Positions 1-64,000 of a stretch of 64,000 bases of DNA are shown here, piece by piece. The stretch lies in IMG/VR virus record IMGVR_UViG_3300033074_001909, positions 42,333 to 106,332 of that record; one strand, written 5' to 3'. Each line of letters starts with the position of its first letter. Within the stretch, counting starts at the first letter, position 1. The translations under genes were made by a program, and so were the position numbers. This stretch comes from a virus. Lineage: Duplodnaviria > Caudoviricetes. Under the pieces are notes generated by a model, which was not told where the DNA came from, did not search any database, and saw nothing but the letters and a program-made list of their open reading frames with translations.

Positions 1-542
1 ACGACCAGTATTTCGGGCCGGACGGTCCGGAGTGGTCGGCCGAAAATGCCGCCATGGGCGTCAAGGCGCGCGATTATCGATTAGCGGCCATTAAGGCAGT
101 CAGGCGGCCAGCCAAGCGGAATACGCTGCTGGAAGCGGAGTAAGCACGGCGGAGTGGAAGCAACGGAGTCACACAGGATGGGTACGAACCATGGATTGGA
201 TCTGGATTATGGATTGGACGGTGATAGCGCGGTGTTGGGGCGGCGGGGCCTGTCTCGCGGTCTGCATGTGGGCCGCGAGCTGCTTCGTGCTGCGCGACCG
301 GTGATGGCCCGCTTGCGACGGATTGGCCGCGGCGGACTCGGCTATGCCGTGGATGTCATGGCTCACGCCCGCTGCGCGCAGCTACGACGACTCGAGCATC
401 AACTGCAGCAGCTACGCCGTCGCGAGCGGCACCTGACCGCTTACATCCAGCATGAGCACAGCGATGGGTTGGATCTCGTGCTGGCCGTGCACGAGTTGCA
501 CCGCGTGCAGTGGGAACAGCGGCAACTCCGGGAGCGGTGGCT

Positions 543-905
543 ATGACGACCGGTTCCGAAGTTTGGCAACGCGCCCACGAACTGCATCGCCAGCGGGTGA
601 CCTGGGCCATCTACTACCGCGAGATCCTCGGCCCGGCGGGGCTGCTGGCCAAACTGCCGGCTGCTGACCGGCGGGAGTTTGTGCAATCCAGCGATTACCG
701 CCAGTTACGGCGCTGGCTGGCAGAACTGATGGAGGGCCGCTACCACGCCGACGAAGTGCGGCTGCGCATGATCACCATTCGTGTTCCGGAAGCGATTCAC
801 GAACTCTTGAAAGAGGAGGCTCACGACCACCGCACCAGTTTGAATCAACTGGCGATCAGCAAATTGCTGCAGCCGATCGCCCAAGACTACGTACCACGCA
901 AGTAG
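543..905 (+). CDS. Ribbon-helix-helix/HicB-like DNA-binding protein
   Basis: C-terminal 'MITIRVPEAIHELLKEEAHDHRTSLNQLAISKL' RHH pattern; ATG at 543 within ORF 510..905. Confidence 0.6.
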   Translation: MTTGSEVWQRAHELHRQRVTWAIYYREILGPAGLLAKLPAADRREFVQSSDYRQLRRWLAELMEGRYHADEVRLRMITIRVPEAIHELLKEEAHDHRTSLNQLAISKLLQPIAQDYVPRK

Positions 906-964
906 CCGCTCCGCAGTGAACTGAATCAGCGCGCGAGCGGCCGAGTCACCACCGAAAACTTGGC

Positions 965-2263
965 ATGACGGAGCATCCCACCATGGTCGCCGACCTGACG
1001 ATCGACGCGCGATTAAAGTCCGTGCTTCCCCCGCTGACCAGTGACGAAAAGGAACAACTAGAGGCCAATATCGTGCGGGCCGGGCGTGTCATCGACCCCA
1101 TCCTGTACTGGCACGATCCGGAAACGGAGAAGGACTGCATCGTGGAGGGCATGCACCGCTACGAGATTGCCACCAGACTGGGCATTCCGTTCAAGCGCGA
1201 ACCGCTCGTGCTGGAAAGCATCCAGCATGCCAAGTTATGGATTTTGGAGCATCAGGCCGGCCGGCGGCATTACGCCGACCGGATGCAGGCCCGACTCCTC
1301 CGCGGCCAACTCTACAACGAAAGTAAACGTCCCGACGGGGGTCATGGTCATCAACCCCCCTCAAAGAAGGGCGGGGACCAAAATGAACCCCCGCTCGATT
1401 CCGAGTCGGCACGAGATACCGGGCGTGCGGCGGAACGCATCGCGGCCAAGCACGGCGGCAGCGCGTCGGGCGTCAAGCGCGATGGCAAACTGGTGGCCAG
1501 CCTGAAGCAGATTAACCAGCGGATGCGCGAGAAAATCGAGTCTGGCGACTTGCGTGTGCCGGATGCCATCGTCCATGCGCTGGCCACGGTCGACCACGCC
1601 ACGCAGATGACAATCTGGCGCGACGTGCGGGTCCATCAGATGACATGGGCCGAGGCCTGCGCGCATCGCGGCGCCAAGGCTCCGCAGCCAGTTAAGACCA
1701 ATCCACCGAAAGCGACAGGTAAGACACCGACGCAGGGAAAATCGGCGGACCGCAGCGGGGACAAAGGACAGCGAATGGATTCCCCCGCTGCCGGCTTTTC
1801 TACACCACCACAGCCCCCGCAACTCATCAATGAGGCGCGGGAGTTATTCCATCGCATGACCCCAGCGCAGCGGCAGCAGGTGTACGTGTTATGGGGTGAG
1901 TGGCTGGAAGACAGCCAAGCCGATCAACAGGTGGTGAGCAGAGAGGAAACGAGGGCTGAACAACCCGAGAAAGTCGAGTCGACGCCGAAAACCAAAAAGC
2001 AGAAACGTACCACTTTTCAAAAGCCGACGATCGAGGAAATTCAGGCCTACTGTTACGAGCGGAACAACGGCATCAGCGGGCAGGATTTCTTTGACTTCTA
2101 CGAGGCGCGAGGCTGGAAGCTAACTAAGGGTGTGGCCATGGTGGATTGGAAAGCGGCCGTCCACACATGGGAAAAGAATCAACGGTTAGACACGTCGCGT
2201 CGTCGCGATCCACGCGGCACGCGCTCGGCGGCGGAGGAGTTTCTGTCCTCTCAGGCGAACTGA
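965..2263 (+). CDS. ParB-like N-terminal domain fused to phage replication-initiator-like C-terminus
   Basis: ParB-like 'PPLTSDEKEQLEANI...DPI...IVEGMHRYEIA'; C-terminal 'FQKPTIEEIQAYC..DFFDFYEARGWK..MVDWKAAVHTWE' typical of phage replication proteins. Confidence 0.7.
   Translation: MTEHPTMVADLTIDARLKSVLPPLTSDEKEQLEANIVRAGRVIDPILYWHDPETEKDCIVEGMHRYEIATRLGIPFKREPLVLESIQHAKLWILEHQAGRRHYADRMQARLLRGQLYNESKRPDGGHGHQPPSKKGGDQNEPPLDSESARDTGRAAERIAAKHGGSASGVKRDGKLVASLKQINQRMREKIESGDLRVPDAIVHALATVDHATQMTIWRDVRVHQMTWAEACAHRGAKAPQPVKTNPPKATGKTPTQGKSADRSGDKGQRMDSPAAGFSTPPQPPQLINEARELFHRMTPAQRQQVYVLWGEWLEDSQADQQVVSREETRAEQPEKVESTPKTKKQKRTTFQKPTIEEIQAYCYERNNGISGQDFFDFYEARGWKLTKGVAMVDWKAAVHTWEKNQRLDTSRRRDPRGTRSAAEEFLSSQAN
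1368..1394. repeat. 27-bp imperfect palindrome, copy 1 (parS-like candidate)
   Basis: AGGGCGGGGACCAAAATGAACCCCCGC; near-identical copies at 27209-27235 and 35763-35789. Confidence 0.8.
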
Positions 2264-2266
2264 CAT

Positions 2267-2881
2267 ATGACTCCCGCAGAGAAGCGTCGTTTGGTGGAAT
2301 TGGTGGCTGGGCTGTGCGAAGCGTTTAATCGCACGCCCACAAAAGCCACGTTTGAGGGCTACACGATCGGCCTCGAGGACATCCCTTTGCCAGCGATCGA
2401 AGGCGCGGTCCGCCGCGCTCTGCGGGAATTGCGGTTTATGCCTACGGCGGCTGAACTGCGGGAACTAGCCGGTGATCTATCTAGCAGCGATCGAGCGGTG
2501 ATTGCGTGGGATTGCGTGCTGAAGCACTTGCACCTCGGCCCGTACAAGCATGTGTCTTTCGTGGATGACCGCATTATCAATGCCACCATTCGCAACATGG
2601 GCGGCTGGCCGACGTTTACCTCACGCTTTACAGACGCCGAGTCGGAAAAGTGGCTTCGCAAGGAGTTTCTCGACACCTATCGCTCTTTACATCGCGCTGG
2701 CGTGACAGGCGATATGTGCGCGCCGCTGCCTGGTTTGGCTGGCGGATCGTATCCAGATGGCCGCGCCTACATTCCTCGGCTTGAGCAGGTCCGCACGGAG
2801 GGCGTACCGGCCTTGCCTGCGCCTGTGTCGCGCCAGTCGCGCGCGGCAGCATTACCACACGTCGAACTGAAGAGGCCGTGA
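2267..2881 (+). CDS. Phage replication accessory protein (helicase loader/inhibitor-like, DUF6475-like)
   Basis: 'RFMPTAAELRE', 'FVDDRIINATIRNMGGW', 'KEFLDTY'; directly downstream of the Rep-like gene. Confidence 0.6.
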   Translation: MTPAEKRRLVELVAGLCEAFNRTPTKATFEGYTIGLEDIPLPAIEGAVRRALRELRFMPTAAELRELAGDLSSSDRAVIAWDCVLKHLHLGPYKHVSFVDDRIINATIRNMGGWPTFTSRFTDAESEKWLRKEFLDTYRSLHRAGVTGDMCAPLPGLAGGSYPDGRAYIPRLEQVRTEGVPALPAPVSRQSRAAALPHVELKRP

Positions 2882-3456
2882 TTAAATGAAGCGAAAACCA
2901 TGCAAGCGATTGACGGGTTGGCGGTATTGGGTGGAACGGCTGCTAGGCCTGCGGGCGCAGCGGCTAGCGGAGTTACTGGCGCAGAGGAGGCAGGTGCTAT
3001 GACTGTTATGCGCGCCGAGGAGCTACAGCGGATTGCCACGCGATTGGCGAACTCATGTTTCGTTCGTTACTGGCTACATTGGAATCATCCTCACGAGCCG
3101 CACTACATGGCGATTGAGTGTCGCGATTTTAGAATGCAGCCGATGCAAATACGCGACATGGAACAGTACGGCTTTGAGTGGGATGAAGTTGACAGGCGAT
3201 ATTACATCGAGCGGGATTTGGTGGCGGATGGCCTGAAGTCCACATAATCCGCTGGTCGAACCACAAAGGTATCGAAGATGCGATGCGAACTGATTATCTA
3301 CTCGCACTCCGAGAATGGCTTGTCGCTGTTCGTCGTGCCGGAAACAGATACCGAGAGGCAGTTGCTGCGCGGGCTATGGACGCACGGCGAACTGAAAACC
3401 TGTAATGGCGTCGCAGACAGGAATAGCAGATCCGCAGGGCGTGGCAGAGGCGTGAT

Positions 3457-4173
3457 ATGAAGCCGCTAGGACGCAAAGCGTACGGTTCTATTGGACACCT
3501 GCCGAACAGCAGACTCGGCCCTGCAGATCACTGCGTGTCGCCGGGGCAAGCTCGTATTTGCTGCGAACGGCCTCGCGATAAATCCGACAAGATCATCGTG
3601 CAGGAAAAGTACGACGGAAGTTGCTGCGCCGTAGCTCGACTTAAAAACGAGATACATGCTTTAGGCCGCGCCGGCTATTTGGCGCGCACGTCGAAATACG
3701 AGCAGCATCATCTGTTTGCAGACTGGGTCAGCAAGCACGAGGACACATTTCGAGCGATCTTGCTGGAGGGCGAAAGAGTGGTCGGGGAGTGGCTGGCGCA
3801 GGCGCATGGCACCCGCTACGACATCAATTGCTTATTTCCGCCGTTTGTGGCATTCGACATTATGGTTGATGACAAGCGGATGGAATTCGATGCGTTCATT
3901 GACAGGATAGTGTGCGGCACTGGTGACGACACGCCTCCTGAATGCCTGTCGACTCCGCAAGTAGTGGGTTATGGATCAATGCCAGTCGCGGAAGCGATGC
4001 AGCAGGTATGCAATCCATTTGCAAAAGACCCTGTTGAAGGAGTGGTCTACCGCGTCGAGCGGCAAGGAAAGGTTGACTTCCTCGCGAAATACGTGCGGCC
4101 TGACAAGGTCGATGGTTGTTATCTGCCAGAAATCAGCGGGCAGGAAGCGGTGTGGAATTGGAAGCCTGAATAA
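3457..4173 (+). CDS. RNA ligase (Rnl2-like nucleotidyltransferase)
   Basis: Motif I 'QEKYDGS', 'VGEW', 'FVAFDI', 'EGVVYR', 'AKYVR'. Confidence 0.8.
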   Translation: MKPLGRKAYGSIGHLPNSRLGPADHCVSPGQARICCERPRDKSDKIIVQEKYDGSCCAVARLKNEIHALGRAGYLARTSKYEQHHLFADWVSKHEDTFRAILLEGERVVGEWLAQAHGTRYDINCLFPPFVAFDIMVDDKRMEFDAFIDRIVCGTGDDTPPECLSTPQVVGYGSMPVAEAMQQVCNPFAKDPVEGVVYRVERQGKVDFLAKYVRPDKVDGCYLPEISGQEAVWNWKPE

Positions 4174-4445
4174 TGCACACGCACAGAGTAACCGAAACGC
4201 ACTCCGACTCCCGCCAGCGACGGTTCAAAGTAGACTGCCGTTGCGACATGGATGTCATCCTGAGCGACTGGCGAATACCGCCTTACTTAGAACGGCCGAA
4301 AGATGGACCTTGGGCGGGATTGTGCGTGCTCGAGGTTGAGGCCACGCATAGCAAAGGCGGTTGGGTGGTACTGGTGCGATATGGGAAACCACCGCAGGCG
4401 ATGACGCGAAAACGCGATCGACTGGCGACATAGCAGGGATACGAC

Positions 4446-4808
4446 ATGAGTTACAACTGTACTACCTGGAAAACGACAACACTCGACAAGTTTCGTTTGC
4501 CGATTGCGAGCCTGTACAAACATCCTCGCAGCGATTGGCATCCCGAGCGACGTGACGTTACTGGGCTGACCATGTTCGCAGTGTGCGAAGCCGGAGTGTC
4601 AGGGCACGTGAACGGTGATTGGCTAGAGGTCACGAGCGTCGACATTGCTGGCGAGGGCAGCGGCACGGCACTGAACTGGATATTCGAGCCAGCCTTTGAG
4701 CACAGCACGGGAACGCTCGTAGCCACCTTGATCTGGGAGGGAGGCGATTCCATTCAGCGACTGTCGGTGGTAGACGGCCAGATCACGACAGAAGAGATCG
4801 ATATCTGA
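4446..4808 (+). CDS. Hypothetical phage protein
   Basis: Clean ORF in operon; a synonymous-only copy of its 3' end at 4910-4968 supports coding status. Confidence 0.65.
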   Translation: MSYNCTTWKTTTLDKFRLPIASLYKHPRSDWHPERRDVTGLTMFAVCEAGVSGHVNGDWLEVTSVDIAGEGSGTALNWIFEPAFEHSTGTLVATLIWEGGDSIQRLSVVDGQITTEEIDI

Positions 4809-4821
4809 CACAGGACACAAA

Positions 4822-4894
4822 GCGACCGTAGCCTAATGGATCAGGCATCCGCCTTCTAAGCGGAGATATGAAGGTTCGATTCCTTCCGGTCGTG
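4822..4894 (+). tRNA. tRNA-Arg(TCT), CCA not encoded
   Basis: Acceptor GCGACCG/CGGTCGT, D-arm GCC..GGC, anticodon arm TCCGC-CTTCTAA-GCGGA, T-arm GAAGG-TTCGATT-CCTTC. Confidence 0.9.
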
Positions 4895-4909
4895 TTGCAT
4901 GGATAGTCG

Positions 4910-4968
4910 AGCGATTGTCGGTGGTGGACGGCCAGATTACGACGGAAGAGATTGATATCTAAAACAGG
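4910..4968 (+). repeat. Second copy of the 3' end of gene 4446..4808 (direct repeat of 4756-4814)
   Basis: 59-bp copies that differ only by synonymous changes across the codons for RLSVVDGQITTEEIDI-stop. Confidence 0.85.
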
Positions 4969-5073
4969 CTCTGTAGTGTATTGGCCACACGCCGCTGTCA
5001 CCTTCCGGCCGAGTGCATGCTAGGTTGGATAACAAGCGCAGCGAAATAGCAGGTTCGATTCCTGCCGGAGTCT
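4967..5073 (+). ncRNA. tRNA-like RNA with ~40-nt expanded anticodon loop (intron-containing or pseudo-tRNA)
   Basis: Acceptor GGCTCTG/CGGAGTC, D-arm GTG..CAC, stem CGCTG/CAGCG enclosing about 41 nt, T-arm GCAGG-TTCGATT-CCTGC. Confidence 0.7.
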
Positions 5074-5468
5074 CTGGATTGCGAGAAGGCTGAGAGGCCC
5101 TAACACGGCCGGGTTATGTCGCGTCGGCACTTTATCCCGCAGAAAAAAGAGCCGAGTCAGAAATAGAGCAGCGGTTTTAATCTCCCGCTGTGATCGCAGG
5201 GGAGCGCGAGCCCCGAACGAAATCGGTCAAAGAGTGTCTCCTTATGGAGTTTCCCAGGCAACGGGTTGGTGGTCGATCCAACATGCACGCTCCGCCCTGG
5301 TCCACACGCGAGAACTAAGAAAACGCTCGTTAGTAAGCCGATTGCGACGATCCGCCAAGTCTCGAAAACTCTCAGTCAACGCCTACAAGCACGCCTAACT
5401 CGGAGAAGCAGGCTTTCTCGCGAGGGAAGCGTGCTTTAGGTGGAATTGATGACCACCTGGGTATCCGC

Positions 5469-5897
5469 ATGGATGAAGACCTCGTACGAGCCCGCGTAGC
5501 CGGCCGACTGGCAGCGAACGAATTAGCTGACCTGTACATCACCGAGTCCGCGCGCCTGAAAGAGCAGCACGGACTGGAGGCCTCGATCACGTTTTTGGAA
5601 ACGCTGCGAGACAATCTGCTGGCCATTCGACCTTTGGCGCCCGTCACACCGGTAACGCCGCCCGTAATGCCCGAGCCTGCCTATCGGCGGTCCGGATTCA
5701 GCGCCGACGAGTGCCCGGACGATTACGTCGTGGTCGAGTTTCACGAGGAAATTGAGGCCGAAACGGACCGGGCCATCCTGATCGGGCAGCACTGGATTCC
5801 CAAGAGCCAAATTTGGGAGTGTCCGGACCGTGGCGAGTACGTGGAATCGTTGGCCATTCGCGAATGGTTCGTCGACAAGGAGGGGCTGGCGACTTGA
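5469..5897 (+). CDS. Hypothetical phage protein
   Basis: ORF ending 'EAETDRAILIGQHWIPKSQI..IREWFVDKEGL', a pattern seen in small phage proteins. Confidence 0.6.
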   Translation: MDEDLVRARVAGRLAANELADLYITESARLKEQHGLEASITFLETLRDNLLAIRPLAPVTPVTPPVMPEPAYRRSGFSADECPDDYVVVEFHEEIEAETDRAILIGQHWIPKSQIWECPDRGEYVESLAIREWFVDKEGLAT

Positions 5898-5984
5898 CGA
5901 AATTTCGCCGTTGTTCTAAACAAAGTGGACTACCAATAGCGGCACTTCGATCAGAAGCCCGTCGAGCAATCGGCGGGCTTTTTT
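5894..5984 (+). promoter_or_regulatory. Promoter + conserved motif + intrinsic terminator (attenuation/antitermination module)
   Basis: TTGACG-17 nt-TAAACA; GGCACTTCGATCAGA at 5941-5955; hairpin GCCCGTCGA-GCAA-TCGGCGGGC then T6; near-identical module at 50182-50278. Confidence 0.75.
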
Positions 5985-6002
5985 CGTTTCTTGAGGGAGC
6001 GT

Positions 6003-6494
6003 ATGGACGCCGACACGATTCGACGCCTCGTCCTGGCAGACGCAGAGTTGAAGGCCTGGGCTTTGGCCGGACGCGACGGCGATATCGCCCGGGATGCGCG
6101 GCTGGCGGAATCGGTGGGCGTCGAGTTCCGGCTCACCTCCCGCGGAGTAAATGACATTTTCGGGCTCGTGCGGGGCGCCGCCATCATGGCCGCCCTCCGC
6201 GCCAAGGCGACCGAGGGGACTCCCGAAGGCGCTATCATCGCCGAAATGCTCTCCATGATGGACATCAAGACGATCGGCGAGAACCAAGGCGTCGATTTGA
6301 ATCATGCCGACGCGCCCACGCTGATGGGCCTGCTGGTCTCGGTCAGCATTGTCACGGCCGACGAAGCCGCTGTGGTGCTGTCCAAGGCCAGAAAGTCCGT
6401 CCAGCCCAGCGTGCAGGACGTGTCGCTGGCCCTGCGCGTCTACCGGCCGGAGGGCAAGATCGGCAAATACTCATCGTCCGAACTTCAATCCTGA
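6003..6494 (+). CDS. Hypothetical protein (first gene of putative virion operon)
   Basis: GAGGGAG RBS then ATG at 6003. Confidence 0.6.
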   Translation: MDADTIRRLVLADAELKAWALAGRDGDIARDARLAESVGVEFRLTSRGVNDIFGLVRGAAIMAALRAKATEGTPEGAIIAEMLSMMDIKTIGENQGVDLNHADAPTLMGLLVSVSIVTADEAAVVLSKARKSVQPSVQDVSLALRVYRPEGKIGKYSSSELQS

Positions 6495-6508
6495 GAGGGG
6501 CATGACAC

Positions 6509-6724
6509 ATGGCGAACAATCTCACGATCAACCTGAACGATACCGGCTGCGCCGACACGCCGTGCACGGCCGGGACGTTCAACGTGCGGGCGTTCTACAC
6601 CGAGGTGGACGCGGGGCACGTGTTCGGATCGTTCAAGAGCCGGGAAGCGGCGGAAAAGTGCGTGTTGGTCTTGGCTGGCCGCGAGGACGTGGTCAAGGCC
6701 GTGATCGAACCCGTGGTGACCTAA
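6509..6724 (+). CDS. Small hypothetical protein
   Basis: RBS GAGGGG; operon position. Confidence 0.55.
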   Translation: MANNLTINLNDTGCADTPCTAGTFNVRAFYTEVDAGHVFGSFKSREAAEKCVLVLAGREDVVKAVIEPVVT

Positions 6725-6741
6725 TCGAAAGGGGGCGGACC

Positions 6742-7041
6742 GTGGCGACTTTGTCAGAACTTCATTCCTTGCTGTCCGACGATAGCCTGCAGAACAAAGT
6801 CCGCGGGGCGGTCTTGAAGATGGCCATCGCGGTGGTGTTCGAGGATGCCGGCACGGCCAATCACGCCAATCGGCTGGCCTACGCGAAGGCGGCGTTGAAC
6901 GACGTGAATGGCGCGGCCGACGACATCGTCAAATATGTCATTGGCGCCAACGCTTCCTCGACGGCGGCGGAAATCCTCGCGCTGAGCGACAGCACCATCC
7001 AAGATCACGTGAACGCTTCTTTGGCGATCTTCGCGAGTTAA
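6742..7041 (+). CDS. Hypothetical protein (putative virion)
   Basis: GTG start after AAAGGGGG; in-frame 3' part of ORF 6349..7041. Confidence 0.55.
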   Translation: MATLSELHSLLSDDSLQNKVRGAVLKMAIAVVFEDAGTANHANRLAYAKAALNDVNGAADDIVKYVIGANASSTAAEILALSDSTIQDHVNASLAIFAS

Positions 7042-7044
7042 CCC

Positions 7045-7590
7045 ATGCCACTGCCCGATTTCAAGTTCACGTTCGAGCACGGCACCGCGGTGATCTGGGG
7101 TGAATCCGGCGCCAGCGGCGTTACCAAGACGCTGTCCTTCGATGGGCTCGCGGCGGGCTCGGCGCGGATGGGCGCGGCGGCGGACCTGGGGGAGGACTGG
7201 GACCAGTGGTATTACGTGCAGCTTGTGATTGAAAGCGGCACCGCGCCCACGGCCGCCGGCACGGTCGATTTGTTTTTGCCCTGCTCCTACGACAACAGCA
7301 CGTGGCCGGCTGGTGTCAGTGGCAGCGATGGAGCCTGGCCGAGCGATGGCAACGAGGACGAATGGGCCAAGCAACTGGACAGCGCGTACGTCTGCTCACT
7401 GAAGGCGACCAATGACGCTACCACGGTCCAGCGTCAGGCGCCAGTGTTGTGGCGTCCGAGTGGTCGTTATGTCGTGCCGGTCGTCGACAACAACATGGAT
7501 CAGGCGGTGCGCGACGAGACGACAGCGACCGATAACGACAGCCGGGTGATTCTAGTGCCGGTCCGCTCATTGGTGCAGCAGGCAGCATGA
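7045..7590 (+). CDS. Hypothetical beta-rich protein (putative virion)
   Basis: Stop/start overlap with the next gene; G/A/T/S-rich composition. Confidence 0.55.
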   Translation: MPLPDFKFTFEHGTAVIWGESGASGVTKTLSFDGLAAGSARMGAAADLGEDWDQWYYVQLVIESGTAPTAAGTVDLFLPCSYDNSTWPAGVSGSDGAWPSDGNEDEWAKQLDSAYVCSLKATNDATTVQRQAPVLWRPSGRYVVPVVDNNMDQAVRDETTATDNDSRVILVPVRSLVQQAA

Positions 7591-8435
7591 GAAACCACGT
7601 GCTACAACCGCCGTTTGCCACGGGCGTCCACGACGCGGAGTATCCGCAGTTGTGGAGCGGCATGATGTTTGGATGGTCTGCCAATCTGGGCATCACGGGT
7701 GGCATGATTCGCGACCGGTCTGGCAGGGCGAATCACGGCACGCTGACGAACGCGGACCTGGATACGTATTGGGGACGATCGTACGGTTACGCACGCTTGG
7801 CATTCTTCACTTCCTATGTGACGATACCTCGAAATGGTCGCTTTGATTTTTCAAGCACAAATCTGTTTTGGTCCGCATGGGTTAGTGATTTAACAACAAA
7901 TGGAATTATCTGTAGCACTATATTAAATTCATCGCCGTACTCAGGTTGGGAGATTGCATGTGGGACTATTTCAGCTAATAAGCTCCAATTGTGGAATAGT
8001 AGTGCCTGGGTAGCGAGTACGTCAAATGTAACAGGGACTGGTATTCGTCATTTATGCGTTTTTAACGATGGCGTAAATACTCAATTTTTCATCAACGGAC
8101 AATTAGACGCTACTGTTTCTCATATAAGATCTGCTACTCCAGGTGACTCAAATTTGGTTATTGGTGCAAGAGTGTCTGGATGGAATGCCATGAATTGCCG
8201 TGTTCATGATTTTTACATAGGCACAGCACAAACATCTACAGTTCAATCGCTTGTAACCATGCTGTACTTTCTCGGCCCCGGCGGCTGGGCTCGCCGCAAG
8301 TCGCCCGCGTCGGTGTGCGTGCCGCTCCAGACGCGACCGCCCCTGCGCCGTACCCGCTCGATCACGCCGAATCAATGTGTTGATATCCAGTTTCGGCATC
8401 GCAACATTGGTCATGGAAGGCTGAAAGCCGGATGA
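7587..8435 (+). CDS. LamG/concanavalin A-like domain protein (putative receptor-binding)
   Basis: 'DRSGRANHGTL', 'FWSAWV', 'HLCVFNDG..FFINGQL..NLVIG'; core is AT-rich. Confidence 0.7.
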   Translation: MRNHVLQPPFATGVHDAEYPQLWSGMMFGWSANLGITGGMIRDRSGRANHGTLTNADLDTYWGRSYGYARLAFFTSYVTIPRNGRFDFSSTNLFWSAWVSDLTTNGIICSTILNSSPYSGWEIACGTISANKLQLWNSSAWVASTSNVTGTGIRHLCVFNDGVNTQFFINGQLDATVSHIRSATPGDSNLVIGARVSGWNAMNCRVHDFYIGTAQTSTVQSLVTMLYFLGPGGWARRKSPASVCVPLQTRPPLRRTRSITPNQCVDIQFRHRNIGHGRLKAG

Positions 8436-8983
8436 GTTTCAACCTTGCCATTTACGGTGTTGAATTTGTGTTCTATCACGCTTTGGAGTCCCAAAGCTCA
8501 CCGGGGAATTTCCAGACCAACCCCACGCTGGCCAGCGGAGACGTCACGATCAGCAAAGACGGCGGATCGGCCAGTAATCTGAACACCACGCCCGCAGCGA
8601 CGCCGGCTGGCGGCAAGCGCATTAAAGTGACCGTGTCGGCCACCGAAATGCAGGCGGACGACATCTCGCTGGTGTTCTCGGATGCTGCCGGCGATGAGTG
8701 GTACGACTCGCACGTGCATATTCAGCCGCTACGGCTGCCGGCCAGCACGATCGACGACGCGGGCGGATCTCCCAGCACCACGGCGTTCGGAACGGATTTG
8801 ACCGAATCATCGGACGACTATTACGTCAATCAGTACATCTACTTTCTGTCGGGGACGAACACGGGACTGTCGCGGAAAATATCGGATTACAACGGCACGT
8901 CCAAGCAGATTACGATCGCGGTCGCGCTCCCCGATGCTCCAGCCGACGGAGACAAGTTTCTCATCCTTGGCAGGAGTGAATAA
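8432..8983 (+). CDS. Putative virion structural protein
   Basis: 'DVTISKDGG', 'DDYYVNQYIYF..G.SRKISDY' patterns; overlap with upstream gene. Confidence 0.55.
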   Translation: MSFNLAIYGVEFVFYHALESQSSPGNFQTNPTLASGDVTISKDGGSASNLNTTPAATPAGGKRIKVTVSATEMQADDISLVFSDAAGDEWYDSHVHIQPLRLPASTIDDAGGSPSTTAFGTDLTESSDDYYVNQYIYFLSGTNTGLSRKISDYNGTSKQITIAVALPDAPADGDKFLILGRSE

Positions 8984-9448
8984 ATGCCGTGGATGTGGGA
9001 ACTGCTGCAATGGTGGTGGTACGAAGAAGATGAGGAAAGCTCGTCGTCGTCCTCGTCCTCTGCCAGTAGTCTGAGTAGTTCCTCCAGTAGCAGTCTGTCT
9101 TCGTCGAGTCTGTCTTCGTCGAGTCTGTCTTCGTCGAGTCTGTCCTCGCTGTCGAGCCTGTCTTCTTCTTCGTCGTTATCCAGCAGCTCGTCACTTTCCA
9201 GCCAGTCTTCCTCTAGCAGTAGCCAGTCCTCGTCATCCTCTAGCAGTAGCCAGTCGTCGTCATCCAGCAGCCAATCTTCGTCATCGGTAAGTAGCTCGTC
9301 GCTGTCGAGCCAGTCTTCCTCCAGCAGCTCTTCGTCTTCGAGTTCCAGTAGTTCCACGAGTTCCAGTTCGCGGATCTTTGGCTCGCTGACCGGCACACTG
9401 TCGATCACGCCGTCGCTACAGGGCGTCTTATTCATCAATGGTCAGTAG
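8984..9448 (+). CDS. Poly-serine protein
   Basis: About 110-aa Ser tract using mixed Ser codons; Trp-rich N-terminus; starts immediately after the upstream stop. Confidence 0.65.
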   Translation: MPWMWELLQWWWYEEDEESSSSSSSSASSLSSSSSSSLSSSSLSSSSLSSSSLSSLSSLSSSSSLSSSSSLSSQSSSSSSQSSSSSSSSQSSSSSSQSSSSVSSSSLSSQSSSSSSSSSSSSSSTSSSSRIFGSLTGTLSITPSLQGVLFINGQ

Positions 9449-9457
9449 GAGCGTGCG

Positions 9458-9970
9458 ATGCCTCTTTACATTGGCTCCGACAACTCGGTGATCCTCGACA
9501 AACTCGCAGACGACGCCAACGGCCAATACATCAACGACGCGGATCTGTCCTTCACGCTGTACCGCCAGCGGGCTCAAGATGGCGTGATGACTGTCGGTTC
9601 GGCGTCACTGTCCTCGGATACAGCGGCCTTCGTGGCTGGCGACGTGGGCAAGTCGATCATCGTGCCGGGCGCCGGACCTTACGGCAGCGATTTGCAGACG
9701 ACGATCTCCGCCGTGGTATCCGCCACGCAAGCGACGCTGGCCGCTGCCGCTTCCACGGCGGTGACCTACGCGCACTTTCTGGTGTCGATACCCGACGCGA
9801 AGGATATCACGATGGATTACGTGGCCAGCAGCAACGGCCGCTACATCGGCATCTTGCAATCGACGGTCACACTGGGGCTCGACACGTACACGTTGGTAGT
9901 GGATATCGACGGCGGCATTGGGCGCATCGATCAACGGCAAGTGCAGTTGCCCGCTGTGTATCGTGGTTGA
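9458..9970 (+). CDS. Hypothetical protein (putative virion)
   Basis: RBS AGGAG; operon context. Confidence 0.55.
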   Translation: MPLYIGSDNSVILDKLADDANGQYINDADLSFTLYRQRAQDGVMTVGSASLSSDTAAFVAGDVGKSIIVPGAGPYGSDLQTTISAVVSATQATLAAAASTAVTYAHFLVSIPDAKDITMDYVASSNGRYIGILQSTVTLGLDTYTLVVDIDGGIGRIDQRQVQLPAVYRG

Positions 9971-10068
9971 CGAATTTGCGGTGCGGAGTAGACTGGCTGG
10001 CGAAACGGGCTCCTCGACCAGAGGCCCCGTCAGGATCAGGCAGTACCTGATTTGGACGGGGCTTTTTT
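9967..10068 (+). promoter_or_regulatory. Promoter + conserved motif + terminator
   Basis: TTGACG-16 nt-TAGACT; GGCTCCTCGACCAGA at 10008-10022; GCCCCGTC...GACGGGGC then T6. Confidence 0.65.
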
Positions 10069-10087
10069 CATGCGCGGTGACAGAATT

Positions 10088-10426
10088 ATGTCCATGACGG
10101 AAGCCTCGGGACCGGTCAAGCACGTCAATATTTCTGCATCCGCCTCCGGCGTGACGTCGCTCGTCAGCGCGGTCGCGAGTCATAAAATCCGCGTCCTGGG
10201 GATGGTGCTCAATAACACCGATGCCAGTACGGCCGTGAACGCGACCATCGAGGACGAGGACGGTGGCAATCTGATTGGCCCGCTGCGGCTGGCGTCGGGA
10301 GCCACGGTCACGCTGCCAGCCAGCGGACTGGGATATGGAGACACGCCCACCGGCAAAGGTCTGGCCATCCTCTTAGGAGGAGCCCAAGCCGTCGGTGGAT
10401 CACTCACTTATCAGGTAATCAAATAA
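10088..10426 (+). CDS. Hypothetical beta-rich protein
   Basis: ATG at 10088 within ORF 10052..10426. Confidence 0.55.
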   Translation: MSMTEASGPVKHVNISASASGVTSLVSAVASHKIRVLGMVLNNTDASTAVNATIEDEDGGNLIGPLRLASGATVTLPASGLGYGDTPTGKGLAILLGGAQAVGGSLTYQVIK

Positions 10427-10732
10427 ATGGCGGAACAACTATCGCAAGCGCTGATTCTGGCTCGAATCGACGACACGGTTGGCGCGGCGCCGCAAGATGC
10501 GTGGTCGCTCGGTCGCTCGCTCGTGACGGCCGTCGCGGACATCCTCCGGGACGCCCATATCACGGTCCAGCTCGACGACCTGATCGCGGCCGCCAAGTCG
10601 GCGTATGACCGGCAAGTGGCGCCGATCGACATCCCGTGGGTGCCGAATTTGATCGAACCGATGGTCGATCAACTGATCTGGCAGTCAATTGAATCCATGA
10701 TCCGCGCCTTACATTCGCGGTTAGGCCAATGA
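10427..10732 (+). CDS. Hypothetical protein
   Basis: Translationally coupled on both sides; 'PIDIPWVPNLIEPMVD' motif. Confidence 0.55.
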   Translation: MAEQLSQALILARIDDTVGAAPQDAWSLGRSLVTAVADILRDAHITVQLDDLIAAAKSAYDRQVAPIDIPWVPNLIEPMVDQLIWQSIESMIRALHSRLGQ

Positions 10733-11367
10733 ACTACGACGGCATCCAACTCTGTGGGGTCGAAGACACGCTGGGCGTGGGGCAGATGTGCCGCTGGCCC
10801 ATGATCGACGTGTCGTGGTCGATTCGCGCCTCGCTGCCGCAGTTTGCCGTCGAAGCCTTCCGCGAAGCCTGTGAACTGGCCTGGTCCTATTGGTCGAGCG
10901 TATGTGGCATCCGGCCGCGTTACACGCCGAATAATCTGACTGCCAATCTGGTGATCGGGCTGCAAACGATCGGGCCCGGGGGCGTGCTGGCCGATTGCGA
11001 ACTGCCGTGCGGCGCCTCCCAGGCCTCGAGCCTGCGGATGCGCATCGACACGCAAGAGTCCTGGGTCATCGCCGAAAATCCTCCGAACAACAAAATCGAC
11101 TTGGTGCGGGTGGTGTGCCATGAACTGGGGCACGGGATCGGCATTCCGCACATCGGCGGCGCCAACCTGATGGCGCCGACCTACAACGCCCGTCTCCGCC
11201 GGCCGCAGGTAGGCGACATCGCCGAGGCGGTCGCGCGTTACGGTACGCCCGTGGCCGTACCACCGCCGCCAGTGCCACCATCCGACGAGTACGAGGAAGT
11301 GACGGCGATCCTGCGCAAGGGCGGCAAAATCTTCGTGCGGACCAAAGGGGTGGTCACCGAATTATGA
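10729..11367 (+). CDS. Matrixin (M10)-type zinc metallopeptidase
   Basis: HELGHGIGIPH (HExxHxxGxxH) and Met-turn 'ANLMAP'. Confidence 0.85.
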   Translation: MNYDGIQLCGVEDTLGVGQMCRWPMIDVSWSIRASLPQFAVEAFREACELAWSYWSSVCGIRPRYTPNNLTANLVIGLQTIGPGGVLADCELPCGASQASSLRMRIDTQESWVIAENPPNNKIDLVRVVCHELGHGIGIPHIGGANLMAPTYNARLRRPQVGDIAEAVARYGTPVAVPPPPVPPSDEYEEVTAILRKGGKIFVRTKGVVTEL

Positions 11368-13094
11368 GTCTTGATCGACACGCCGCGGCCATCGCCCGCT
11401 GGCTGAAGTGGCTGGCCATCGCCGTATTTGCGCTGGCCGTGGTCCTGGCCGCCGCCACGCTCCGCGCTGCTGAGGAAGAATTGCCCGGCAAGCCTGTCGC
11501 CACGGCGGCCGAAGCGGTCGGGTGGGCGCTGGCGGATATCGCCACACTGGGCGAAGCCGATCGGCCATTCGCGCGGTACGTGTGGATTCCACCCTGGGGC
11601 GATGAACTGTGGGTGGCCGGCCTCAATTTCTCGCTCAACACGGCGGCCTCCCACGCGACCACCTTGCAACTTGGGACGCCCATCGCCAACGGCTGGATGG
11701 TACGCTACGACTTGCGTCGGCTGGCCCCTGTGGAAAAGCAACTCGAACGGCTACGTGCCGTGTGGGACGGACTCGCCACACAAGACCCCTACTTTCACGT
11801 GCCGGCCACGAACACCGGGTTGCAAGCCGCGGTGATCGCGCCGCACCTGAAGGAAGAACAGGCGGTGGCGCTGGCGGGACTGTCCCTGTCCACGGGCGCG
11901 ATCTATCGTGCGGACTTCCTAGTGGTGAAGATGCTCAGCACGCTCGAGGGGGGCAAGTATTACGACTTCCTCCAGGTCGACCGGCAGGTGAGTGAGGAGG
12001 AAAAGACACGTGGCGTGACGCCTCAGGATAAGTGGCTGGCGACGCTGGGAGTCTTCGAGCAAACGACCCGCAACCTGTCGGGCGATCAGCGGTCCGCAAT
12101 TTTCCGGTCGGCCGTCACGGGCAAGCCACGACGAATTGACGTGTTTTACGGGCTCGGGAGAGGCGGGAATCTCTGCACGATTACGCACGACATCTCCGAT
12201 GAGGACGTGGGAGCCGGCCAGCACCCCATTCGCAACCTACTGGAATTCCGCGACTCGGCCCGAGAAATCATCGTCGAGCGGCCCAACGGCACGCACGCCT
12301 TCGCGCTCACGAACGCCCAAGGCGAATTCCAGGATGCCGCGCCGGACAACGTGGCCCGTGACCATACGGTGCCCGCGCCCCATACGAGTCGTCTGCAGCC
12401 CGCTATTTCCTGCATCCGCTGCCATGGTCCACACGATGGCCTGCAGCCGTTCGGTAACGACGTGAAAACGATTTTGAAATCACGACTGGATGTCTTTGCC
12501 GACTTGGGTGCCAGCGAGCAGAATACGCGTGAACAAGTGGTGGATCGATTGGCCGGACTCTATGCGGGCCAACTCGACGCTCCGGACGGTCCGATCGGCC
12601 GTGGCCGGCGGGATTACGGCACCACACTGTACCGAATCGCACTCGATTCTGTGTTTGGCGTCGATGATGCGCGGATTGTGGCCGAACTGAGTCACGCCGT
12701 GAGTGATATTTTTTCGAGTTACCGCTACGACGTGGTAAGCCCAGAGCGGGCCTGCCTGGAACTCGGACTCGAAGTGGGCGATGGCGAGGGCATAGCGGGC
12801 TTGGATCGCCTGCTGGGCGACCCCTCGCTGGCGATTGTGGTCGATCCCGTGGTGGGCAGTCTCCGCGCTGGAATCTCGATCAATCGCACGGAGTTTGAGC
12901 AGGTGTTTGTCGACCTGTCGCTCCAGGCGGAATCGATCCGCACGGGCAAGACCATGTCGGAACTTCGCCCTGTGGGAAAGCCCATCGAAGCCGCACCCGT
13001 CGTGGATCAACCCACGCCTCCCGCACAGCCCACGGAACCGCCGCCGGCACAACCGCCACCAGCGCGACCCAATTCAACTAACCGACGAGGATGA
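11364..13094 (+). CDS. Secreted protein with a CxxCH (possible heme c) motif
   Basis: N-terminal hydrophobic signal/TM segment; 'SCIRCHG'. Confidence 0.6.
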   Translation: MSLDRHAAAIARWLKWLAIAVFALAVVLAAATLRAAEEELPGKPVATAAEAVGWALADIATLGEADRPFARYVWIPPWGDELWVAGLNFSLNTAASHATTLQLGTPIANGWMVRYDLRRLAPVEKQLERLRAVWDGLATQDPYFHVPATNTGLQAAVIAPHLKEEQAVALAGLSLSTGAIYRADFLVVKMLSTLEGGKYYDFLQVDRQVSEEEKTRGVTPQDKWLATLGVFEQTTRNLSGDQRSAIFRSAVTGKPRRIDVFYGLGRGGNLCTITHDISDEDVGAGQHPIRNLLEFRDSAREIIVERPNGTHAFALTNAQGEFQDAAPDNVARDHTVPAPHTSRLQPAISCIRCHGPHDGLQPFGNDVKTILKSRLDVFADLGASEQNTREQVVDRLAGLYAGQLDAPDGPIGRGRRDYGTTLYRIALDSVFGVDDARIVAELSHAVSDIFSSYRYDVVSPERACLELGLEVGDGEGIAGLDRLLGDPSLAIVVDPVVGSLRAGISINRTEFEQVFVDLSLQAESIRTGKTMSELRPVGKPIEAAPVVDQPTPPAQPTEPPPAQPPPARPNSTNRRG

Positions 13095-13095
13095 C

Positions 13096-13947
13096 ATGCG
13101 TTATTTCGCGTTACTGCTGCTCTTGTTTGCTCACGAAGCCCACGCCTGCCAGCGGTGTGGTCTGTTTGGGAATCGCTGCCGTTTTGTCTCGAGGCCTGTC
13201 GTGCAACAGCATGTGGTGTCACAACCAGTCGCTGTGGCGCCGGTCGCGACGTATCAATCGCCAGACGTATTCGTTGTGCAGAATAACTACCCGCAGCCGA
13301 ACGGTACGATCGGACTCCTGGCCCAGCAGGGCACGAGCGTGTACGGATATCAGGCCGCGGCCGCAGCGTACTTCGTAAATCCGGCCGAGACTTTGCGGCA
13401 AGCGGCAGAACTCGCCAAGGCGGCCAGTGCGACCGCCTCGATTGGCCTCACGGGCTACAACGAGACGGCACGCACGCAACTGACGCTGCAGGCGGCCATC
13501 GCGGAGCCGCTCGCGAAGGGGCAAGCGGCCGCGCAGGTCTTGGGCGCCGCGGGACTGTCGGCGCCATCCTCGCAGTCGCAATCATTCGCCCTGCGAATCT
13601 CGCAGGACTCCGCCGGACGCTGGCAGGTGACGCAAGCCGACCCCGCGCAAGTGTCCGCGACGGTCCACGCCGAGATCAACGAGCATTCGACGCCGACAGT
13701 TCCTGCGAGGCCCGTCAACGGCGCCTCGGTGCTGGCCGCGAAGTGCGCCCGGTGTCACGGGCTGAATCTCACCGAGCCCAAGGGCGGCATGTTCCTCGAT
13801 GCGGGTCATCCGTTGGACTGCGCTACCGTGGTCAAAGCGATCAAGCAGGTGAAGAGCAATAAGATGCCACCCGACGGTGGGCTGACGGATCAGGAAAAGG
13901 GGTTACTTCTCGACGAACTGCTTTCTCTCGAAAGGGACGGGTCATGA
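13096..13947 (+). CDS. Secreted protein with C-terminal cytochrome c-like domain
   Basis: Signal peptide MRYFALLLLLFAHEAHA; 'KCARCHG...KMPP...LTDQEK' (CxxCH plus candidate distal Met). Confidence 0.7.
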   Translation: MRYFALLLLLFAHEAHACQRCGLFGNRCRFVSRPVVQQHVVSQPVAVAPVATYQSPDVFVVQNNYPQPNGTIGLLAQQGTSVYGYQAAAAAYFVNPAETLRQAAELAKAASATASIGLTGYNETARTQLTLQAAIAEPLAKGQAAAQVLGAAGLSAPSSQSQSFALRISQDSAGRWQVTQADPAQVSATVHAEINEHSTPTVPARPVNGASVLAAKCARCHGLNLTEPKGGMFLDAGHPLDCATVVKAIKQVKSNKMPPDGGLTDQEKGLLLDELLSLERDGS

Positions 13948-14243
13948 AAGGTGTGTTAGCGTGTGTGTGCTTCTTGCTGTGCTGCGCGGACGTGTCGGCG
14001 CATGGCCGCGTGGTGGTTCAGCGGCAGGTAATTCGCCAGCCGCTGTTCCAGCGACAACGGGTGGTAGTGCGGCAGCAAGTCGTGGTGCCGCAGGCCGTGG
14101 TCGCTCCCCAAGCCGTGGTGGTGCAGCCGTTCGTTCAGTCGTATGCCGCGCCGTTGGTAGTGCCGCAAGCGTTCGTGGTGCCGCAGGCCTTCACGGCGCC
14201 ATCGTGCGGGGCATGTGGTTCGGCCGCATTGTTCCTGCGGTAG
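13944..14243 (+). CDS. Small secreted V/Q/P-rich protein
   Basis: Signal peptide and VVPQA repeats. Confidence 0.55.
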   Translation: MKGVLACVCFLLCCADVSAHGRVVVQRQVIRQPLFQRQRVVVRQQVVVPQAVVAPQAVVVQPFVQSYAAPLVVPQAFVVPQAFTAPSCGACGSAALFLR

Positions 14244-14246
14244 GTC

Positions 14247-14690
14247 ATGTCACTTTTCAGTGATCGCGACCTGATCGCGTGCATCGACCGGAACACGGCG
14301 CGGCTGGTCGGTGCTTTGATGCAAATCGCACGGGCGTTGCGTCGCCCCGCGATGCCGCGTCCGGTGTCGTTACACGTGGTTTCGCAAGGAGAGAATGGAA
14401 TGTTGCACTTTCGCATTGTGCTGCCGCCGCCAGGTGCCAGTGATGTCACTGCGCGGGAACTGGCGTACCAGATCGGGGACGGCGAACAGGTGATTGAGAC
14501 GCTGGAAGCCAGCGCTACGGAACTGGCAGGCCTGTCGGGGAATGATAACGATCAGGTCGTGGTATCGCTGACCGATATCGACGATGCCGGCAACCGCAGT
14601 GAACCGCGCGAGCAGACCTTCACGCTGACCGACACCATCGCTCCGCCGCAGCCTGGCGAAATGGGGCTGATCGTCGACAGCGAATCGTAA
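14247..14690 (+). CDS. Hypothetical protein (Ig/FN3-like C-terminus)
   Basis: 'DIDDAGNRSEP..DTIAPPQP'. Confidence 0.5.
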   Translation: MSLFSDRDLIACIDRNTARLVGALMQIARALRRPAMPRPVSLHVVSQGENGMLHFRIVLPPPGASDVTARELAYQIGDGEQVIETLEASATELAGLSGNDNDQVVVSLTDIDDAGNRSEPREQTFTLTDTIAPPQPGEMGLIVDSES

Positions 14691-14798
14691 CCAGGACGGA
14701 CCCTGGGGCTGTCCGTGCGGCGATGTCAGGAAGGCATCGCCGCACGGTAGCTATAAAAAGCGAGCGGTGTGGCGTGAGATTCGCAACCGAAAGGGCAG

Positions 14799-15197
14799 GT
14801 GATGGAACTATGGGGCTCATGGGAGCAAATCGCAGCCACGATTGCTGCCTTTTTGGGAGGAGGTGGACTCGTGGCCATCGCACGCATTGTTGCCGATTAT
14901 TTGAAGGATCGCGGCAAGCGACAGGGCGACCGAGATGCCGCGACCGATCACATCATCGAATCTCTGTTAGCGGATTATAAGGCCGAGTTACATGCCCTCC
15001 GGGCACGGCTCGACGCCAGTCATGAGGACCATCAGGATTGCCAGCGCCAAAATGCGGAACTGCGCGAGAAAATCGGCGCGTTGGCCGAGAAAGTCGCGCG
15101 GAACGACGAGGAAATCAAACAGCTCAAACTGTTCTCCTGTTCGGTAGCCGGGTGCCAACTGCGAAAAGAGATTGAACTGCGACAGAATCAAGGGTAA
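14799..15197 (+). CDS. Holin-like membrane/coiled-coil protein
   Basis: One N-terminal TM segment 'IAATIAAFLGGGGLVAIA' followed by a coiled coil. Confidence 0.5.
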   Translation: MMELWGSWEQIAATIAAFLGGGGLVAIARIVADYLKDRGKRQGDRDAATDHIIESLLADYKAELHALRARLDASHEDHQDCQRQNAELREKIGALAEKVARNDEEIKQLKLFSCSVAGCQLRKEIELRQNQG

Positions 15198-15256
15198 GGG
15201 TGAGGTGGCAGCCTCCCGTCACGCACGTCAACAATCCTCCCCGGGTAGATTGGACC

Positions 15257-16777
15257 ATGATGAGACAAGTCTGGTTGGCGGTCCTGTGTCTGGTTGCCGG
15301 CTGGTTGCCGGCTCAAGATCAGCCTTTGCAGTACTCGACTCGCCTGCGGACGGTGGAGCCAGGTGGCAAGTGCCATGTGTGGTTTCCGCAGAACGTGGCT
15401 GGCCCGAGTGGTCGGGGATACATCCCCAAGCTGCCGGTCGGCTGGACGTACGCGTATCCGGGCACTTACGGACGTGGTTGGTCCGAGTGGCATCGCGGAT
15501 GGGCCTGGGAAATTCAGGTCGCGCGGGACGCGCAGCCAGGTGCGTATGCGCTCGATTTCATGGACCAGGGTCAACCAGTTCCCGGGCTGACGCCGATTGT
15601 CGTGACGGTCTGTGCGCCGGCTCCCAAACGGCGCCTGAAGCGGCTGATGTCCGCCACGACGGCCGACCTGCAGTTTTACTTGGACCAGGGTTACGATCTG
15701 GAACTGGGTCCCTTTGAGTTTGTGATTACTACGCCGCTACAAGTGCCGGACGGGGCCCGGATTTGTTCGACCGGTGCGGCTCGCCTAGTGCGGACCGCCG
15801 ACCGCCATCCCGAGAACCATCCTCACCATGAAATGTTCATTCCGGAGGGGCGCTTCACGCTCGAGCGCGTGATACTCACTCACGACGGCACCATGCCGGC
15901 GGAGCCGTTGTACCTGCACAAGTGGCCTCGTGATACCTCACCCACCTGCCCCAATGTGACGGTGACCCAATGCGTGATCGAGCGCGGTTACTTGGGCAAG
16001 GCCACGGAGTCGAACATGGCCGTGGAGCGGTGCCGGTTCGCCGGCGGCGGGACGGGCATCACGCCCCTGAACGGTCGGTACGACTACTGTGAGTTCACTG
16101 GTACTTCCCCGGATCAGAGCCACAGATTCCTGTGCTGGGGAGCCAATGGCTTGCTGCTCACGAATAACCGGTTCGCCGGCACCTCGCGGGGATTTGTGTT
16201 CCAAACGGGGGACGTCGTCGGAGCCGCGTTGCTCGACAACTATTGCACCGGGATCCGCGGGGGTAGCGGCAACGCGAATGAGTGCCTCCTGTTTGAAGCG
16301 GGCACTGGATCGCCCATTGCCTGCGACGACGCACATGGTTGCCGAAATAACCTGGTCGTCGACCTGTGGATCAACGATTGTGCCGGGCCCGGCGTCTCGC
16401 TGTACGGATCCGGGATGCACGACAACCAGTTTTGGGGCGTGGACGCGCACACGGATAACAGCAGCCTGTACGTGATCGCGATCGGCGACGGACAAATCAC
16501 ACGTAACCAGTTTCACAATTGGCAATGCACGGGAGGAGTCGTGTTCCACGGTGATGTGGGACAGGTCACTTTCGGTAATATGCAGCTGCTCGAGTCACAG
16601 CAACGGCGGGGCAACCAAGGGCCGTTTGCACCTGTGATTCGGCACTTCAACGAGCATTATCCGTTCGACCTGGATGAAGAGGCGCGACAAACTGGCGTAT
16701 TCACGCTCTCGGGCGTCGGGCTTCTAATGCCCAACCGGACGTACGTGCCAATCGATGAGCTGACCGGGAAAAAATGA
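15257..16777 (+). CDS. Secreted right-handed beta-helix (pectin lyase-like) protein
   Basis: Signal peptide; repeated 'xxCxF/xxNNxF' beta-helix-like units. Confidence 0.5.
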   Translation: MMRQVWLAVLCLVAGWLPAQDQPLQYSTRLRTVEPGGKCHVWFPQNVAGPSGRGYIPKLPVGWTYAYPGTYGRGWSEWHRGWAWEIQVARDAQPGAYALDFMDQGQPVPGLTPIVVTVCAPAPKRRLKRLMSATTADLQFYLDQGYDLELGPFEFVITTPLQVPDGARICSTGAARLVRTADRHPENHPHHEMFIPEGRFTLERVILTHDGTMPAEPLYLHKWPRDTSPTCPNVTVTQCVIERGYLGKATESNMAVERCRFAGGGTGITPLNGRYDYCEFTGTSPDQSHRFLCWGANGLLLTNNRFAGTSRGFVFQTGDVVGAALLDNYCTGIRGGSGNANECLLFEAGTGSPIACDDAHGCRNNLVVDLWINDCAGPGVSLYGSGMHDNQFWGVDAHTDNSSLYVIAIGDGQITRNQFHNWQCTGGVVFHGDVGQVTFGNMQLLESQQRRGNQGPFAPVIRHFNEHYPFDLDEEARQTGVFTLSGVGLLMPNRTYVPIDELTGKK

Positions 16778-16917
16778 ACGGGTCCTTCCTCATGAGGACC
16801 ATCAGGAGTGCCAGCGCCCGCAACGACGAGGAGATTCGCCAACTCAAACTATTTTCCTGCTCTGTAGCAGGGTGCAACCTGCGGCGGGAAATTGAAGAAC
16901 GCAACGGCAAAGCATAA
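16774..16917 (+). pseudogene. Degenerate, internally deleted duplicate of the 3' half of gene 14799..15197
   Basis: Encodes ARNDEEIRQLKLFSCSVAGCNLRREIE versus ARNDEEIKQLKLFSCSVAGCQLRKEIE; CATGAGGACCATCAGGA is also shared. Confidence 0.75.
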
Positions 16918-16929
16918 GAGACCGGAAGC

Positions 16930-17994
16930 ATGACCACGACACGGAGCGAACAACTGTTCGCCATCGTCGACCGATTCAACCAAATCCATCGCGACTGGGC
17001 GGAGTTCGACACGAACAATCCCGAGCCCACGGAGTTGTACTGGCGCGCGCTGCAGGCCGTGCTGGATACGTTCGAAGGGGGCGACCTGCCAGCGGACTGC
17101 CGCCCCATGGCCGCCGCCGTCTACAAACTGGCCCAAGAGCGGGCCCGTTACGATGCCTCCGGGATGACCACGGTGCCGCAGTCGCTGTTTGCCGCGCGCG
17201 AGGAACTGGAGCGGGTAGCCCGGGCCGCACGCTCGCCGCTTGAGCGTCCCCATCGGGAAACTATTCAGGAACTGGCCAAGCAGAACGTCCCCCATGAGCA
17301 GATTGCCCGTATTTGGGGCCTGCGCCGCCCGGACGGTACGGGCCGGGCCGACCTCGTCCAGCAGGAACTGAATCAGCCCGGTTCGGTGATCGGGCCCAAC
17401 TATGTGCATCCCGAGGACCGCATGGCGCATGACCAAGTGCTGGTCGAGCGCCGCAACTGGCAGGCTTTGGAGGTGCTCAGCCAGAAGGAGCAGGAACGGA
17501 TCGAGGCGGATCAGAAGCCCTGTCCCGAGACGCCGCGGGAACTGTGGCTGATTGGGGTCAGCACGGCGCAGGCGGCGAGGATGTTGCGGCAGCCGCAAGA
17601 GCAGGTGGCCCGCCTGTGGGACGAGTTCGAACGGGAAAAGGTCGCGATTCAGACGGCGCAGGAGCGCCCGGCGCCCGTAGCGCCGCCCGCACCGGCGGTG
17701 GTAACTCCGCCGCCGGTGGCCGAAGCGGCCACGGCCGATCCGCTGGACGACATGCTGGGCGCAGCCGGCGACAGTCCCTACGCGCAGTTTGACGGCTGGA
17801 GCGAGCAGGAACTGCGGATCGAAGCCAAACGCCTGGGAATTCGCCTGCGAGGCCGCTTCACGCGTGAAACGCTGATGGATCGCATTTTGGCCGCGGATCC
17901 CACGGCAGAATTGGTGGATGACGACAGCGTCGCGGGCGTCGATGAGTTCGACCACGAGGGCGTGACGGTCGGCGAGACGGAGGAACCAACGTAA
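16930..17994 (+). CDS. Hypothetical protein with C-terminal HeH/Rho-N-like motif
   Basis: 'WSEQELRIEAKRLGI..TRETLMDRI'. Confidence 0.55.
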   Translation: MTTTRSEQLFAIVDRFNQIHRDWAEFDTNNPEPTELYWRALQAVLDTFEGGDLPADCRPMAAAVYKLAQERARYDASGMTTVPQSLFAAREELERVARAARSPLERPHRETIQELAKQNVPHEQIARIWGLRRPDGTGRADLVQQELNQPGSVIGPNYVHPEDRMAHDQVLVERRNWQALEVLSQKEQERIEADQKPCPETPRELWLIGVSTAQAARMLRQPQEQVARLWDEFEREKVAIQTAQERPAPVAPPAPAVVTPPPVAEAATADPLDDMLGAAGDSPYAQFDGWSEQELRIEAKRLGIRLRGRFTRETLMDRILAADPTAELVDDDSVAGVDEFDHEGVTVGETEEPT

Positions 17995-17996
17995 GC

Positions 17997-18293
17997 ATGG
18001 CCAAGAAAAGCAAGTTTGATTTTTCGCACGTCGAAGACGCCGCGCTGCGCGACAAGCTGGAGCGGACGGTGGCGGAACATGACCCCGCCGTGCCGCCCGA
18101 GGTGAACGCGCACCCGCGGTATGTGTTTGGCCGGGCCACCCCGCACCGTGACGTGGGTGGCAGCGTGATCGTCCGCAATGGACTCGACGAGGATCGGGCG
18201 GGTACGCTGCTTGGTCCGTTGGGTCGCGCGTGGCGCGTCGACGTCAACGGCACGGTGTTGATTGTGCATGATCCGGAAGACTCGTGGGGATAA
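17997..18293 (+). CDS. Hypothetical protein
   Basis: RBS GGAGG; follows upstream gene by 2 nt. Confidence 0.5.
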   Translation: MAKKSKFDFSHVEDAALRDKLERTVAEHDPAVPPEVNAHPRYVFGRATPHRDVGGSVIVRNGLDEDRAGTLLGPLGRAWRVDVNGTVLIVHDPEDSWG

Positions 18294-18401
18294 ACGACAT
18301 GGCTTTGAAGCGTTTCGGCAATCTGATGCTGGATCCGGCTGAAGTGGCATTCGAGGACGCCAAGCGACTGATGGACTATCTGGAAGGTAACGCAGCAGCC
18401 C

Positions 18402-19004
18402 ATGGGCAAACGCCGGATCAAACCGAGTGAACGCAAGCCGGTCGAGCCACCGCGCAAGCGGCGACGCGGCGTGGTGGACGAACCACCGGACCAAACGCCG
18501 CCCGATCCCGAGCAGACCAGCCCGTTCGAACACCTGCGGAACCCCAACCAGCGAATATTCCTGCGGGTGTACTGTCAGTGCTGGAGCATTACGCAGGCGG
18601 CCGAGGCGTCGGGCCTGTCGATATGGGCGCATTACTACTGGAAACGCACGGATGCGCTGTACCGGCGCGCGTTTGTCCTAGCCTGGAAAATCGCTGGGGA
18701 CCGGTGCGAGGAAGAGGCGTATCGCCGGGCGGTGACGGGTCTTCGCCGCTTGAAGTTTGGGCCGAAAGGCAAGCCGCTGATTGATCCCGCCACGCGCCAG
18801 CCCTACGTGGAGCACGAATTTTCGGATCGGCTGCTCGAGCGGCTGCTGAAAGCCTTCAAACCACATCGCTATTGCGACCGGCAGGAGACGCAGCACAACG
18901 TGTCGGTGGATAGTCCCGCGCAGGGCAGTGGGGGCATGACGGATCTCTTAAAGACCTTCTGTGATACACCACCAGAGTCCCCCGAATCTGCCGCTGCACC
19001 ATGA
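18402..19004 (+). CDS. terS: Terminase small subunit
   Basis: HTH 'SITQAAEASGLS..HYYW', 'EEEAYRRAVTG', 'FSDRLLERLLKA'; directly upstream of terL. Confidence 0.75.
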   Translation: MGKRRIKPSERKPVEPPRKRRRGVVDEPPDQTPPDPEQTSPFEHLRNPNQRIFLRVYCQCWSITQAAEASGLSIWAHYYWKRTDALYRRAFVLAWKIAGDRCEEEAYRRAVTGLRRLKFGPKGKPLIDPATRQPYVEHEFSDRLLERLLKAFKPHRYCDRQETQHNVSVDSPAQGSGGMTDLLKTFCDTPPESPESAAAP

Positions 19005-21624
19005 GTCGATCCGCGACTGGCTGCACGCGGCGGCCACGATTCCGATTCAGTGGCGACGTCGGAAGTATCTGCGCGACTGCCTGCGGGCCTCGTCCGAGTT
19101 GCGGGCCAAGTTGATCGAGAAGAACGACAGCCGGTTGACCACCCATATCCAACGGCTGTTCACGCATCCCTATTTCGCGTTCGAGCCCCGGCCCGATAAT
19201 CCCGCCGCCGGCGATCAGCAGACCGGGTTTCTGGAGTCGCAGGCCTTCACGACAGTGGCTCTGGGAGGCACGGGTAGCGGCAAGAGCTACATCGGCTCAC
19301 AACGGGCCATCAAGTTCCTCTGCGAGGATCAGCGACCGCCAATCAAGGACACGCCCTTCTTCGTGATCGCCGACAACCTGGAGGAATCCTCCAAGGCTTG
19401 CTGGGCGCAGAAACTCCACGATCTGTTGCCGCGGGAGTGGGTCGACTGGGACCGCATTACCTGGCGCAGCGCGAAGATGAATTTTCCGCGCATCGTGCCG
19501 CTGCGGCCCTGGCAGGACGACCCCAAGACGAACTGGGCGATTTACTTCTGCGGCTACACCCAGGACCGCAAGGCCTTCCAGGCCATCGCGGCCGGCGGCG
19601 CGTGGTTCACGGAACAATTCCCGTACGACATCTACGAGGAAGTCGTCGGGCGTATGCGACAATGGATGTTCAACGGCGCTCTGTGGCTGGAATTCACGCC
19701 GCTGGATCCGACCGACAGCGTCAAAGTCCAGGAGCTGTACGAGAAGTGGACGCGGGGCGAGCTCGACGAGGATCAATGGTCGTTCTACCGCCTCAACACC
19801 GAAGAAGCGGCGAAGAAGGGACACGTCAAGCAGGAGTTTGTCGACACGCTCAAGGCGACGATCTCACCCGAGATGCTCGCTACCCGCTTGCGCGGGGATT
19901 TCGGCTCCTACGAGGGTGTGATCTATCAGAGTCTCAACCCGCTAGTGCATTTCGTGCCCGGGACGCAATACGACAAGTGTCCGCGCGATATTAACCTGAC
20001 GTACAAGCGAGGCATCGACTGGGGCGCCGGCCCATCGAATGCGTTTGTCGTCTTGTGGGGCGCCAAGGATTCCATGGGCCGCTGGTTCATTTTCGACGAG
20101 TATTACACCACGGATCAGCTCATGACCTGGGAAGATCACGTGCGGGAGATTCACAAGAAGGATGGGTGGAAACTCATTGGCCAGATAGACCGCGGTCTGA
20201 CGACGTACCGCCTGGAGCCGATCCCAGGCGTGCCGCAGCGGTGGATTTACGAGCGCTCGAATTTTGGCCAGACCTACGCGCCACCCGAGCAGCCGGACTT
20301 ATTCCGTGAGTTCGCGAAATACTGCCTGCCCGTGACGCCAGCCCGGAATGCCTTTCACCCCGGCGTGGATTGCGTGCGGCGGCATTTGAAATTCGACGAC
20401 TTCACGCTCGAGCAGCGGACCGAGCCGCAACTGTTCATCGATCGGCGCGCGTGCCCAAATCTGGCAAGAGAACTGCCAGCGCTGCAGTGGAAAGACCCGC
20501 CCAAGGCAGGCGTGAATCCTTCAAGCGCCAAGATGGAACAGAAAAAAATACATGACCACTCCTGCACGATTTCTTCGACGCTCGTGTTGACGGAATCGGG
20601 ATGGAAGCCAATTATCGAGATCCAGCGAGGCGAGATGGTGGCCTCGCTCGACGGCTGGACTCGGGTGGAATGCGGAGCGGTCAAGACGGGCGTAAATCGC
20701 CCATTGGTGCGAATCACGTTGGACAATGGGGCCGAGGTGGTGTGTACTCCCTGCCATCGGTTCCCGACGGAGGATGGATCATGGATCGCGGCGGAACACC
20801 TGCTGGGCCGACGTTTGGCGAAGTGGTGCGATACACCACCAGGAGTGGGCAGATGGCGGAATCCATCGAGTACGGCGGAATGGTGTGGCGACGATACCCC
20901 AACTCGCGATTCCCGGCTGCTCGCTACTTCGTCAAGCGAGTTGGTAAGCGGCCTGATGCCATTCTTCTCCATCGCAGGATCTACGAAGATTTTGTGGGAC
21001 CAATTCCAAAGGGAATGGCCATCCATCACAAAGACGGGTGCATTACCAACAACCACCCATCCAACCTGGAACTTTGCACGTTCCGGGATCATTCACAAAA
21101 GCATGTGTCCGACAATGTCAACATGCGACAAGGCTTACGCGAGTGGCGACAGAAGCAGCCAGGACAACTTCGTCAAATCGCGAAAAATGCCAGCGACGCC
21201 TACTGGAGTGATCCACGCGTGGTCAGCCTTACTTGCTCGCATTGCGGCATCGCGTTTTCGTCAAAGGACGTGCGCACTAACCGAAAGCGATACTGCTCTG
21301 GTGCATGCAATCGGCAGGCGTTGCGAACCGAAAAGCGGCTATGCAAACATTGTGGCCAGGAGTTCTTGGCGGCATCCTTCGAGCCAAACGTCTTTTGTAG
21401 CAAGCGGTGCTCTGCGTGTTATGGAGGTATCCTCCTGCGGAACCGCCGACACGTACTGCATCGCGACTGAGTCGGGTTCGATGGTGTGGGGAGGCGGAGT
21501 CGTGGCGTCAAACTGTGATGCATTGCGCTACCTGCTATACTCCGACTGGATGGGCAACACGGGTGGCATCGAAGCCTTCCAGGCCCCGCAGCCGCATCGT
21601 CCGCAAGTGCGATTAAGGAAATGA
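18961..21624 (+). CDS. terL: Terminase large subunit containing an intein
   Basis: Walker A GGTGSGKS, nuclease 'GIDWG', C-terminal 'DHS|CDALRY' split by an intein. Confidence 0.9.
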   Translation: MIHHQSPPNLPLHHESIRDWLHAAATIPIQWRRRKYLRDCLRASSELRAKLIEKNDSRLTTHIQRLFTHPYFAFEPRPDNPAAGDQQTGFLESQAFTTVALGGTGSGKSYIGSQRAIKFLCEDQRPPIKDTPFFVIADNLEESSKACWAQKLHDLLPREWVDWDRITWRSAKMNFPRIVPLRPWQDDPKTNWAIYFCGYTQDRKAFQAIAAGGAWFTEQFPYDIYEEVVGRMRQWMFNGALWLEFTPLDPTDSVKVQELYEKWTRGELDEDQWSFYRLNTEEAAKKGHVKQEFVDTLKATISPEMLATRLRGDFGSYEGVIYQSLNPLVHFVPGTQYDKCPRDINLTYKRGIDWGAGPSNAFVVLWGAKDSMGRWFIFDEYYTTDQLMTWEDHVREIHKKDGWKLIGQIDRGLTTYRLEPIPGVPQRWIYERSNFGQTYAPPEQPDLFREFAKYCLPVTPARNAFHPGVDCVRRHLKFDDFTLEQRTEPQLFIDRRACPNLARELPALQWKDPPKAGVNPSSAKMEQKKIHDHSCTISSTLVLTESGWKPIIEIQRGEMVASLDGWTRVECGAVKTGVNRPLVRITLDNGAEVVCTPCHRFPTEDGSWIAAEHLLGRRLAKWCDTPPGVGRWRNPSSTAEWCGDDTPTRDSRLLATSSSELVSGLMPFFSIAGSTKILWDQFQREWPSITKTGALPTTTHPTWNFARSGIIHKSMCPTMSTCDKAYASGDRSSQDNFVKSRKMPATPTGVIHAWSALLARIAASRFRQRTCALTESDTALVHAIGRRCEPKSGYANIVARSSWRHPSSQTSFVASGALRVMEVSSCGTADTYCIATESGSMVWGGGVVASNCDALRYLLYSDWMGNTGGIEAFQAPQPHRPQVRLRK
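20563..21513 (+). mobile_element. Intein (317 aa) in TerL
   Basis: Starts with Cys (CTISSTLVLTESGWKPI), block B 'CTPCHRF', ends '...VVASN' before Cys+1. Confidence 0.85.
20853..21470 (+). CDS. HNH homing endonuclease nested in an alternative frame inside the TerL intein
   Basis: SD AGGAG at 20841-20845; 'LHRRIYEDFVGPIPKGMAIHHKDG..NNHPSNLEL'; C-terminal CxxC zinc ribbons. Confidence 0.85.
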   Translation: MAESIEYGGMVWRRYPNSRFPAARYFVKRVGKRPDAILLHRRIYEDFVGPIPKGMAIHHKDGCITNNHPSNLELCTFRDHSQKHVSDNVNMRQGLREWRQKQPGQLRQIAKNASDAYWSDPRVVSLTCSHCGIAFSSKDVRTNRKRYCSGACNRQALRTEKRLCKHCGQEFLAASFEPNVFCSKRCSACYGGILLRNRRHVLHRD

Positions 21625-22559
21625 CCATGGCACGACTGAATGCCTCCCAGCGTCGGCAGGTCATCCGGAACGCGACCCGCGAACTGCGCCGCTCGGGCGG
21701 ACGTCGCAGCGGATCGGGAGAGCCTGGCCCGTTGGGCGGCCTATTCCGCACGCTGGGGGCCCGCTTCGGGCCGCTGGGCGAGGTCATCGGCATGCTCGGG
21801 GATATCCTGTCCGGCGGACGGCGGGTGACCCGGCGCAATATCGAAGACGCGGTGCGGATCCTGACCGAAGAGGGATTTGAAGTCGCGCCAGCGCCACCGG
21901 AGGCGCCCCCGGTAATTGTGCAGCCTCCGCCGGTGGTGCCGCGTGGGGTACGCCCGGCCCCCGCGGTGCCGCCGGCATCGATTCCGCCGCTGCCGCCACA
22001 GGAACCGGCCGATCCGTGGCCCGCCGAACATTCGGTCCGGATTCTGCCGCGCCGTGTGCGAGGCGTCTACGACAGTATCCCGGCCGACATCGACACCTTC
22101 CAGGGCTGGATCCTCACGCCCCAGAGCTCCAACGTGCATGCGGTCGCGTACCACGAGGGTATCCTCTACGTGTGGTATCGGGCCGCTGGCAAGCCGACCG
22201 GGTACAAGGACGGGATCTCGTTATGCACCGGGAAGGCCTATAAGATCGGGATCCGGCCCGACGTGCCGGGCCCGATCTACTCGTATGGTGGCGCAGGCCG
22301 TCCGGTGCCACAGTCGGTGTTTGACGCGATTGCCACGTCGCGTTCGCCAGGCAAGCAGGTCTGGGACAAGTTGCGCGTGTGCGGATCGCAGTGGCAGCAT
22401 CAGTACGTGTACACGCTGACCGATGTGCCCATGGGTCAGGCGGTGCCCCGCAAGGCGACGCGTCGCGGGTTGGCGGTGCGCAATGTCCCCAATGTCGGTC
22501 TGGGGCCACGTGGATCTCGCCGTAGCACGCTGCCCGCACGTGTGGCGGGGATCCGGTAA
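21621..22559 (+). CDS. KTSC-like domain protein
   Basis: 'SSNVHAVAYHEGILYVWY...YSY...VPQSVFDAIATSRSPGK'. Confidence 0.6.
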   Translation: MTMARLNASQRRQVIRNATRELRRSGGRRSGSGEPGPLGGLFRTLGARFGPLGEVIGMLGDILSGGRRVTRRNIEDAVRILTEEGFEVAPAPPEAPPVIVQPPPVVPRGVRPAPAVPPASIPPLPPQEPADPWPAEHSVRILPRRVRGVYDSIPADIDTFQGWILTPQSSNVHAVAYHEGILYVWYRAAGKPTGYKDGISLCTGKAYKIGIRPDVPGPIYSYGGAGRPVPQSVFDAIATSRSPGKQVWDKLRVCGSQWQHQYVYTLTDVPMGQAVPRKATRRGLAVRNVPNVGLGPRGSRRSTLPARVAGIR

Positions 22560-22573
22560 TTGGCTCCGCATTC

Positions 22574-22628
22574 GTTGAATGCCCGCGCAGTGGCTTCGTT
22601 GCTGCGAGTACAGGTCGACCCACGCCTT
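22574..22628 (+). CRISPR. Solitary Cas12m-type repeat + 20-nt guide-length segment (plus strand)
   Basis: GTTGAATGCCCGCGCAGTGGCTTCGTTGCTGCGAG at 22574-22608 (stem CGCAGT/GCTGCG kept), then TACAGGTCGACCCACGCCTT. Confidence 0.75.
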
Positions 22629-22808
22629 TGGGCAAGAGCCAAGCCTCTGCGCGGGCACTTCGACCGGTTGGGACGAGTTCTGCGCAGCCCAAATCCGGAA
22701 CGCTCGCAGAAACAAAGCCCCTGCGCGGGCACTTCGACTTGTCGACAACCTGGATCCGGTCGAGCACCGGCTCTCGCAGGAACAAAGCCCCTACGCGGGC
22801 ATCATCGC
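22629..22808 (-). CRISPR. Orphan mini-array: 3 repeats, 2 spacers (34 and 38 nt)
   Basis: Repeats at 22773-22808, 22703-22738 and 22629-22664 are reverse complements of the main-array repeat, e.g. GTCGAAGTGCCCGCGCAGGGGCTTTGTTTCTGCGAG. Confidence 0.9.
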
Positions 22809-23008
22809 TCTAACCTGGGCCGGCCTTCGCTCCGCGGTCGACTGAGTCCCCCGCGAATCGACTTCGGTAGTTTCGCCGCGCCCGCATCACGCAGCCATTC
22901 CGACAGCGATTTACCTTCCTTCGCGGCCGCCGCCAGAAAGGCCGTCCACCAATCCTGCGGCGCCGTGATGTTGCGGCGGATCGTATCGTCTCCATGGGGC
23001 TCTGTCAT
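22802..23008 (-). CDS. Small ribbon-helix-helix regulator
   Basis: 'RRNITAPQDWWTAFLAAAAKEGKSLSEWLRDA'. Confidence 0.65.
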   Translation of the reverse strand: MTEPHGDDTIRRNITAPQDWWTAFLAAAAKEGKSLSEWLRDAGAAKLPKSIRGGLSRPRSEGRPRLER

Positions 23009-23021
23009 GCCGGTGATCCTA

Positions 23022-25398
23022 TCACGTCGTGACCGTTATCTGCAGGGTGGCTTTCTCGCGAGTCCAGCCATGCTGCCGCAGCATCCGCGCCTCGAGCAGT
23101 TCCACGCGGTCAAGGCACTGCTGGAGAAATCCCTGTGGCAGATCATAGTCGAGCCCCCAGAACCACTTCACAACCAGCCAGGTTTGGCGGTCGGTGATTG
23201 GTTTCGCGAGTTCCCGCTCCAGGCGGGTAGAAATAGCTTGCGTGGTGGTCATGGTTTGGACGCTCCATTGATTCGGAGTAGGTGCAGCTCGAATCGGTCC
23301 TTCTCTTCCTGCGTCGCTGGCCGAATCTCAACCGTTTCGCCCGCCTGCAAGGCTGCTTGCACATTAGACCAGTCCGACCGAATGCCTCCTGCGGTGTACA
23401 AGCACGACATGAGCGTTGCGCTGTCGTGGTAAAAATGCTCGCCGATGTAAATCAGTTTCATGGTCTTCATGGTCATGCTCCTTGTGAAGAAAATATCGAC
23501 CGTTGGCCGCGAATGGCCGGCGTCAGCATGCGGGCCGCTCCCCTCGCGGGTCGCGGAAACCACCGGCGACGGTCGTCGCGCCGGATCGACGCCGCAGCCC
23601 ACCTGCCGGACCGCATGACCGGGTGGCCGTCAGGATTGCGGGCTGCGGCGGTTTAGTCAGGTATGCTGGCGGCATCCGCGTACCGGAACGCAAACCCCGG
23701 CCCAGTGGCATCGACGAGATACCGGATGCCGGAATCTCCACGATAATTCCGAGAGCCCATCGACCGGGGCACCGGCGTTGAGCCCGGTGACGTGGTGTCC
23801 CGTGGGCATACACTCGATCAGCATCCGCTCGAACTCATCCGTCGGAAGGATACGTGCCACGTCGCGTCGTGGCACATCGGTGCGCCGCGAGCCGAAGCCA
23901 ATATTCCGGCGCCCGGTGATGATGAGTTCGTCGCCAATACGCTCGATGGTGTCACTGATTTTCATGATTCTCTCCGTGATCGAATGCCGCCTTGGGACGG
24001 CCGCCGGGCTCACCAGAGCCCGGCGGGGCATTAGGCCGCGAAAGCGGCCCCCTCTGCATCTACCCGTCGTACTTGACGCGCACAACGCAATGCCAGCCGG
24101 CCGCACCGTGCCAGGACATGGGCTCCTCGTCCTCCTGGCCGTCGACGTCCGGCGACGTGTCAGCCATGCCGCACTCGCCGCAAAACGTCAGGCCGCAGCC
24201 GTCCGGTGCCTCGTAGACTCGATATCGCGTGGCCATGGTCGTCTCCTTGTGTCTCTGCTACTCAGCCGCCTGGATGATTTTGGCGACATCCAGATCGCCG
24301 TTGCACGCCGCGTAAATCGGATCGCCATCCGTGTATTCTTCGCCTGGATCGTCCAGGCTGTCTACCATTCGCTCGGCAGCAGCGGTTACCTGCTCGGGCG
24401 TCAGCTTGGCCGCCACAAACGCATTGGCGGTGGCGGCATCCCAAACGCCAATTTCACACCACGGACGCGCCGTAGCGGCGGTGAAACCGTAATCGATCCA
24501 GTTCTCGGCCTCGTCCTTCGGGTGATTGCCAGTAAACATGCCGCCGTGGTTGCTGAGCATTTCCATCATGTCTTGAAGATCCCGATCGATGGTCGTCATG
24601 GTCGTGTCTCCTCGTGAAAGAAAATCTGGTCGCCGAGCCGCCCCATCGGCTACACAATGTTCGTCGCCTCAGGAATCACTCCGTAGCGATTCAGCAGCCC
24701 CACACGCCGTCGCGCGGCTGCTTCTGCCTGCTCTTGCGATGGATAGCCGCCGTTGCACCACGTGGCGTCGCCGATGTCGATGCGGTAGCCAAAACATCCA
24801 GCACTGTAGCCTTCCGGATTCTCGATGATCGTGATGTTGGCTTGCGGGCGTCGTTCGGTCATGGTCGTGTCCTCGTCTTCGTGTTGGATAAAACCGGGGC
24901 GGCCCGAAGGCCGCCCCTCCGTGGGCGTCAGAGCGACTCTACCGCAGCGAAACGGCTGCGGTAGTCCGCCGGGGTCATTCGCTCGGCTGTTACTGCCCCG
25001 GCTGCGTCCAGCCGGAGCAGCGTGTACAGCCAGTCCCTCCGGCCGCGATAGCCGGAGGTGACGATGATGATGCCCGTCGAGGGCACCCGAAAGACAGCGG
25101 CGGCGAAATCGTTGCCGCCGCTCGACGAGGTGGCTACGACCCCGGTCGGTTCGACCGGTGGCAGTTCTTTCGTGGCAACTGTCTTCGCCTGCTCGGGGCA
25201 GGCGAAGCCGTGGAACGTTCCCGCGTCATCTGCGTGCCACAGCACGCAGATGCCTGGGGACAGGCCAATCTTACGGTCGCCGATCGTGGCGACCTGGCCG
25301 TCGGCGTCGACTGCCAGCGACACACGCCGGCAGTTCGCGCCGGCTTGGCCGGACACGCTTTGCCCCGCCTTAATTCCGAGCAACATATTCGTGGACAT
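23022..25398 (-). other. Cluster of small minus-strand genes (23022-23252, 23249-23476, 23657-23965, 24060-24236, 24258-24599, 24650-24862, 24928-25398), putative early region
   Basis: Each gene has a similar GGAG/GAGGA...ATG ribosome-binding context; hairpins in the intergenic gaps. Confidence 0.65.
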
Positions 25399-25440
25399 GA
25401 GAATCTCCGTTCGTGGAAGTGGCTTGGTTGTGATGCGTAT

Positions 25441-25484
25441 ACTCTACACACTGTAAACGGCAGAAGTCAATAACAGTACACACT
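25441..25484 (-). promoter_or_regulatory. Sigma70-like promoter for the minus-strand cluster with direct repeats
   Basis: TTGACT-18 nt-TAGAGT on minus strand; TACACACT at 25445-25452 and 25477-25484. Confidence 0.55.
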
Positions 25485-25559
25485 ATTTTTTATCGAAATC
25501 CGGAAATAGTCGCAGTAGTCGATAGGGCATGGATTTAGGTATCATGCCCACAACAGGAC

Positions 25560-25604
25560 GGCACCTCGTTCCGAGGCCCGGGAGTCACTCCTTGGGCCTT
25601 TTTT
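25560..25604 (+). terminator. Conserved motif + intrinsic terminator ahead of the portal gene
   Basis: GGCACCTCGTTCCGA, then GGCCCGGGAG...CCTTGGGCC and T6. Confidence 0.65.
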
Positions 25605-25614
25605 GTTGGGAAAG

Positions 25615-28600
25615 ATGAGCATGACCACCACGCAACCAGGCGGGCAGCGGATCGGCGGACAGACCTACATGCCCGGGCAGATGCTGCCCGAACGCTATCG
25701 CCGCGTGCTGGAGCCGTCCGACCGGCCCCGCGATCCCGCCGTCCGTGATCCGGATCTGGCTCCCAACTTAGGCCGCCATACCGTCCCGCACATCATCACC
25801 TTCCAGGGGCTGGTCACCTCCCTAGCCCGGGCCTATCGCAATCCAGACGAGGCCTTCCGACACAGCGTCGAAAACGCCCACATGATGCTGACGGACCCGA
25901 CAGTGAGCGGGCCCTTGCACGCGCGGCAGATGATGACGGCGCTGCTCCAGTGGTCGGTGGAAAGCGAGGACGACAAAGATTCACAGCTCAAAGAAGCGGC
26001 CAGCCAACTCCAGAAAGTCCTGGAACGGACGCCGCGGTTCGCTGAACTGCGCCGGTGGCTGCTGGAAGCTATCTGGTATGGTCGCGCGGCCAGCCAGCAC
26101 GCGATCGGATTCCACCGCGATCGCTTCGGCGTGCGACGCAGGGTGATCAAGAAATGGCTGCCGATCTCTGGCGACAAGCTTCTCTTCCGCTACGACGACG
26201 GGAGCGGGGAGTTCGACCCGGATCAGATTGGCGTGCGGGTCAGCCCGGGACTCGGCCGCGAGGATATCATCGCCGGGCGGCGCAAACTCGAGGCCACAAC
26301 CGACGGCATGGGCTACTTCCTGGAGCCCTGGGAGCGTCGGCACTGGGCGGTCCACAAGCACATGATCCGCGACGGGGAATTCGAGGATCCACTCAGCGCA
26401 GGGCAGGTGCATGGCGTCGGCCTGCGGCACTTTCTCTATTGGGTCTGGTATCAGAAGCAGGAGGCTATGGCGCAGCTCGCCGAGGTGCTCGACCGTACTG
26501 GCGCGGGGATCACCATCTACTATTACCCCGTCGGGAATCAGGAAGCGAAAACCCAGGTGGAAAAGGTGGCCCGCGAGCAGGCGCACACCAACGTGCTGGT
26601 GATGCCGTTCGACCCGGCCAGCACAGGCGGCGACCCGTATTCGATTCAACAAATCCCGCCCAACGTAGCCGGCCTGCAGGCCCTCCAGGACATCGTGGAC
26701 GGTTATTTCGGCGACATGATCACGCGGGCCATTCTGGGTCAGACGCTGTCCAGCAAACCCTCCGCAGCGGGCATGAATACGGGCGTCTCGGATCTTCAGA
26801 AAGACTCCCTGTTCCATATCGTGCGATACGACGCGGTCAATCTCCAGGAAACCATCACGCGGGAGATCCTGTTGCCGCTGCGGGACTTCAACCTACCGAA
26901 GTTCCGCAACGTGGATTTCTTCTTCAAAATCTCGACCAAAGTCAGCGCGCCGCAGGAAGAACTGGCCGCCATTTATCAGGCCTGGCAGATGGGCACCAAA
27001 ATCCGCGTCCAGGATCTCTTCCAGAAGCTCGACATGGCCATGCCGGACAAAGACGACAAGGTCGTGTTTAACCCGCAGATTGTGTCAGCCATTCAGCAGG
27101 TCGAGAGCGCCCCGATGGGTGGTCTCGCCCCGCCCGGTGGCGCCGGGCCTCAGCCTCCCGGCGCCACCCCATTTCCACCCGGTGCTGCGGAAGGCACCCC
27201 TACAAGTGAGGGCGGGGGCCAAAATGAACCCCCGCCCATAGATAGAGGGGGTGCCAGCGGCCAACCGGAGCAACTGGATAAGGCCGAAAGCCCCGAGCAG
27301 GAACGCCGGAAGTTGTTTGGCCCGATCCTGTACGGTAAGCGCGAGGAGTATCTGGAGCGGATCAGGGAAGCGGTCGAGAACACCGAGCCCAACCCCACCG
27401 AGGCCCAGCGCGAGGCCGGCAATTATCGCAAGGGCGTGGTGCATTGGCGGGGTTTAGAAGTGGTGATCGAGACGCCCAAGGGTCAGCGGCGGCGCCCGGA
27501 ATGGCCAGCTCTGCGGGCGCATTACGGCTACATCCGCCGGCATTACCACACGGGCGAGCAACGGCTAGTCACCAGCGAGCCGTGCGCCGACGGCGACCAT
27601 CTGGATATCTTCTTGGGGCCACAGCCCGAAAGCGACATCGTGTTCGTGATCGACCAAGTGACGGCCGACGGAAAGTTCGACGAGCACAAGTGTATCCTGG
27701 GCACGACCAACAAGCGGGACGCCCGGGCGCTGTACCTGTCGAACTATGCGGACGGGTGGAAGTGCGGTCCGATCCGGGGCATGACGATCGAGACGTTCAA
27801 GCACTGGCTCGAGCACGGAGACCTGACGAAGCCGGTGGCGCGCCAGAAACTCAGGTACGCGCGGCAATTGTCGCTGTTTGACGATACGTTCTCGCTGGTG
27901 CGCAAGCCGAGATCACTCTTTGACGAAGGATCGCATCCCCGGGCAAAAGAGCATGTGGAGATCCAGGGCAAGGAATACGAAGGCGGGCAATGGATCCCGA
28001 AAGACGCGGCGGTGGAAGCCACGCCAGCGGCCCAAGAGAAAATCGAGGTAGTGGACAAGTCCACGGGCGAAACCGAACCACTTGAGCAAACGCTGAAACC
28101 TGGGGATAATGCCACCGCATCGCCACCGAGTCCCGAGGACGACTCCCATGACCAACCACGATCCGACGCAGAATTCGCACCTGGAGAGCCAGATTCCACC
28201 GGAGGAGATGGAGATCGAGGACGACCTGACGACGGAGAATCTGGCGGCGCAGGCGATTTGGGAGCAAATCCAGTTGGACCGTCAGAAGAACGGATCGTCA
28301 CCTCACGCCAACAGCACACGCGCCCAGCGGATCGATCCCTCGTTCCAGAGCGACTTCGACAACATCTAGACGACCACCAGCAGGAAGGCGTCGCCAAGGC
28401 GATTGCCTCTCTTCGGGATGTTGGTGGCTTCCTTAACTCCGACGGGACTGGCGTCGGTAAGGCGCAGCCGCTCGACGAACCGATTTTGACTCCCACCGGA
28501 TGGAAGCGGATGGGCGATCTGCAAATCGGCGATGAAGTCATTTCAGCCGACGGATTTCCCACCAAAATCAGTGGCGTCTATCCGCAAGGGCACCTGGAAG

Positions 28601-31600
28601 TCTATCGCGTCACATTCAGCGATGGATCGTGGACCGAATGCTGTGCAGAGCATTTATGGCAAACCCACACATGGTCTGATCGCCGGAATTTATCTCGCGG
28701 TTTGCGTCGCCAGGGCAATGTCCGCTCTCTACGTGAAATTGCGAGTAGTTTGGTAGCTAACGGAGGTCAATCCAACCATTCAATTCCCATGACAGCCCCC
28801 GTCGCATTTCAGCCGCGACAAATCTTGCTTGACCCGTATGTTTTGGGCGTGCTGTTGGGTGACGGAGGAATGTCCCGACAAGCATCGTTGACAGTAACCA
28901 GCGTTGACCAGGAAATTCTAGATAGCGTAGGGCATACCTTGCCTACTGGAGTGCGATTGCGACGCATTGGAAATAGTCCTAGCTACTCGATCACCACGGA
29001 TCGTCGCGCAACGAAGTCAGGCAATCCAATGGTGACGGAATTACGCCGTTTGGGACTTCATGGACCAGGAAAAACATCGGATACAAAATTCATCCCGGAA
29101 GACTACAAATTCAATTCCGTTGACGTTCGATTGTCCGTCTTGCAGGGACTAATGGATACAGACGGGACAATTGATAAGCGTGGCACAAGTTGCGTTTACA
29201 CGACAACTTCACGGAAATTGGCTGATGACATTGTGTTTCTTGTGCAGTCGTTGGGGGGAACCGCAAGAATCCAAAGCAAGCAACCAACGTATTGTTACAA
29301 CGGTGATAAACGAGACGGCAAGCAAGCGTACAACGTCACCTTGTGTCTTCCTCCTGAATTCAAGCCATTCCGGTTGTCAAGGAAGTCAGGACGAGTAGTT
29401 CCTAAGTCTAAGTACGCACCTAGGCGATACATCAAGACGGTGGAGCAAATCGGCAGTAAACCTTGTCAGTGCATTGCAGTTGAAAATAAGTCGCATTTGT
29501 ATCTGACACGCGGATTCATTGTCACGCACAATACCCGGCAGCTTCTCGCCACCGCGCAGCACTATCTAGATCAGGGTAAGAAGGTCATTGTCATCGCGCC
29601 TAAGGGCGTGACCAAAGCCGACTGGAAGAAAAAGACCGTCACCGGTTCCTGGCAGAATGACAGCCAGGCCATGGGTGTGCCGATCCACGTGACGCGGGAC
29701 GAGATCGACCCCAAGGCGGTCAATATCTCGAGCTACGAGAATCTCGCGAAGCTCAAACGGCAGGTCGACGACAACACGATCGTGATGTTCGACGAGGCGC
29801 ACTCGCTGAAGAATCGCGATTCCGCCCGCTCCAAGCACGGCGTGGAAATGGCCAATACCGCGGCGGCGGTACTCTTTGCCACGGCCACTCCCGTCGACAA
29901 GGTCGAGCACCTGCACTACCTGGACCGAGCCGGTGCCTTTGGCGGGCGATATTACGGCCAGACCTACGAGCAATTGGGACTGGAGCAAGTCGAGCAGAGC
30001 ATTGGCGGCGGCCAGACGGTCAAGAAGTGGCAGATTCGTCCTGGCGTCAAGGCATCCGAGGTCATGCGTCGCCTGTCGGGGCTATTCACGCGATTGACGG
30101 CCGATGGCCGGATGGTCAAGCGTGAAATCAGCATGAAGGACGTGCCGGTATCGGTACGGCAGGTGAAACTGCCTCCCGAGGCCCACGAAGTCCTGGATCG
30201 CATTGAGGAGGAACTGACTGGCACCTCGGCCAATGAGGGCCTGGAACGAGCTCGCATCCTGATGCACCAGCGGCGACAGCAGGAACCGTATAAAGTCGCC
30301 CCCGCAGTCGACGAAGCGCTGCAGGCGCTCGACGCGGGCCGGCAGGTGGTGATTTTCGCGTCACGGGTCAATGAATCGCAGGTTGGCGGAGAGGATGACG
30401 ACGACGAAAACGCCATCAAGTCCGAAGGAACCATGAAACTCCTGCGGGAAGAGCTCGAGCGGCGTGGCATCAAGCCGGCCGACATCGCGGAGATTCACGG
30501 CGGGGTCTCCAAGACGAAGATTCCGAAAGAAATGGACCGCTTCCAAGCTGGTCAGGCTCGCGTCGTGATCGCCACGGTGGAGAGTGGCGGCACGGGCATT
30601 AACCTGGACGACACGCGAGGAGACCGGCCGCGGACGCTGATCATGATGACGGCGCCATTTTCGGCGGTGGAAAACGTCCAGGCGGCTGGCCGAGTGTGGC
30701 GGCTCAAGACGAAGAGCATTCCCGAGATCAAGTATCTGTTCGGGGATACGGAAGTAGACGATTGGAATTCGGCGCTGATCAGCAAGAAGATGCGGACGCT
30801 GGGCGCGTCGGTAAGCGGCCAGATTGGCAAACTCGACGTGAACAATCTGAACGAGTCGGACGCGATCGATTTCGAGTCCGAAGAGCCGTACGAGTGGCAA
30901 TATCCCGGGGAGGGTGAACCGCCCTCGGCGTCGTTCACTAAACTGGATAGCGGCGAGTGGGGAATGCGAGTGGATGGCCGGGTGCGACCGGGCGAAACGG
31001 TCGAGATCGCGAAGCGGGACGGATCGAAAACGCGGCGGGTAGTCGGGAAGATCGTCAAGGCGGGCGCCGGATTCACGATCGCGACGTTGAGCGATGCGGC
31101 GCCAGCCCGCGAGCAATTGCCGCCGCCTCCACCACCGCCGCCGTCGCCGCCTCCCCCCAAAGCGCCCACGGCGAAGCCCAGTCATCCGTTCGAGGCACTG
31201 GCGGCGTGGTCGCAGCCGAAAAAGGTGAACACGGCGCAAGGGCCACGGATGGTGCGCAGCGCGCGCCCGACGGACAAATTCTGGAAAGAGTGGGGCAAGG
31301 ACAAGGAGCGATTGAAGCGTCAGGGGATCAGCGTCTCGAAGTACCAAGGAGAATGGCAGATTTCCTGGTGGCAGGAGGCACCTGATCGCAACGCGAAACG
31401 CTACGCCAAGGACATCCTGCCCGGCGGACTCGCCGACGACGCGCCACCGGTGGATGCCGCAGCCTTAGCCCGCGGCATCGCCATCGAGATGGAGCACACA
31501 GACGATCCGGCGATCGCCAAGGAAATCGCGGCCGACCATCTGGCGGAATTCCCGGACTACTACGACGCCTTGGAACAAATGGAAGCGTCGCTCCGGTCGC

Positions 31601-32058
31601 GTGCGTCGAAACTGGGAGATCGCCTGCGCTACGCCAAGGACTTAGCAGACCTGTCGGCCGAACCGCTCACCTACGCCTGCGCCTGCCGGCAGCGGTACGC
31701 GAAGGGTGACGAGTCGAGTCACGATCACGAACTGGGGCATGTAAGCGACCTGGAATTCGGGCAGGTGAGCGAGACGCCGGCATGGCGTGAGGCGTGGCAG
31801 CAAGAACTCGCCAGCGGCGAACTGAACGAGGAATCCAGCGAGAATCCAGCCGAGGGGCTGGCCGAGTATGTGGCGCTGGTGCTGCAGTCCCCGAAGCAGG
31901 CTCGCGACGAGTACCCGGTTTGCTGGGAATCGCTCGAGATGGCCGGCATGATCGAAGACGTGGCAAGCGACGGTCCAGCCCGTTATGCTTACGACGAAAG
32001 CCAGCACCCTCGTGACGATGATGGCATGGTTCAAGAATACTCCAAATTAACAGGTTGA
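25615..32058 (+). CDS. Portal (DUF935/Mu gp29-like) fused to polyvalent-protein domains: inorganic PPase-like, Strawberry-notch-like SF2 helicase with intein, DUF5661-like
   Basis: Portal 'LEAIWYG', 'ILGQTL'; PPase-like 'GNYRKG..IETPKG..HYGYI..DGDHLD..FDEHK'; helicase 'DGTGVGK|TRQ', 'DEAH', 'TATP', 'QAAGRVWR'; 'EMEHTDD..AKEIAADHL.E.PDYY'. Confidence 0.8.
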   Translation: MSMTTTQPGGQRIGGQTYMPGQMLPERYRRVLEPSDRPRDPAVRDPDLAPNLGRHTVPHIITFQGLVTSLARAYRNPDEAFRHSVENAHMMLTDPTVSGPLHARQMMTALLQWSVESEDDKDSQLKEAASQLQKVLERTPRFAELRRWLLEAIWYGRAASQHAIGFHRDRFGVRRRVIKKWLPISGDKLLFRYDDGSGEFDPDQIGVRVSPGLGREDIIAGRRKLEATTDGMGYFLEPWERRHWAVHKHMIRDGEFEDPLSAGQVHGVGLRHFLYWVWYQKQEAMAQLAEVLDRTGAGITIYYYPVGNQEAKTQVEKVAREQAHTNVLVMPFDPASTGGDPYSIQQIPPNVAGLQALQDIVDGYFGDMITRAILGQTLSSKPSAAGMNTGVSDLQKDSLFHIVRYDAVNLQETITREILLPLRDFNLPKFRNVDFFFKISTKVSAPQEELAAIYQAWQMGTKIRVQDLFQKLDMAMPDKDDKVVFNPQIVSAIQQVESAPMGGLAPPGGAGPQPPGATPFPPGAAEGTPTSEGGGQNEPPPIDRGGASGQPEQLDKAESPEQERRKLFGPILYGKREEYLERIREAVENTEPNPTEAQREAGNYRKGVVHWRGLEVVIETPKGQRRRPEWPALRAHYGYIRRHYHTGEQRLVTSEPCADGDHLDIFLGPQPESDIVFVIDQVTADGKFDEHKCILGTTNKRDARALYLSNYADGWKCGPIRGMTIETFKHWLEHGDLTKPVARQKLRYARQLSLFDDTFSLVRKPRSLFDEGSHPRAKEHVEIQGKEYEGGQWIPKDAAVEATPAAQEKIEVVDKSTGETEPLEQTLKPGDNATASPPSPEDDSHDQPRSDAEFAPGEPDSTGGDGDRGRPDDGESGGAGDLGANPVGPSEERIVTSRQQHTRPADRSLVPERLRQHLDDHQQEGVAKAIASLRDVGGFLNSDGTGVGKAQPLDEPILTPTGWKRMGDLQIGDEVISADGFPTKISGVYPQGHLEVYRVTFSDGSWTECCAEHLWQTHTWSDRRNLSRGLRRQGNVRSLREIASSLVANGGQSNHSIPMTAPVAFQPRQILLDPYVLGVLLGDGGMSRQASLTVTSVDQEILDSVGHTLPTGVRLRRIGNSPSYSITTDRRATKSGNPMVTELRRLGLHGPGKTSDTKFIPEDYKFNSVDVRLSVLQGLMDTDGTIDKRGTSCVYTTTSRKLADDIVFLVQSLGGTARIQSKQPTYCYNGDKRDGKQAYNVTLCLPPEFKPFRLSRKSGRVVPKSKYAPRRYIKTVEQIGSKPCQCIAVENKSHLYLTRGFIVTHNTRQLLATAQHYLDQGKKVIVIAPKGVTKADWKKKTVTGSWQNDSQAMGVPIHVTRDEIDPKAVNISSYENLAKLKRQVDDNTIVMFDEAHSLKNRDSARSKHGVEMANTAAAVLFATATPVDKVEHLHYLDRAGAFGGRYYGQTYEQLGLEQVEQSIGGGQTVKKWQIRPGVKASEVMRRLSGLFTRLTADGRMVKREISMKDVPVSVRQVKLPPEAHEVLDRIEEELTGTSANEGLERARILMHQRRQQEPYKVAPAVDEALQALDAGRQVVIFASRVNESQVGGEDDDDENAIKSEGTMKLLREELERRGIKPADIAEIHGGVSKTKIPKEMDRFQAGQARVVIATVESGGTGINLDDTRGDRPRTLIMMTAPFSAVENVQAAGRVWRLKTKSIPEIKYLFGDTEVDDWNSALISKKMRTLGASVSGQIGKLDVNNLNESDAIDFESEEPYEWQYPGEGEPPSASFTKLDSGEWGMRVDGRVRPGETVEIAKRDGSKTRRVVGKIVKAGAGFTIATLSDAAPAREQLPPPPPPPPSPPPPKAPTAKPSHPFEALAAWSQPKKVNTAQGPRMVRSARPTDKFWKEWGKDKERLKRQGISVSKYQGEWQISWWQEAPDRNAKRYAKDILPGGLADDAPPVDAAALARGIAIEMEHTDDPAIAKEIAADHLAEFPDYYDALEQMEASLRSRASKLGDRLRYAKDLADLSAEPLTYACACRQRYAKGDESSHDHELGHVSDLEFGQVSETPAWREAWQQELASGELNEESSENPAEGLAEYVALVLQSPKQARDEYPVCWESLEMAGMIEDVASDGPARYAYDESQHPRDDDGMVQEYSKLTG
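27209..27235. repeat. 27-bp palindrome, copy 2
   Basis: AGGGCGGGGGCCAAAATGAACCCCCGC. Confidence 0.8.
28462..29532 (+). mobile_element. Class-3-type intein (357 aa) with LAGLIDADG endonuclease in the helicase P-loop
   Basis: Starts with Ala (AQPLDEPILTPTGW); 'EHLW', 'CQCIAV', 'VTHN|T' give the Trp-Cys-Thr signature; 'LGVLLGDG', 'LQGLMDTDG'. Confidence 0.9.
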
Positions 32059-33294
32059 TTATGCCCAGTTTCTCTGTATTTCCTGGTCGAAGATAGTCTT
32101 GTGGTGCCACGTCGGTCCGAACGACAGGCTGGATACGCCAGCCGCGTGAGTCCGGAAGCAATGCTCGATCCACTCCAGAAACTCGGTTATCGAAGAGGCA
32201 ACGGATAAACTGGCAGTCGGCGGCAATTCCGACAGCAGGTAGTCGGCTCGGCGCCCGTCATTCGGTAGCTCTTCTAACTGATAGAAATCGTGATGAACGA
32301 TCACGGGCGACAGGTAGTCCAGCCAAGTGACGGCCAGGGAGTGCAGAGGTCCGCCGCAGTGTCGCGAGGCATATTCCAGGAGGTCGCAACAGTGGTAGCC
32401 GACCCGCAGCGGGCCTTGCCAGGGATTGGTCACGTTGTGGTCTGACAAAAGTCGCATGTCAGGGCGCCAGCCCGGGAACGGCCCGGCGCCGTGCCGTGTG
32501 GCCAGGGACCGCAGAATGCCCATGTGATGGACATCACGGATCCCCATCGCCTCGAGCGGCTCCCGGGCAGCATCAAGCGTCACAGTCGACCATGTGGTGT
32601 AAGGGTGGAAGCCCACGTGCTCGTCCAATAGGACGCCTTGGGCGCCCTCGAAGATGGCGCAATCCAACTTGCCGCTAAGGCCGGTGGCGGACAATTGCAG
32701 GTGAAGTTCTTGTGCCACTTCCTGGTACTTGTCGGCATACTCCAGGAACGCCGGCAGGGTGACGCTGAGGCCATAGTGCTCGGCCTGGGCCTGCAGTTTG
32801 TCTCGGCAGACGGTCCGCGACGACAGATCCTTGGCGAAGATAGTCAGGTCGAGGTGGCACCGGGCCATGTGCCGGCATTCGCCGATCCCCAGTCCGCAGG
32901 AACCGTGCCGCTGGTCCCCGCGAGCGCGCTCCCGTTCGCGATTGATGAAGCGATGCGCCACGGTCGCCACGGGGCACTCCGGATGGACACGCAGCAGCGA
33001 CCACGGGTCGGAGATACCCAGTTCTTGGAGGTGTCGAGCCTCATTACGCATGGCCAGGGGGTCGATGATCATGTCCCGCCAGAGCCACGTGGGGACGCCG
33101 TGCAGGGTGCCCGCTCCCCATTGGCTGAAGCAATGGGATCGCCCATCCGGCAAAACCACATGATGGGCGGCCTGGTATCCGCCGCTGTAGCGTACGACCA
33201 GGTCCGCCCGCCAGCGTTGGCAGAGGGCATCGACCATGGTGCCTTTCCCCTCGTCACCAAACCCGAGCCCCACGGTCACAATCGCCCTCGCCAT
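32059..33294 (-). CDS. Divergent adenylosuccinate synthetase-like protein
   Basis: 'GLGFGDEGKG', 'VRYSGG.QAAH', 'HGSCGLGIG', 'FEGAQG.LLD', 'TRHGAGPF'. Confidence 0.85.
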   Translation of the reverse strand: MARAIVTVGLGFGDEGKGTMVDALCQRWRADLVVRYSGGYQAAHHVVLPDGRSHCFSQWGAGTLHGVPTWLWRDMIIDPLAMRNEARHLQELGISDPWSLLRVHPECPVATVAHRFINRERERARGDQRHGSCGLGIGECRHMARCHLDLTIFAKDLSSRTVCRDKLQAQAEHYGLSVTLPAFLEYADKYQEVAQELHLQLSATGLSGKLDCAIFEGAQGVLLDEHVGFHPYTTWSTVTLDAAREPLEAMGIRDVHHMGILRSLATRHGAGPFPGWRPDMRLLSDHNVTNPWQGPLRVGYHCCDLLEYASRHCGGPLHSLAVTWLDYLSPVIVHHDFYQLEELPNDGRRADYLLSELPPTASLSVASSITEFLEWIEHCFRTHAAGVSSLSFGPTWHHKTIFDQEIQRNWA

Positions 33295-33308
33295 ATACCC
33301 TCGACTCC

Positions 33309-34271
33309 TTACAACGTTGTTAAGCCGGTGCCTTTGGTGACATTAGCCACGGCCCCCGGGCCATCCCGCAGCACGACGGCCTTGGTGACCGTATCGGCAG
33401 AGCGGCCCGCCTCGCCCAGATCCTGTGCCAACCCGGACAGGTCTACGGCGCCTTCACAGACGCCGATTTGGGCCGCGATGAAGTCGCTGATGGCGGCCGG
33501 ATCCTCGAGACGGAGCGCCTGCTGTCCCAAGTGTTGCTTCCAGAATTCCAGGATGCGCGGCTCGTTGTAGTAGGACGTCAGGTTCGGCAGGATGTAAAAC
33601 ACTTCCCACCGCTCCTGGGCCTCTTTCACGATTTGCTCCAGGGGAATGCTAGCTTCGAGTTTGTCGCCGAAGATGTTCTCCACCTGGTGACGATCGACGC
33701 GGGGATAGGCCATTTCATCGCCGATCAGGAAGGCATAGCCCTTCTTCTGACGCTTCTCCCAGGCGTCGCAGACCGTCTTGCGGGCCAGGAAATACAACGC
33801 CAGCTCGTAGGATTCGGTTCGTTGGCCACCCCCTCCGCCCTCGAGGAACAGGTTGGTCAGGTCGTTCTCGATCTCAATTCCAGACTCGAATTGCCCGACT
33901 TGGAGCGGCGCCCGGTCGCACGTGGCATCCCCGACGCCGGCCACGCAAATAGCGGCATCCGCCAAATAGGACTTGCGCAGCAGCAGGCCCATCAGGGAGC
34001 AGAGATTCGCTTGCAAGATGCCCGGGACGGTGTTCATCGAACCGGTGACGTCGAAGCCGACGAACACGGGCACGGATTCGGGATGCTGCGCGCTGTCGCG
34101 GCACTCGCGGATGCCGGCCTTGAGTTTGGCGGGATCGAGCGAGTGATGAGCCGCCGCAGCGGTTTTTCCTTTGCGGATCGCGTCGTCGTGCGCAAACGTC
34201 GGCGCGTTCGTGGCCGACCGATGCAGAGCACGCGAACTGTAATGTTCATCTGACCAACTTGTGCCACCCAT
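33309..34271 (-). CDS. von Willebrand A domain protein
   Basis: MIDAS-like 'FDVTGSM', 'EGGGGG..ESYEL', 'FLIGDE'. Confidence 0.8.
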   Translation of the reverse strand: MGGTSWSDEHYSSRALHRSATNAPTFAHDDAIRKGKTAAAAHHSLDPAKLKAGIRECRDSAQHPESVPVFVGFDVTGSMNTVPGILQANLCSLMGLLLRKSYLADAAICVAGVGDATCDRAPLQVGQFESGIEIENDLTNLFLEGGGGGQRTESYELALYFLARKTVCDAWEKRQKKGYAFLIGDEMAYPRVDRHQVENIFGDKLEASIPLEQIVKEAQERWEVFYILPNLTSYYNEPRILEFWKQHLGQQALRLEDPAAISDFIAAQIGVCEGAVDLSGLAQDLGEAGRSADTVTKAVVLRDGPGAVANVTKGTGLTTL

Positions 34272-34286
34272 GGTGAAAACCCCTTG

Positions 34287-35252
34287 CTACATGTCCAACG
34301 GAACAAACACCGGAGGTCCGAAAAGCTGATCCAGCAAGTCGGTAAACTCCGCACACAACTGCCACGCATCGGAGGGCGCTAATCGCCCCGGCAGGCAGCA
34401 ACTACGCATAAAGCCGCGCATCAGCGGCGGCAGAGCCTCCTCGCCGCCGGCCATCTGTACCAGCGTGCGGGCGGCCAAGTGAATATCCAGCGCGGGCGTC
34501 GCCTCCTTGCCGGGATACCACGCCTTGTGGCTGCTGGGCACGACAGGGACTGGACTGCCCAGTTTGGCGGCATGGATCCAGTCGCACAGCACCAGCCCGT
34601 GATTGGCAGCCGACCAGAGGCAGTGCTGGGGCAGGACGGCACAGTGCGCCCAGCCGTAGCGATGGGCAAAGCCCAGGACGGTGAGCATCCGCTTGAACAT
34701 CCACGCCAGGTGCCGGCTGTCGAGCGGGGCATGCTTTGTCAACACGTCGGCCGTGGTGAACAGCCCGGGACGCCGGTGGAACACGTTCACCCGGACTTTT
34801 CCCACCAGGAACGATTCCACGGGGAGGGGCAGGTAATGCGAGTAGGTCGACGTGCCCGCCGCCTGTTCATGCAAGTGCTCGAGCACTTCCCGCTCTTTGG
34901 CGAGGAGGTTATTCGCGGCCGGCAGCGTGACATAAGGCGTTTTGAGGAGGTAGGCCTGTCCGTCACTGGTCGCATACTGCACGTCGCACAGATCGCCGCG
35001 GCCCAGCGTGGAGCGCACGGAATACTCGCGGGTCGGCGAGGTCACCACCTGGAGCGGGGCCTGACTGGCGGCCGCTTTGAGTGCCCCGAGCTCGCGAAAC
35101 AGCCGGGCCGCCCGATCGCGGTCCCGTTCGGGGAAACGGTCCGGATGCAGCCGCACCGCGTACCAGCGATAGAGCGTGTCGGGGTCGGGACCGAAGAACG
35201 CCACTGGATCCAGTCGAGCCGAGGACAGTTCGCGCTCCAGGTCAGCCAGCAT
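34287..35252 (-). CDS. J-domain-like + protein-kinase-like fusion
   Basis: 'AVRLHPDRF' (HPD); kinase-like 'LGRGDLCDV', 'YLLK', 'AHCAVLPQH', 'LCDW' with a non-canonical catalytic loop. Confidence 0.7.
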   Translation of the reverse strand: MLADLERELSSARLDPVAFFGPDPDTLYRWYAVRLHPDRFPERDRDRAARLFRELGALKAAASQAPLQVVTSPTREYSVRSTLGRGDLCDVQYATSDGQAYLLKTPYVTLPAANNLLAKEREVLEHLHEQAAGTSTYSHYLPLPVESFLVGKVRVNVFHRRPGLFTTADVLTKHAPLDSRHLAWMFKRMLTVLGFAHRYGWAHCAVLPQHCLWSAANHGLVLCDWIHAAKLGSPVPVVPSSHKAWYPGKEATPALDIHLAARTLVQMAGGEEALPPLMRGFMRSCCLPGRLAPSDAWQLCAEFTDLLDQLFGPPVFVPLDM

Positions 35253-35289
35253 TTTGCATCTCCTTGCGAAACAGACTCACCAACGGGTA

Positions 35290-35321
35290 TTGCATTATGC
35301 GACTTATATTTCATAATGCAA
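35290..35321. promoter_or_regulatory. Palindromic operator / symmetric bidirectional promoter
   Basis: TTGCATTATG-12 nt-CATAATGCAA, which reads TTGCAT-16 nt-CATAAT on both strands between divergent genes. Confidence 0.7.
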
Positions 35322-35393
35322 CCCGGTGTGTGGTGATACCTGAAATGGACCGCATGGTATCCTGGGGCCTTTCCCAATTAGGAGGGGGTCGAC

Positions 35394-36590
35394 ATGGCAA
35401 GCGAGTGGGTGCCGTACACAGGGCCGCGCGGCGGCAAGGGCTGGCAGCACATGACGTCGGGGCAGGTGGTGTACGGTGATAAGCCAGGCGAGCAAGCCAA
35501 GCCCGAACAGTCGCCGCAGGCCGAGAAGCCCGTCCCCAGACCCGAGCAGGAAACCACGGCCTGGCATCCGGTAGGCGAGGGGCTGTGGCAACACCCCAAG
35601 ACGGGCGAACTGGTGAAAGGGAAATCCGCTCCCTCTGCCAGCGAGACCGCCAGCGTGCTGGAGCAGGCCCGCCAGCGGACGCGACACCCGAGCCAAGAGC
35701 CAAAGCCTGCTGCGGCACCCCCTCCGCAGCCTGCCGCGCCTCGATCGGCCTCACCTGAAGGAAGGGCGGGGGCCAAAATGAACCCCCGCTCGGTCGACGA
35801 GTTGGTGAAGGAACTGGATGCCCTGCCGGACGGGGTGGAAATCCTGGGCTGGAAGAAGGAAACGCCCATGGGCTTCGGCATGCCGCTGTGGACGCGTAAG
35901 GACGAGGCCAAGACGACGGCAGGCATGGTCAAGGCCCATGGCGTGATGGGGATTCGAGGGGCCATGCCAGACCCGCAGGCAGCCGCCCCTGAGCCAGCCA
36001 AAGGGGATCGAGCGTTCTCGCCCGAGGAACTCGACGACGTGGGCGCGGTGTCAGCCATGTTCGGGATTGCGCCCGGAGACGTGGGCAACGAGCAGCAATT
36101 GCGGCTCTTTTTGCGTCGGACAGCGCGGCATGTGGGCTTCGATCCGGACAAGGTGCCAGGAGACAAGACCGACAAGGCGGTGGCGGCAGCGCAATTCCTG
36201 CGGCAGCGGCGGGGACATCTCGAGGGGCTGGTGAAGATGGCGCAGGGCTATGGCTGGGGCGGAGGGTCTGGCCGCGAGCTGGCCCAGCGGGCCCGGCATG
36301 CGGGGCTGTATCTGGTCAAGAAGGCAGTGCAGGAGGGCTACGAAGTGAGCGGAGACACGGAACAAGAGCATTTAGCCGGAGCGCTGGACTACCTGCATCA
36401 CCGGGAGCAGGAGCGGCGGCCGGGTCACGACGTGGGCGGGGTGATTGGGCAGGCTCTGCAGCGGATGCTGGCGGGCAGCCGGTCAGGCCGGATCAGTTGG
36501 TGGGACGTGGCGATGGCGGCGGTTGGTTTTTATGTGGGTTACCAGTTGATGCGGCGTCTGCGCCGCAAAGGGAGGGACCGATCTTTATAA
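35394..36590 (+). CDS. Hypothetical protein (possibly head-associated; C-terminal TM-like segment)
   Basis: RBS AGGAGG; 'PYTGPRGGKGW' motif. Confidence 0.6.
   Translation: MASEWVPYTGPRGGKGWQHMTSGQVVYGDKPGEQAKPEQSPQAEKPVPRPEQETTAWHPVGEGLWQHPKTGELVKGKSAPSASETASVLEQARQRTRHPSQEPKPAAAPPPQPAAPRSASPEGRAGAKMNPRSVDELVKELDALPDGVEILGWKKETPMGFGMPLWTRKDEAKTTAGMVKAHGVMGIRGAMPDPQAAAPEPAKGDRAFSPEELDDVGAVSAMFGIAPGDVGNEQQLRLFLRRTARHVGFDPDKVPGDKTDKAVAAAQFLRQRRGHLEGLVKMAQGYGWGGGSGRELAQRARHAGLYLVKKAVQEGYEVSGDTEQEHLAGALDYLHHREQERRPGHDVGGVIGQALQRMLAGSRSGRISWWDVAMAAVGFYVGYQLMRRLRRKGRDRSL
35763..35789. repeat. 27-bp palindrome, copy 3
   Basis: AGGGCGGGGGCCAAAATGAACCCCCGC. Confidence 0.8.
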
Positions 36591-36605
36591 GATCGGGATA
36601 ATGGA

Positions 36606-37913
<1,308 letters not shown>

Positions 37914-37927
37914 TAGGAGTTTCAAAG

Positions 37928-38383
37928 ATGACCACTGCCATTGACCGAGTAGTTAGCCATGCGGAAGAAATCGCCAGCGGAAAGATTCACGCCGTGCAGC
38001 CTGGGTTGCCAGTGCGGTTTCCCGCAGCAGCGTCGGAAGGCGATGAGGGATGGCAAGGCGATCTCGGGCTGCGCGTCGTGCGTCAGGTTCCGGATGATTT
38101 GGTGCGCCTAGCTGCTCCGTGCGAGGCAGATCGGCAACTCGTGCCAGGTAACACGCAAGGCGCTCGTCACTGCCTTGATTCGCTGGATGGAGTGGAGATT
38201 TACCGGCCCAAGGACTGGGGACCAGAATCGCTACTCGGCCCCTGCCTCGTGTTCTCACAAGAACGGACAATCCTGCATCCGACGCATGGCGCGGTGACCG
38301 TGCCAGCCGGGTTTACGATCCAGTGTCGCTACCAGCGTGAGTTTGATTCCGAGCTGCGACGGGAGCGACGCAACGCGGATTGA
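37928..38383 (+). CDS. Conserved partner of DUF6745-like proteins
   Basis: RBS AGGAG; 'WQGDL', 'GARH', 'LHPTHG', 'YQRE'. Confidence 0.6.
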   Translation: MTTAIDRVVSHAEEIASGKIHAVQPGLPVRFPAAASEGDEGWQGDLGLRVVRQVPDDLVRLAAPCEADRQLVPGNTQGARHCLDSLDGVEIYRPKDWGPESLLGPCLVFSQERTILHPTHGAVTVPAGFTIQCRYQREFDSELRRERRNAD

Positions 38384-38447
38384 ACTGCAGGGAGATGGTG
38401 TCCTCCGCGATCTACGAGTTGTACAAGCGCCGGGAAGGTGAACAGCC

Positions 38448-40834
38448 ATGAGGAAGAAATTCCGCGTGCTGAGTAAGCAGCGTAAAGCGGCCCTCCGTCG
38501 TCGATTGTCGCACTGGATCAACCGGGCCGTGGCCCGTTGCTACGAGGCCCATCGACGGGACGACGTGGTCCGCCGCAGCATGTACGGCCGCGAGGCCAAG
38601 GGCTGGGCGGAGATTGCCAAGTTCCTCGAACCCGTCCACGTGACCGCGTACCGCAAGCCGGACGGCGGCATGGCCTTTCTGGGGCCAGGAGAAGAACCGT
38701 GAGCGACATCGACTTGAGCCCGCATGCCATGGAACGATTTTCGTCCCACTTGCCCGAGGTGCTGACGCAGCAAGTCGAGCAGGGTATTCCGGTGGGCGCA
38801 CAGCGAGGGGCCGATACGCTGCTGCAATTGCCATGCGGGCTGGTGGCGGTCGTCCGCAGGTCATCGGAGTCCGGCCGGCGGACGGTGGTGACGGTGCTGC
38901 CCAGGGACTATGCCATCGTGAACATGCAGGTCGTGGGGATTCAGCCGCTGGCTACTCCTCGGGGGGCGGATCTCAGTCAATTGCGGGTCGCGGGCGAAGC
39001 GGAAAATCTCCAGAAACTGGCCGAAGAGCATGCCCAGTCCTGCTTGAGTAAGAAGGAGCGGAACGCGATCCTGCGCGGGCTGGGTTATGACGTGCAGGGC
39101 GCAGCAGGTGGGCTATATCGAGAGTATTATCTGGCCGCGATGGACCGGAAGTTTGCGGATATGAGAGCGGCCTACAAACGTCAGATGAAAGGATTGCAAG
39201 ATGGTTAAGGTCTACGTGGTGGAAGATGGCTGGTACTCCAGCAGACACGTGGTTGGTGTGTTCTCGGAAGAGCGCAAAGCGGATGCGGAGACTTTGGCTA
39301 ACTCATGCAAGTGCCAGTGTGAATGCACGGAATTCGAGTTGGATCACCTGCGATTCGTTGATCCAGGCAAATCATTCTGGCACGTTGAAATGAAGCGTGA
39401 CGGTCGGGTGGTGTCGCTTTGTGAATATGACTTGCTAAATCTAGACGACATTGGCGAAGATGGTGTCGTGCCTCCCAACGAACCGGATGCGGAGTGCCGA
39501 CTGAAAACCGTGGGCACTCGGAAATGGCGGCTGCACTGGACAGGGCAAGCCGACAGCGACGAGCACGCCGTCAAGATCGTGAATGAGATTCGAGCGGAAC
39601 TGCTGGCTGGGCATGTGCGTCCTGGCGTGGTGGTCGAGGCCAAGTGAACACAAGGCTGGGAGAACCGACGGTGATTGCGATTGTCCGTGCCGAAATCGAC
39701 TAGCCGAGGAGAATCAATGACCCCGCTCTACTCGGTAGGCACGTGGGATCCGGAGCTCGAGGCGTACACGCCGCAAGTCGGCGTTCCATCCTTCAATCTG
39801 ACGCTCTGGCAGCTTCGCGATTCACTGAGGATGCTACGTGAAATGGGCTACACAGCGCACCGCACGAGGTGTCCAGACGGCACTCATGAAGACAACGACT
39901 GGAGCGTGTTGGTCGAAAGGACCGACGGAAAACCAGAGTCCGAGATCATGAAAGAATGGGAGCGGTAAGCCATGGCCACCGAGTGCCAGGACAATCGCTT
40001 GAAGGATCTCTTGTTCAAGTGGGTGCATGGCCGCACGGACATTGTGAGCGCGCACCTGAATAAGTCGTATGGCTCTTACTTGTTTGTCGTGGTACGCAAT
40101 GCTGTCAGATATGACCCGATGTTTGATGACGAACTTACCGATCTGGACCTAGCGATCGCCGAAGATCCAGAACTGCAACACGTGCGATTCAACACCATAG
40201 GGCTGCCGCCTGTGTCAGATGCAGCGCTGGCGTCGTTTGTGGACCAGAATACCAGCACGGTCATCTACGCAAAGGAGAACGAATGACCCCCGACCGCCTG
40301 AATGAACTCGGTTTGACAATCCTGCATCACCAGGCACTCTCGACCGAGGAGGCTGCCGACCTGTGGCAAGCGCTAGTCGGACAGCGTCCGCGCACGCCGC
40401 AGCGGTGTCATTTTTGCAATGGCGAGGGCTACAAGGCATCGTCAGTGGCGGCTAATCTCGACGCCCAGAAGATGCCCTGTGGCTGCTGCAAAGCGACTGG
40501 ATACAAGGACTGCTGGACGTGGAAGAAGGCAGAGCAGGCTGTGCGAGATGCCGTCGAGGCTACGCGACTGGATGTCCATCGGCTTCATGTCGACCAGGAC
40601 GCACCGTCCGTGTCCGTCCGCATAACCAGAGTGCCAGTGGAACCGATGGCGGTCAGCGAGTTAGCAAATCACGAGGCCCAGCATATGTCCCACGTAGCAG
40701 CAGATTTCGTGGAGGACTGGCTGGTGAATCACGTCGCCATCCAGTCTGATCCCGAGCGATGTAAACTCGCTTTAGCAGCCGTGTCATCACTCAACGCCCT
40801 GTACCAACTGATCGGCCGGCAAGCGGCTAAGTGA
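38448..40834 (+). other. Run of small hypothetical genes (38448-38702, ~38699-39208, 39201-39647, 39717-39968, 39972-40286, 40283-40834)
   Basis: Overlapping start/stop codons and RBSs; no recognisable families. Confidence 0.5.
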
Positions 40835-40974
40835 AATGAATCGAATGATCCACAATGACGGCACGCTTGAAGTTGCGGCGAAAAGTGCTGTCGGTGATCG
40901 GTCGCTAGAAGTCTCGGCGCCCGTTGGCAATATTGCCCGTTCGGGTAGGATGGCCAGCACGGAGGAACCGGACC

Positions 40975-43900
40975 ATGGCGACAGGATTCGCTGATCGGTA
41001 TGCGGCGGAATTTGAAGAGGACAAGCATCCTCGCGACGAAGACGGCCAGTTCACGTTGAAAGTCTCGAAGATCCACGGCCCCAAGGGGGAAAAGTTCGAG
41101 AATCTGGGCGGCAAGCAGCAAGACCTGTTTGCTTTCCGTGGCGAAAAGGGGCAGATGAACCTCTTTTCCGATGCTGGCGTACCGGATGAATTGCTGCCGA
41201 AGCACATCCGCAAGGGCAAGCCGGACACCTACGCCAAGGACGAAGATCCACCCGACTCAGGCCCGCAGTGGATGACCCTGGGCGGCGGCGCGCGGGCCCT
41301 GGTCGCCGAGGACGGCACGATCCTGCAAGGCTGCGAAGGCGTCAAAGGCTACGACCTCGACGAACTGGACGAGACCCGAGACGAGCGGGCCGCCAAGCAA
41401 GAGCAGGCCGAGGACGCGGGCTGGACGAGCGCCAAAAGCGACCGGGCCCGCGAGACATGGGAAGCCTTCAAGAACAGCGACCCGACGCACCCACACTTCA
41501 TCGGCTTGGTCCGGCACGGTGGTAAGTTCCACGCCTTCGACGAGAGCGCTGGGAAACTGCAGGAGCAGCTCGGCATCGGCGATGGGCAGACGGCCGAGTT
41601 CGACGAGGACAAATTGCCGCATCACATGGAGCGGCTGATTGAGAATGGGCATCGGGTAGCCGTGATCGACCGGGCCGAGGACGGGACGCCGGATTTGGAC
41701 AGCGACGCGGACCCCGAGGCCCAGCAGGCGGTGGCAGAGGCCCACGAGGATGTGGCGGAGCAACAGGAGACCAAACCGGCTGCGGCCGGCTTCGGCATTG
41801 AGCCCGTCCATCCCGAGCGACTGAAATTGACCCAAGACGGCCGCGAGATCGGTTACATGAACTTGCGCGTCATGGGGGACCGGGGCTACATCGACGATAC
41901 GTCGATTCACGCCGCATCGCGCGGGCAAGGCGTCATGCGGCAGCTATGGCCGCAGATCGAGCAGCACTTCCGTGATCAGGGAGCCACGTCCATTCGCGCG
42001 GACGTGGTCGATCCAGCGGTAGGGGAAAAGGTCTGGGGACCGCTGGGCTTCCAGAAGGAAGGCATGTCGGGGCCGGTGGAGGTGTATCGCAAGCACCTGG
42101 ACAGTCCGGCAGCCGATTCGGAACAGGCGACCGACAAGCCACCTAGCACCAAGCGTGGTCGACTGCCAAGCACGGACGACCCTGCGCATCACGCCGTGGC
42201 GCAGCGGTTCGGTATCCCTCCGGAAACCGTCAAGGAGATCCTCGAGACGCATCCGGATGAATTATCCCGCCGCGATAACTACTTCCCGCCGAACAGTCAG
42301 CGAGATGAAGTGGTCGGCCCGACACTGGACTACGAGCCCCATCCTCTGGGATCGGCCAAAATCGATTCGAGTCAGCACAAGGCCGGCGAGACCGACAATG
42401 CCTACGTGGATTTCCTGACGGAGTTCGACCCGCAGCAACTGAAACTCAGTGAGCCTGAAGACGGCATGAGCAAGAGCCAGTCCGTAGCTGCCTATGCGGA
42501 CTGGATTAAGGCGGGCATGGAACCGCCGCCTATCAGTGTGTTCGACAGTGCGAACGGAAATGGGAATCTCGTGTCGACAAACCGCCGTCGCGTGCTGGCT
42601 GCGCAGCAAGCTGGCGCCGACAAAATCGTAGGCTGGCACGGGAAGAATAATCCCGAGACGGGATTGCCGCTCAAGCTGGGCGATATCAAGCGAGCTTATG
42701 AAGAAGCCAAGGGGCAGGGCGCGGCAGCATCGGAATCCGACCAGCAGGAGCAGACGCCGGCCGACACGGCCGGCGAAGCGGACGACTGGAACGCCGCCAC
42801 CCAGTCCCCGGCCGAGGCCACCGATGACCAATTGGCCCGGGCCATCGAATTCGCCAGCCACCTGCACGGCCACCATCAGCGTAACGCCCAGAGCGGCCAG
42901 ATCACTCCCGAGCAACTCACCTCCCTGCACGACATGATCGACGGCCACGTGGCCACGATGCAGGCCGAACTGGAAAGGAGAAAGCATGCACAAGACCAGC
43001 CCGCAGACCGAGGAAACGCAGCCGCCAGTCCAGGCGGAACCGATGACGCATCAGCAACTGGCGCAGAAACTCGACCGACAAGCGGAACTGCTGCAGCAGA
43101 TCCTGGCCCGACTGGATCACTTGGAACGCGGCACCATGATGCGGGCCAGCGCATCGCCCAGGCCCCCGGCCCCGTCCGCAGCCTCTTAGAGTCGCTCCAT
43201 CGACTGCGGGACACCCGCAAGACGGGGCAAGTCGAGACGAAGGAACTGGGGCACGAGTACGCCCGGGAAATGTACGATCACTTGAAGTCCCTCCGGCACG
43301 CCGGGGACGACTTTGGCGAGGTGCATGACCTGTCGCAGGAACTGGGCCACGGGGCGATCGGGTACGCGTCCCCCGCCGGCAATGTGGCGATGGTCCCGCC
43401 GAAATTCAAGGGACAGGACTGGCAAGTGCGGTACACGCTGCCGCATGAGTCGCAGCAGGCCCCGGCTGCAACTCCCGCCGACGCGCCCAGTGAGCCAGCC
43501 GGCCAGGGCGACGAACTCGAACTGCTCGACGACGTGATGGAAGGCGACGCCTACGAAGGCGATCTCCCCGCCAGCGACGCCGGAGGCGGCTTCCCGTGGG
43601 AAGATGCCGGGCAGGATGAACCGCCGACCGCCCCGTCGCAGCAGCCAGCGTACTCCGACGCATGGCGCGACCTGCACGCGCAGCATCAGGACTTGGTCTA
43701 CCGCACCATCCCGCATCGGGAGCAGCAGTATCGGCAGGCAGTATCCCAGGCCCAACGCGACCAACAGCGGTTTGCGGCGAAGGCCGCCGAGTACCAGTCA
43801 CAGGCGGATCAACTCGAGAGCGTCACGCCCCGCGATCCGGCTCACGCCGTGCGCATGAAGTCGGACCGGCCTTACGCTGAGGCCCGCCGGCGGATCGACA

Positions 43901-46044
43901 AGCTTCGCAAGATGAGCGCCGACTTGGATCGCAAGGCCGACGAAGCGAAACTCCATCCCCGGATTGAGTTCGCGCGGCAGCAACTTGCCGCCTCTCAGTC
44001 GGCCGCCGAGCAGTTAGCGCAGCAGAAGGCCGAGGCCGGTGGCGCCTTGGCGCCCGAAGTCGACCCGGACACGGGAAAATCGATCAGCCGTCGCGCCTAC
44101 CTGGCCAAGCAGCGCGCGGCCGGCCGGGCCGTCCAGCAGGGGAAGGGGGTCAGTCCCCGCACGCCGCTGGGGCGCGCCATCATTGCGGCGGTGGGCGATG
44201 ACCCGGTCGAACAGCAGCATTTCGGTGAAGTCCTGAAAGAGATCCACGCCAACGACATCGACGCCGTGCGGAACCGGAACGACGCCATCAAGGAAACGCT
44301 GGCGAATTTTGGGTTCATGGGCCGGGATGCCGGAAAATTCCTGCAGGCGATCCGCAAGTACGAAGATGCGGACCAGTTCCTGCGCAAGAGTCCGCTGGGT
44401 AACAAATTCGACCAGATGACAGAGTACGCCCTGACGCACTTTGGCGAAGTATTGGACGTGGCGCACACTCGCACTCACGACGACCCGGAAAGCGCGTTCT
44501 TCGAGACGCTTCAGCGAGGCCTGAAACGCGTGCCCGAGCCGCACGATGACGAGGTGGTGTCGAAAGCCCTGGAGTATTACCTGTCCAGTCTGGAGTCATC
44601 GCGCGCCCACGAAGAGCGATTGAAAACCGATCCCGCGTACCGAGAAGAAATGGCCGCGATTGAGCGAGGCGATTACACATTCTCGCGGCAGGGCGCTAAG
44701 ATCCGGTACGCCCGCTGGGCGCGGCAGAGACTCAGCCGGTGGTATCGGTATGCCCGTCAGTTGTCGCTGTTTGATGATCCGGGCGGACTGCAGTCCGCAA
44801 CCAAGCCGAAGCCGAAAGGCAAGCAGAAAGGCCTGTTCGACGAAGACGACCACCCACGGGCCACGGAACACGTCGAGATCAAGGGGAAATCCTACGAGGG
44901 CGGTCAGTGGATTCCCAAGGACGAAGCGGCGCAGGCCAGCCCCGCAGCGGCGGAGAAAATTGAAGTCGTCGACCAGGACACGGGTCAAGCCCAGCCGCTG
45001 GACGAAGTGGAAGAACAGCCGTCGGAATCGCCCGGCGCAGAGCCGGCCTCGGCAGATCCAGAACCTTTCGAGTTCAAGACAGCCGCCCAAGCGGCGCAGG
45101 AGGGAATGTCTTTCGCATCATGGCAGCAGCCGATTACAGACGCCTATCGTCATGAGCGGATCGACGAGGATCATCCAGCCTGGCAAGCAGTCTTAAACGC
45201 CCCCAATGTGTCGGACTACAACGACGCCAGGCACGTGTTTGGCAAGCATGTCCTCGCGCATGCCGGCCAGCAGGAGGTCTTTGGCACGGTCACGGCGCTA
45301 TCCGACGACCTGCAATCCGGCACGATCACGATGCCCGACGGCAGAGAGGCCAAGCACTTCATTTCCAACATGAACGACCTGGGGCCGTTCCTGCAGGATC
45401 GCTTGAAGCGGTACATTGCTACGAAGGGGCTCGACGAAACGCGCGAGGCGCTGGCCCGTAGCGAAGCAGCCAAGTATTTGGCGGGTGTGATGGCCCAAGA
45501 GGCATTCCAGAAGCAGACCAACATCGGCGAGGTGATCAAGGCGCACGGGTTCGGCCTGAAGGAAGGTATGGCGATCCGGAGCATGGTCGCGGATGAGTTC
45601 ATGAAGTTGCAAGAGGCAGCCAAGCCCCAAGCGAGCGACGCGCGCAAGCGAGCTCAAGAGAAGCGGCGGCAAACCGACGAAGCGGCGGAGAAGAAGCCAG
45701 ACGACACCGCGACATCCGCCGGCAACTACGAGGGCATCCTGCAGGAATCCGCCCCCTACGAAGAGTACGGCGACAACTACAATCGGAACATCGCAGCCTC
45801 AGCTAATCGGCTGCGCGACGCGATGGAGCGAGGGCACGATGCCAAGATGCTGGATCACTTGGCATCCGAACTGCGCACCCGGATCGACGTGCATGGGAAG
45901 AAGCCACAAGGTGGCGGTGAGGCCGAACGAGGCGACAAGCCAGACGCAGCAGGAGCAGCAGCCGAAGTCCAGGATCCAGAGCAGCCAGCCGCCGAGGCCG
46001 TCGCCAGCGATCAAGAATCCAAGATGGTGATCATCGACAAGTAG
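40975..46044 (+). CDS. Large polyvalent protein (HPR motifs, MutS-I-like, GNAT, ParB-like domains)
   Basis: RBS GGAGG; 'EDKHPRDEDGQF'; 'LVRHGGKFHAF..LIENGHRVAV'; 'SRGQGV..WGPLGF'; 'PPISV..NRRRVLAA'. Confidence 0.7.
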   Translation: MATGFADRYAAEFEEDKHPRDEDGQFTLKVSKIHGPKGEKFENLGGKQQDLFAFRGEKGQMNLFSDAGVPDELLPKHIRKGKPDTYAKDEDPPDSGPQWMTLGGGARALVAEDGTILQGCEGVKGYDLDELDETRDERAAKQEQAEDAGWTSAKSDRARETWEAFKNSDPTHPHFIGLVRHGGKFHAFDESAGKLQEQLGIGDGQTAEFDEDKLPHHMERLIENGHRVAVIDRAEDGTPDLDSDADPEAQQAVAEAHEDVAEQQETKPAAAGFGIEPVHPERLKLTQDGREIGYMNLRVMGDRGYIDDTSIHAASRGQGVMRQLWPQIEQHFRDQGATSIRADVVDPAVGEKVWGPLGFQKEGMSGPVEVYRKHLDSPAADSEQATDKPPSTKRGRLPSTDDPAHHAVAQRFGIPPETVKEILETHPDELSRRDNYFPPNSQRDEVVGPTLDYEPHPLGSAKIDSSQHKAGETDNAYVDFLTEFDPQQLKLSEPEDGMSKSQSVAAYADWIKAGMEPPPISVFDSANGNGNLVSTNRRRVLAAQQAGADKIVGWHGKNNPETGLPLKLGDIKRAYEEAKGQGAAASESDQQEQTPADTAGEADDWNAATQSPAEATDDQLARAIEFASHLHGHHQRNAQSGQITPEQLTSLHDMIDGHVATMQAELERRKHAQDQPADRGNAAASPGGTDDASATGAETRPTSGTAAADPGPTGSLGTRHHDAGQRIAQAPGPVRSLLESLHRLRDTRKTGQVETKELGHEYAREMYDHLKSLRHAGDDFGEVHDLSQELGHGAIGYASPAGNVAMVPPKFKGQDWQVRYTLPHESQQAPAATPADAPSEPAGQGDELELLDDVMEGDAYEGDLPASDAGGGFPWEDAGQDEPPTAPSQQPAYSDAWRDLHAQHQDLVYRTIPHREQQYRQAVSQAQRDQQRFAAKAAEYQSQADQLESVTPRDPAHAVRMKSDRPYAEARRRIDKLRKMSADLDRKADEAKLHPRIEFARQQLAASQSAAEQLAQQKAEAGGALAPEVDPDTGKSISRRAYLAKQRAAGRAVQQGKGVSPRTPLGRAIIAAVGDDPVEQQHFGEVLKEIHANDIDAVRNRNDAIKETLANFGFMGRDAGKFLQAIRKYEDADQFLRKSPLGNKFDQMTEYALTHFGEVLDVAHTRTHDDPESAFFETLQRGLKRVPEPHDDEVVSKALEYYLSSLESSRAHEERLKTDPAYREEMAAIERGDYTFSRQGAKIRYARWARQRLSRWYRYARQLSLFDDPGGLQSATKPKPKGKQKGLFDEDDHPRATEHVEIKGKSYEGGQWIPKDEAAQASPAAAEKIEVVDQDTGQAQPLDEVEEQPSESPGAEPASADPEPFEFKTAAQAAQEGMSFASWQQPITDAYRHERIDEDHPAWQAVLNAPNVSDYNDARHVFGKHVLAHAGQQEVFGTVTALSDDLQSGTITMPDGREAKHFISNMNDLGPFLQDRLKRYIATKGLDETREALARSEAAKYLAGVMAQEAFQKQTNIGEVIKAHGFGLKEGMAIRSMVADEFMKLQEAAKPQASDARKRAQEKRRQTDEAAEKKPDDTATSAGNYEGILQESAPYEEYGDNYNRNIAASANRLRDAMERGHDAKMLDHLASELRTRIDVHGKKPQGGGEAERGDKPDAAGAAAEVQDPEQPAAEAVASDQESKMVIIDK

Positions 46045-46119
46045 TAGACGGTTTATCCGGGATGTGCGACACTTTCCACGCCCGCCAGTATCGCGGCCAG
46101 CCCTTGAACGGAATCATTC

Positions 46120-46521
46120 ATGCCACGTGCCAGCGCTCCCAGTCTTGCCCAGGCCCAGGTGGTGACCGCCGATCTGGTGACCACCTTGCGTGACTTGCTC
46201 CCCGTGTTGCTCCAGAGCCCCCGCGCCTGGGCCATCCGCTATCAGGTGAGAATCCGTAACGGCACCGTGGACCGCCGCAATTCCAAAATCTGGGACGATT
46301 CCCTGGATGATGTACCTTTTCGCGACGGCGAAGACGTGGACGTGGCCATGCAGCGCATCGAGGGCATGTTTCTCAAATTCCTGCCGCGGTATCTGGGCAA
46401 TGGCACCAACGGGGAAGCAGAGATCCTTGTGACGATCAAGGACAAGCGGGTAGCGTTTGCCACGGCCCTGGAGCGGCAACGGCTGTTCACGTGGAAGGCG
46501 GACGGCACGAGTGCCACGTAG
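46120..46521 (+). CDS. Hypothetical protein upstream of the type IV-B operon
   Basis: ORF ends 8 nt before csf1. Confidence 0.5.
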   Translation: MPRASAPSLAQAQVVTADLVTTLRDLLPVLLQSPRAWAIRYQVRIRNGTVDRRNSKIWDDSLDDVPFRDGEDVDVAMQRIEGMFLKFLPRYLGNGTNGEAEILVTIKDKRVAFATALERQRLFTWKADGTSAT

Positions 46522-46529
46522 GACGTTAA

Positions 46530-47279
46530 ATGACCGCCCCGCAATTATTTGCCAGCTACTGGCCCGAGGGACCGCATCGCTGCTACTACTGCGGCGGGCG
46601 ATGCGACGAGACGCATCGAGCTGCTGATCTGGTCCAGTCGTCGTTTACCGCACGTGATACCGTGGCTGGCGGTGAGTACGTGTGCCCTGGCTGCATCGCT
46701 GCGATGGACGAGAGGGCCACGATTACGCTGGCCGACGGCGAAGTGCGCGAAGGCCAGCGGGTCCGCTGCTACTCCTGGGTCATCACTGCCGAAGCGGCGA
46801 TCGCTGCCACCAAAGCTCATCGCGCGTGGCTGACAGGAGCGTGCCTGTCGCCTCCAGAACCGCCCTACGTCATCTCGATCAGCGACAGCGGGCAACGGCA
46901 CCTGCTGTATCGTGCCGTCGTATGCCATTCTCGCGAGATCATTACCGCCACTCTGGAGGGCGAGCGGGTAACATTCACACCCTATGAGCTTGACGAGCGG
47001 TTGACGCTGTGTCGCAAACTGATCGCGGCAACCGGCAAGCCGGCTCTGTCCGAAGCACCGACTGCACGATTCGGCATGTCGGTAGTCTCGCATCACGACG
47101 ACGAATCACTGATCTCCACGTGGCTGGAATGTCGCGAGCAACCGCTGTCTCGCCTGGCGGCGTGGCTCTCGCCTCCCAAGGAGGAATGCTTACTTGAGTT
47201 CCCAGCACCAGCAGCTCCCGCCCCCACTGCCTGTGCTCGACACCGAGCAGTTCAGGCAACGTTTAGCTGGCTTGATTGA
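46530..47279 (+). CDS. csf1: Type IV CRISPR Csf1 (Cas8-like large subunit)
   Basis: CxxC...CxxC zinc finger; 'PPEPPYVISISDSGQRHLLY'; operon context. Confidence 0.8.
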   Translation: MTAPQLFASYWPEGPHRCYYCGGRCDETHRAADLVQSSFTARDTVAGGEYVCPGCIAAMDERATITLADGEVREGQRVRCYSWVITAEAAIAATKAHRAWLTGACLSPPEPPYVISISDSGQRHLLYRAVVCHSREIITATLEGERVTFTPYELDERLTLCRKLIAATGKPALSEAPTARFGMSVVSHHDDESLISTWLECREQPLSRLAAWLSPPKEECLLEFPAPAAPAPTACARHRAVQATFSWLD

Positions 47280-47667
47280 CCAGCGATCCGAAGTGGACGC
47301 CGAAGATTTCGCCAGCGTGGCGGCGTGCGCTATCCATTTTGTCTCGTCGCTGCCGATTGTGTTCGGCGAGCAGCTCGAGCGCACCACACTGTGGGATAAG
47401 ATCGGCGCCGCCCTGGATACCGCTTACGCCAAGACCGCCGCCGATGATTGCGACTTCTTTATCAGTCGCGTGCTGGAGTCGATCCTGGCTTCTCCGGCGG
47501 CCGTCGCTCGCTGTGAGGCCATCGGCCAGGTGATAACGTGGCTCTCCGCTGCGCCGACTGAGATGCGGCACGCGTGGCTGCAGTACATCGCCACGCACCG
47601 CTATGCCGTGCTCGTACGCGCTCGCATGGCCTGGGAGCAGCAGAAGGAGGCTCGCGCCAATGCCTGA
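47194..47667 (+). CDS. cas11: Type IV-B small subunit (Cas11-like)
   Basis: Small helical protein between csf1 and csf2; RBS AAGGAGG. Confidence 0.6.
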   Translation: MSSQHQQLPPPLPVLDTEQFRQRLAGLIDQRSEVDAEDFASVAACAIHFVSSLPIVFGEQLERTTLWDKIGAALDTAYAKTAADDCDFFISRVLESILASPAAVARCEAIGQVITWLSAAPTEMRHAWLQYIATHRYAVLVRARMAWEQQKEARANA

Positions 47668-48544
47668 GACCTATACGATCCTCTGCGTGAGTGAAGCCGC
47701 CTCGCCAATCACGCACATGAGCGGCAGCGCCGGCAATGAGGCGATTATCGCTCGTGCGCCCGTGATGACGGATCGCGGGAAACTGTGGATACCATACCTC
47801 TCAGGTAATGCCCTGCGCCACCGTTGCGTGCGAGATCCAGGCGTGGATTTCCTTTTGGATCTTTACGAACTGCGAGGCAAACTTACACTGCCGCAGCTCA
47901 ATTTCCTGCGGCACGGCGGAAATCTCACGGAGTCCACCGCACACGAGAACACGGCCCGCATCGCCGAGATGAAACGCACTTGGCCGCTACTGCGATTGCT
48001 GGGTGGCTCGTTGCCAAACCAGATCCTGGCCGGCAGCCTGCAAGTCTGGCGTGGTGAACTGGTGTGCGAGGAAAACCGCCAATACCTGGCCACGCTCGGA
48101 GACTGGCTGCCCACGCGGCGACTCAAGGCTGCCGAGGAGTTCATCGGGAACTACCAGTACACGCGCGGCGATGCCGCGAAGTCCGGCGAGGCTCAGGCGG
48201 AGGAGGATCGCGAGAGCAATCTGATGATCTTCGCTGGCCAGCAGGTCAATCGTGGCTCGCTGTTTGTGCATGGCTTCGTGGCGCCTCACGCGTCGCGCGT
48301 CGAACTGGGCGCGCTGCTGCTGTCGCTCCGACTCTGGCAGTCCCGCGGCGGGACGATCGGCGGACAAGCGGCGCGCGGCCACGGCCGGCTGGCGATGTCC
48401 CTGGTCGGTGCGATCGACCAGTCGTGTGTGGACGAGTACGTCGAGTACGCGATCAGCGTGCGAGATGCGGCGATCGCGTGGCTTGAGGACTGCTTTGCGA
48501 AGCGAGCCGACAAGCCAGCGAAGACAAAGAAGGTGAAGGCATGA
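47660..48544 (+). CDS. csf2: Type IV CRISPR Csf2 (Cas7-like RAMP)
   Basis: 'SPITH', 'PYLSGNALRH', 'LRLLGG', 'IGGQAARGHG'; RBS AAGGAGG. Confidence 0.85.
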   Translation: MPETYTILCVSEAASPITHMSGSAGNEAIIARAPVMTDRGKLWIPYLSGNALRHRCVRDPGVDFLLDLYELRGKLTLPQLNFLRHGGNLTESTAHENTARIAEMKRTWPLLRLLGGSLPNQILAGSLQVWRGELVCEENRQYLATLGDWLPTRRLKAAEEFIGNYQYTRGDAAKSGEAQAEEDRESNLMIFAGQQVNRGSLFVHGFVAPHASRVELGALLLSLRLWQSRGGTIGGQAARGHGRLAMSLVGAIDQSCVDEYVEYAISVRDAAIAWLEDCFAKRADKPAKTKKVKA

Positions 48545-49206
48545 GCCTGCTCGTGATCGCGCACCTATCGTCGCCGCTGGCCGGTGATGCGCCGATGCTG
48601 GACGGACTGCTCGAGTTCGAGATGTCGCAGAGACTCGGTGCGGCGTATAAGGTCCGCCGCGATCAGCCTGCACCGCCCGCCGGAGCGATCCATATTCCGA
48701 TGCTGCGGCGCGGTATCGGCGGTTGGAGTGTTCCGCTCTGCTCGTCACCGATCTACACCGCCGAGAGTGATCGGCATGAGTACATCGGCAAGCGGCTGGC
48801 GGTCGAGCACGCCAGTGATTTACGCGAGGATGCACGGCTGGTCGTGGCGATGGGCAACGCGACCTACAAGTCATATCGCCTACCGCTGCGAGTGAGGAAT
48901 GTGTCACGCGTGGCGTGGTTCTGCGAGGGGCATCGATCGCCGATTTTGAAGCTGCTCAAATCGGTACACGCGATCGGCCGGAAGCGGTCAGATGGATACG
49001 GTCGCGTGGCGCGATGGACTGGCGAGAACGTGGATGGCAATCATCACTGGTACGGCGAGAGCGAGCACGGCCCGGTGCTCATGCGACCGCTGCCGTTTGG
49101 CGACTGGCTGCCGCGCAGCCTGCTCGGCGCGAAGCGAGATTTCGGTGCGGTCGTCGCGCCGTACTGGCATCCTGATCGCTATGCGGAGATTGTGGTGCCA
49201 TGCTGA
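48541..49206 (+). CDS. csf3: Type IV CRISPR Csf3 (Cas5-like RAMP)
   Basis: 'LDGLL', 'IGRKRSDGYGRV', 'MRPLP', 'PYWH'. Confidence 0.85.
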   Translation: MSLLVIAHLSSPLAGDAPMLDGLLEFEMSQRLGAAYKVRRDQPAPPAGAIHIPMLRRGIGGWSVPLCSSPIYTAESDRHEYIGKRLAVEHASDLREDARLVVAMGNATYKSYRLPLRVRNVSRVAWFCEGHRSPILKLLKSVHAIGRKRSDGYGRVARWTGENVDGNHHWYGESEHGPVLMRPLPFGDWLPRSLLGAKRDFGAVVAPYWHPDRYAEIVVPC

Positions 49207-49931
49207 TTCGCACTGCTCGCCACACGGCCGCAGACCTGGCATTGTGGGAGTCGCTCGAGGACGCCGACATTCTGAGGCAGGACGTGGCCGCCTATCGCGC
49301 ACGGTACGCTGAGGCGCTGCACGCGATCGCCGCGTTTACATCCGCAGGCGAGTGCTACGCCGGCATCAGTTGGGGGAAGGACTCTACCGTGCTGGCTCAT
49401 CTGATCCAGTGCGTCGCGCCTGACACGCCACTAGCCTGGACGCGAGTAGAACCGATCGCCAATCCAGACTGTGTGCTCGTGCGAGATGCGTTCCTGCGAT
49501 TGCATCCGCACGCGAACTATCACGAGATCACGGAGTGGTGTGAGTGGCGCGATGGAGAGTGGCACGCCACTGGCACGCTCGAAAGCGGCATCGCCAAGTG
49601 CCGAGAACGATGGGGAGAGCGGACGATACTCGGTATTCGAGCCGAGGAGAGCACCCAGCGTGGGTTCCGCATTTGGCGCCACGGACTATCGACGGATCGG
49701 TCGTGTGATCCACTGGGACGCTGGCGCATCGAGGACGTGATGACCTGCCTGGCAATCGAGGGACTGCCGGTGCATCCGGCTTACGCCATGCTGGGAGGCG
49801 GGCGCTGGCCGCGAGAGCAACTGCGGGTCTCGTCGCTCGGCGGTCGTCGCGGCGATGGCCTCGGGCGAGCAGAGTGGGAGCGCGAGTATTACGGCGATGT
49901 GGTGCGACGGCTGGCCATGACGGACACCTGA
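49200..49931 (+). CDS. PAPS-reductase (CysH)-like protein of the type IV-B system
   Basis: PP-loop 'SWGKDS', 'GIRAEES..R', 'PLGRW...DV', 'LPVHPAY'. Confidence 0.85.
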   Translation: MLIRTARHTAADLALWESLEDADILRQDVAAYRARYAEALHAIAAFTSAGECYAGISWGKDSTVLAHLIQCVAPDTPLAWTRVEPIANPDCVLVRDAFLRLHPHANYHEITEWCEWRDGEWHATGTLESGIAKCRERWGERTILGIRAEESTQRGFRIWRHGLSTDRSCDPLGRWRIEDVMTCLAIEGLPVHPAYAMLGGGRWPREQLRVSSLGGRRGDGLGRAEWEREYYGDVVRRLAMTDT

Positions 49932-49936
49932 ACGTA

Positions 49937-50161
49937 TTAATTGCGGCGATACTGCGTGGATTCGCGCGACGCTTCCACCAGGTCGATCAGGTGATTGACC
50001 AGTTCGGTGAGCATCTCATTCCGCCGCAAATCCGCAATCCGCTCCATGCGTTTATCGGCCGGCAAGGCCAGCAGCCCGTCCAGGCAGGACTGGCAGAGCG
50101 GAATCGGCGAGGCCGACGGAGCCAGTTCACACAGACACGATTGGCAGAGGTGACTTAGCAT
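49937..50161 (-). CDS. Small zinc-finger protein
   Basis: Two CxxC pairs followed by a helix; divergent from the late promoter. Confidence 0.45.
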   Translation of the reverse strand: MLSHLCQSCLCELAPSASPIPLCQSCLDGLLALPADKRMERIADLRRNEMLTELVNHLIDLVEASRESTQYRRN

Positions 50162-50181
50162 GGATTTGCGTCGGCGGTGTC

Positions 50182-50278
50182 TTGACGAAATTTCGCCGTT
50201 ATTCTAAATAACATACTCGCGACCAGAAATTGCGGTACTTCGAACAGAAGCCCGTCGGGAAACCGGCGGGCTTTTTTT
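50182..50278 (+). promoter_or_regulatory. Promoter + conserved motif + terminator (paralog of 5894-5984)
   Basis: TTGACG-17 nt-TAAATA; GGTACTTCGAACAGA; GCCCGTCGG-GAAA-CCGGCGGGC then T7. Confidence 0.75.
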
Positions 50279-50300
50279 GTTTCTTGAGGGAGTATTGGTT

Positions 50301-50576
50301 ATGGCTGACCCGGTAGTTCGAGACGGATTCGAAATCTCCGGCTCCACCGCGCGGCGCAACCAGCAATCCAACGCTCCCGTCGGATTTGAATATTACGACA
50401 CGACCGTCCGCAAGCTGTTCGTGATGGGCCCGCGCGGCTGGGAGCACGTCGGAACCGAAGAGGAGCAGTCCAGTAGTTCCTCCTCGTCGTCGTCCTCGTC
50501 GTCGCTGTCCAGCCAATCCAGTAGCTCCCTCAGTTCGCAGAGTTCTTCTTCGAGTAGCTCGAGTTCCCAAAGCTAA
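50301..50576 (+). CDS. Small protein with poly-Ser tail (paralog 1)
   Basis: VVRDGFEISGSTARRN..APVG..YYDT domain followed by a Ser tract. Confidence 0.7.
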   Translation: MADPVVRDGFEISGSTARRNQQSNAPVGFEYYDTTVRKLFVMGPRGWEHVGTEEEQSSSSSSSSSSSSLSSQSSSSLSSQSSSSSSSSSQS

Positions 50577-50590
50577 GGCACGGTTGACCC

Positions 50591-50791
50591 ATGGTAGTTC
50601 GAGACGGATTCGAAATCTCCGGCTCCACCGCGCGGCGCAACCTAATGTCCAACGCGCCGGTCGGACACCGGTATTACGACACCGACCACCGGCACCTGTA
50701 CGTGATGGGACCAGCCGGTTGGGAACGCGTCGCCGAGGAAGAGCAGTCGAGTTCCAGCAGTTCCAGTTCGTCCAGCAGTTCGTCGAGTTGA
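50591..50791 (+). CDS. Small protein with poly-Ser tail (paralog 2)
   Basis: Tandem duplicate; 50 bp identical at the 5' end (50312-50361 vs 50593-50642). Confidence 0.7.
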   Translation: MVVRDGFEISGSTARRNLMSNAPVGHRYYDTDHRHLYVMGPAGWERVAEEEQSSSSSSSSSSSSSS

Positions 50792-50801
50792 TTTTAGCTG
50801 C

Positions 50802-52511
50802 ATGAACACCGTCACGCCAATGCGACCGAAGCGCACGCGGGGGAACCCCACCGAGGACGGCGAGTTCGTGGTCTTCGAGCACGTGCCGATCTTCGATGAG
50901 CACGAGGGTGATGACGGCGTGGTGTACGACGAACGGCTGCTGCGGGCCATTGCCGACAACTGCAACCGCCGCATCCAGACCACCGGCGACTGGTGCCCGG
51001 CCGTGGTAGCGCACACCCGCGACCGCGAGGACAAGGCCACCGTCGATGACGATCCCCAGGTGATCGGGCTGTGCGGTCCGTTCTACGTGGCGGACTTCAC
51101 GAATGGCGATGGACGGCAGGTTAAAGCGATTCACTGCCACTTTTGGATCTTCCCCGAGGAAGAGAAGACCTTCCTGCGAAACCCGCGCCGCAGCGTGGAA
51201 ATCTGGCCCGAGGAGCGTCCGGAAGACCGGTATTTCGATCCCATCGCCTTGCTGGGCGCGGAAACGCCCAAGCGCGACCTGGGCATGATCTACAGCCGCC
51301 GGCGACCGGGCCGCGAGCCATCTCGGCGGTGCATGGCGGGGCCGCTGCGATACGCGAAGCGTTCGACGAAGCCGCTGCGGTACGAGGAAGGCGGCGGGGT
51401 CGCCAGCACCCCGGGCGGGAACAATACGTTCATTCCGGGGGCCGTCGAGATCCCCAAGAAGAAGAAACCACTTCAGCACGCGAAAGGATCATCGCCCATG
51501 GCGCTATCACCGGATGATATCAGCCAAATCGTCGAAGCCCTGCGGCCGACGATTGAATCGATTGTCGATGAGCGGATGGGGCCGGCGGACCTGGGCAATG
51601 ACGCCGATCTTGGCGCAGCCCCCGACTTGGGTGGCGCTCCGGACATGGGTGGCGCGGATCTGGGTGGTGCCCCGGGCGGCGACATGGACGACGTGCCGAA
51701 CTACGACGACATGGACGAGGAGTCGAAGCTCTACAGCCGCGGACTGGGCCGCAAATACATGCGGTACAAGAAGGACGAGGGCTGGGATGAGGACGGCGAG
51801 TCGTCGTTCATGGCCACGCTCGACGACGACGACAAGGGGAAACTCGGGTCGTACATGAAGTACATGTGCGACGACGATGACTCGAAGAAGCGGTATGCCG
51901 AGCGGTATGCCAAGAGCCCCATCGGCGGCACGGACCTCACCGAGTCGGGCCCGATGGCCACCGGCGAAATGAAAGACGGCGAGCCCACGCGTTACGGGAA
52001 GGGGATGCCCATGAATTACCAGAAGTTGCGTCAGGAACGCGACGAAGCCGCGGCCAAGTATTCCAAACTGAACCGCGAGCACCAGGAACTGAAGCAGAAG
52101 TACGCCAAGCAGGAAGGCGAACTGGCGACCGTCCGCCAGAAGGAACGCTATTCCCGCCGGCTGTCGCAACTCAAGGATCTCGAGCCGGAGTACGCGTTCG
52201 ACGCCGAAGAGGAAATGTCCCTCACCGAGGATTTTTCCGACGACCAGTTCACGCGGCACCTGGATGTGATCAAGACGCGGTACGCCAAGGTTAGCGGCCA
52301 GACGATGCCCACCGAGCGGGAGCGGCCCTTACCATCGCCCGCCCAGGAAAAGCAGCAGCGGTACGCCAAGCAGGCCACGGATCTGGTGCAGCGCTACCGC
52401 AAGGCAGGCCGCAGCATTGATTACGGCAAGCTGCTGGATCACCTGATCGAGAATCACGGCCAGGTGAACGAAGACAAACTGTTCCAGTCCAACGGCCACG
52501 CGGCCGCCTGA
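50802..52511 (+). CDS. Prohead protease/scaffold protein
   Basis: Upstream of decoration and capsid genes; 'VVAH', 'RRSVE', 'IALLGAETP' (Mu-type protease pattern); acidic and coiled-coil C-terminus. Confidence 0.7.
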   Translation: MNTVTPMRPKRTRGNPTEDGEFVVFEHVPIFDEHEGDDGVVYDERLLRAIADNCNRRIQTTGDWCPAVVAHTRDREDKATVDDDPQVIGLCGPFYVADFTNGDGRQVKAIHCHFWIFPEEEKTFLRNPRRSVEIWPEERPEDRYFDPIALLGAETPKRDLGMIYSRRRPGREPSRRCMAGPLRYAKRSTKPLRYEEGGGVASTPGGNNTFIPGAVEIPKKKKPLQHAKGSSPMALSPDDISQIVEALRPTIESIVDERMGPADLGNDADLGAAPDLGGAPDMGGADLGGAPGGDMDDVPNYDDMDEESKLYSRGLGRKYMRYKKDEGWDEDGESSFMATLDDDDKGKLGSYMKYMCDDDDSKKRYAERYAKSPIGGTDLTESGPMATGEMKDGEPTRYGKGMPMNYQKLRQERDEAAAKYSKLNREHQELKQKYAKQEGELATVRQKERYSRRLSQLKDLEPEYAFDAEEEMSLTEDFSDDQFTRHLDVIKTRYAKVSGQTMPTERERPLPSPAQEKQQRYAKQATDLVQRYRKAGRSIDYGKLLDHLIENHGQVNEDKLFQSNGHAAA

Positions 52512-52565
52512 AAGGAATGACCACCGCCGTGAGGCGGAGTTAGTCCCCACAACCGACGTTTTCAC

Positions 52566-52625
52566 GGCACTCTGACATAGAGCCCGGCGCATTCCCACCA
52601 CGGGGGTGTTAGCCGGGCTTTTTTT
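52566..52625 (+). terminator. Conserved motif + intrinsic terminator ahead of the capsid genes
   Basis: GGCACTCTGACATAGA, then GCCCGGC...GCCGGGC and T7. Confidence 0.65.
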
Positions 52626-52653
52626 GTTGGACCAAGCAAGAGGAGTAAGGCAC

Positions 52654-53043
52654 ATGGATGGTCCCACGGTGCGAGCCAGCGGGAATATCAACCCTGCCCG
52701 TTTCGTCACGATCGACGGGGTGTTTTCGGTCGCGGAAAGCAACTCGGGCGACACGAAGTTGCTCGGGATCACCAACGAGAACACGCGCAACGCGCCTGAC
52801 GCAAATGGCTCGAGCTACCACGCCATCGCGGGCGAGGCGCCGACGCTCCGCCGGCCTGGGCAGTTCTGCAAGCTCAAGATCGGCTCGGGCGGCTGCACCG
52901 CCGGCGACTTCCTCAAGCCGGATAACTCGGGCCAGGGCGTGACGGCCACCACCGGCGCCGTCGCCGGAGCACAGGCCATGGAAACCGCTTCGGAAGGCGA
53001 GTTGGCGGAAGTGCAAGTCCTGTTTCCGACCTACGTGGCGTAA
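52654..53043 (+). CDS. Head decoration/cement protein
   Basis: About 129 aa, G/A-rich, 'ASGNINPARFV', 'AGDFLKPD..GQGV'; directly before the capsid gene. Confidence 0.7.
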   Translation: MDGPTVRASGNINPARFVTIDGVFSVAESNSGDTKLLGITNENTRNAPDANGSSYHAIAGEAPTLRRPGQFCKLKIGSGGCTAGDFLKPDNSGQGVTATTGAVAGAQAMETASEGELAEVQVLFPTYVA

Positions 53044-53114
53044 GTCGCACAGCGTTGTGTGCCCTTCGGTGTAACGGGGCACGAAGTGTTCACAACCATA
53101 ACGGAGTATGAGAC

Positions 53115-54155
53115 GTGCCTACATCAACACCTGCCGATCGTACCACCTACATCCCGGATCATGCCGCCAGCGGCAAGCTGGTGGTGGATTTCAGCCGGAA
53201 CCCCAAGGACTTCAAACTGGCGGAATATTGCCAGTACATCCCCACGAAGAAGACCGAAGGGCGCTACGTCAAGATGACGGTCGAGCAAGCCGGCCGCATC
53301 CGCAACACCAACCTGGCCGACTTCCTGTGGCCGGACAGCGCGGACGCTCCGAAGGGCTTCGGTAACCTGGAGACGTTCAGTTGGGAATCGTACGTCGCCA
53401 AGCGGTACGCGTTTCCCTTCACGGTCGGCGAACTGGGTGTCGAGCAGGCCTCGTGGGACGTGCTGGCCAAGCATGCTCGGGACATGGCGCAGCTCGCCAT
53501 CACGGCTCGCACGCAGGCCGTGATCACGCTGGCGACCACCTCGGGCAACTACGACGCAGCCCATACGTCGGCTGTCTCGTCGATTTCGGGCGTGACCGGC
53601 AAGTGGGACGTGTCGACGACAGCGCGCATGGATATCAAGCGGAGTTTTGACTACGCCGCTGAAACGATCCTCAAGGCCACGTTGGGCAAGGTCCGCGCGG
53701 ATCAACTGATGGTGGTTATGTCGCCGGGCTGCGCGAAGAAGATCGCGACCAGCCAGGAAATGATCGACTACATCAAGCAGTCGCCGGCCGCCAAGGAACT
53801 GCTGACCAACACGCTGTCGAGCGCCAACCGCTTCGGCATGCCGGAAATGTTTCACGGTTACAAGATCGTGATCGAGGACGCCGTGAAGGTGACCACCAAA
53901 AAGGGCGCCACCACGACTAAGTCCTACGTGCTGGGCGATGCGACGCCGTTCATGTGCTCGCGGGTGGGTGAACTTGAAGGCGTGGAAAACTCGCCGTCGT
54001 TCTCGTCCTTCAGTGTGTTCCTGAAGGAGGAAATGACGGTCGAGAGCAAGCACGACCGCGACAACCGCCGCCACGAGGGGCGGGTCGTGGATCATTACGC
54101 CGAGACTTTTACGGCGCCTTCCAGCGCGTTTTTGTTCACGGCCGCGGTCGACTAA
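53115..54155 (+). CDS. Major capsid protein
   Basis: 346 aa, position in head module, strongly biased codons, RBS GGAG. Confidence 0.75.
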   Translation: MPTSTPADRTTYIPDHAASGKLVVDFSRNPKDFKLAEYCQYIPTKKTEGRYVKMTVEQAGRIRNTNLADFLWPDSADAPKGFGNLETFSWESYVAKRYAFPFTVGELGVEQASWDVLAKHARDMAQLAITARTQAVITLATTSGNYDAAHTSAVSSISGVTGKWDVSTTARMDIKRSFDYAAETILKATLGKVRADQLMVVMSPGCAKKIATSQEMIDYIKQSPAAKELLTNTLSSANRFGMPEMFHGYKIVIEDAVKVTTKKGATTTKSYVLGDATPFMCSRVGELEGVENSPSFSSFSVFLKEEMTVESKHDRDNRRHEGRVVDHYAETFTAPSSAFLFTAAVD

Positions 54156-54178
54156 CTCGGGTAAGGGGGAGTGGTCCC

Positions 54179-54688
54179 ATGGCCGCATTTGCCACGCCCG
54201 CCGACATGATGAACCGCTACGACGTGCGCACGTTGGGCGACATCTGCGGCGACGAGGACGTGCCCATCTCCAGGGACAAGCTCCCCACGAACCCCAAGTT
54301 GACGACGGCGCTGGCGTCCGCGTCCGGGAGGATCCTGGCCGCGGCGCTGCGGGCCGGTCGGTACACCGAAACCGACCTGCAGAACCTGACCGGAGAATCC
54401 AAGGCCTACCTCGCGGATCTCACCTGCCGTTACGCGTTTTGGCTGCTGTGGCAACGCAAGCCCTACGCCGACGAGCAACAACGCAAGGAGATCAAAGAGG
54501 CGGCCAACGAGGCCTTGGAAGAAATCCGCAACGGCGATGAATGCTTCAACGTGGCGGCGGTGATCGAGGCGGGACATCCCACCGTCGAGACCGTCACCCG
54601 CATGGAAATTGAACGGGACTGGGATCTGGTGGTGGATCAGGCGCGCGGGCGTCATTACCCGCGCCGCCGATCTTACCGGCAGCAATAA
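54179..54688 (+). CDS. Head-tail adaptor (DUF1320/Mu gp36-like)
   Basis: 'FATPADM..RY', 'ALASASG.I', 'GRY', 'ALEEIRNG'. Confidence 0.7.
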   Translation: MAAFATPADMMNRYDVRTLGDICGDEDVPISRDKLPTNPKLTTALASASGRILAAALRAGRYTETDLQNLTGESKAYLADLTCRYAFWLLWQRKPYADEQQRKEIKEAANEALEEIRNGDECFNVAAVIEAGHPTVETVTRMEIERDWDLVVDQARGRHYPRRRSYRQQ

Positions 54689-54701
54689 GGGAGTGTAAAC
54701 C

Positions 54702-55178
54702 GTGCCGCTATTGCATCGTGTCGCCGGCCCCGTGATCGTCACCTACAACAGCGTCCAGCTCGGCTATTCGACGGATGGCGTCAACATCCGCATCGAGCCG
54801 CGGTACGTCGATATCTTCTCCGACGACTACGGTGGCCGCGGCGGCGCGCCGGCCGATTCGCAGCTTTTGGGGGCCATCGCCTACGTCCAGGCCGACCTGC
54901 CCAAGTACGATCAGACAGAAGCCCACAAACTGACGGCCTTCGAGAAGTCGGGCGTGGCGGGCGTCTTGCCGCAACTCGGCACGCTCATCCGGCAGGAAAC
55001 CGAGTACGCGGTGTTATTGCTCGACGGCAAGAACGAGGACTGGACGTTCCCCGTGGCGTTCATCCGCCAGCCGATCGAAGTGAATAAGGGCACCAAGTTC
55101 TCGACGCTGGTGCTGGGCTTCGAGTGCTGGATCAGCGACGCTTCGGCGCGGCAGTTGTTCACGCATGCGGTTCCGTAA
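54702..55178 (+). CDS. Putative tail tube protein
   Basis: 'LGYSTDGVNI' motif; position. Confidence 0.55.
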   Translation: MPLLHRVAGPVIVTYNSVQLGYSTDGVNIRIEPRYVDIFSDDYGGRGGAPADSQLLGAIAYVQADLPKYDQTEAHKLTAFEKSGVAGVLPQLGTLIRQETEYAVLLLDGKNEDWTFPVAFIRQPIEVNKGTKFSTLVLGFECWISDASARQLFTHAVP

Positions 55179-55193
55179 CGGAAGGAATGATCC

Positions 55194-55505
55194 ATGGCGT
55201 ACGTGATGCACGAGGATTTGACCTGCCTGGCCCAAGCGGGCGGTTTCAACGCCGGTCATTTCCAGATCGAGCGGTACGAGTTTCTATTCGAGGGGCCGGA
55301 AAAGGCCCTCAAGCAGTCGGTCCGGTCCGCCGTCCGCGAAGCAATGGAAGCTCGCGAGAAGCGGGGCGTCCAGGGCGGCCGGCTGCATGTCGAGCTCGAT
55401 TCCGAGCGACCGGGCGCGGGGCGGGTGGTCGACCATGTCCCTCGCTGGAGCACGCCAGACGCCAAGGTCCATAAACTCGCTGGCGAGGAAAAGGCGGGTA
55501 AGTAA
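55194..55505 (+). CDS. Hypothetical protein
   Basis: RBS AAGGA; operon position. Confidence 0.5.
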   Translation: MAYVMHEDLTCLAQAGGFNAGHFQIERYEFLFEGPEKALKQSVRSAVREAMEAREKRGVQGGRLHVELDSERPGAGRVVDHVPRWSTPDAKVHKLAGEEKAGK

Positions 55506-55507
55506 TC

Positions 55508-56106
55508 GTGTTTTCGTGGCTGTGGCGACGGCGAGATATTTTCCGCTACTGGGACGGGCGCCGGGAGCGGGCCATCGATCCACTCGTGGCCTGGGCCCGC
55601 ATGTGGGAGGATCCCCAGTGCGATCCCCAGCGAGACTTCGGGCCAGCTACCGGCATGTCGGGCGAAGGGCTGCCGGTGGATTTCGATCCTGCGGCGCGGG
55701 ACCGCGTGCTGGCCATGGCGCGGCGGATGTTCGACGTGCAGGAGTTCAGCGAGTCGACGCCCGGACTGACGATCGACGAAACGTTCTCGCTCTTGTGGAC
55801 GTTCATCGGCTTTATGAACGCCATCAAAAAAAAACGCGCTCCCTTGCCGACGATGTCGCCACCTACACCATCGCCTACCTCGGAAGGCTCGACCACGAGA
55901 CCCGCGTCGGACTCCACCTCCACCGGGACCGAGTCGACAAACGGCGAGCCCTCGTCGTCCTCGAAGCGCTCTATTCGGCTCTGAGTCCGGTGCCCAGCAA
56001 GGCCCTGTTTGAGGCTGCGGCGCCGTCCGACGATGAGGGATCCGCCCGCTACGCCCTCGAACAGGCGCGTCATCAGCGCGACATGATGTTTACGGGGAGG
56101 CCCTGA
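55508..56106 (+). CDS. Tail assembly chaperone pair with -1 frameshift (0-frame ends 55984; shifted product ends 56106)
   Basis: A9 run at 55826-55834; -1 frame open to 56106, abutting the next gene. Confidence 0.7.
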
Positions 56107-58082
56107 TGGCGAAGAACCGGCCCCCCCGTGTCGTGCAGTTCGTGACGTCGCAGGGCAGCGTCTACGACGTCGACGAACAAGGCCGCACGACGCGCACCAA
56201 GTCGCCGCATGCCGGCCACGACCGCGATGACGTGGGACGCAAGGAGCGGTCCGATCAGACGTACTTCGTCTCGCAGGACGATGCCCAGCGGGTCGGCATG
56301 CACAACTCGCTGAACCGCGAGGCCCGCCCCCGCTTGCTCGTCCGCGGGAACGAATTGCTGCTGGTCTCCTGGAATGCCAAAGAGGGCCGCTGGGGCACGC
56401 ACGGGTCGCCAATTCCCCTGTCGCAGGTGCCGGAAGTCGGCCGCGCGCCGCTCGAGTTATGGAACGTCGCCCCCTACGTACTGGCGCCCAACGGCATTGA
56501 CGGACTTTCTCCGAGCAAAAGCCATCCGGGCAGTCCGATCACGGAGCTCCGCCACGCGCGCGAATCGCAGGTAGCGCCCCCGCTGCCGACACCGCCGTCG
56601 GATGTGCCCACCGCGCCGGTCGCCACGCCGCCCATGAGCGAAGGACGGCCGCCGATCGAGCCGCCGGTGACGCCGCCGCCCAGTTCCCGTCCGCCCCGCA
56701 GCGACGCCCGGCCCCCCGCCTGGGGTGACCTGGCACCCTTGCTGGCCAATCTGCTGCAACCGAGCGCCACGCCGTTCGCGGGCCAGTCGGAACCGCTCAA
56801 TCTGCGGTCGATCCTGACGACGGTGGCCGGCCAGTCGGCAGCGCCGCCCACGCGTCCCCGTACGGGCCTGGACAGCGTCCAGACAATGCTCGACGTGGCC
56901 GGGGTGTTTGATCCGACGCCGCTGGTGGATTCGATCAACGCCGCGATTTCGCTGGGTCGCGCGGCACGCAGCCGCAATCCAATCGAGCGGCGCGAGCACT
57001 TTACGGATGCCGCCATCAGTGCCGTGGCGGGCGGGCTGCCGTACTGGGGCGATAGCGCCAAGATTCCGCGGTTCTTGCGGGCCGCGAGCCACTCGGCCGG
57101 CCAGGCGGCCCGGGATTTCAAGACCAGTCGCTTGGCAACGCCCGTGAGTGGCAGCCCGCCGCTGCCGCCCCGTGGGGGCGGCACTCCGCCGCCCGTACCA
57201 CCACCGCCCCCGGGCTCACCGGGCGTCCCACCGCCGCCCGGCGGTGGCTTGCCACCCATGCCACCACCTGGCAGCGTACCACCGGGAGCGCCGCTGCCGC
57301 CCCCGGGTGGCACTCCGCCACCGGGATCACCGCCACCGCCCCCGGGCTCACCGGGAGGCCCACCGCCGGGTGGGTTTGGTGGCGGAGGGGGATGGCGAGC
57401 GGCAGCGCCGTTTCTGATCGGGATGGCGGCGGGCGGACTGGCGGGGATGCTGCCCGGGACGCCTCCGCAGCTACCGCCTCGCCGCTATGATTTGCCGGAC
57501 CTCGTGACGAATCCCGCGCAGCGCGGCATCGCGCACGACATGGGACGTATGGCCCGCCGGCAATTGCTGGGCTTCGGGGGCGTGCTGGCCAATCCCATTA
57601 ACCCGCTGGCCTGGGGTAATCTGGCCAAAGCCACTTTCGATAACATCCGCGAGTTACCGGCGGCCTTGTTGAATTGGGCGGAGGCCCTTAAGAGTTCACA
57701 AGAGCGGTTGCGGATGTTCAATGGTCAGTTGGCCAATACCTTCATGGAGTCGGAATGGCGCGAGATGATGCGCGACTTCCGCTCCGCAGGCCGCACGGCC
57801 GGCACGACCACGAATCTCGTGAGGGCGCTGGATGAGTTCAAAGACGACCTGCAGCCGATGAAGGACGCGCTGACCAACCTGACCAATGCGCTAGTAACGG
57901 CTGGCGTGGAAGGCGCAAACGTCGTGTACAACCTGGCCATGATGGCAACGAGCCTCGACCAAGTGGTGGAGATTGCGAATATCCTGCTCGGAAAATACGA
58001 CAGCAGCGAGAAGCCGCCCGCGCTGGAAATGTGGGAGAGCATCAAGGACCGGCCGCCCGGAGGGAGGCGCCCCCGCACATGA
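56106..58082 (+). CDS. Protein at tape-measure position: Pro-rich, with PT-TG-like segment and helical C-terminus
   Basis: Follows the chaperone; 'LDVAGVFDPTPLVDSINAAISL..DAAISAV..LPYWGD'. Confidence 0.5.
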   Translation: MAKNRPPRVVQFVTSQGSVYDVDEQGRTTRTKSPHAGHDRDDVGRKERSDQTYFVSQDDAQRVGMHNSLNREARPRLLVRGNELLLVSWNAKEGRWGTHGSPIPLSQVPEVGRAPLELWNVAPYVLAPNGIDGLSPSKSHPGSPITELRHARESQVAPPLPTPPSDVPTAPVATPPMSEGRPPIEPPVTPPPSSRPPRSDARPPAWGDLAPLLANLLQPSATPFAGQSEPLNLRSILTTVAGQSAAPPTRPRTGLDSVQTMLDVAGVFDPTPLVDSINAAISLGRAARSRNPIERREHFTDAAISAVAGGLPYWGDSAKIPRFLRAASHSAGQAARDFKTSRLATPVSGSPPLPPRGGGTPPPVPPPPPGSPGVPPPPGGGLPPMPPPGSVPPGAPLPPPGGTPPPGSPPPPPGSPGGPPPGGFGGGGGWRAAAPFLIGMAAGGLAGMLPGTPPQLPPRRYDLPDLVTNPAQRGIAHDMGRMARRQLLGFGGVLANPINPLAWGNLAKATFDNIRELPAALLNWAEALKSSQERLRMFNGQLANTFMESEWREMMRDFRSAGRTAGTTTNLVRALDEFKDDLQPMKDALTNLTNALVTAGVEGANVVYNLAMMATSLDQVVEIANILLGKYDSSEKPPALEMWESIKDRPPGGRRPRT

Positions 58083-59827
58083 CCGCGACCAATATCGTGT
58101 ACAACGGCGTGCCCATCGCCAACGTGCTCACCGAGGGCATTGACCACCAAGTCGTGTTCGACTCGAGCAACGTCAATCCGATCGCCGTACGCGTGACGGT
58201 GTCGGGCACTGGTTTGATTCACCGGGTGTCGGCCGGCATTCCCAGGACCATCGGTGTCAGCGCGGGCCCCGACCTAGCGGGTGGATTTAATGTGCTGATT
58301 GACGACTTGATGCAGCCGGGTCGCGCCTTTGCGATGTATCTGGGCGACACCGCGCTCTTTGATGTCGTGCCGGGGCATGTCCGTCCGGGCCTGTCCAATC
58401 CCAATGCAGGCGACGGGCTGCCGATCCGGCGCACTGACGTGAACCACGGGCCGATTCCGAGCATTCACGTACTGGAGACCATCAGCGGCAACACGATGAA
58501 AATCCAGTTCCGCATCGTGATGCACCTGCCTTACACCGATCGCGATGGCACCAAACTGGGCGGCGCCGTGTCCTTCCGCTGGTGGATCGCAGAGGATATC
58601 GATTACCGGGATGCGACCACCACGCGCACCTATCACGGCACGCTGCGCGTGCGGCACCTGGGTCACAACGTCCTGACGGAGATTCGCAATAACTTCGTGT
58701 TCCCGCCGCTGCTGTCCGGTTTTCAACGCCAGCGGATTTCGCTCAATCAGAAGCCCAACGGCCTGGAACTGGATTTCACGGTCACGGACAAAGAGGTATG
58801 GGCCGCGGCGCCGTCGCCAGCCACGAGGTGGGAGGGTTACCAAACCCAATTCACCGCCGAAAAACTGCTGCTGGTGTCCGAGGTGGGTGTCACGGTGTGG
58901 GGCGACAAAAAGACGCCCAAGAATGACCTGCTGGTGCTGTGTCGCAAGATTCTGGACACCAAACTGCATCGGCTGGATATGAGCGCCCAGGGCCAGACGT
59001 TCCTGCGGTCGCTGCGTATCCGGGATTCGTTCACCGACAACAAGATCGAGGCTTCTGCGTCGGTCAACATGATCCCCTCCAACAAGATTATCTGGAATCT
59101 GGAGAAGGGAAATTTCGGCCAGCCGCTCAATGTGGGTTTTCCGTCGTCGCCCAGCGAGTTTCCGACATACAACAAGGAACTCGCACGCACGGTCTCGCCA
59201 ACGGCGTGCATCAAAGGGCTGTTTTTGGCGGCGTTACAAGATCCCTTGCACGTGACAGACGCGTTCCGCTATCCCGAGGTGGTTGAGGACGCCAGGCAGG
59301 TTGTGTTTGGCGCATTGGACTGCGGCGAATCGGCACCAACCGAGCCAGAGATTCCCGCCGAAACAGACCGCAAAGTCAGTTCCGAGCATCTCGATTCGGC
59401 CTACACGGTGTATTGTCTCACCAGCGAGACCGACAAGAACTGGGGCACCATCGCCCTGCCGGTAGGCAAGTCCAGCAGCGGCCAGGATACGGCCGCCATC
59501 CTGAAACTGCATCAGCCGACCGCCAACCTGCGGGTGCGGCTGGAAGCCGAGCGGATCAATCAGTGGCCGACGCTGCCCAGTCCGCAGGAGTATTCCAAGT
59601 TGGGCTGCCAGTTCACGCCGCTGCGGACGCCGATCACGGGCTCCTCGACGCTGAGCGGCGATTACCGCAAGACGCTGTATCACGTATCGGCCGAATTGCA
59701 TTTCGGCCAGAACAAGGAAGCCACGGGTGGTATTCCGGCTGGGCTCTTACCGTATCGGGTGGCTGGCCAGGACAATGTATACGTGATCCCGTCGTCGGTG
59801 TTCAGCGACAAGATTCTGTTTGCGTAG
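58079..59827 (+). CDS. Putative tail/baseplate protein
   Basis: ATGA coupling with upstream gene; beta-rich; position. Confidence 0.5.
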   Translation: MTATNIVYNGVPIANVLTEGIDHQVVFDSSNVNPIAVRVTVSGTGLIHRVSAGIPRTIGVSAGPDLAGGFNVLIDDLMQPGRAFAMYLGDTALFDVVPGHVRPGLSNPNAGDGLPIRRTDVNHGPIPSIHVLETISGNTMKIQFRIVMHLPYTDRDGTKLGGAVSFRWWIAEDIDYRDATTTRTYHGTLRVRHLGHNVLTEIRNNFVFPPLLSGFQRQRISLNQKPNGLELDFTVTDKEVWAAAPSPATRWEGYQTQFTAEKLLLVSEVGVTVWGDKKTPKNDLLVLCRKILDTKLHRLDMSAQGQTFLRSLRIRDSFTDNKIEASASVNMIPSNKIIWNLEKGNFGQPLNVGFPSSPSEFPTYNKELARTVSPTACIKGLFLAALQDPLHVTDAFRYPEVVEDARQVVFGALDCGESAPTEPEIPAETDRKVSSEHLDSAYTVYCLTSETDKNWGTIALPVGKSSSGQDTAAILKLHQPTANLRVRLEAERINQWPTLPSPQEYSKLGCQFTPLRTPITGSSTLSGDYRKTLYHVSAELHFGQNKEATGGIPAGLLPYRVAGQDNVYVIPSSVFSDKILFA

Positions 59828-59847
59828 TCGCTGCGGCACAGCCTGCA

Positions 59848-59955
59848 CTCGCAGAAATCAAGCCTCTGCGCGGGCACTTCAACGATCCCGACCGGGAATA
59901 CGTGATGTCCGGACTTGACCTCGCAGACACAACGCCTCTGCGCTGGCATTCGCGC
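59848..59955 (-). CRISPR. Orphan mini-array: 2 repeats, 1 spacer (36 nt)
   Basis: Repeats at 59920-59955 (GCGCGAATGCCAGCGCAGAGGCGTTGTGTCTGCGAG) and 59848-59883 (GTTGAAGTGCCCGCGCAGAGGCTTGATTTCTGCGAG). Confidence 0.9.
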
Positions 59956-60148
59956 TATCTTCATAGTCCGCCACTACGCTCGTCAACACTGGACGGGAGT
60001 TCAGTAGATAGCGTCGGGCCAGCGGCCTACGATACCAGTGCCATCGAAGTCCCCTTGCACAGCTCACCACGATGCGAATTTCCCTGCGCCTCGCGCTCGA
60101 ACTTCGGTGGCCATCGTGGTGAGCGTTTTTTTGCGCTAGGGCCCAGTC

Positions 60149-60343
60149 ATGCGCTGGACAATCCGCGATCTATTCTACGTGCTGACGATCACCGCCATGG
60201 CCATCGCCTGGACGCTGGACGCCCGACAGAACTACGGGTCACCGACCGTCGGTAAAGTGTGCGAGGAGTGCGGCAGCGATGGCAACGCCCACACCCTGCG
60301 CTGCCCCGTGATTGCTCGTCTTATTCTTCACTCGGAGAACTGA
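60149..60343 (+). CDS. Small membrane peptide of a Planctomycete-type 'R(F/W)(S/T)IRDL' family
   Basis: MRWTIRDLFYVLTITAMAIAW followed by CxxC. Confidence 0.55.
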   Translation: MRWTIRDLFYVLTITAMAIAWTLDARQNYGSPTVGKVCEECGSDGNAHTLRCPVIARLILHSEN

Positions 60344-60345
60344 TC

Positions 60346-61422
60346 ATGAAACGTCGCGCCTTTACTCTCGTCGAGCTGCTAGTGGTCATCGCCATTATCG
60401 GGGTGCTGGTCAGCTTGCTCTTGCCGGCCGTGCAGGCGGCTCGCGAAGCGGCCCGCCGTATGTCGTGCTCGAATAACCTCAAGCAGATTGGACTAGCCGT
60501 CCATAACTTCGTGTCCGCCCGCGACACCATGCCCCGCTCCGGGGAACACCTCGTGGAAGTGGGCAACGTGACCTACAAGACGCAATGCTTTCACGGCCCG
60601 CTGTTGGTGCTGCTGCCCTACCTGGAGCAGTCCGCGCTGTTCGACAAGTTCGACTTGACGGTGCGCTACAACGAGGGAGCTAACCTGGCCCTGGTGCCGC
60701 TGGGAGCCGGTGGCGCCGCCACGATCAAGGCCTACCAGTGTCCCACCAATCCCGAGCGGTGGATTACGGACAAAGAGGGATTCACGGGCACCGATTACGC
60801 GCCGCTCCCTTACGTGGAAATCAACGCTGCGGCGGCCGCGGCCACCGGCTTGCCGGCTGGCTTGCATCCGGCAGCGCTCACGTCCCACCCGTACCGGCCG
60901 GCATACTACAAGACCTACTCGGGCGCTCATCCCAGCATCAGCCCTAGCAAAGCCTTTCAACTGAAAACGTCGGCCGAGCTCGCCGCGCTGGGCAATTTCA
61001 ACATCTACTTCGGTGGCGCCACGTTCGCGGACATCACCGACGGATCGAGCAATTCCATCCTGGTGTACGAGGACACCGGCCGCAACGAAAAGATGGACGG
61101 CACAGGCAGCCCGTCGCCAAATAACTACCTGGATCCAGTCGACAATCAGCCCCGCCGGCACTGGCGGTGGGCGGAGCCCGACAGTACGAGCGGCTGTTCC
61201 AAGCAGATCAACAACAACCGCACCCCGCGGGGTGGCCCGCCCACCTGCCCTTGGACGGCACACGATTGTGGCCCCAATAACGAATGGTTTTCCTTCCATC
61301 CAGGTGGCGCGCAAGTCGCCATGGCCGATGGCTCGGTCCGCTTCGCCAGCGAAACCACGGACCTGAAAGTCGTGTTTGCTCTGGGCACCCGCAAAGGCGG
61401 AGAATCGGTGACCCTGGATTAG
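60346..61422 (+). CDS. DUF1559 prepilin-type N-terminal cleavage/methylation protein
   Basis: 'AFTLVELLVVIAIIGVLVSLLLPAVQAAREAARR..C.NNLKQIGLA', 'DGSSN', 'HPGGAQVAMADGSVRF'. Confidence 0.95.
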   Translation: MKRRAFTLVELLVVIAIIGVLVSLLLPAVQAAREAARRMSCSNNLKQIGLAVHNFVSARDTMPRSGEHLVEVGNVTYKTQCFHGPLLVLLPYLEQSALFDKFDLTVRYNEGANLALVPLGAGGAATIKAYQCPTNPERWITDKEGFTGTDYAPLPYVEINAAAAAATGLPAGLHPAALTSHPYRPAYYKTYSGAHPSISPSKAFQLKTSAELAALGNFNIYFGGATFADITDGSSNSILVYEDTGRNEKMDGTGSPSPNNYLDPVDNQPRRHWRWAEPDSTSGCSKQINNNRTPRGGPPTCPWTAHDCGPNNEWFSFHPGGAQVAMADGSVRFASETTDLKVVFALGTRKGGESVTLD

Positions 61423-61424
61423 GA

Positions 61425-61453
61425 TTTACAAGAAGCAATTCATATTGCACAAT
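61425..61453 (+). promoter_or_regulatory. Promoter of the cas12m-like gene with internal palindrome
   Basis: TTTACA-17 nt-CACAAT; GCAAT-TCAT-ATTGC overlaps the spacer; RBS AGGAGG. Confidence 0.55.
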
Positions 61454-61488
61454 GGTCGCTTTCTGTAACCCATTCCAGGAGGAAGGCC

Positions 61489-63507
61489 ATGCCCATCGTC
61501 TACAGTTATCGCGCCAAGGTCCGGGAGCAGGATCGGCCGTTGATTATCGGGCAATTGCGAGCGGCCCATCGCTACCGCAATCGCTTGTGCGAGATCGAAT
61601 TGACGCGTCGTCAGCAGGTCGATGCGGCGTTGCGAGAAGTCTGCCCGCGCCTGCTGGAAGTGGAAGCGGAACTGGCGGCCCTCGACGGCGAATTGACCGC
61701 CGAATACGAGCGGGTCAAGAAGGCCAACGTGCAGGAGCGATCCCGCAAGCGTCCTCCCCAGGAGCAGCAGCAGCGGATCGCGGCCCTCAAGGCGCAACTC
61801 AAGGCCTTGCGAGCGGAACGCAAGACGCTGCGCACGGGTCTGTTCGGCATGTCCGAGCGAGTAGACAAATTGCGCAAGGCCGCTGCGGAATTGCATGGCA
61901 AGCCGGCGGAGACGGTAGCCACGATGCAGGGTCTGCTGTGGGAGGAGGGTTGCGACGGTTTGCGAGCGGCCCTGGCGGCGCGCCTGACAGCCGAGGCCGG
62001 CCAGAAGCGAGCGCAGGACGACGCGATCCGCGAGGAGTTGGCCAAACTTGTCGAACAGGAGAGCAACACGCCCGCCGCGGCGCGCCGCCTGGCGGAGATC
62101 GACACCGCCGCCAAGCAGGCCGCCAAGGACGCGCGACATCAAAGCGGTCTGTACTGGGGAACGTACCTGACGGTGGAGGAGGCGGCCGCGTCTTTCCGCA
62201 CGGGGGCGCCGCCGCGGTTCAAGCGATGGGAAGGACGGGGCCTGCTGGGTGTGCAATTCGTGGGCGGACTGTTGGTGGAAGATGCGTTGCGGGGTGCCAC
62301 CAAGTTTACCATCCGGGATGGCGCCAAGCCGAAGTGGCGCGAACTGCAAATGCGGATCGGCCAGCAAGAGGACGAATGTGCCACGCTGGATGTGATCTAC
62401 GATCGACCCCTGCCGGAGGATGCCACGATCAAGTGGGCCAAGCTGGCCTATCGCAAGGTGGCCAGCCAGGATCACTTCTATATCAATTTCATTCTGGATC
62501 GGCCCGGAGGGTTCCCACGGGATGATCGGGCCACGGAAGGGACGGCAGCGGTCGACATTGGCTGGCGCAGGCTGGACGACGGCAGCATTCGGGTGGCGTA
62601 CTGGATGGGCTCGGACGGCGAGGAAGGCTCGCTGGAGATCCCGGCCGGGCAGGCCCAGCGGCTACCGCGATGCGACACGCTCAATTCGGTGCGGTCGCTG
62701 CTGTTTGACGGCGCGCGGAGCGTACTGGCTCGCTGGCGAAAGATCGAGCAAGAACGCGACTCCGAACCGCCCGAGTGGCTGCGCGGGCAAGCCATGTGGT
62801 GCAAGTTCGAGATCCAAGGGGCGCCTGCCGGTCGTCAGGATCAATTGCGGCGGTGGCTGACCCATTTCCAAGGGCTGTGTGCCGCCTGGAGTGACATTCC
62901 GGCCATGCCGGAATGGCTGCAGACCTTGACCGACCACGCACACGCCTGGAAGTCGCATGGCAAGCTGGCCCAGGTAGTCTACGAGTGGCGCAATCAGCGG
63001 TTTGCGGGCGATGAGCACCTGTACGGGGTGTTTGAGGCGTGGCGGCAGCAGGACAAGCACCTGTGGGAGTGGACCGCGCATAACCGGCAGCGGTACTTAA
63101 ACTGGCGATTGGATTGCTACCGGGTGTTTGCCAGGATGCTGGCTCGGCGGTATCGCACGCTGGTGATCGAGGACGTGGATTGGCGGGCGTTTTCGGTCAG
63201 GCCGACGGCTGATGAAGCGGACGAAATGAAACTGGCCCGTGCCCGCAAGCACGTCACGGCGCCCAGCCTGCTGGAGAATTGCTTGCGGTATGCGTTCGGC
63301 GCGGCTGACACCAAGGACTTGCCAGCCAAGAACATGACGGCCACGTGCGCGGTATGCGGGGAGTTGTGCGGCGAGACCGACCGGTGGAAACTGGTGCTGG
63401 AGTGCTCGCAGTGTCGATCGAGTTTCGATCAGGACCGTAACGCGTGCCGTAACCTGTTGCGAGCGGCGGGGTGCGATGAAAAGTCCGCCAGTCTCTCGCA
63501 AGGCTGA
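61489..63507 (+). CDS. cas12m: Type V CRISPR effector, Cas12m-like (V-M, formerly V-U1)
   Basis: 'QLRAAHRYRNRL', coiled coil, 'GLYWGTY', 'RWEGRGLLGVQ', 'DRPLPEDATI', RuvC 'AVDIGWR' (D356), 'VIED' (E561), CxxC..CxxC, 'DQDRNA' (D649); adjacent array. Confidence 0.85.
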   Translation: MPIVYSYRAKVREQDRPLIIGQLRAAHRYRNRLCEIELTRRQQVDAALREVCPRLLEVEAELAALDGELTAEYERVKKANVQERSRKRPPQEQQQRIAALKAQLKALRAERKTLRTGLFGMSERVDKLRKAAAELHGKPAETVATMQGLLWEEGCDGLRAALAARLTAEAGQKRAQDDAIREELAKLVEQESNTPAAARRLAEIDTAAKQAAKDARHQSGLYWGTYLTVEEAAASFRTGAPPRFKRWEGRGLLGVQFVGGLLVEDALRGATKFTIRDGAKPKWRELQMRIGQQEDECATLDVIYDRPLPEDATIKWAKLAYRKVASQDHFYINFILDRPGGFPRDDRATEGTAAVDIGWRRLDDGSIRVAYWMGSDGEEGSLEIPAGQAQRLPRCDTLNSVRSLLFDGARSVLARWRKIEQERDSEPPEWLRGQAMWCKFEIQGAPAGRQDQLRRWLTHFQGLCAAWSDIPAMPEWLQTLTDHAHAWKSHGKLAQVVYEWRNQRFAGDEHLYGVFEAWRQQDKHLWEWTAHNRQRYLNWRLDCYRVFARMLARRYRTLVIEDVDWRAFSVRPTADEADEMKLARARKHVTAPSLLENCLRYAFGAADTKDLPAKNMTATCAVCGELCGETDRWKLVLECSQCRSSFDQDRNACRNLLRAAGCDEKSASLSQG

Positions 63508-63628
63508 GGCGGTAAGTAGTTGCGGCGAGAATAGGGATGACGGCGAGGGGCGGTCGTGAGGCGGCAAGCGACCACCTCTCGCAAAGATCGCGGTGGCGTA
63601 TGTCGTGTCCATGGTTTACGTACGTGCC

Positions 63629-64000
63629 GTTGAAGTGCCAGCGCAGAGGCGTTGTTTCTGCGAGACCGGATAATTACACATCGGTCGAGATCGAGCAGGC
63701 GGGTTGAAGTGCCCGCGCAGAGGCGTTGTTTCTGCGAGGGGTGCCGATTAGCCCATCGCTTGACCGGCCTACGGATGTTGAAGTGCCAGCGCAGAGGCTT
63801 TGTTTCTGCGAGTCGACCGTCTGGGAGGATGAGCCGCGGGGTGCCGTCGTGTTGAAGTGCCCGCGCAGAGGCTTTGTTTCTGCGAGCCTACGAGGACCTA
63901 GAGACGTACGTCGTCTCATCGACGTTGAAGTGCCCGCGCAGAGGCTTTGTTTCTGCGAGCGTTCTGGATTCGAGCAGCTGGGCGGACAGATCTTCGTGGA
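63629..64000 (+). CRISPR. CRISPR array, at least 5 repeats (36 nt) with 37-38-nt spacers, probably continuing past the window edge
   Basis: Repeats at 63629-63664, 63703-63738, 63777-63812, 63851-63886 and 63924-63959; consensus GTTGAAGTGCCCGCGCAGAGGCTTTGTTTCTGCGAG. Confidence 0.97.

Follow-up and report, generated by a model that had tools for sequence, protein, structure and literature searches.

A phage-borne type V-M (Cas12m) CRISPR system with dispersed repeat units and a polymorphic type IV-B cassette

The phage genome investigated here carries a Cas12m effector with an adjacent array, further repeat units at four other loci, and a type IV-B operon. Our analysis favours, with some confidence, a self-contained phage type V-M system which mainly silences kin phages, the IV-B operon being a separate accessory cassette. 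The window, that is the whole stretch of DNA that was analysed, comprises 64,000 nucleotides or 60% of the source record, a phage contig of 106,332 bp (positions refer to the window unless given as genome positions). Cas12m is in use as a compact programmable DNA binder, and little is known about its natural role on mobile elements. The 17 extra copies of the repeat's handle, apparently under selection for their fold, together with one guide at a promoter-proximal box of the phage's own family, make this phage a concrete, testable example of how rival phages may silence one another under RNA guidance, and perhaps of a CRISPR protein which acts on transcripts of its own phage.

The 106-kb phage has Planctomycete bacteria as hosts. 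Its identity as a phage, claimed in the first-pass annotation of this DNA, is borne out by TerL, a Mu-type portal fusion and other phage families. The contig ends overlap by about 76 nt, a unique spacer included. When IMG/VR was searched with TerL and Cas12m, no close kin phage was found. The absence of cas1, cas2 and cas6 which had been stated before holds across the whole 106-kb record, where Cas1, Cas2, Cas6 (searched with a single model, PF01881) and Csf4/DinG gave no family match. The reading of a PurA-like gene as PurZ (Z-genome) was dropped, the protein retaining GDEGKG. A metatranscriptome run (X20) yielded small contigs only. They map to the capsid region, to cas12m, to the end of the array and to other places, the IV-B operon not among them, and could be carried-over DNA.

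The Cas12m effector and its repeat units

The effector gene and the repeat loci are arranged as follows.

61425-61453, plus strand: promoter-like site (TTTACA-17-CACAAT) upstream of cas12m, consensus scan only
61489-63507, plus strand: cas12m, 672 aa, type V-M effector (PDB phmmer, PADLOC)
63629-64000, plus strand: main CRISPR array, running on across the contig junction into genome 1-614; 5 of 13 repeats inside the window
22573-22608, plus strand: inverted handle, 45.3 bits in the covariance model, 20 nt from the terminal repeat of the following mini-array
22629-22808, minus strand: mini-array at the 3' end of a block of minus-strand genes; 3 repeats, 2 spacers of 34 and 38 nt
59848-59955, minus strand: mini-array with a handle-only first repeat (59955-59920), a 36-nt spacer and a full second repeat (59883-59848)
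genome 15385-15713, plus strand (sense): compact cluster A, 7 units
genome 17645-17839, plus strand (sense): compact cluster B, 4 units

The Cas12m-like gene and the adjacent array from 63629 onward, both noticed in the first pass, were verified. The protein matches Cas12m chains of the PDB with E-values from 1.6e-40 to 3e-4 (phmmer; 23vw_A 'Cas12m' 1.6e-40, 8pm4 1e-15, 8hhl 4.5e-14) and Cas12u1 in PADLOC (1.2e-75). Among its 24 homologues one is 98% identical. According to the alignment columns the RuvC triad is intact as D-E-D (D356/E561/D647-649), and a C-terminal CxxC...CxxC zinc ribbon (TNB) splits RuvC I-III. All Cas12m proteins tested, be their triad D-E-D, H-D-D or N-D-D, bound DNA and did not cut it (PMC11013384). 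By analogy with these orthologues, D-E-D included, we infer that the protein binds PAM-flanked DNA without cutting, which would block transcription. Cutting of DNA may be conceivable because the D-E-D triad is canonical. Processing of its own pre-crRNA is predicted as well; the mature crRNA of PmCas12m consists of about 33 nt of repeat and about 17 nt of guide (preprint 10.64898/2026.03.26.714355). The gene presumably has its own promoter at 61425-61453.

The main array starts 121 nt past the cas12m stop codon and does not end at 64000. In total it holds 13 repeats of 36 nt, the last three of them degenerate, and 12 spacers of 35–38 nt. Among all spacers of the phage no two are duplicates. With the covariance model exactly 30 repeat units were detected in the genome, at five loci: the main array, the two mini-arrays on the minus strand of the window, and the two compact clusters that lie outside the window. 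Seventeen handle units are located beyond the main array, at the four further loci. The extra units at 22.6 and 59.9 kb within the window reached 37–54 bits (E 2e-5 to 8e-9), compared with 14 bits for the next match in the genome, and therefore are not due to chance.

The handle is the 28-nt 3' part of the repeat and forms a 6-bp hairpin and a GCC/GGC pseudoknot. Its hairpin lies just 2 nt from the spacer, and the crRNA layout is of class-2 style and not that of the class-1 8-nt tag. The hairpin is 97% paired and shows 12 double-change cells compared with 3.1 in shuffles (as high in 0 of 500); one compensatory change is also compatible with the pseudoknot. From this covariation, the fold seems to be kept by selection through compensatory changes. 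A homologous repeat adjoins a Cas12m relative at another locus (L001), and a pattern search found the repeat core nowhere in 185,579 species genomes, IMG/VR or the JGI metagenomes. The sole antisense repeat copy is found at a mini-array end 41 kb from cas12m, and there is no tracrRNA beside the array.

The mini-array at 22.6 kb consists of the units 22629-22664, 22703-22738 and 22773-22808 (minus strand), of which the first in reading direction is reduced to the handle alone and the last to the 5' part alone. The decay of the end repeats, in this mini-array as in the one at 59.9 kb, is as would be expected of minus-strand crRNA release. Together with the covariation of the hairpin it identifies the copies of the repeat which the first-pass annotation had listed at 22574-22808 and 59848-59955 as genuine CRISPR units, each with respect to the strand on which it lies. 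The inverted handle and the terminal repeat can pair into a long hairpin on either transcript (-52 kcal/mol and z -3.75 for the minus strand of 22565-22670). GC and AT skew are negative at 22–26 kb, where promoter-like sites (23008-22980 and 25470-25441) and a terminator (24917-24896) were found on the minus strand. A weak candidate minus-strand promoter (TTGACG, 59986-59981) abuts the mini-array at 59.9 kb. The mini-arrays and the other loci are presumably transcribed. In sister phages from runs X5 and X8 copies of the 59848 repeat enclose further spacers (39 and 34 nt) which differ from the one found here, neither with a match in this phage genome; spacer content varies by strain despite the lack of cas1 and cas2 in the phage.

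Spacer targets and possible functions of the handles

A clue to the function came from spacer 8 of the main array.

9967-10070, plus strand: promoter-leader-terminator cassette (TTGACG-16-TAGACT, conserved leader box, hairpin and U-tract), containing the near-protospacer
10005-10039, minus strand: near-protospacer of main-array spacer 8 (genome 255-289), 31 of 35 positions identical

The shuffle maximum for such a match was 24 of 35. The mismatches are at spacer positions 4, 7, 29 and 35, two of them in the seed, and the flank of the match, CTGC, is outside the known Cas12m PAMs. The cassette folds with -37.6 kcal/mol (z -4.8) and has sister cassettes at 5894 and 50182 of the window and at genome 13238; a second, 26/35 match of spacer 8 is located at genome 13274. 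Each of the two matched boxes is directly downstream of a phage promoter. Spacer 8 alone matches promoter-proximal boxes, none of which is found at cas12m, and the spacers of mini-arrays and clusters have no match above shuffle level in the phage genome. Guides against host, defence or competitor genes, spread over differently timed transcription units, had been imagined in the first-pass annotation, and spacer comparisons did not reveal a true target: matches in GenBank phages were chance matches only (E 0.2–8), those in 401 Planctomycetota genomes were at chance level, the best one spanning a repeat boundary, and the leader-box pattern hit a single unrelated contig in IMG/VR. The match of spacer 8, one of the 12 main-array spacers, suggests silencing of kin phages, and this sole target clue points to them and not to host or defence genes.

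Phage Cas12m and the 30 handles thus probably serve the silencing of rival viruses. Cas12m, made from its own promoter, would bind the handle and set guides free both from the main array with its 13 repeats and from the two minus-strand mini-arrays, which are placed separately. Its main use would be to shut down kin phages co-infecting the same cell, with one guide aimed at the conserved box directly downstream of a promoter of this phage family, and the phage's own copy of that box would be spared through the two seed mismatches.

The compact clusters sit between plus-strand genes and have spacers of 3–23 nt, which in 6 of the 9 internal units do not exceed 16 nt. They may be retained by selection on the handle fold. 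Most likely they would act at the RNA level, as places on transcripts of the phage where Cas12m binds or processes, or else supply short fixed guides.

One could go further and suppose that dispersed handles and spacer 8 run the phage's own gene programme, Cas12m binding or cutting the polycistronic RNAs at the sense handle clusters, and partial complementarity downstream of the own promoters timing expression. All 11 compact units are indeed sense-oriented and intergenic, the last units of the clusters end 1–16 nt and 39 nt ahead of a start codon, and the fold is retained even though most cluster spacers are too short for guiding; furthermore, the box of spacer 8 is common to four own promoter-leader cassettes. 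We nevertheless consider such self-regulation unlikely: the match in the own genome has two PAM-proximal seed mismatches and no known PAM, no short spacer rises above shuffle level in the phage genome, and, pre-crRNA processing aside, regulation at the RNA level is not a described activity of Cas12m. Equally speculative is a broader idea, in which Cas12m and the fold-conserved handles are the phage's RNA-guided control layer, one protein exerting both gene timing and kin-phage exclusion; if true, the phage's messages would be flagged by handles in their 5'-UTRs, so that Cas12m binds or cuts them, and full guides would be directed at a promoter-proximal box common to the phage family. PmCas12m trims 17–18 nt past the handle, and at this distance from the handle of unit A7 would lie the second candidate start codon of the next gene (15730).

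It is improbable that the compact, nearly spacerless clusters are decoys, i.e., RNA anti-CRISPRs which occupy a rival phage's or the host's Cas12m with RNAs of no use to it. Conserved handles with trimmed guides would suit this role, phages are known to carry solitary repeat units with an inhibitory effect on Cas proteins (review PMC11656645), and kin phages have the same Cas12m system. Yet the phage's own Cas12m, whose array contains the same repeat, would be disarmed equally, no host CRISPR with an identical repeat was found among 185,579 species representatives, and spacers of 21–23 nt remain in several units.

The type IV-B operon and its polymorphism

The genes of the operon and the limits of the variable segment are these.

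46521-49938, plus strand: IV-B cassette, present or absent among sister phages (contigs of runs X3, X5 and X8)
46530-47279, plus strand: csf1 (type IV Cas8-like large subunit), PADLOC typeIV_Cas8 1.7e-60, TIGR03114 1.2e-12
47194-47667, plus strand: cas11 (type IV small subunit), PADLOC typeIV_Cas11 5e-29
47603-48544, plus strand: csf2 (Cas7), PADLOC typeIV_Cas7 3.6e-76, PDB 7jhy Csf2 2.7e-4
48541-49206, plus strand: csf3 (Cas5), PADLOC typeIV_Cas5 1.7e-31
49200-49931, plus strand: cysH-like gene (PAPS-reductase fold), 243 aa, motif GISWGKDST, Pfam PF01507 weak (0.008)

The first-pass annotation had described a two-effector CRISPR system with a complete csf1-cas11-csf2-csf3-cysH-like operon 11.5 kb upstream of cas12m. 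Both components proved real, the V-M effector as well as the array-less IV-B operon (PADLOC 1.7e-31 or better for three genes, 5e-29 for cas11; gap to cas12m 11.56 kb). The cysH-like gene occupies the place of DinG in the operon; its product has about 500 homologues, with PF01507 in most among the matches listed. No array adjoins the operon, and the nearest repeat unit, 9.9 kb off, is of the Cas12m type.

The proposed coupling of the two systems fails, because sister phages lack IV-B yet keep cas12m and the arrays. In contigs of X5 and X8, from two other studies, position 46520 is joined to 49939 with ACTC in between, so that precisely csf1 through cysH, 3.4 kb inside the phage structural operon, is missing. 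X3 holds the cassette with an identical csf1 and about 7.5% divergence from csf2 to cysH, while the flanks differ by at most 0.3%; the cassette itself is a mosaic. IV-B and cas12m hence assort independently in sister phages. At 15 metagenomic IV-B loci with preserved gene order no Cas12m gene was seen, the six longest of these contain no Cas12m handles, and no CRISPR arrays were detected in the three scanned for repeats. A Cas12m fragment suspected upstream of csf1 at one locus (L073) amounts to a weak 51-residue match. Conversely, a 25.9-kb fragment that contains a Cas12m relative and an array of 11 units has no Csf2 match.

That the scattered guide RNAs are the cargo of the array-less IV-B complex or are sequestered by it, as had been suggested, is therefore very unlikely. 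The idea is understandable, as both systems reside on one phage 11.6 kb apart, the IV-B operon has neither array nor Cas6 of its own, and a plasmid with IV-B beside an inactivated Cas12b3 and a mini-array is known (PMC12669027). Against it stand, besides the dispensability and mosaic structure of the cassette and the distribution of relatives, the class-2 layout of the repeat without an 8-nt 5' tag. Judged from these comparisons, IV-B appears to be a separate, independently exchanged accessory cassette, neither needing nor serving Cas12m RNAs. This is a useful negative result: the natural presence/absence pair shows independence from the neighbouring Cas12m, and the near-identical phages with and without IV-B are matched genomes for asking about the role of IV-B.

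Relation to known systems

The system shares with known type V-M (MmCas12m2, GoCas12m, MsCas12m, PmCas12m; 8hhl, 8pm4, 23vw) a homologous effector, a 36-nt repeat with 3' stem and pseudoknot, the lack of a tracrRNA beside the array and of adaptation genes, and the location on a mobile element. It differs in the length of the protein (672 aa compared with 577–614 aa in the matched solved chains), an identity of at most 35–38% to the relatives found, the lytic-type phage genome and the 17 additional handle units at four loci. The Cas12m of myxophage MV-1 (bioRxiv 10.64898/2026.09.14.751636) is likewise phage-borne and of the D-E-D type; an array adjoins it, cas1/cas2 are absent, and no targets of its spacers were found. 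That phage has a host from another phylum, and dispersed mini-arrays, handle clusters or IV-B were not reported there.

The IV-B operon resembles that of Mycobacterium sp. JS623 (Csf, PDB 7jhy) in its csf1-cas11-csf2-csf3 and cysH-like genes, the absence of array, Cas6 and DinG and the location on a mobile element, but here it lies within a phage structural block and is present or absent among near-identical sisters. In Actinomyces, too, a single mobile element unites IV-B with a type V effector and a small array (PMC12669027, Extended Data Fig. 7). The effector there is RuvC-inactivated and the one described here is predicted to be non-cutting; the Actinomyces effector belongs to another Cas12 subtype, the element is a plasmid, and in this phage the pairing is dispensable.

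That the extra repeat copies are only non-functional debris of array recombination is hardly credible: inverted copies and assembly joints in run X5 do connect the 59.9-kb and main arrays and several units are degenerate, but the units degenerate in an orderly way that leaves either the handle or the 5' part intact, as function would demand, the stem is upheld by compensatory base changes, and the units are found only between genes. Mini-arrays of one or two spacers and scattered lone repeats also occur in other viruses, for which a role in inter-virus conflict has been proposed (Medvedeva 2019; PMC11656645). Those elements copy host repeats and use or block the host Cas proteins, whereas the repeats found here are those of the phage's own effector.

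Cas12m and its dispersed repeats

The gene which the first-pass annotation had called Cas12m-like does encode Cas12m:

window 61489-63507, cas12m, product of 672 aa, identified by PDB chains and PADLOC

The protein matches the solved Cas12m chains 23vw (1.6e-40), GoCas12m 8pm4 (1e-15) and Cas12m2 8hhl (4.5e-14), as well as the PADLOC model Cas12u1 (1.2e-75). Among 5.8 billion clusters 24 homologues were found, the closest being 35% identical (BLASTP) when one 98% variant is set aside. In the alignment the RuvC triad is the canonical D-E-D and the zinc ribbon CxxC...CxxC is present; more distant relatives show an H-S-D or H-D-D triad. Since the D-E-D, H-D-D and N-D-D Cas12m proteins studied by Bigelyte et al. 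all bind PAM-dependently without cutting (PMC11013384), our best guess is that the phage protein, too, would bind DNA without cutting it. V-M systems are known from plasmids and some prophages (PMC11656645), and a 2026 preprint describes a myxophage Cas12m with an array, reported as the first phage case (bioRxiv 10.64898/2026.09.14.751636). The cas12m copy of the sister phage in metagenome run X3 differs by ~5.5% over its N-terminal two thirds (61255-62704) and by ~1% in its C-terminal part (62760-63664), an unevenness that points to mosaic exchange, or to rapid change of the recognition lobe, among sister phages.

The repeat is 36 nt long and its 3' 28 nt, here called the handle, fold into a 6-bp stem; an invariant GCC/GGC triplet pair could close a pseudoknot. 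A covariance model, built on an alignment of every copy together with two units of a distant relative, found 30 units in the genome (numbered along the whole virus record), and all other matches scored at most 14 bits:

window 63629 to genome 614, across the contig junction, main array, 13 units
window 22573-22808, 22.7-kb mini-array locus, 4 units (a minus-strand mini-array of 3 and one plus-strand copy)
window 59848-59955, minus strand, 59.9-kb mini-array, 2 units
genome 15385-15713, outside the window, cluster A, 7 units
genome 17645-17839, outside the window, cluster B, 4 units

Stem pairing reaches 97% across 26 distinct rows, compared with only 32-56% in slid controls. Stem cells changed on both sides number 12, versus 3.1 in shuffles and with 0 of 500 shuffles as high, though the 26 rows are related copies and this count is therefore no probability. 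In one unit both sides of a pseudoknot pair are changed. The case for a kept fold lies in the slid controls and in how many pair types occur. On the contig with a distant H-D-D Cas12m (L001) 11 handle units lie at 11526-12253, where Tandem Repeats Finder detected 2.5; one spacing is 53 nt, thus compact units exist there too.

Mini-arrays and solitary repeats have been described in viruses, where they mimic host repeats; the dispersed mini-arrays found here would instead serve the phage's own effector. It is this service, together with the fold-conserved compact handle clusters, that is new. The first repeat of each mini-array has lost its 5' eight bases and retained the handle; the last repeat at 22.7 kb has kept its 5' part and lost the stem. 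Such decay is expected if only the parts releasing a guide are selected, which would give two guides at 22.7 kb and one or two at 59.9 kb. The block that ends with the 22.7-kb mini-array shows negative skew in both GC and AT and also holds minus-strand promoter-like and terminator-like sites. A plus-strand copy 20 nt past it forms a hairpin with the terminal repeat (-52 kcal/mol), and this predicted structure may terminate both converging transcripts. The 59.9-kb mini-array is flanked by two plus-strand genes and has, by sequence, a single weak candidate promoter, absent from the list of the promoter scan. Between copies of the 59848 repeat, the contigs of the sister phages in runs X5 and X8 have extra spacers of a different sequence. 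Judged from these contigs, the 59.9-kb mini-array is turning over, despite the fact that neither cas1 nor cas2 was found in the whole record.

Clusters A and B are intergenic, tightly packed and in the same sense as the flanking plus-strand genes. With the eight 5' bases of the repeat taken into account, their spacers measure 3, 13, 23, 8, 21 and 9 nt (A) and 16, 23 and 12 nt (B); the last handle ends 1 or 16 nt (A) and 39 nt (B) upstream of a start codon. Guides of PmCas12m mature to ~17 nt (preprint 10.64898/2026.03.26.714355), so that a few of these spacers would be long enough to guide and most would be too short. Against the phage genome the spacers gave no match above shuffle level. As their role we favour sites for RNA-level binding or processing within the phage's own transcripts, or else short fixed guides; decoys rank second and debris last.

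Spacer 8 and the leader cassettes

In four cassettes a promoter is followed by a conserved leader box (window 5888-6000, 9961-10075 and 50176-50293; genome 13232-13350). Three of them lie ahead of operons and combine TTGACG-type promoter hexamers and the box with a strong, U-tract-bearing terminator hairpin; the promoter of the fourth (genome 13238), TTGCCT-17-TATATT, is weaker. The four look like sites of regulated antitermination.

Within the phage's own DNA, spacer 8 of the main array (genome 255-289) agrees at 31 of 35 positions with window 10005-10039 and at 26 of 35 with genome 13274; shuffles reached at most 24. Both matches lie a few bases downstream of promoters. The PAM-distal half of the spacer covers the conserved box; the PAM-proximal half lies over a variable stem, where the own copy is mismatched at positions 4 and 7. 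For this one spacer, the simplest reading is that it was taken from, and would act on, the corresponding cassette in a kin phage. The alternative is self-regulation through partial pairing. No true protospacers were found elsewhere, that is, in GenBank phages, 401 Planctomycetota genomes and IMG/VR, or for sister-phage spacers in this genome. Under the kin-phage reading, a transcription roadblock would be well placed in the leader cassette, and a guide directed at such a promoter-proximal box, shared across the family, would be new.

The type IV-B operon

Type IV-B systems are known on mobile elements, phages included. The complete array-less operon noticed earlier was borne out: PADLOC identified Csf1, Cas11, Csf2 and Csf3 (E-values 1e-29 to 1e-76), Csf2 matches the solved IV-B complex 7jhy, and the last gene falls into a large family of PAPS-reductase-like proteins. 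Neither DinG nor an array accompanying the operon was found, nor Cas6 in the record. The operon lies between the genes for a 1706-aa polyvalent-type protein and a 133-aa ORF on one side and the promoter cassette at 50182 on the other. No promoter cassette belongs to the operon itself, so its transcription probably comes by read-through from the structural operon. Phages without the IV-B cassette retain the two genes directly upstream of it (window 40924-46521; the larger protein with a GNAT domain), which places IV-B at a hot spot beside the polyvalent-type protein.

The first-pass annotation had proposed that Cas12m and IV-B form one coupled system. Strain comparisons, made on assembled contigs covering window 44001-64000, show instead that the two assort independently. 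In X5 and X8, which come from different studies, 46520 is joined to 49939 with four other bases between, csf1-cysH being exactly absent, and long contigs of these runs span cas12m and the arrays. X3 has the IV-B cassette, with csf1 identical, csf2-cysH ~7.5% different and flanks at most 0.3%; the cassette was thus exchanged in pieces. Fifteen metagenomic IV-B relatives keep the five-gene order and have almost no phage genes in common with this genome. None holds a Cas12m gene, bar one weak 51-residue match in L073; arrays were not found in the three scanned, nor Cas12m-type handles in the six longest. Conversely, L001, the sole IMG/VR Cas12m relative, has its array and no Csf2 match in its 25.9-kb fragment. 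Finally, the handle stands 2 nt from the spacer, a class-2 layout, versus the 8-nt tag of class 1. IV-B could in principle share the Cas12m RNA pool in this one phage, but nothing supports the idea. One published drawing shows a plasmid on which IV-B neighbours an inactivated Cas12b3 and a mini-array (PMC12669027); the natural presence/absence pair for IV-B is new.

Phage genome and host

The single virus record comprises 106,332 bp, the window being its bases 42333-106332. Its last ~76 nt repeat its first bases and this overlap contains a unique 36-nt spacer; therefore the two ends of the assembly join, and the array that reaches the window end continues into genome 1-614. IMG/VR annotates the record as linear and 75% complete; in our judgement it is probably complete. 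Its phage identity rests on several PHROG families and on two genes of the window:

18961-21624, T4-type large terminase
25603-32058, plus strand, 2151-aa fusion of a Mu-type portal, an inorganic pyrophosphatase domain, a LAGLIDADG intein-like insert, an SNF2/Sno-type helicase and DUF5661

A Planctomycete host is supported by a DUF1559/H-X9-DG prepilin-like gene (60259-61422), which shares 62% identity with a Gemmataceae protein and whose close relatives are all from Planctomycetota. Wastewater, sludge and freshwater metagenomes from at least 12 studies contain the phage or near relatives of it.

Just past the array and outside the window, four successive genes (genome 776-10978) encode products of ~830-876 aa, for which no family match was found except a weak tail-protein match in the first. 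A PurA-like gene (window 32059-33294, minus strand), part of a three-gene minus-strand block, matches the PurZ-type synthetase PHROG (2e-60); its protein retains the GDEGKG catalytic Asp, so a diaminopurine (Z) genome is not indicated. About 37 tandem 12-nt units (window 36737-37300) lie inside a 435-aa gene (36606-37913; DUF6745 in its C-terminal part) and encode a long tract of four-residue repeats.

Follow-up and report, generated by a model that had tools for sequence, protein, structure and literature searches.

A lone Cas12m repeat unit behind a phage packaging operon, probably a single-guide RNA gene or a mark of a shared transcript end

Our analysis found an intact repeat unit of a phage's own Cas12m system standing alone at the end of the operon that encodes its terminase. 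This crRNA handle, at 22574-22608 on the plus strand, was recognized by a covariance model and by its paired helices, and its probable role is to supply one fixed guide RNA or to mark a shared transcript end. It is oriented like the operon that precedes it, its fold is intact, and the effector cognate to it is encoded in the same genome. We are fairly confident that it is a maintained Cas12m-binding RNA element, and its sequence and predicted fold would place it in the type V-M crRNA family.

The solitary unit in its genome

The window, that is, the whole 64,000-nt stretch of DNA analyzed here and the source of all coordinates unless contig positions are named, is the last 64 kb of a single contig of 106,332 bp from a virus record. 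The two contig ends (contig 1-75 and window 63924-64000) share a repeat and a complete 38-nt spacer, which indicates that the 106-kb genome is circular or terminally redundant and closes through its main CRISPR array. The same DNA was found in wastewater, sludge, and aquatic metagenomes (12 studies). The cognate effector gene, cas12m (61489-63507, plus strand; 672 aa), matches PDB 23vw, 'DNA-binding protein Cas12m' (E 1.6e-40), Cas12m2 8hhl (E 4.5e-14), and PADLOC's Cas12u1 (E 1.2e-75), so that the assignment made in the initial annotation holds. The three acidic residues at its RuvC positions align with those of 23vw.

We counted 31 repeat units in the genome, spread over six sites, and the 28-nt core pattern occurs 10 times in the window, as against none in 100 shuffles. 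The main CRISPR array lies 3' of cas12m on the plus strand (63629-64000, continuing at contig 3-614) and has about 14 repeats of 36 nt. One minus-strand mini-array faces the solitary unit, and a second one, with two repeats and one spacer, lies at 59848-59955 on the same strand. The two remaining sites are compact plus-strand clusters outside the window, of seven (contig 15385-15713) and four units (contig 17645-17839). Both occupy gaps between genes, conserve only the 3' 28 nt of the repeat, and show compensating stem changes; their final units end 17 or 40 nt short of the start codon of the next gene. The handles in these clusters are spaced by 11-31 nt, and guide-sized spacers are thus normal for this phage.

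Several other features of the window were recorded. The second mini-array ends 20 nt from the stop codon of a converging plus-strand gene (58031-59827), and a plus-strand hairpin with a T-run lies beyond it (60062-60135), so this array may be antisense within the 3' untranslated region of that gene. The product of a gene at 60259-61422, between the 59.9-kb mini-array and cas12m, belongs to the DUF1559 / N-terminal methylation motif family (Pfam, E 1.6e-49), which is characteristic of Planctomycetota and hints at a host from that group. A type IV CRISPR effector operon (46530-49931) encodes Csf1 (E 1.7e-60), Csf2 (E 3.6e-76), and Csf3 (E 1.7e-31; all by PADLOC), with a weakly PAPS-reductase-like ORF following the Csf genes. 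It comes without an array of its own, and the phage thus has two effector types.

The solitary unit sits where two operons converge. On the plus strand, the genes for the small (TerS, 18402-19004; phrog_4044, E 9.8e-19) and large terminase subunits (TerL, 18961-21624; Pfam Terminase_6N, E 2.9e-7) start the late packaging operon, and a 312-aa gene from the ORF list (21621-22559) is the last one before the unit. Its start overlaps the TerL stop by 4 nt, and we therefore read the three genes as one operon. The initial annotation had called this last protein KTSC-like, which stands in part: homologs at 50-75% identity carry PF13619, but the protein itself has no Pfam match. Neither Pfam nor NCBIfam gave a family for it or for the small minus-strand ORFs. 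Its closest relative (P0026, 75% identity) is encoded on a 57-kb contig. No relative was found in IMG/VR or among GenBank phages, and the repeat is absent from six JGI or marine loci with relatives at 35-55% identity.

On the minus strand, the operon that enters the mini-array ends with a 68-aa ORF (22802-23008; phrog_6506, E 9.7e-4) that is weakly Arc-like, as in a repressor. The stop codon of this ORF falls inside the first 7 nt of repeat 1 (22802-22808), leaving no gap between gene and array, which would explain why the 5' 7 nt of repeat 1 (22773-22808, minus strand; 43.6 bits) are divergent while its core is intact. Further along the same strand come spacer A (34 nt, 22739-22772), the intact repeat 2 (22703-22738, 53.2 bits), and spacer B (38 nt, 22665-22702; no self match), both spacers being delimited directly in the sequence. 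The array closes with a decayed terminal repeat (22629-22664, minus strand; 36.9 bits) that keeps its first 24 nt, mismatches the repeat in its last 12 nt, and has lost the 3' arm of the stem.

The solitary unit is a 35-nt repeat copy that begins after a 14-nt gap from the operon's stop codon (22557-22559). It has a 1-nt deletion in its 5' part, three core differences from the repeat consensus, and the stem CGCAGT/GCTGCG, with U.G as the closing pair. Directly 3' of the handle lie 20 nt with no second copy in the 106-kb genome (22609-22628, plus strand), enough for a guide of at least 17 nt; this segment, a candidate guide, also forms the loop of a long hairpin described below. The initial annotation had reported the plus-strand variant with its altered stem, the start 14 nt past the KTSC-like gene, and the 20 nt before the opposite-strand terminal repeat. 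All three were confirmed, the figure of 20 presuming a full 36 nt for the decayed terminal repeat.

The handle compares well with the units in arrays and clusters. Under the repeat covariance model R1 it scores 45.8 bits (E 2.8e-8), where the other 29 intact units span 35-56 bits, and it keeps all 10 of the invariant columns in an alignment of 24 units. The repeat folds into a 6-bp stem (columns 14-19/29-34) and a second, pseudoknot helix of 3 bp (columns 9-11/20-22), which are paired in 96.8% of the cells of this alignment. Across units, three of the nine pairs are changed on both sides, a figure never matched by shuffles or by shifted registers, and this suggests selection at the RNA level. 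In the solitary unit both helices are paired, and the single stem change still pairs (U.G). A stem-loop and a second helix within the 3' ~28 nt, and a cognate Cas12m in the same genome, two of the features by which we tested for a type V-M crRNA unit, are both present. The core is identical at 26 of 28 positions to a unit of the 17.7-kb cluster and at 20 of 28, the lowest value, to the repeat that it faces. Being nearer to a distant cluster than to its neighbor, the unit is not a fold-back copy of its partner.

Junction RNA, facing pairs in other phages, and target searches

Folding of the junction had been proposed as a check in the initial annotation. Run here on 22555-22680, it gave a single long imperfect hairpin for the plus-strand RNA (-57.8 kcal/mol, z -3.1), in which the handle pairs over 26 bp with the complement of the decayed repeat as the 3' arm and the 20-mer is the loop. 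The minus-strand RNA has a fold of -129 kcal/mol (z -3.3) in which one repeat binds the complement of the solitary unit. Complementarity between the unit and the three mini-array repeats amounts to 81-90% over 26-37 nt, with 90% over 29 nt for repeat 2. A sigma-70 scan of 21500-25700, using a consensus that may not be the host's, found no plus-strand site. The terminator scan of 22560-22680 found no site either, and no T-run follows the hairpin on either strand. With neither promoter-like nor terminator-like sites at the junction, read-through from the late operon should carry the solitary unit.

Some RNA evidence bears on this segment. Within 20000-25600, a sludge metatranscriptome (one sample, two runs) yielded a single unstranded contig of 189 nt. 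It spans 22433-22621 at 100% identity and so runs from the end of the gene through the entire unit into the 20-mer, of which it includes 13 nt; as a contig, it shows neither the strand nor the true ends of the RNA. Uncovered stretches of 20000-25600 in runs X16-X19 carry no information, and two of these runs, X16 and X17, probably consist of DNA. Carry-over of DNA, if uniform, would hardly be limited to 22433-22621. The contig counts as a hint, if a weak one, that RNA spanning the unit is comparatively plentiful and ends close to the loop. It reaches 141 nt upstream of the handle and is thus not a processed crRNA.

Solitary units also occur in other phages that encode Cas12m. A profile of Cas12m relatives recovered 16 IMG/VR loci, several of them with clearly homologous repeats, and two further lineages (G001/G002, with genomes of 176 and 102 kb, and G003/G004) carry units outside arrays. 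G001 has 30 copies of the repeat core, about 20 of which lie outside arrays, and all copies except for one are on the same strand. Many of its units have a Shine-Dalgarno-like motif and a start codon within the next 10-46 nt; in a crude ORF test, gene starts followed 10 of 18 solitary units, compared with 39% of random positions, which is not significant. Virus Rctr197k, G005, G006, and G007 have their repeats in the main array only, with no scattered units.

The lone opposite-strand copy in G001 is the partner in a facing pair (L020 5366-5477). There, 40 nt separate an intact unit from an inverted copy in which two stem positions are unpaired (L020/L021), and the pair folds at -57.6 kcal/mol (z -5.0). 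In G003/G004, solitary units occupy gaps of the operon upstream of cas12m. In one case (L025 9114-9149; L025/L026), the last 19 nt of the unit recur in inverted form just 1 nt past its end. In all three facing pairs, that of our phage included, the opposing copy is the one without a working handle. Three repeat families thus have such pairs, their gaps being 1, 20, and 40 nt, which suggests that the pairing itself matters and that 20 is no fixed rule. A further candidate for an inverted partner, a match of 12-16 nt about 90 nt past the last repeat of the main array, was rejected as too weak.

Two of these genomes have additional features of their own. In G001, a conserved palindromic hairpin with the core CCGCCCGTACGGGCGG lies about 10 nt before several solitary Cas12m units; it flanks the facing pair (L020 5325-5365 and 5480-5510), occurs also in L030 and L033, and may be a shared terminator or processing signal. 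Virus Rctr197k (L011, KX853510.1) is a 197-kb GenBank phage from a methane/anammox enrichment. Its Cas12m-like gene, annotated just as 'similar to transposase', adjoins a 1.5-kb array, and the repeat there follows the same plan (6-bp stem, 9-nt loop, 2-nt tail). Another transposase-like gene in this phage has a second array, of a different repeat, next to it.

We looked for targets of the 20-mer at 22609-22628. Neither IMG/VR nor the 185,579 GTDB species genomes contain an exact match to it, and BLAST of all spacers against the contig found no second or near copy of it in the 106-kb phage genome. We also searched the phage for self targets, over 18 nt with up to four mismatches against shuffled controls, and separately by seeds of at least 9 nt. 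The best match of the 20-mer has four mismatches in 18, and shuffled guides do as well; its seed matches (at least 9 nt) in the phage genome occur at chance, and none is close to cas12m or to the type IV operon. Spacers A and B, searched by their first 20 nt, have no exact match in IMG/VR. The spacers of the mini-array are thus equally orphan, and the missing target does not separate the hypotheses.

The searches gave some other matches. Between spacer 4 of the main array (contig 255-290) and a site of the phage itself (10006-10041, minus strand), 32 of 36 positions agree, with mismatches at guide positions 4 and 7; the site overlaps a terminator-like hairpin. An 18-nt core of this spacer recurs exactly at contig 13278-13295, and a 20-mer common to spacer and phage has no exact match in IMG/VR. 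Such a self match might mean that the spacer guides regulation of the phage itself, that it was taken from a close relative, or that the motif is a repeated one. The repeat core itself forms no array in the 185,579 species genomes. Just two single hits were found, in actinobacterial MAGs, and both were taken as chance since they lie within coding regions; a repeat-core hit in IMG/VR (L004) was discounted as coding sequence.

Possible uses of the solitary unit

We tentatively prefer to see the solitary unit as a one-guide crRNA gene that is read as the tail of the late operon. The unit would be transcribed as the 3' end of the TerS-TerL-KTSC-like message. The phage's Cas12m would then recognize the pseudoknotted handle (22581-22608), cut just upstream of it, and stay loaded with the RNA, of which the ~20 nt after the handle (22609-22628) would be the guide. 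Such a complex would bind matching DNA beside a PAM without cutting it and keep it from being transcribed, this DNA belonging to the host or to a competing element. The opposing decayed repeat would limit the guide and, by pairing back on the handle, close the transcript as a long hairpin. What leads to this reading is the intact handle, the guide-sized unique segment next to it, the compact spacing of units elsewhere in the genome, and the precedent of CracrVA1, which consists of a single repeat, a ~21-nt guide, and a terminator (bioRxiv 10.1101/2024.10.29.618823). Three roles had been put forward in the initial annotation, namely a late-expressed single guide, an RNA decoy, and an anti-repeat that folds back on the mini-array transcript. 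The single guide fits best among them, given the intact handle, the co-orientation with the operon, and the 20 nt, although no target was found. Two further observations go against it: unless protein is bound, the 6-bp stem of the handle would have to compete with the 26-bp fold-back (-57.8 kcal/mol), and in the L025 analog the inverted partner comes after 1 nt, which leaves no room for a guide.

The latter observation is easier to reconcile with a transcript-boundary or processing element, a possible use that we nevertheless consider somewhat unlikely. The unit and the opposing decayed repeat would then matter as a long hairpin at the operon junction, with the 20 nt as its loop only, and the hairpin, or Cas12m binding or cutting at the handle, would set 3' ends and prevent antisense run-in. 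Such a use fits the stability of the folded junction and its location where the late operon and the regulatory minus-strand operon converge. It also fits the recurrence of an intact unit facing a decayed inverted copy in two other lineages of Cas12m phages, the position of most solitary units, here and in those phages, at gene boundaries along the direction of transcription, and the end of the sole RNA contig within the loop. Yet the hairpin has no U-tract after it on either strand, and the terminator scan is empty at the junction. A plain hairpin would not need all Cas12m-contacting positions to be preserved, and on one arm only, as they are here. The excess of gene starts after G001 units is not significant, and Cas12m is not known to cut messenger RNAs. 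Facing pairs might also work as a Cas12m-operated switch on the phage's own RNA, which we regard as unlikely. Under such control, scarce Cas12m would let the handle pair with the inverted copy, and the hairpin would end or stabilize the transcript; abundant Cas12m would capture the handle co-transcriptionally, prevent the fold-back, and free the late messenger by cutting.

The preserved handle also weighs on the readings in which the unit has no guide function. A functionless remnant, copied by recombination or inversion between oppositely oriented arrays and still to decay, is quite improbable in our view. The phage does have arrays on both strands, which could be substrates for such events, and the 1-nt 5' deletion and the three core differences from the consensus also speak for it. 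But every structure-defining position is kept and the stem change pairs, right beside a terminal repeat whose last 12 nt mismatch; the unit is closer to a distant cluster than to its partner (26/28 against 20/28), which is not expected of a fold-back copy; and the same layout arose in unrelated repeat families. It is very unlikely that the unit is an antisense or anti-repeat regulator, whose complement, in read-through from the mini-array, would pair with repeats 1-3 and block their maturation, or which, in read-through from the late operon, would give RNA antisense to the mini-array and turn it off late in infection. The fold-back role is physically plausible, given the 81-90% complementarity to three repeats, the stable minus-strand fold, and the lack of a terminator between the two transcription units. 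This complementarity is, however, unspecific, as any inverted copy yields it, type V-M systems need no tracrRNA (PMC11013384), and the preserved fold of the plus-strand handle would be left unexplained. The least probable reading is a Racr-like RNA decoy, a handle with no guide or a useless one that would absorb the Cas12m of the host or of a rival phage. Solitary repeat units of phages can indeed inhibit Cas effectors, including Cas12a (PMC10651486). The phage, however, encodes the cognate Cas12m and real arrays itself, no array with the repeat core was found among the 185,579 species genomes, as far as these sample its host, and the unit has no promoter of its own that we could find. One unit among 30 others that look functional would titrate little. 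The decoy role proposed in the initial annotation is thus weak, with the effector encoded by the phage and the repeat absent from all bacterial genomes searched.

Comparison with known systems and implications

The crRNAs of characterized Cas12m proteins have a repeat-derived 5' handle and a 20-nt guide, with a heteroduplex of 17-18 bp; the first ~7 nt of the handle are unbound, and Cas12m processes its own pre-crRNA without a tracrRNA (PMC10442227, PMC11013384). The repeat of our phage resembles those of MmCas12m2, GoCas12m, and MsCas12m in its length of 36 nt and in its 3' ~28 nt, which hold a 6-bp stem and a short second helix. The effector family and the 20-nt downstream segment are also those of characterized type V-M systems. 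The differences lie in the setting: here a phage has a single unit outside arrays, placed in the 3' untranslated region that ends a structural operon and facing an inverted decayed repeat, and adaptation genes are missing. A tracrRNA identity was rejected on the literature, in which Cas12m is guided by a single crRNA (PMC11013384), the complementarity itself being present. An intrinsic terminator was rejected as well, since the hairpin is there but the U-run is not.

Some phage-borne RNAs come closer. Cracr and CreR RNAs (10.1101/2024.10.29.618823; 10.1101/2023.03.03.530964) share with the solitary unit a single handle, a ~20-nt spacer, a 3' structure, and carriage by phages, and the unit, like them, would direct a Cas12 protein to bind rather than cut. 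Cracrs, however, hijack the host's Cas12a and match the host cas promoter, whereas here the effector is the phage's own, no match to a cas promoter was found within the phage, and the 3' structure is an inverted repeat instead of a U-tract terminator. We rejected this identity after finding no promoter match within the phage, where a spacer of this kind should agree with the promoter of a cas or toxin gene at 9-10 or more PAM-proximal positions. Racrs (PMC10651486) are likewise solitary CRISPR repeats on viral genomes, but they mimic host repeats, are usually unlinked to cas genes, and have their own promoter, whereas the solitary unit matches the phage's own system and follows an operon. This identity was also rejected, given the phage's own cas12m and arrays and the absence of arrays with this repeat core from the 185,579 species genomes searched. 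Virus-borne mini-CRISPR arrays, to the extent that they are described in the work citing them (Medvedeva et al. 2019, as cited in 10.1101/2023.03.03.530964), fit the adjacent array at 22629-22808; by the same description, the solitary unit differs in being on the opposite strand and in having no second direct repeat. The solitary units of G001-G004 are similar in being intact handles outside arrays, co-oriented with genes, in Cas12m-encoding phages. Most of those units lie just upstream of gene starts, whereas here the unit closes an operon, behind its last gene, and has another repeat opposite it.

In the literature that we searched, phage-borne Cas12m was first claimed in September 2026, for the gene and its array only (bioRxiv 10.64898/2026.09.14.751636). 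The same literature contains no paper on solitary or facing Cas12m units, nor on either of the two uses proposed here. What would be new is a solitary repeat, or single-guide crRNA-like RNA, that serves the phage's own non-cutting effector and is built as a facing pair.

The phage studied here places single handles and mini-arrays at the ends of operons, and the locus is small, some 250 nt and one gene. Natural units made of a compact handle and 20 nt are of practical interest for multiplexed Cas12m tools. If the unit encodes a fixed guide, it would be a hard-wired, late-expressed silencer, and its target would reveal what the phage has to silence. A boundary element would instead mean that a CRISPR effector acts on the phage's own messages. 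The switch, if true, would mean that a CRISPR effector has been recruited as an RNA-processing or transcript-boundary factor, both here and at the dozens of solitary units in related phages.

Follow-up and report, generated by a model that had tools for sequence, protein, structure and literature searches.

Type V-M CRISPR systems (Cas12m, formerly V-U1) are known from plasmids and some prophages, and virus-borne mini-arrays, solitary repeat decoys, and regulatory mini-arrays are all established (PMC11656645, PMC10651486, bioRxiv 10.1101/2023.03.03.530964). In type V-M systems such as those of MmCas12m2, GoCas12m, and MsCas12m, the 36-nt repeat forms a stem and a pseudoknot (PMC10442227, PMC11013384). 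Characterised Cas12m proteins use a single crRNA of 50 to 60 nt and need no tracrRNA (PMC11013384), and in the cryo-EM structure of Cas12m2, crRNA nucleotides -36 to -30 are unmodelled, with cleavage upstream of the scaffold (PMC10442227). Virus-borne mini-arrays carry one or two spacers without adaptation genes, borrow host Cas proteins, copy host repeats, and are likely used in competition between elements (Faure 2019, Medvedeva 2019, reviewed in PMC11656645). Solitary repeat units, or RNA anti-CRISPRs, are repeat copies outside arrays that mimic the repeat, having neither a usable spacer nor a cognate cas gene (PMC10651486). Regulatory crRNA-like mini-arrays (CreR/crlRNA, scaRNA) consist of two or three repeats, one of them degenerate, and have a spacer that partially matches the promoter of a cas or associated gene (bioRxiv 10.1101/2023.03.03.530964).

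Here, we scrutinized a window of 64,000 nt, the last 64 kb of a single virus record of 106,332 bp whose ends overlap through a repeat and a spacer, closing to a circle of 106,253 bp. The genome encodes a large terminase and a DUF1559/prepilin-type protein with its best relatives in Gemmataceae and other Planctomycetota (up to 62% identity), and the phage was detected in wastewater, sludge, and aquatic metagenomes from about ten studies. The record is a circular phage genome of ~106 kb, with wastewater Planctomycetes as the putative host. On the minus strand, positions 22808 to 22629 are a genuine second mini-array, with three repeats (R1 to R3) and two spacers (A1 and A2), of the phage's own Cas12m CRISPR system (Table 1). 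The initial annotation had proposed such an array about 39 kb from cas12m; on re-reading, the array and both spacer sequences matched exactly, and the distance to the effector gene (61489) was measured at 38.7 kb.

Table 1. Repeat loci, CRISPR genes, and neighbouring genes of the phage. Positions are those of the window, except where marked as contig positions (full record).
Feature	Position	Strand	Remarks
Repeat 1 (R1)	22773..22808	-	model score 43.1 bits, E 1.9e-07
Spacer A1, 34 nt	22739..22772	-	unique in genome
Repeat 2 (R2), full length	22703..22738	-	54.3 bits; 2 differences from consensus
Spacer A2, 38 nt	22665..22702	-	unique in genome
Repeat 3 (R3), terminal	22629..22664	-	37.3 bits
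Gap between converging R3 and R4, 20 nt	22609..22628		
Repeat 4 (R4), scaffold intact, opposite strand	22573..22608	+	45.6 bits
KTSC-like gene, 312 aa, converging on array	21621..22559	+	relatives with KTSC domain PF13619
Arc/RHH-like gene, 68 aa; stop inside R1	22802..23008	-	phrog_6506 Arc-like repressor, E 0.00097, weak
Two small ORFs upstream of Arc-like gene, 76 aa and up to 117 aa	23022..23602	-	no family match
Type IV effector genes csf1, cas11, csf2, csf3	46530..49206	+	no adjoining array
Mini-array B: repeat degenerate only in first 7 nt, 36-nt spacer, full repeat	59848..59955	-	
Cas12m-like effector, 672 aa	61489..63507	+	PDB 23vw_A Cas12m E 1.6e-40; 8hhl Cas12m2 4.5e-14; PADLOC Cas12u1 1.2e-75
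Main array, five repeats in window	63629..64000	+	crosses contig junction; 13 repeats in total, 12 spacers of 35-38 nt
Scaffold-only cluster, 7 units	contig 15385-15713 (outside window)	+	intergenic
Scaffold-only cluster, 4 units	contig 17645-17839 (outside window)	+	intergenic

Read along the minus strand, the order is R1, A1, R2, A2, R3, and the repeats are copies of the 36-nt main-array repeat. The hairpin adjoins the spacer, as expected for type V, and the orientation is that of the cas12m-adjacent array and of the array in L004, an IMG/VR contig whose own Cas12m is just 27% identical and which has an 11-repeat array at 7526-8251. When a 24-nt repeat pattern was searched with up to three mismatches, the window gave 8 matches against 0.00 expected (100 shuffles), those outside the mini-array falling in the plus-strand array that runs from 63629 to the window end and in the two-repeat unit of mini-array B. 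The latter sits about 300 nt upstream of the DUF1559 gene preceding cas12m, diverging from that gene, and its spacer had no match in the genome.

Alignment to the repeat consensus bore out what had been described for the individual repeats. R1 is changed at six of its first 7 nt (GCGATGA vs GTTGAAG) and at three of the remaining 29, all within the stem, and each of these three substitutions preserves pairing. The resulting stem, CGTAGG/CCTGCG, has one U-G wobble and one fully compensated pair, and the 29-nt scaffold (columns 8-36) is intact. In R2, the stem (CGCAGG/TCTGCG) is kept through a G-U closing pair, and the 5' end, GTCGAAG, is the same as in the trailer-end repeats M11-M13 of the main array. 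R3 is intact over its 5' 24 nt, with divergence after column 24 extending over the 3' 12 nt and leaving four of the six stem pairs. Both spacers, at 34 and 38 nt vs 35 to 38 nt across the 12 main-array spacers, are preceded by an intact scaffold and followed by the intact 5' end of a repeat. Degeneration affects 7 nt at the start of R1 and 12 nt at the end of R3, neither of which a cassette of two guides would need.

A covariance model built from 30 repeat copies of this genome was run over the 106-kb contig, where 30 to 31 copies at five loci scored at least 35 bits and everything else scored at most 15.3 bits. These loci were the main array, the mini-array together with R4, mini-array B, and the two intergenic clusters. 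Across the copies, 95% of cells in the 6-bp stem are paired, two pairs show compensated changes, and 0 to 1 of 500 shuffles reached the observed covariation. GCC (columns 9-11) and GGC (columns 20-22) form a second stem, paired in every copy and with one compensated change; taken with the 6-bp stem, it gives a pseudoknot topology. The L004 repeat and the phage repeat have in common the GTCGAA start, the GCC/GGC pseudoknot, and a covarying stem, and when the stems of both were combined, 97.6% of cells were paired, with 25 double-change cells and a covariation that no shuffle of 500 reached. Overall, the covariation tests gave 95 to 98% paired cells, 7 to 25 double-change cells, and 0 to 1 of 500 shuffles. 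Covariation across the 30 copies and against a distant Cas12m array thus supports the predicted stem and pseudoknot.

The initial annotation had placed the mini-array itself under structural selection. That claim stands for the repeat family, whose stem is constrained, whereas the mini-array contributes only three substitutions (p about 0.02-0.04, a rough estimate of our own). Since three pair-preserving changes in R1 have a few-percent chance of arising, the locus alone is weak in this respect, and the family covariation carries the structural argument. Columns 8-36 alone are conserved in R1, in the first repeat of mini-array B, and in nine of the 11 cluster units, the other two (C3 and D3) having most of the first 7 nt as well. 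In the Cas12m2 crRNA, the ordered part is equivalent to this 29-nt core.

By its repeat family, its unique spacers of the usual length, the intact scaffold 5' of each spacer, and the cognate effector in the same genome, the mini-array is a type V-M array. Its repeat has the length, stem, and pseudoknot of the known systems, and the phage effector is homologous to theirs (Table 1). Unlike them, it lies far from its effector and in a phage rather than on a plasmid, lacks a leader of its own, starts within the end of a protein gene, and abuts an inverted repeat copy. It resembles virus-borne mini-arrays in its two spacers, the likely role in competition between elements, and the absence of adaptation genes. 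In contrast to those that depend on host Cas proteins and host-like repeats, however, its repeats go with an array and an effector of the phage itself, and the searches with A1 and A2 revealed no target in a related virus. The mini-array is a secondary array of a phage-encoded V-M system, a modest addition to the known virus-borne mini-arrays and no new kind of system; taken alone, it is what one would expect in a mobile element that bears CRISPR. Less usual are that it begins within the end of a gene, that an inverted repeat converges on it, and that the genome also contains scaffold-only clusters and a type IV operon.

R1 runs over the end of the Arc-like gene, overlapping its final two codons and its TGA stop (22804-22802), in agreement with the reported overlap of the array with the stop codon of this RHH gene. 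The gene and the two small ORFs upstream of it are on the same strand as the array and have gene-like codon GC. No terminator-like site was found between the small genes and R1, and no leader was found for the mini-array. A sigma-70 scan returned only a weak promoter-like site, at the start codon of the Arc-like gene, which was not used. From the common strand, the stop-codon overlap, and the lack of an intervening terminator-like site, we infer that the mini-array is co-transcribed with the small-gene cluster; the label 'early operon' that the initial annotation gave to this cluster is a guess. On the other side, the KTSC-like gene that converges on the array comes after the large terminase gene (18961-21624). 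Among the assembled contigs of one metatranscriptome run, one reached R2 by way of the repeat, and it belongs to the main-array tail; none covered A1 or A2, which speaks neither for nor against expression.

With a little more belief than doubt, we read the mini-array as a working orphan cassette that gives two Cas12m guides via read-through from the Arc-like repressor gene. Transcription of the minus-strand small-gene cluster would run through the Arc-like stop codon into R1. Since an intact scaffold precedes each spacer and an intact repeat 5' end follows it, Cas12m could bind the 29-nt scaffolds through the GCC/GGC pseudoknot stem and the 6-bp stem, cut upstream of each, and so release two crRNAs, one with A1 and one with A2; the partly lost stem of R3 makes 3' processing of the A2 guide uncertain. 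Once loaded, the guides would be expected from the behaviour of the family to direct PAM-dependent DNA binding and silencing of their targets. These are most likely rival mobile elements, and transcription of the guides would be controlled separately from that of the cas12m-adjacent array. If the cassette is active, the phage could place Cas12m guides under a promoter programme other than the main array's and so choose when during infection competitors or host genes are silenced. R1 is also a natural example of the smallest scaffold (29 nt) needed by Cas12m, which is useful for compact guide design. A functional two-guide cassette had been preferred to random decay from the outset; the confinement of loss to dispensable parts favours that view, although no target or PAM was found and R4 had been overlooked.

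R4, absent from an account that was otherwise right about the three minus-strand repeats, is a plus-strand copy located 14 nt past the stop of the KTSC-like gene. On a single transcript, it is complementary to R2 over 29 nt at 90% and to R3 and R1 at 81%, and it can form a duplex of 26 to 29 bp with a repeat of the mini-array. The computed hairpin of R3 with the R4 complement has a free energy of -47.9 kcal/mol (z -3.7), and in a longer fold the R4 complement pairs with R2 instead of R3. In these folds, the anti-repeat can tie up R2 or R3 in a duplex, in competition with the scaffold fold. An inverted repeat copy beside an array, capable of such a duplex, is reminiscent of a tracrRNA-type anti-repeat, but characterised Cas12m proteins need no tracrRNA (PMC11013384), and R4 still folds as a scaffold when read on its own strand, for which reason we take it for a converging repeat more readily than for a dedicated anti-repeat. 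At the boundary of two converging units, the R4/R3 hairpin may serve to end or stabilise the transcript.

The position of that hairpin, exactly between the two converging units, also fits a different account, in which the repeats work mainly in cis within phage transcripts, as Cas12m scaffolds or RNA hairpins, and the 'spacers' are incidental. Such elements could mark the end of the converging small-gene and terminase units, where they might terminate the transcript, protect its 3' end, let Cas12m cut polycistronic RNA, or titrate Cas12m. The eleven scaffold-only units point the same way: their gaps are 3 to 23 nt, stem changes among them are compensated, and the last unit of the first cluster stops 1 nt before an ATG start codon. 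The two clusters flank a cassette of cupin, FkbM-methyltransferase, and Methyltransf_24 genes, and their short gaps had no match elsewhere in the genome. Clusters with gaps of this size suggest that scaffold copies are kept in this phage for reasons beyond ordinary guides, and, as these spacers are too short for ordinary guides, a non-guide role is possible. No targets were found for any guide of the mini-array, which suits incidental spacers. A1 and A2 are nevertheless of normal spacer length, unlike the cluster gaps, and A2 resembles a main-array spacer. R2 and R3 retain the full repeat 5' end that scaffold-only units do not need, the hairpin has no U-tract after it, and Cas12m activity on mRNA has not been described. 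We consider a mainly cis-acting role unlikely, if the most serious of the alternatives to a guide cassette.

More doubtful is the proposition that the mini-array is a functionless relic, a fragment of the main-array trailer that was moved or duplicated by repeat-mediated recombination and is slowly decaying. In its favour, R2 and R3 have the GTCGAAG 5' end of M11-M13 and of L004, which ties the cassette to the old end of the main array. Spacer A2 agrees with main spacer M5 (window 63960-63995) at 15 of the first 19 nt and then diverges, whereas the next best pair agrees at 10 and none of 2,000 shuffles reached 15. A2 may thus be a diverged copy of M5, as a relic would suggest, or the two may be guides against variants of one site, as the guide cassette would have it. 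The truncated or degenerate state of R1 and R3, the rearrangement suggested by the inverted copy, and the lack of targets and leader add to the case for decay. Against it, degeneration is limited to what a two-guide cassette can dispense with, and the R1 scaffold substitutions keep pairing in 3/3 cases. The locus is also kept in contigs from three other studies, which span the mini-array at 97 to 99% identity without rearrangement, a coarse strain comparison that covers at most 3% divergence. One further metagenome contig aligned over A2 with eight indels and was considered as evidence of spacer turnover; its depth is unlike the bridging contig's, so that it is probably a cross-mapped repeat-spacer unit of another array, and it was not counted.

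A wider use of scaffolds in phage mRNAs, likewise improbable, would have Cas12m cut, end, or regulate the phage's own transcripts, with the cuts releasing stage-specific guides and coupling expression to guide supply. Its nodes, located between genes and where operons end, would be R1-R4, mini-array B, and the two clusters around the methyltransferase cassette, and the type IV complex might take up released RNAs. With its scaffold-only clusters and type IV operon, the genome offers a compact test bed for phage-borne, binding-type CRISPR systems.

As the initial annotation had suggested, A1 and A2 were searched for targets; the phage genome, IMG/VR, GenBank phages, and a sample of 401 Planctomycetota genomes contained no convincing protospacer or PAM, and mobile elements of Planctomycetes are scarce in these databases. 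In IMG/VR, the 20-nt seed of A1 had 0 matches. A degenerate A2/M5 seed had two matches, both in unrelated genes and judged to be chance. The first 28 nt of each spacer, with up to three mismatches, gave 0 matches in the 401 genomes, and when the mini-array and a portion of the main array were compared with GenBank phages by blastn, all hits had E>0.1. When all spacers were compared with the phage genome by BLAST, only main spacer M8 matched, at 31 of 35 nt (window 10005-10039) over a terminator-like hairpin; the 18-nt core of this match recurs after a second hairpin (contig 13278-13295). The site may be a self-like target with seed mismatches or a motif common to rival phages, and the match would fit a system aimed as a whole at related phages.

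Viral solitary repeats and mini-arrays are known to act as decoys or regulators (PMC10651486; bioRxiv 10.1101/2023.03.03.530964; 10.1101/2024.10.29.618823), and the cassette might accordingly be an RNA anti-CRISPR that blocks a host or rival Cas12m, or a crRNA-like regulator of cas or phage genes acting through a partial promoter match. R4 and the scaffold-only clusters do resemble solitary repeat units. R1-R3, in contrast, flank full-length spacers, and the cognate cas12m is encoded by the phage itself, which together make inhibition of a host system unlikely; the mini-array is not a repeat mimic lacking a usable spacer and a cas gene. The exact repeat was, moreover, absent from GTDB genomes, JGI metagenomes, and IMG/VR. 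The count of two or three repeats, one degenerate, is shared with regulatory mini-arrays. Unlike these, the phage array is not beside cas genes, and neither A1 nor A2 has a partial match elsewhere in the genome (at least 12 of the first 13 nt, or at least 15 of the first 18), including at a cas or associated promoter. Either role is very improbable. Least probable of all is that the cassette guides the array-less type IV complex instead of, or besides, Cas12m: csf1, cas11, csf2, and csf3 are present without an array, and no cas6 was found for them, but the repeat is of the Cas12m type in its architecture, its covariation with the distant Cas12m array, and its Cas12m2 scaffold layout (PMC10442227), has no type IV repeat features or Cas6, and at the mini-array is no more linked to the type IV operon than at the other repeat loci. 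The fifth ORF of the type IV region (49200-49931) had no Pfam or PADLOC match at E 0.001.

Relatives of the locus were sought with the same repeat model, which had no match in three Planctomycete genomes and none in Virus Rctr197k, and in the L004 record matched the main array only. The 312-aa neighbour protein has relatives in marine phage contigs at no more than 51% identity, none of which had a repeat-model match at the corresponding site; closer relatives, at 75% identity, exist in Logan contigs. Beyond the mini-array, two stretches of the window varied among metagenome contigs. Window positions 24057-25411, 1.2 kb from the mini-array, were replaced or skipped in contigs from three other studies, marking a variable accessory region. 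At 20565-21517, one contig skips exactly 951 nt inside the terminase gene and represents an allele without the insert.

Follow-up and report, generated by a model that had tools for sequence, protein, structure and literature searches.

Phage polyvalent proteins are regarded as arsenals carried in the virion, and the question raised by the locus described here is how such proteins, once inside a head, could be divided into their parts. Polyvalent proteins of phages and conjugative elements were predicted to be packaged and injected by Iyer, Burroughs, Anand, de Souza and Aravind in 2017, who proposed that they are processed mainly by embedded zincin peptidases (PMC5512222). The locus points to a specific alternative that can be tested, with a defined site of four residues, an as yet unannotated protease family and defined substrates that include a cargo-carrying portal. 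We analysed a window of 64,000 nucleotides (the whole stretch of DNA to which the coordinates below refer) from the 106-kb genome of an uncultured phage; all features are on the + strand. Three genes are at issue, namely a portal fusion (P0001, 25603-32058), a second polyvalent protein (P0002, 40924-46044) and a protease/scaffold protein (P0003, 50802-52511).

The strict motif [RK]-Y-[ASG]-[KR] occurs 15 times in the whole genome, and 14 of the occurrences fall in these three proteins, where 0.49 are expected (29-fold; Poisson 4e-16); the remaining genome holds one against 1.93 expected. The counts are based on ORFs called greedily across the genome (129 ORFs, 32,217 aa), and they bear out the enrichment over the rest of the proteome that had been named beforehand as the check on the initial annotation. 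Every instance in that annotation was located where it had been placed, although four of them (LYGK, RYAY, RYAA and TYAK) depart from the strict motif. In looser forms the Tyr follows a hydrophobic residue or is replaced by F, or the third residue is Q. None of 5,000 residue shuffles reached the observed count for P0001 or for P0003; 57 of 5,000 reached that of P0002, which is thus only modestly significant on its own. Control motifs with F or W for Y, with LIVM or DE replacing the small residue, or with the order reversed were not enriched in the genome count. Composition-matched expectation, shuffles and control motifs together rule out chance or composition as the source of the motif. A DNA-level signal is ruled out as well, since the 14 sites are written by 12 distinct DNA 12-mers and selection is therefore on the peptide, not on a DNA word.

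P0003 (569 aa) is, by predicted fold, a capsid-maturation protease of the herpesvirus-assemblin/T4 gp21 type followed by a scaffold, in agreement with the protease domain that the initial annotation had placed there. Its N-terminal domain (residues 20-174; 50859..51323) is modelled by AlphaFold with a pLDDT of about 90. An unbiased VIA-align search of this domain against 48,161 PDB representatives gave varicella-zoster virus (VZV) protease as the best match (Z 8.6, 110 residues aligned, rmsd 3.0) and T4 gp21 as the second best (5jbl; Z 8.0, 122 aligned, rmsd 4.2), followed by HCMV protease at Z 6.2 and, at 6.0 or lower, unrelated helical noise; a match at Z 8 to 8.6 is a moderate one. The best 18 rows of a second-look structure search were all herpesvirus proteases. 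Residues H34, H71, S131 and E133 are invariant in an alignment of 39 homologues, H71 and S131 being the candidate catalytic pair. No sequence-level link to known proteases turned up in Pfam or PHROGs, neither of which has a match to P0003, or in PDB sequences, where its profile found nothing relevant. Pfam searches of the genome found none of PF04586, PF10123, PF01343 and PF03420 (S78, S77 and Mu-like_Pro among them) and no other head-protease family. The C-terminal half of P0003 is helical in the AlphaFold model. With its scaffold fused, the gene sits in the head module, just 5′ of a cement-like gene (Phage_cement in Pfam, a weak match at E 8e-4 that falls short of the curated cut-off), a putative capsid gene and a gene weakly like Mu gp36 (E 3e-4, below the cut-off).

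P0003 has eight strict sites, at residues 183, 368, 397, 419, 433, 449, 493 and 520. Site 183 (RYAK, 51348..51359), a candidate self-release site, lies in a disordered linker after the protease domain (pLDDT below 50), within a conserved stretch G-P-[LF]-R-Y-[SA]-K-R, and its alignment column holds the site in 17 of the 39 homologues. Shortly upstream, at the extreme end of the protease domain, IYSR (51288..51299) contains Y164, which is invariant in the 39 homologues and usually stands within I/V-Y-[SA]-[KR], with a hydrophobic residue before the Tyr. The seven scaffold sites (51903..52370; starts 51903, 51990, 52056, 52098, 52146, 52278 and 52359) occupy conserved columns (reference positions 369, 398, 420, 434, 450, 494 and 521); in the AlphaFold model four are embedded in long, confidently predicted helices, and the other three are disordered or lie at the ends of helices.

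The P0003 family, which comprises about 1,900 clusters at 50% identity, from uncultured phages only, has the motif as a conserved trait; 50,697 phage records held no cultured relative of the protease/scaffold or of the capsid protein. There are 255 sites in 85 homologues (7.5 expected) and 234 in 116 further cluster representatives (8.2 expected; 29-fold); in the 39-sequence alignment of closer homologues the motif stands in conserved columns, and it is kept down to about 30% identity. F for Y is partly tolerated in the 116 representatives (50 against 6.5 expected) and the reversed motif is under-represented, a pattern that a directional specificity pocket would produce. A motif with no role in processing, reflecting the structure or composition of these proteins (helix packing or the register of a coiled coil) or marking tyrosines for modification, is very improbable on these data. 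Lys, Arg and Ala are common in scaffolds, and three of the helical sites are spaced 14 and 16 residues apart, both points in its favour, but composition is excluded by the matched expectation and the shuffles, half of the sites lie in disordered linkers, and the motif turns up again in cargo linkers that are unrelated and persists down to about 30% identity.

We consider it probable that the phage's own capsid-maturation protease, the N-domain of P0003, recognises and cuts [RK]-Y-[ASG]-[KR]; that a peptide bond is cut, where in the motif, and by this enzyme, is what we infer from the pattern of sites. Self-release just after their own domain is known for capsid-maturation proteases of this type, and the best-conserved P0003 sites stand right behind the protease domain, in the disordered linker. 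The self-cleavage of SPN3US gp245 is a precedent (PMC10052503). The packaging code that the initial annotation offered as an alternative stays live, though unlikely, in the form of a docking or cargo-loading peptide that would bind the inside of the capsid, the portal or the core of the scaffold, any cutting being elsewhere. Many scaffold copies would then serve avidity, and cargo would mimic the scaffold to enter the procapsid, on the models of encapsulin cargo-loading peptides and the T4 capsid-targeting sequence. The sites within long scaffold helices suit docking and, as four of the eight in P0003, count against cut sites, whereas the most conserved copies lie in the disordered linker just past the protease domain, and a strictly small residue after the aromatic one, with F partly allowed and reversal not, is more typical of a protease subsite. 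As a docking signal the motif would be a peptide that loads cargo into the capsid of a tailed phage, likewise of interest.

Genomic context was taken from 67 related viral loci in IMG/VR, 34 of which have portal genes upstream of the protease/scaffold gene. Sites number 91 in their protease/scaffold ORFs (4.0 expected), 27 in ORFs at least 900 aa long (6.7 expected) and 35 in the remaining ORFs (19 expected). The strict motif is weakly enriched in two more distant complete relatives of 83 kb and 100 kb (6 against 2.2 expected and 5 against 2.5), totals that are slightly low as the greedy ORF call passed over one relative's scaffold ORF with R-Y-Q-K; the presence of R-Y-Q-K in the scaffold of one of the two indicates that the third residue drifts. 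This weak enrichment counts against cut sites, as do the putative major capsid protein, which has no strict site, and the flank preferences, which differ between scaffold sites (E/Q two residues before the Tyr) and cargo sites (a hydrophobic residue there).

P0001 and P0002 each carry several unrelated enzymatic domains in one chain, and with the portal fusion, InPase, SNF2-type helicase, GNAT and zincin-like peptidase they fit the description of polyvalent proteins; packaging is suggested by the portal fusion and by both genes lying in or adjoining the head module. P0001 consists of portal, InPase, SNF2/Sno-type helicase with an intein, DUF5661 and a zincin-like module, with borders taken from HMM alignments; it has four strict sites, at residues 751, 1933, 2009 and 2031, and the looser LYGK (576) and RYAY (2127). 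The Mu-type portal domain (25783..27327; PF06074, E 1e-32, and local alignments to 34 portal homologues) bears about 1,600 residues of cargo. Near the portal N-terminus, ERYRR (25690..25704) is a degenerate copy of a site whose strict form, P-E-R-Y-[AS]-R, occurs in the portal-fusion homologues P0108, P0109 and P0115. LYGK comes right after the portal domain (27328..27339), and 8 of 11 portal-fusion homologues have L-F-G-P-I-[LM]-Y-[GSA]-[KR] at the portal end. The InPase domain (27400..27813; PF18823, E 2e-34, a full-length profile match) is followed 14 residues on by RYAR (27853..27864), and [RK]-Y-[AG]-[KR] follows the domain in all 11 InPase-bearing portal fusions. The portal fusion already ensures incorporation, yet the post-portal and post-InPase sites are kept in nearly all homologues, which argues against docking.

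The helicase block, about 1,180 aa before intein splicing, begins with a tag variant, LFDE..HPR... with an inserted loop (27916..27999), and P0001 has no site between residues 755 and 1932. Beyond it, RYAK (31399..31410; K-Y-A-K in P0114) directly precedes the DUF5661 module (31408..31602; PF18905, E 3e-10), and a further RYAK (31627..31638) follows it; P0108, P0110 and P0113 have Y-[SAG]-K after DUF5661, even with the domain elsewhere in the chain. Unrelated polyvalent proteins have no site after their InPase, nor do the distant relatives L052 and L062 after their DUF5661, which rules out the site as an intrinsic part of these domains. Next come RYAK (31693..31704; R-Y-G-K in P0114), a small zincin-like metallopeptidase module (31708..31980) with HExxH and then E-G-x-A-E, motifs common to the cargo of L010 and L021, and finally RYAY with an HPR tag at the C-terminus (31981..32037), with no module behind. 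Domain release does not explain a site and tag at this extreme end, which counts against cut sites; site-plus-tag at an extreme N- or C-terminus, where no domain needs release, would suit docking.

That the zincin-like module itself cuts the sites is improbable. P0001 and the cargo of three related loci conserve its HExxH and the E-G-x-A-E helix downstream, and it belongs to the class of enzymes to which Iyer et al. 2017 assigned polyvalent-protein processing in their proposal (PMC5512222), but the module has no Pfam match even at E 1 and was seen in about 6 of the 67 related loci (flanks to 10 kb), against a motif found throughout the protease/scaffold family, and it would leave unexplained why the scaffold is the richest substrate. 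The evidence points to a head protease with a defined site rather than to embedded zincins.

P0002, with a GNAT domain and at least four other conserved blocks, has two strict sites, at residues 1261 and 1275, and the looser RYAA (25) and TYAK (102). RYAA is followed by an HPR tag at the N-terminus (40996..41052), where the closest homologue, P0228, has Q-Y-S-A and K-Y-A-W and then the tag. TYAK (41227..41238) stands about 10 residues before a conserved domain that forms the N-terminus of the homologues P0229 and P0232. Residues 107-1260 hold no site. The two RYAR sites (44704 and 44746) precede the second tag (44704..44757), and R-Y-A-R-Q-L-S-L-F is retained there in P0228 and L003. The C-terminal block then starts with a tag variant (44833..44916), within a stretch of about 88 aa shared as a duplication between P0001 and residues 1275-1360 of P0002 (61% identity, E 6e-31).

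The head-protease reading would work as follows. P0003, P0001 and P0002 would co-assemble in the procapsid; the protease would free itself at the conserved sites behind its own domain, residues 164 and 183, and chop the helical scaffold at about seven more, so that the pieces can exit. It would also sever cargo from the portal ring after residue 577 of P0001, separate InPase, helicase block, DUF5661 and small zincin, and cut P0002 near its N-terminus and at 1261/1275. Each larger cargo block would then begin with a generic HPR-x3-G-K-F tag, perhaps for addressing or ejection. The initial claim that the motif marks domain junctions holds in that sites do fall at borders, but many junctions are site-free (P0001 755-1932, P0002 107-1260), so only some modules would be freed. 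Given the site positions, the GNAT domain and the rest of P0002 107-1260 would remain one piece, as would the P0001 helicase block. Of its prohead-protease sites releasing separate enzymes, the protease sites are favoured by fold, conservation, borders and lineage coupling, and 'separate enzymes' was overstated in view of these long site-free blocks. Confirmed cut sites would make mature injected proteins predictable from metagenomic sequence and would supply a natural cleavable linker and portal anchor for loading foreign proteins into capsids.

Known systems resemble this arrangement in part. T4 gp21 has the same protease fold class as the P0003 N-domain; it cuts at L/I-x-E, and internal proteins and Alt carry a capsid-targeting sequence. 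One short motif common to scaffold or core and to packaged, injected proteins, and the removal of N-terminal leader peptides, are likenesses to the system proposed here, whose motif is basic-Tyr-small-basic instead of x-x-Glu, without a Pfam S77 match. Unlike in T4, protease and scaffold form one protein, and the cargo is either joined to the portal or lined up in polyvalent proteins. Herpesvirus assemblin is a protease fused to its scaffold and releases itself at maturational (M) and release (R) sites, where the residue beside the cut is small; it cuts Ala|Ser, compared with the Tyr-centred motif with basic flanks here, and the two have no detectable sequence similarity. Encapsulin cargo-loading peptides are short linear peptides on cargo, and the motif could likewise bind inside an HK97-fold shell, but they mostly occur as one copy at the C-terminus, and not in a protease/scaffold. 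For phiKZ gp175 and SPN3US gp245 (A-x-E motif), mass spectrometry shows that portal, capsid and ejection proteins and the proteases themselves are cut (PMC10052503, PMC5694885). The likeness lies in many head and ejected proteins with one consensus, multiple propeptide cuts, self-cutting and portal processing. Those cuts are experimentally proven and ours predicted; the motif differs, the genome here is of 106 kb with a Mu-type portal, and the predicted cuts fall between enzyme modules and not just at N-terminal propeptides. T4 gp21 and the SPN3US/phiKZ proteases each have one short motif at which scaffold, portal and ejected proteins are cut (PMC10052503, PMC5694885), and here too protease/scaffold and other head proteins have one motif in common, in excess of the background.

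In cargo proteins the site usually opens a longer junction element, which the initial annotation lacked: a generic tag, WxExxHPRxxxGKF, often stands directly downstream of the Tyr site, at a distance of 4 to 7 residues. This closeness would also suit docking. In protease-family loci, 13 of 24 HPR tags have Tyr-small within 12 residues upstream, compared with 3 of 90 in an arbitrary sample of viral contigs (Fisher 2e-8, loci counted without correction for shared ancestry). These comparisons support a coupling of the motif to lineages with a P0003-type protease, and a cargo-protein motif that sits at module borders and travels with modules; a lineage-specific docking motif and its receptor would give identical coupling, which counts against cut sites. 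Across loci, scaffold-site number showed no correlation with the proportion of tags that have Tyr-small before them, in a small data set. Tentatively, site and HPR-x3-G-K-F tag may make up a modular junction, 'cut here' followed by 'address label', so that cargo modules would shuffle between portal fusions and polyvalent proteins with their own flanking junctions, the site half being re-tuned to each lineage's head protease. The mature injected proteome of the phages behind about 1,900 protein clusters would then be readable from sequence, and polyvalent-protein processing would be the job of the head protease, not of embedded zincin peptidases. Text searches turned up no HPR tag, Tyr site, linker motif or cleavage-site motif in the polyvalent-protein paper (PMC5512222), and neither Tyr site nor HPR tag in the MuF toxin paper; this silence does not prove that they are undescribed. 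Burkholderia phage vB_E436, which has a different scaffold protein, carries the tag after its portal without the site. A 27-aa tag query of cultured phage records gave weak matches (E about 3), and all 12 lie in or beside portal genes of Burkholderia, Pseudomonas and Xanthomonas phages.

The motif [RK]-Y-[ASG]-[KR] is concentrated in three proteins encoded in the final 64 kb of one 106,332-bp viral contig (GC ~62%), which IMG/VR classes as linear and ~75% complete. All three genes are on the plus strand. P0001 (25603-32058; 2,151 aa) is a portal fusion in which Pfam finds, in order, a Mu-type portal (PF06074), InPase (PF18823), a SNF2/Strawberry-notch-type helicase with a LAGLIDADG intein, and DUF5661; a further C-terminal region follows. 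The intein (PF14528, PF05204; 28450-29550, P0001 residues ~950-1316) is inserted just after the helicase P-loop G-T-G-V-G-K; the PHROG matches here are to terminases and primases that bear inteins and do not point to a terminase function. P0002 (40924-46044; 1,706 aa) is a second polyvalent protein, with GNAT as its sole Pfam match. P0003 (50802-52511; 569 aa), the protease/scaffold, has no match in Pfam or PHROG, and is followed directly by a cement-like gene (weak Pfam match, under the curated cut-off), a putative capsid gene (53115-54155) and a gene that weakly resembles Mu gp36. Among 50,697 phage genomes on deposit neither P0003 nor the putative capsid protein has a relative, and no relative has been cultured. 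Between P0002 and the head genes lie five closely packed genes (46120-49931), with no clear Pfam match except a weak PAPS-reductase in the last (E 0.008).

All of the motif instances listed in the initial annotation are present where it had placed them, and most are strict, although four (LYGK, RYAY, RYAA and TYAK) are looser than the motif itself. Its suggested check for enrichment bears the pattern out. In the whole genome, called as a greedy ORF set (129 ORFs, 32,217 aa), the strict motif occurs 15 times, and 14 of these are in P0001, P0002 or P0003, where 0.49 would be expected from composition; the remaining genome has one against 1.93 expected. All ten copies of R-Y-A-[KR] in the genome lie in the three proteins. 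None of 5,000 residue shuffles reached the observed count for P0001 or for P0003; the enrichment of P0002 alone is modest (57 of 5,000). Control motifs in which F or W replaced Y, the order was reversed, or the small residue was changed to LIVM or DE were not enriched. The 14 strict sites are encoded by 12 distinct 12-mers, so the constraint acts on the peptide.

The structural model of P0003 predicts a head protease and a scaffold joined in one chain. This AlphaFold model, built on 39 homologues, has an N-terminal domain of high confidence (residues 20-165, pLDDT ~90), then a disordered linker, then a mostly helical C-terminal half. A structure search independent of Foldseek, over 48,161 PDB representatives, ranked varicella-zoster protease (Z 8.6), T4 gp21 (Z 8.0) and HCMV protease (Z 6.2); these Z values are moderate, and the rows below are single-helix noise from the scaffold part. 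In a second-look structure list the first 18 entries are herpesvirus proteases. H34, H71, S131 and E133 are invariant among the homologues, and profiles for S78, S77, S49 and Mu-like proteases found no match anywhere in the genome.

Searched with a profile, 1.84 billion cluster representatives gave 1,933 family members at E <=1e-3 (892 at 1e-30). Across 85 P0003 homologues, down to ~30% identity, there are 255 strict motifs where 7.5 are expected, and in the 39-sequence alignment they occupy fixed columns (residues 184, 369, 398, 420, 434, 450, 494 and 521). Among 116 previously unseen representatives the strict motif occurs 234 times (8.2 expected), or 335 times with Q also allowed as third residue (9.6 expected); F for Y gives 50 (6.5 expected) and the reversed motif 4 (8.2 expected). 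The residue after Tyr drifts within the family, since the scaffold of a complete 83-kb relative (L188; G001:C1:33616-35148) has three copies of R-Y-Q-K and also contains R-Y-K-K and R-Y-A-K. Conservation is highest for two copies in the linker just after the protease domain, within or beside the region with pLDDT <50: a site with an invariant Tyr164, and G-P-[LF]-R-Y-[SA]-K-R at 183.

The most economical reading, which we somewhat favour, makes the motif the place where the P0003 protease cuts. It is densest in the protease's own polypeptide, and its conservation peaks at the very point where enzymes of this kind release themselves; it is directional, requires a small residue after the aromatic one, and recurs at the borders of proteins that are carried physically into the procapsid. 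That the motif is just a structural habit, or a site of modification, seems highly improbable. The initial annotation had likewise taken the instances for prohead-protease sites, and the density in the predicted protease's own chain and the conservation after its domain agree with this, while the cutting itself is what we infer. SPN3US gp245 cuts itself, portal, capsid and ejected proteins after A-x-E, with several cuts within propeptides (PMC10052503), and T4 gp21 does likewise at its own motif (PMC5694885, PMC9026906). For those two enzymes cutting is proven; for P0003 it is predicted.

The cargo proteins were evaluated in 67 related loci from IMG/VR that encode the protease family (flanks up to 10 kb, greedy ORF calls). 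In these loci 91 sites fall in protease/scaffold ORFs, where 4.0 are expected; ORFs of at least 900 aa, mostly portal fusions and polyvalent proteins, contain 27 (6.7 expected), and the remaining ORFs 35 (19 expected). The portal domain ends in L-F-G-P-I-[LM]-Y-[GSA]-[KR] in 8 of 11 portal-fusion homologues of P0001, and all 11 have [RK]-Y-[AG]-[KR] 11-14 residues after InPase, irrespective of the next module. A Tyr-small-Lys site is kept after DUF5661 where that domain is placed between portal and InPase (homologue P0108) or elsewhere (P0110, P0113, P0114). In three homologues a strict site stands ~25 residues from the portal N-terminus, at the place of the degenerate ERYRR of P0001, and the P0002 TYAK is ~10 residues ahead of the domain that forms the N-terminus of its homologues P0229 and P0232. 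Sites are therefore located at module borders, much as first proposed, and move together with the modules, although many borders have no site. Sites are absent from P0001 residues 755-1932 and P0002 residues 107-1260, so the helicase block, and GNAT with its neighbours, would each remain one piece; the release of separate enzymes envisaged in the initial annotation would not reach these parts.

P0001 also contains a minimal zincin-like module (31708-31980; HExxH, then E-G-x-A-E, with a Cys-Trp helix at the end; no Pfam match), common to cargo proteins of three other loci (L010, L013, L021); one L013 copy has lost HExxH. Cutting by an embedded module of this kind has been proposed in print for polyvalent proteins, and both signatures of the P0001 module are conserved in a few relatives, but it was seen in only ~6 of the 67 loci (flanks to 10 kb) against a family-wide motif and leaves the scaffold sites unexplained, so we consider it quite improbable.

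In cargo the Tyr site usually opens a composite junction: the site, 1-5 residues, then a tag, [WF]-x-E-x-x-H-P-R-x-x-x-G-K-F. This phage has four tags, at the P0002 N-terminus, at the P0001 C-terminus, and as two loop-bearing variants inside an ~88-residue stretch common to P0001 and P0002 (61% identity). The stretch (27835-28140 and 44728-45030; also in the P0001 homologues P0108 and P0116) has a Tyr site, L-S-L-F-D-D and a variant of the tag whose inserted loop ends in G-G-Q-W-I-P. The tag is generic, with at least 118 stretches found by pattern scan of IMG/VR. Tyr-small occurs within 12 residues upstream of 3 of 90 non-redundant tags from an arbitrary sample of these, against 13 of 24 protease-family tags (Fisher 2e-8, kinship ignored); two sample loci with V-R-Y-A-A before the tag were excluded from the 90, as their contigs also carry the protease family. 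In polyvalent proteins that are unrelated, the site does not follow InPase. In Burkholderia phage vB_E436 the tag lies between portal and C-terminal extension without a Tyr site, and motifs of this kind are absent from the scaffold-region protein. Because of these three comparisons, which are of sequences and ignore kinship, the site half appears specific to the lineage with this protease and the tag half does not.

Such lineage coupling is equally predicted if the motif is a docking or cargo-loading signal. That reading, which we regard as unlikely, would account for the closeness of site and tag, for site-plus-tag at protein ends, where there is nothing to release, and for sites within helices: of the eight strict sites in the P0003 model, four are within long helices, and the other four are disordered or at the end of a helix.

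If the motif is cleaved, P0001 would yield the portal (to ~577), InPase (to ~752), a tag-led helicase block (to ~1934), DUF5661, a spacer of 22 residues, the zincin-like module and, at the C-terminus, a peptide with the tag. P0002 would be cut into four parts: a short leader, then ~75 residues headed by a tag, then a block of ~1,150 residues, and lastly a C-terminal block of ~430 residues that is again headed by a tag. The principle of one protease consensus common to scaffold and packaged proteins is known already; new are the motif itself, the large unannotated protease/scaffold family, the application of the principle to portal-fused and polyvalent cargo, and the pairing with a generic tag. 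Neither the Tyr site nor the tag came up when the texts of the polyvalent-protein paper and the MuF toxin paper were searched.

One protein of an unrelated viral contig (L092:991-3405) has five tags, each preceded by [IV]-[AVI]-D-[AV]-E, and D-A-[EDA] precedes many other sampled tags; these residues may represent a junction code that belongs to a different protease lineage. At the start of our contig, outside the window (G000:C1:776-10978), are four tandem ORFs of 830-876 aa each with high third-position GC, which may be paralogues.
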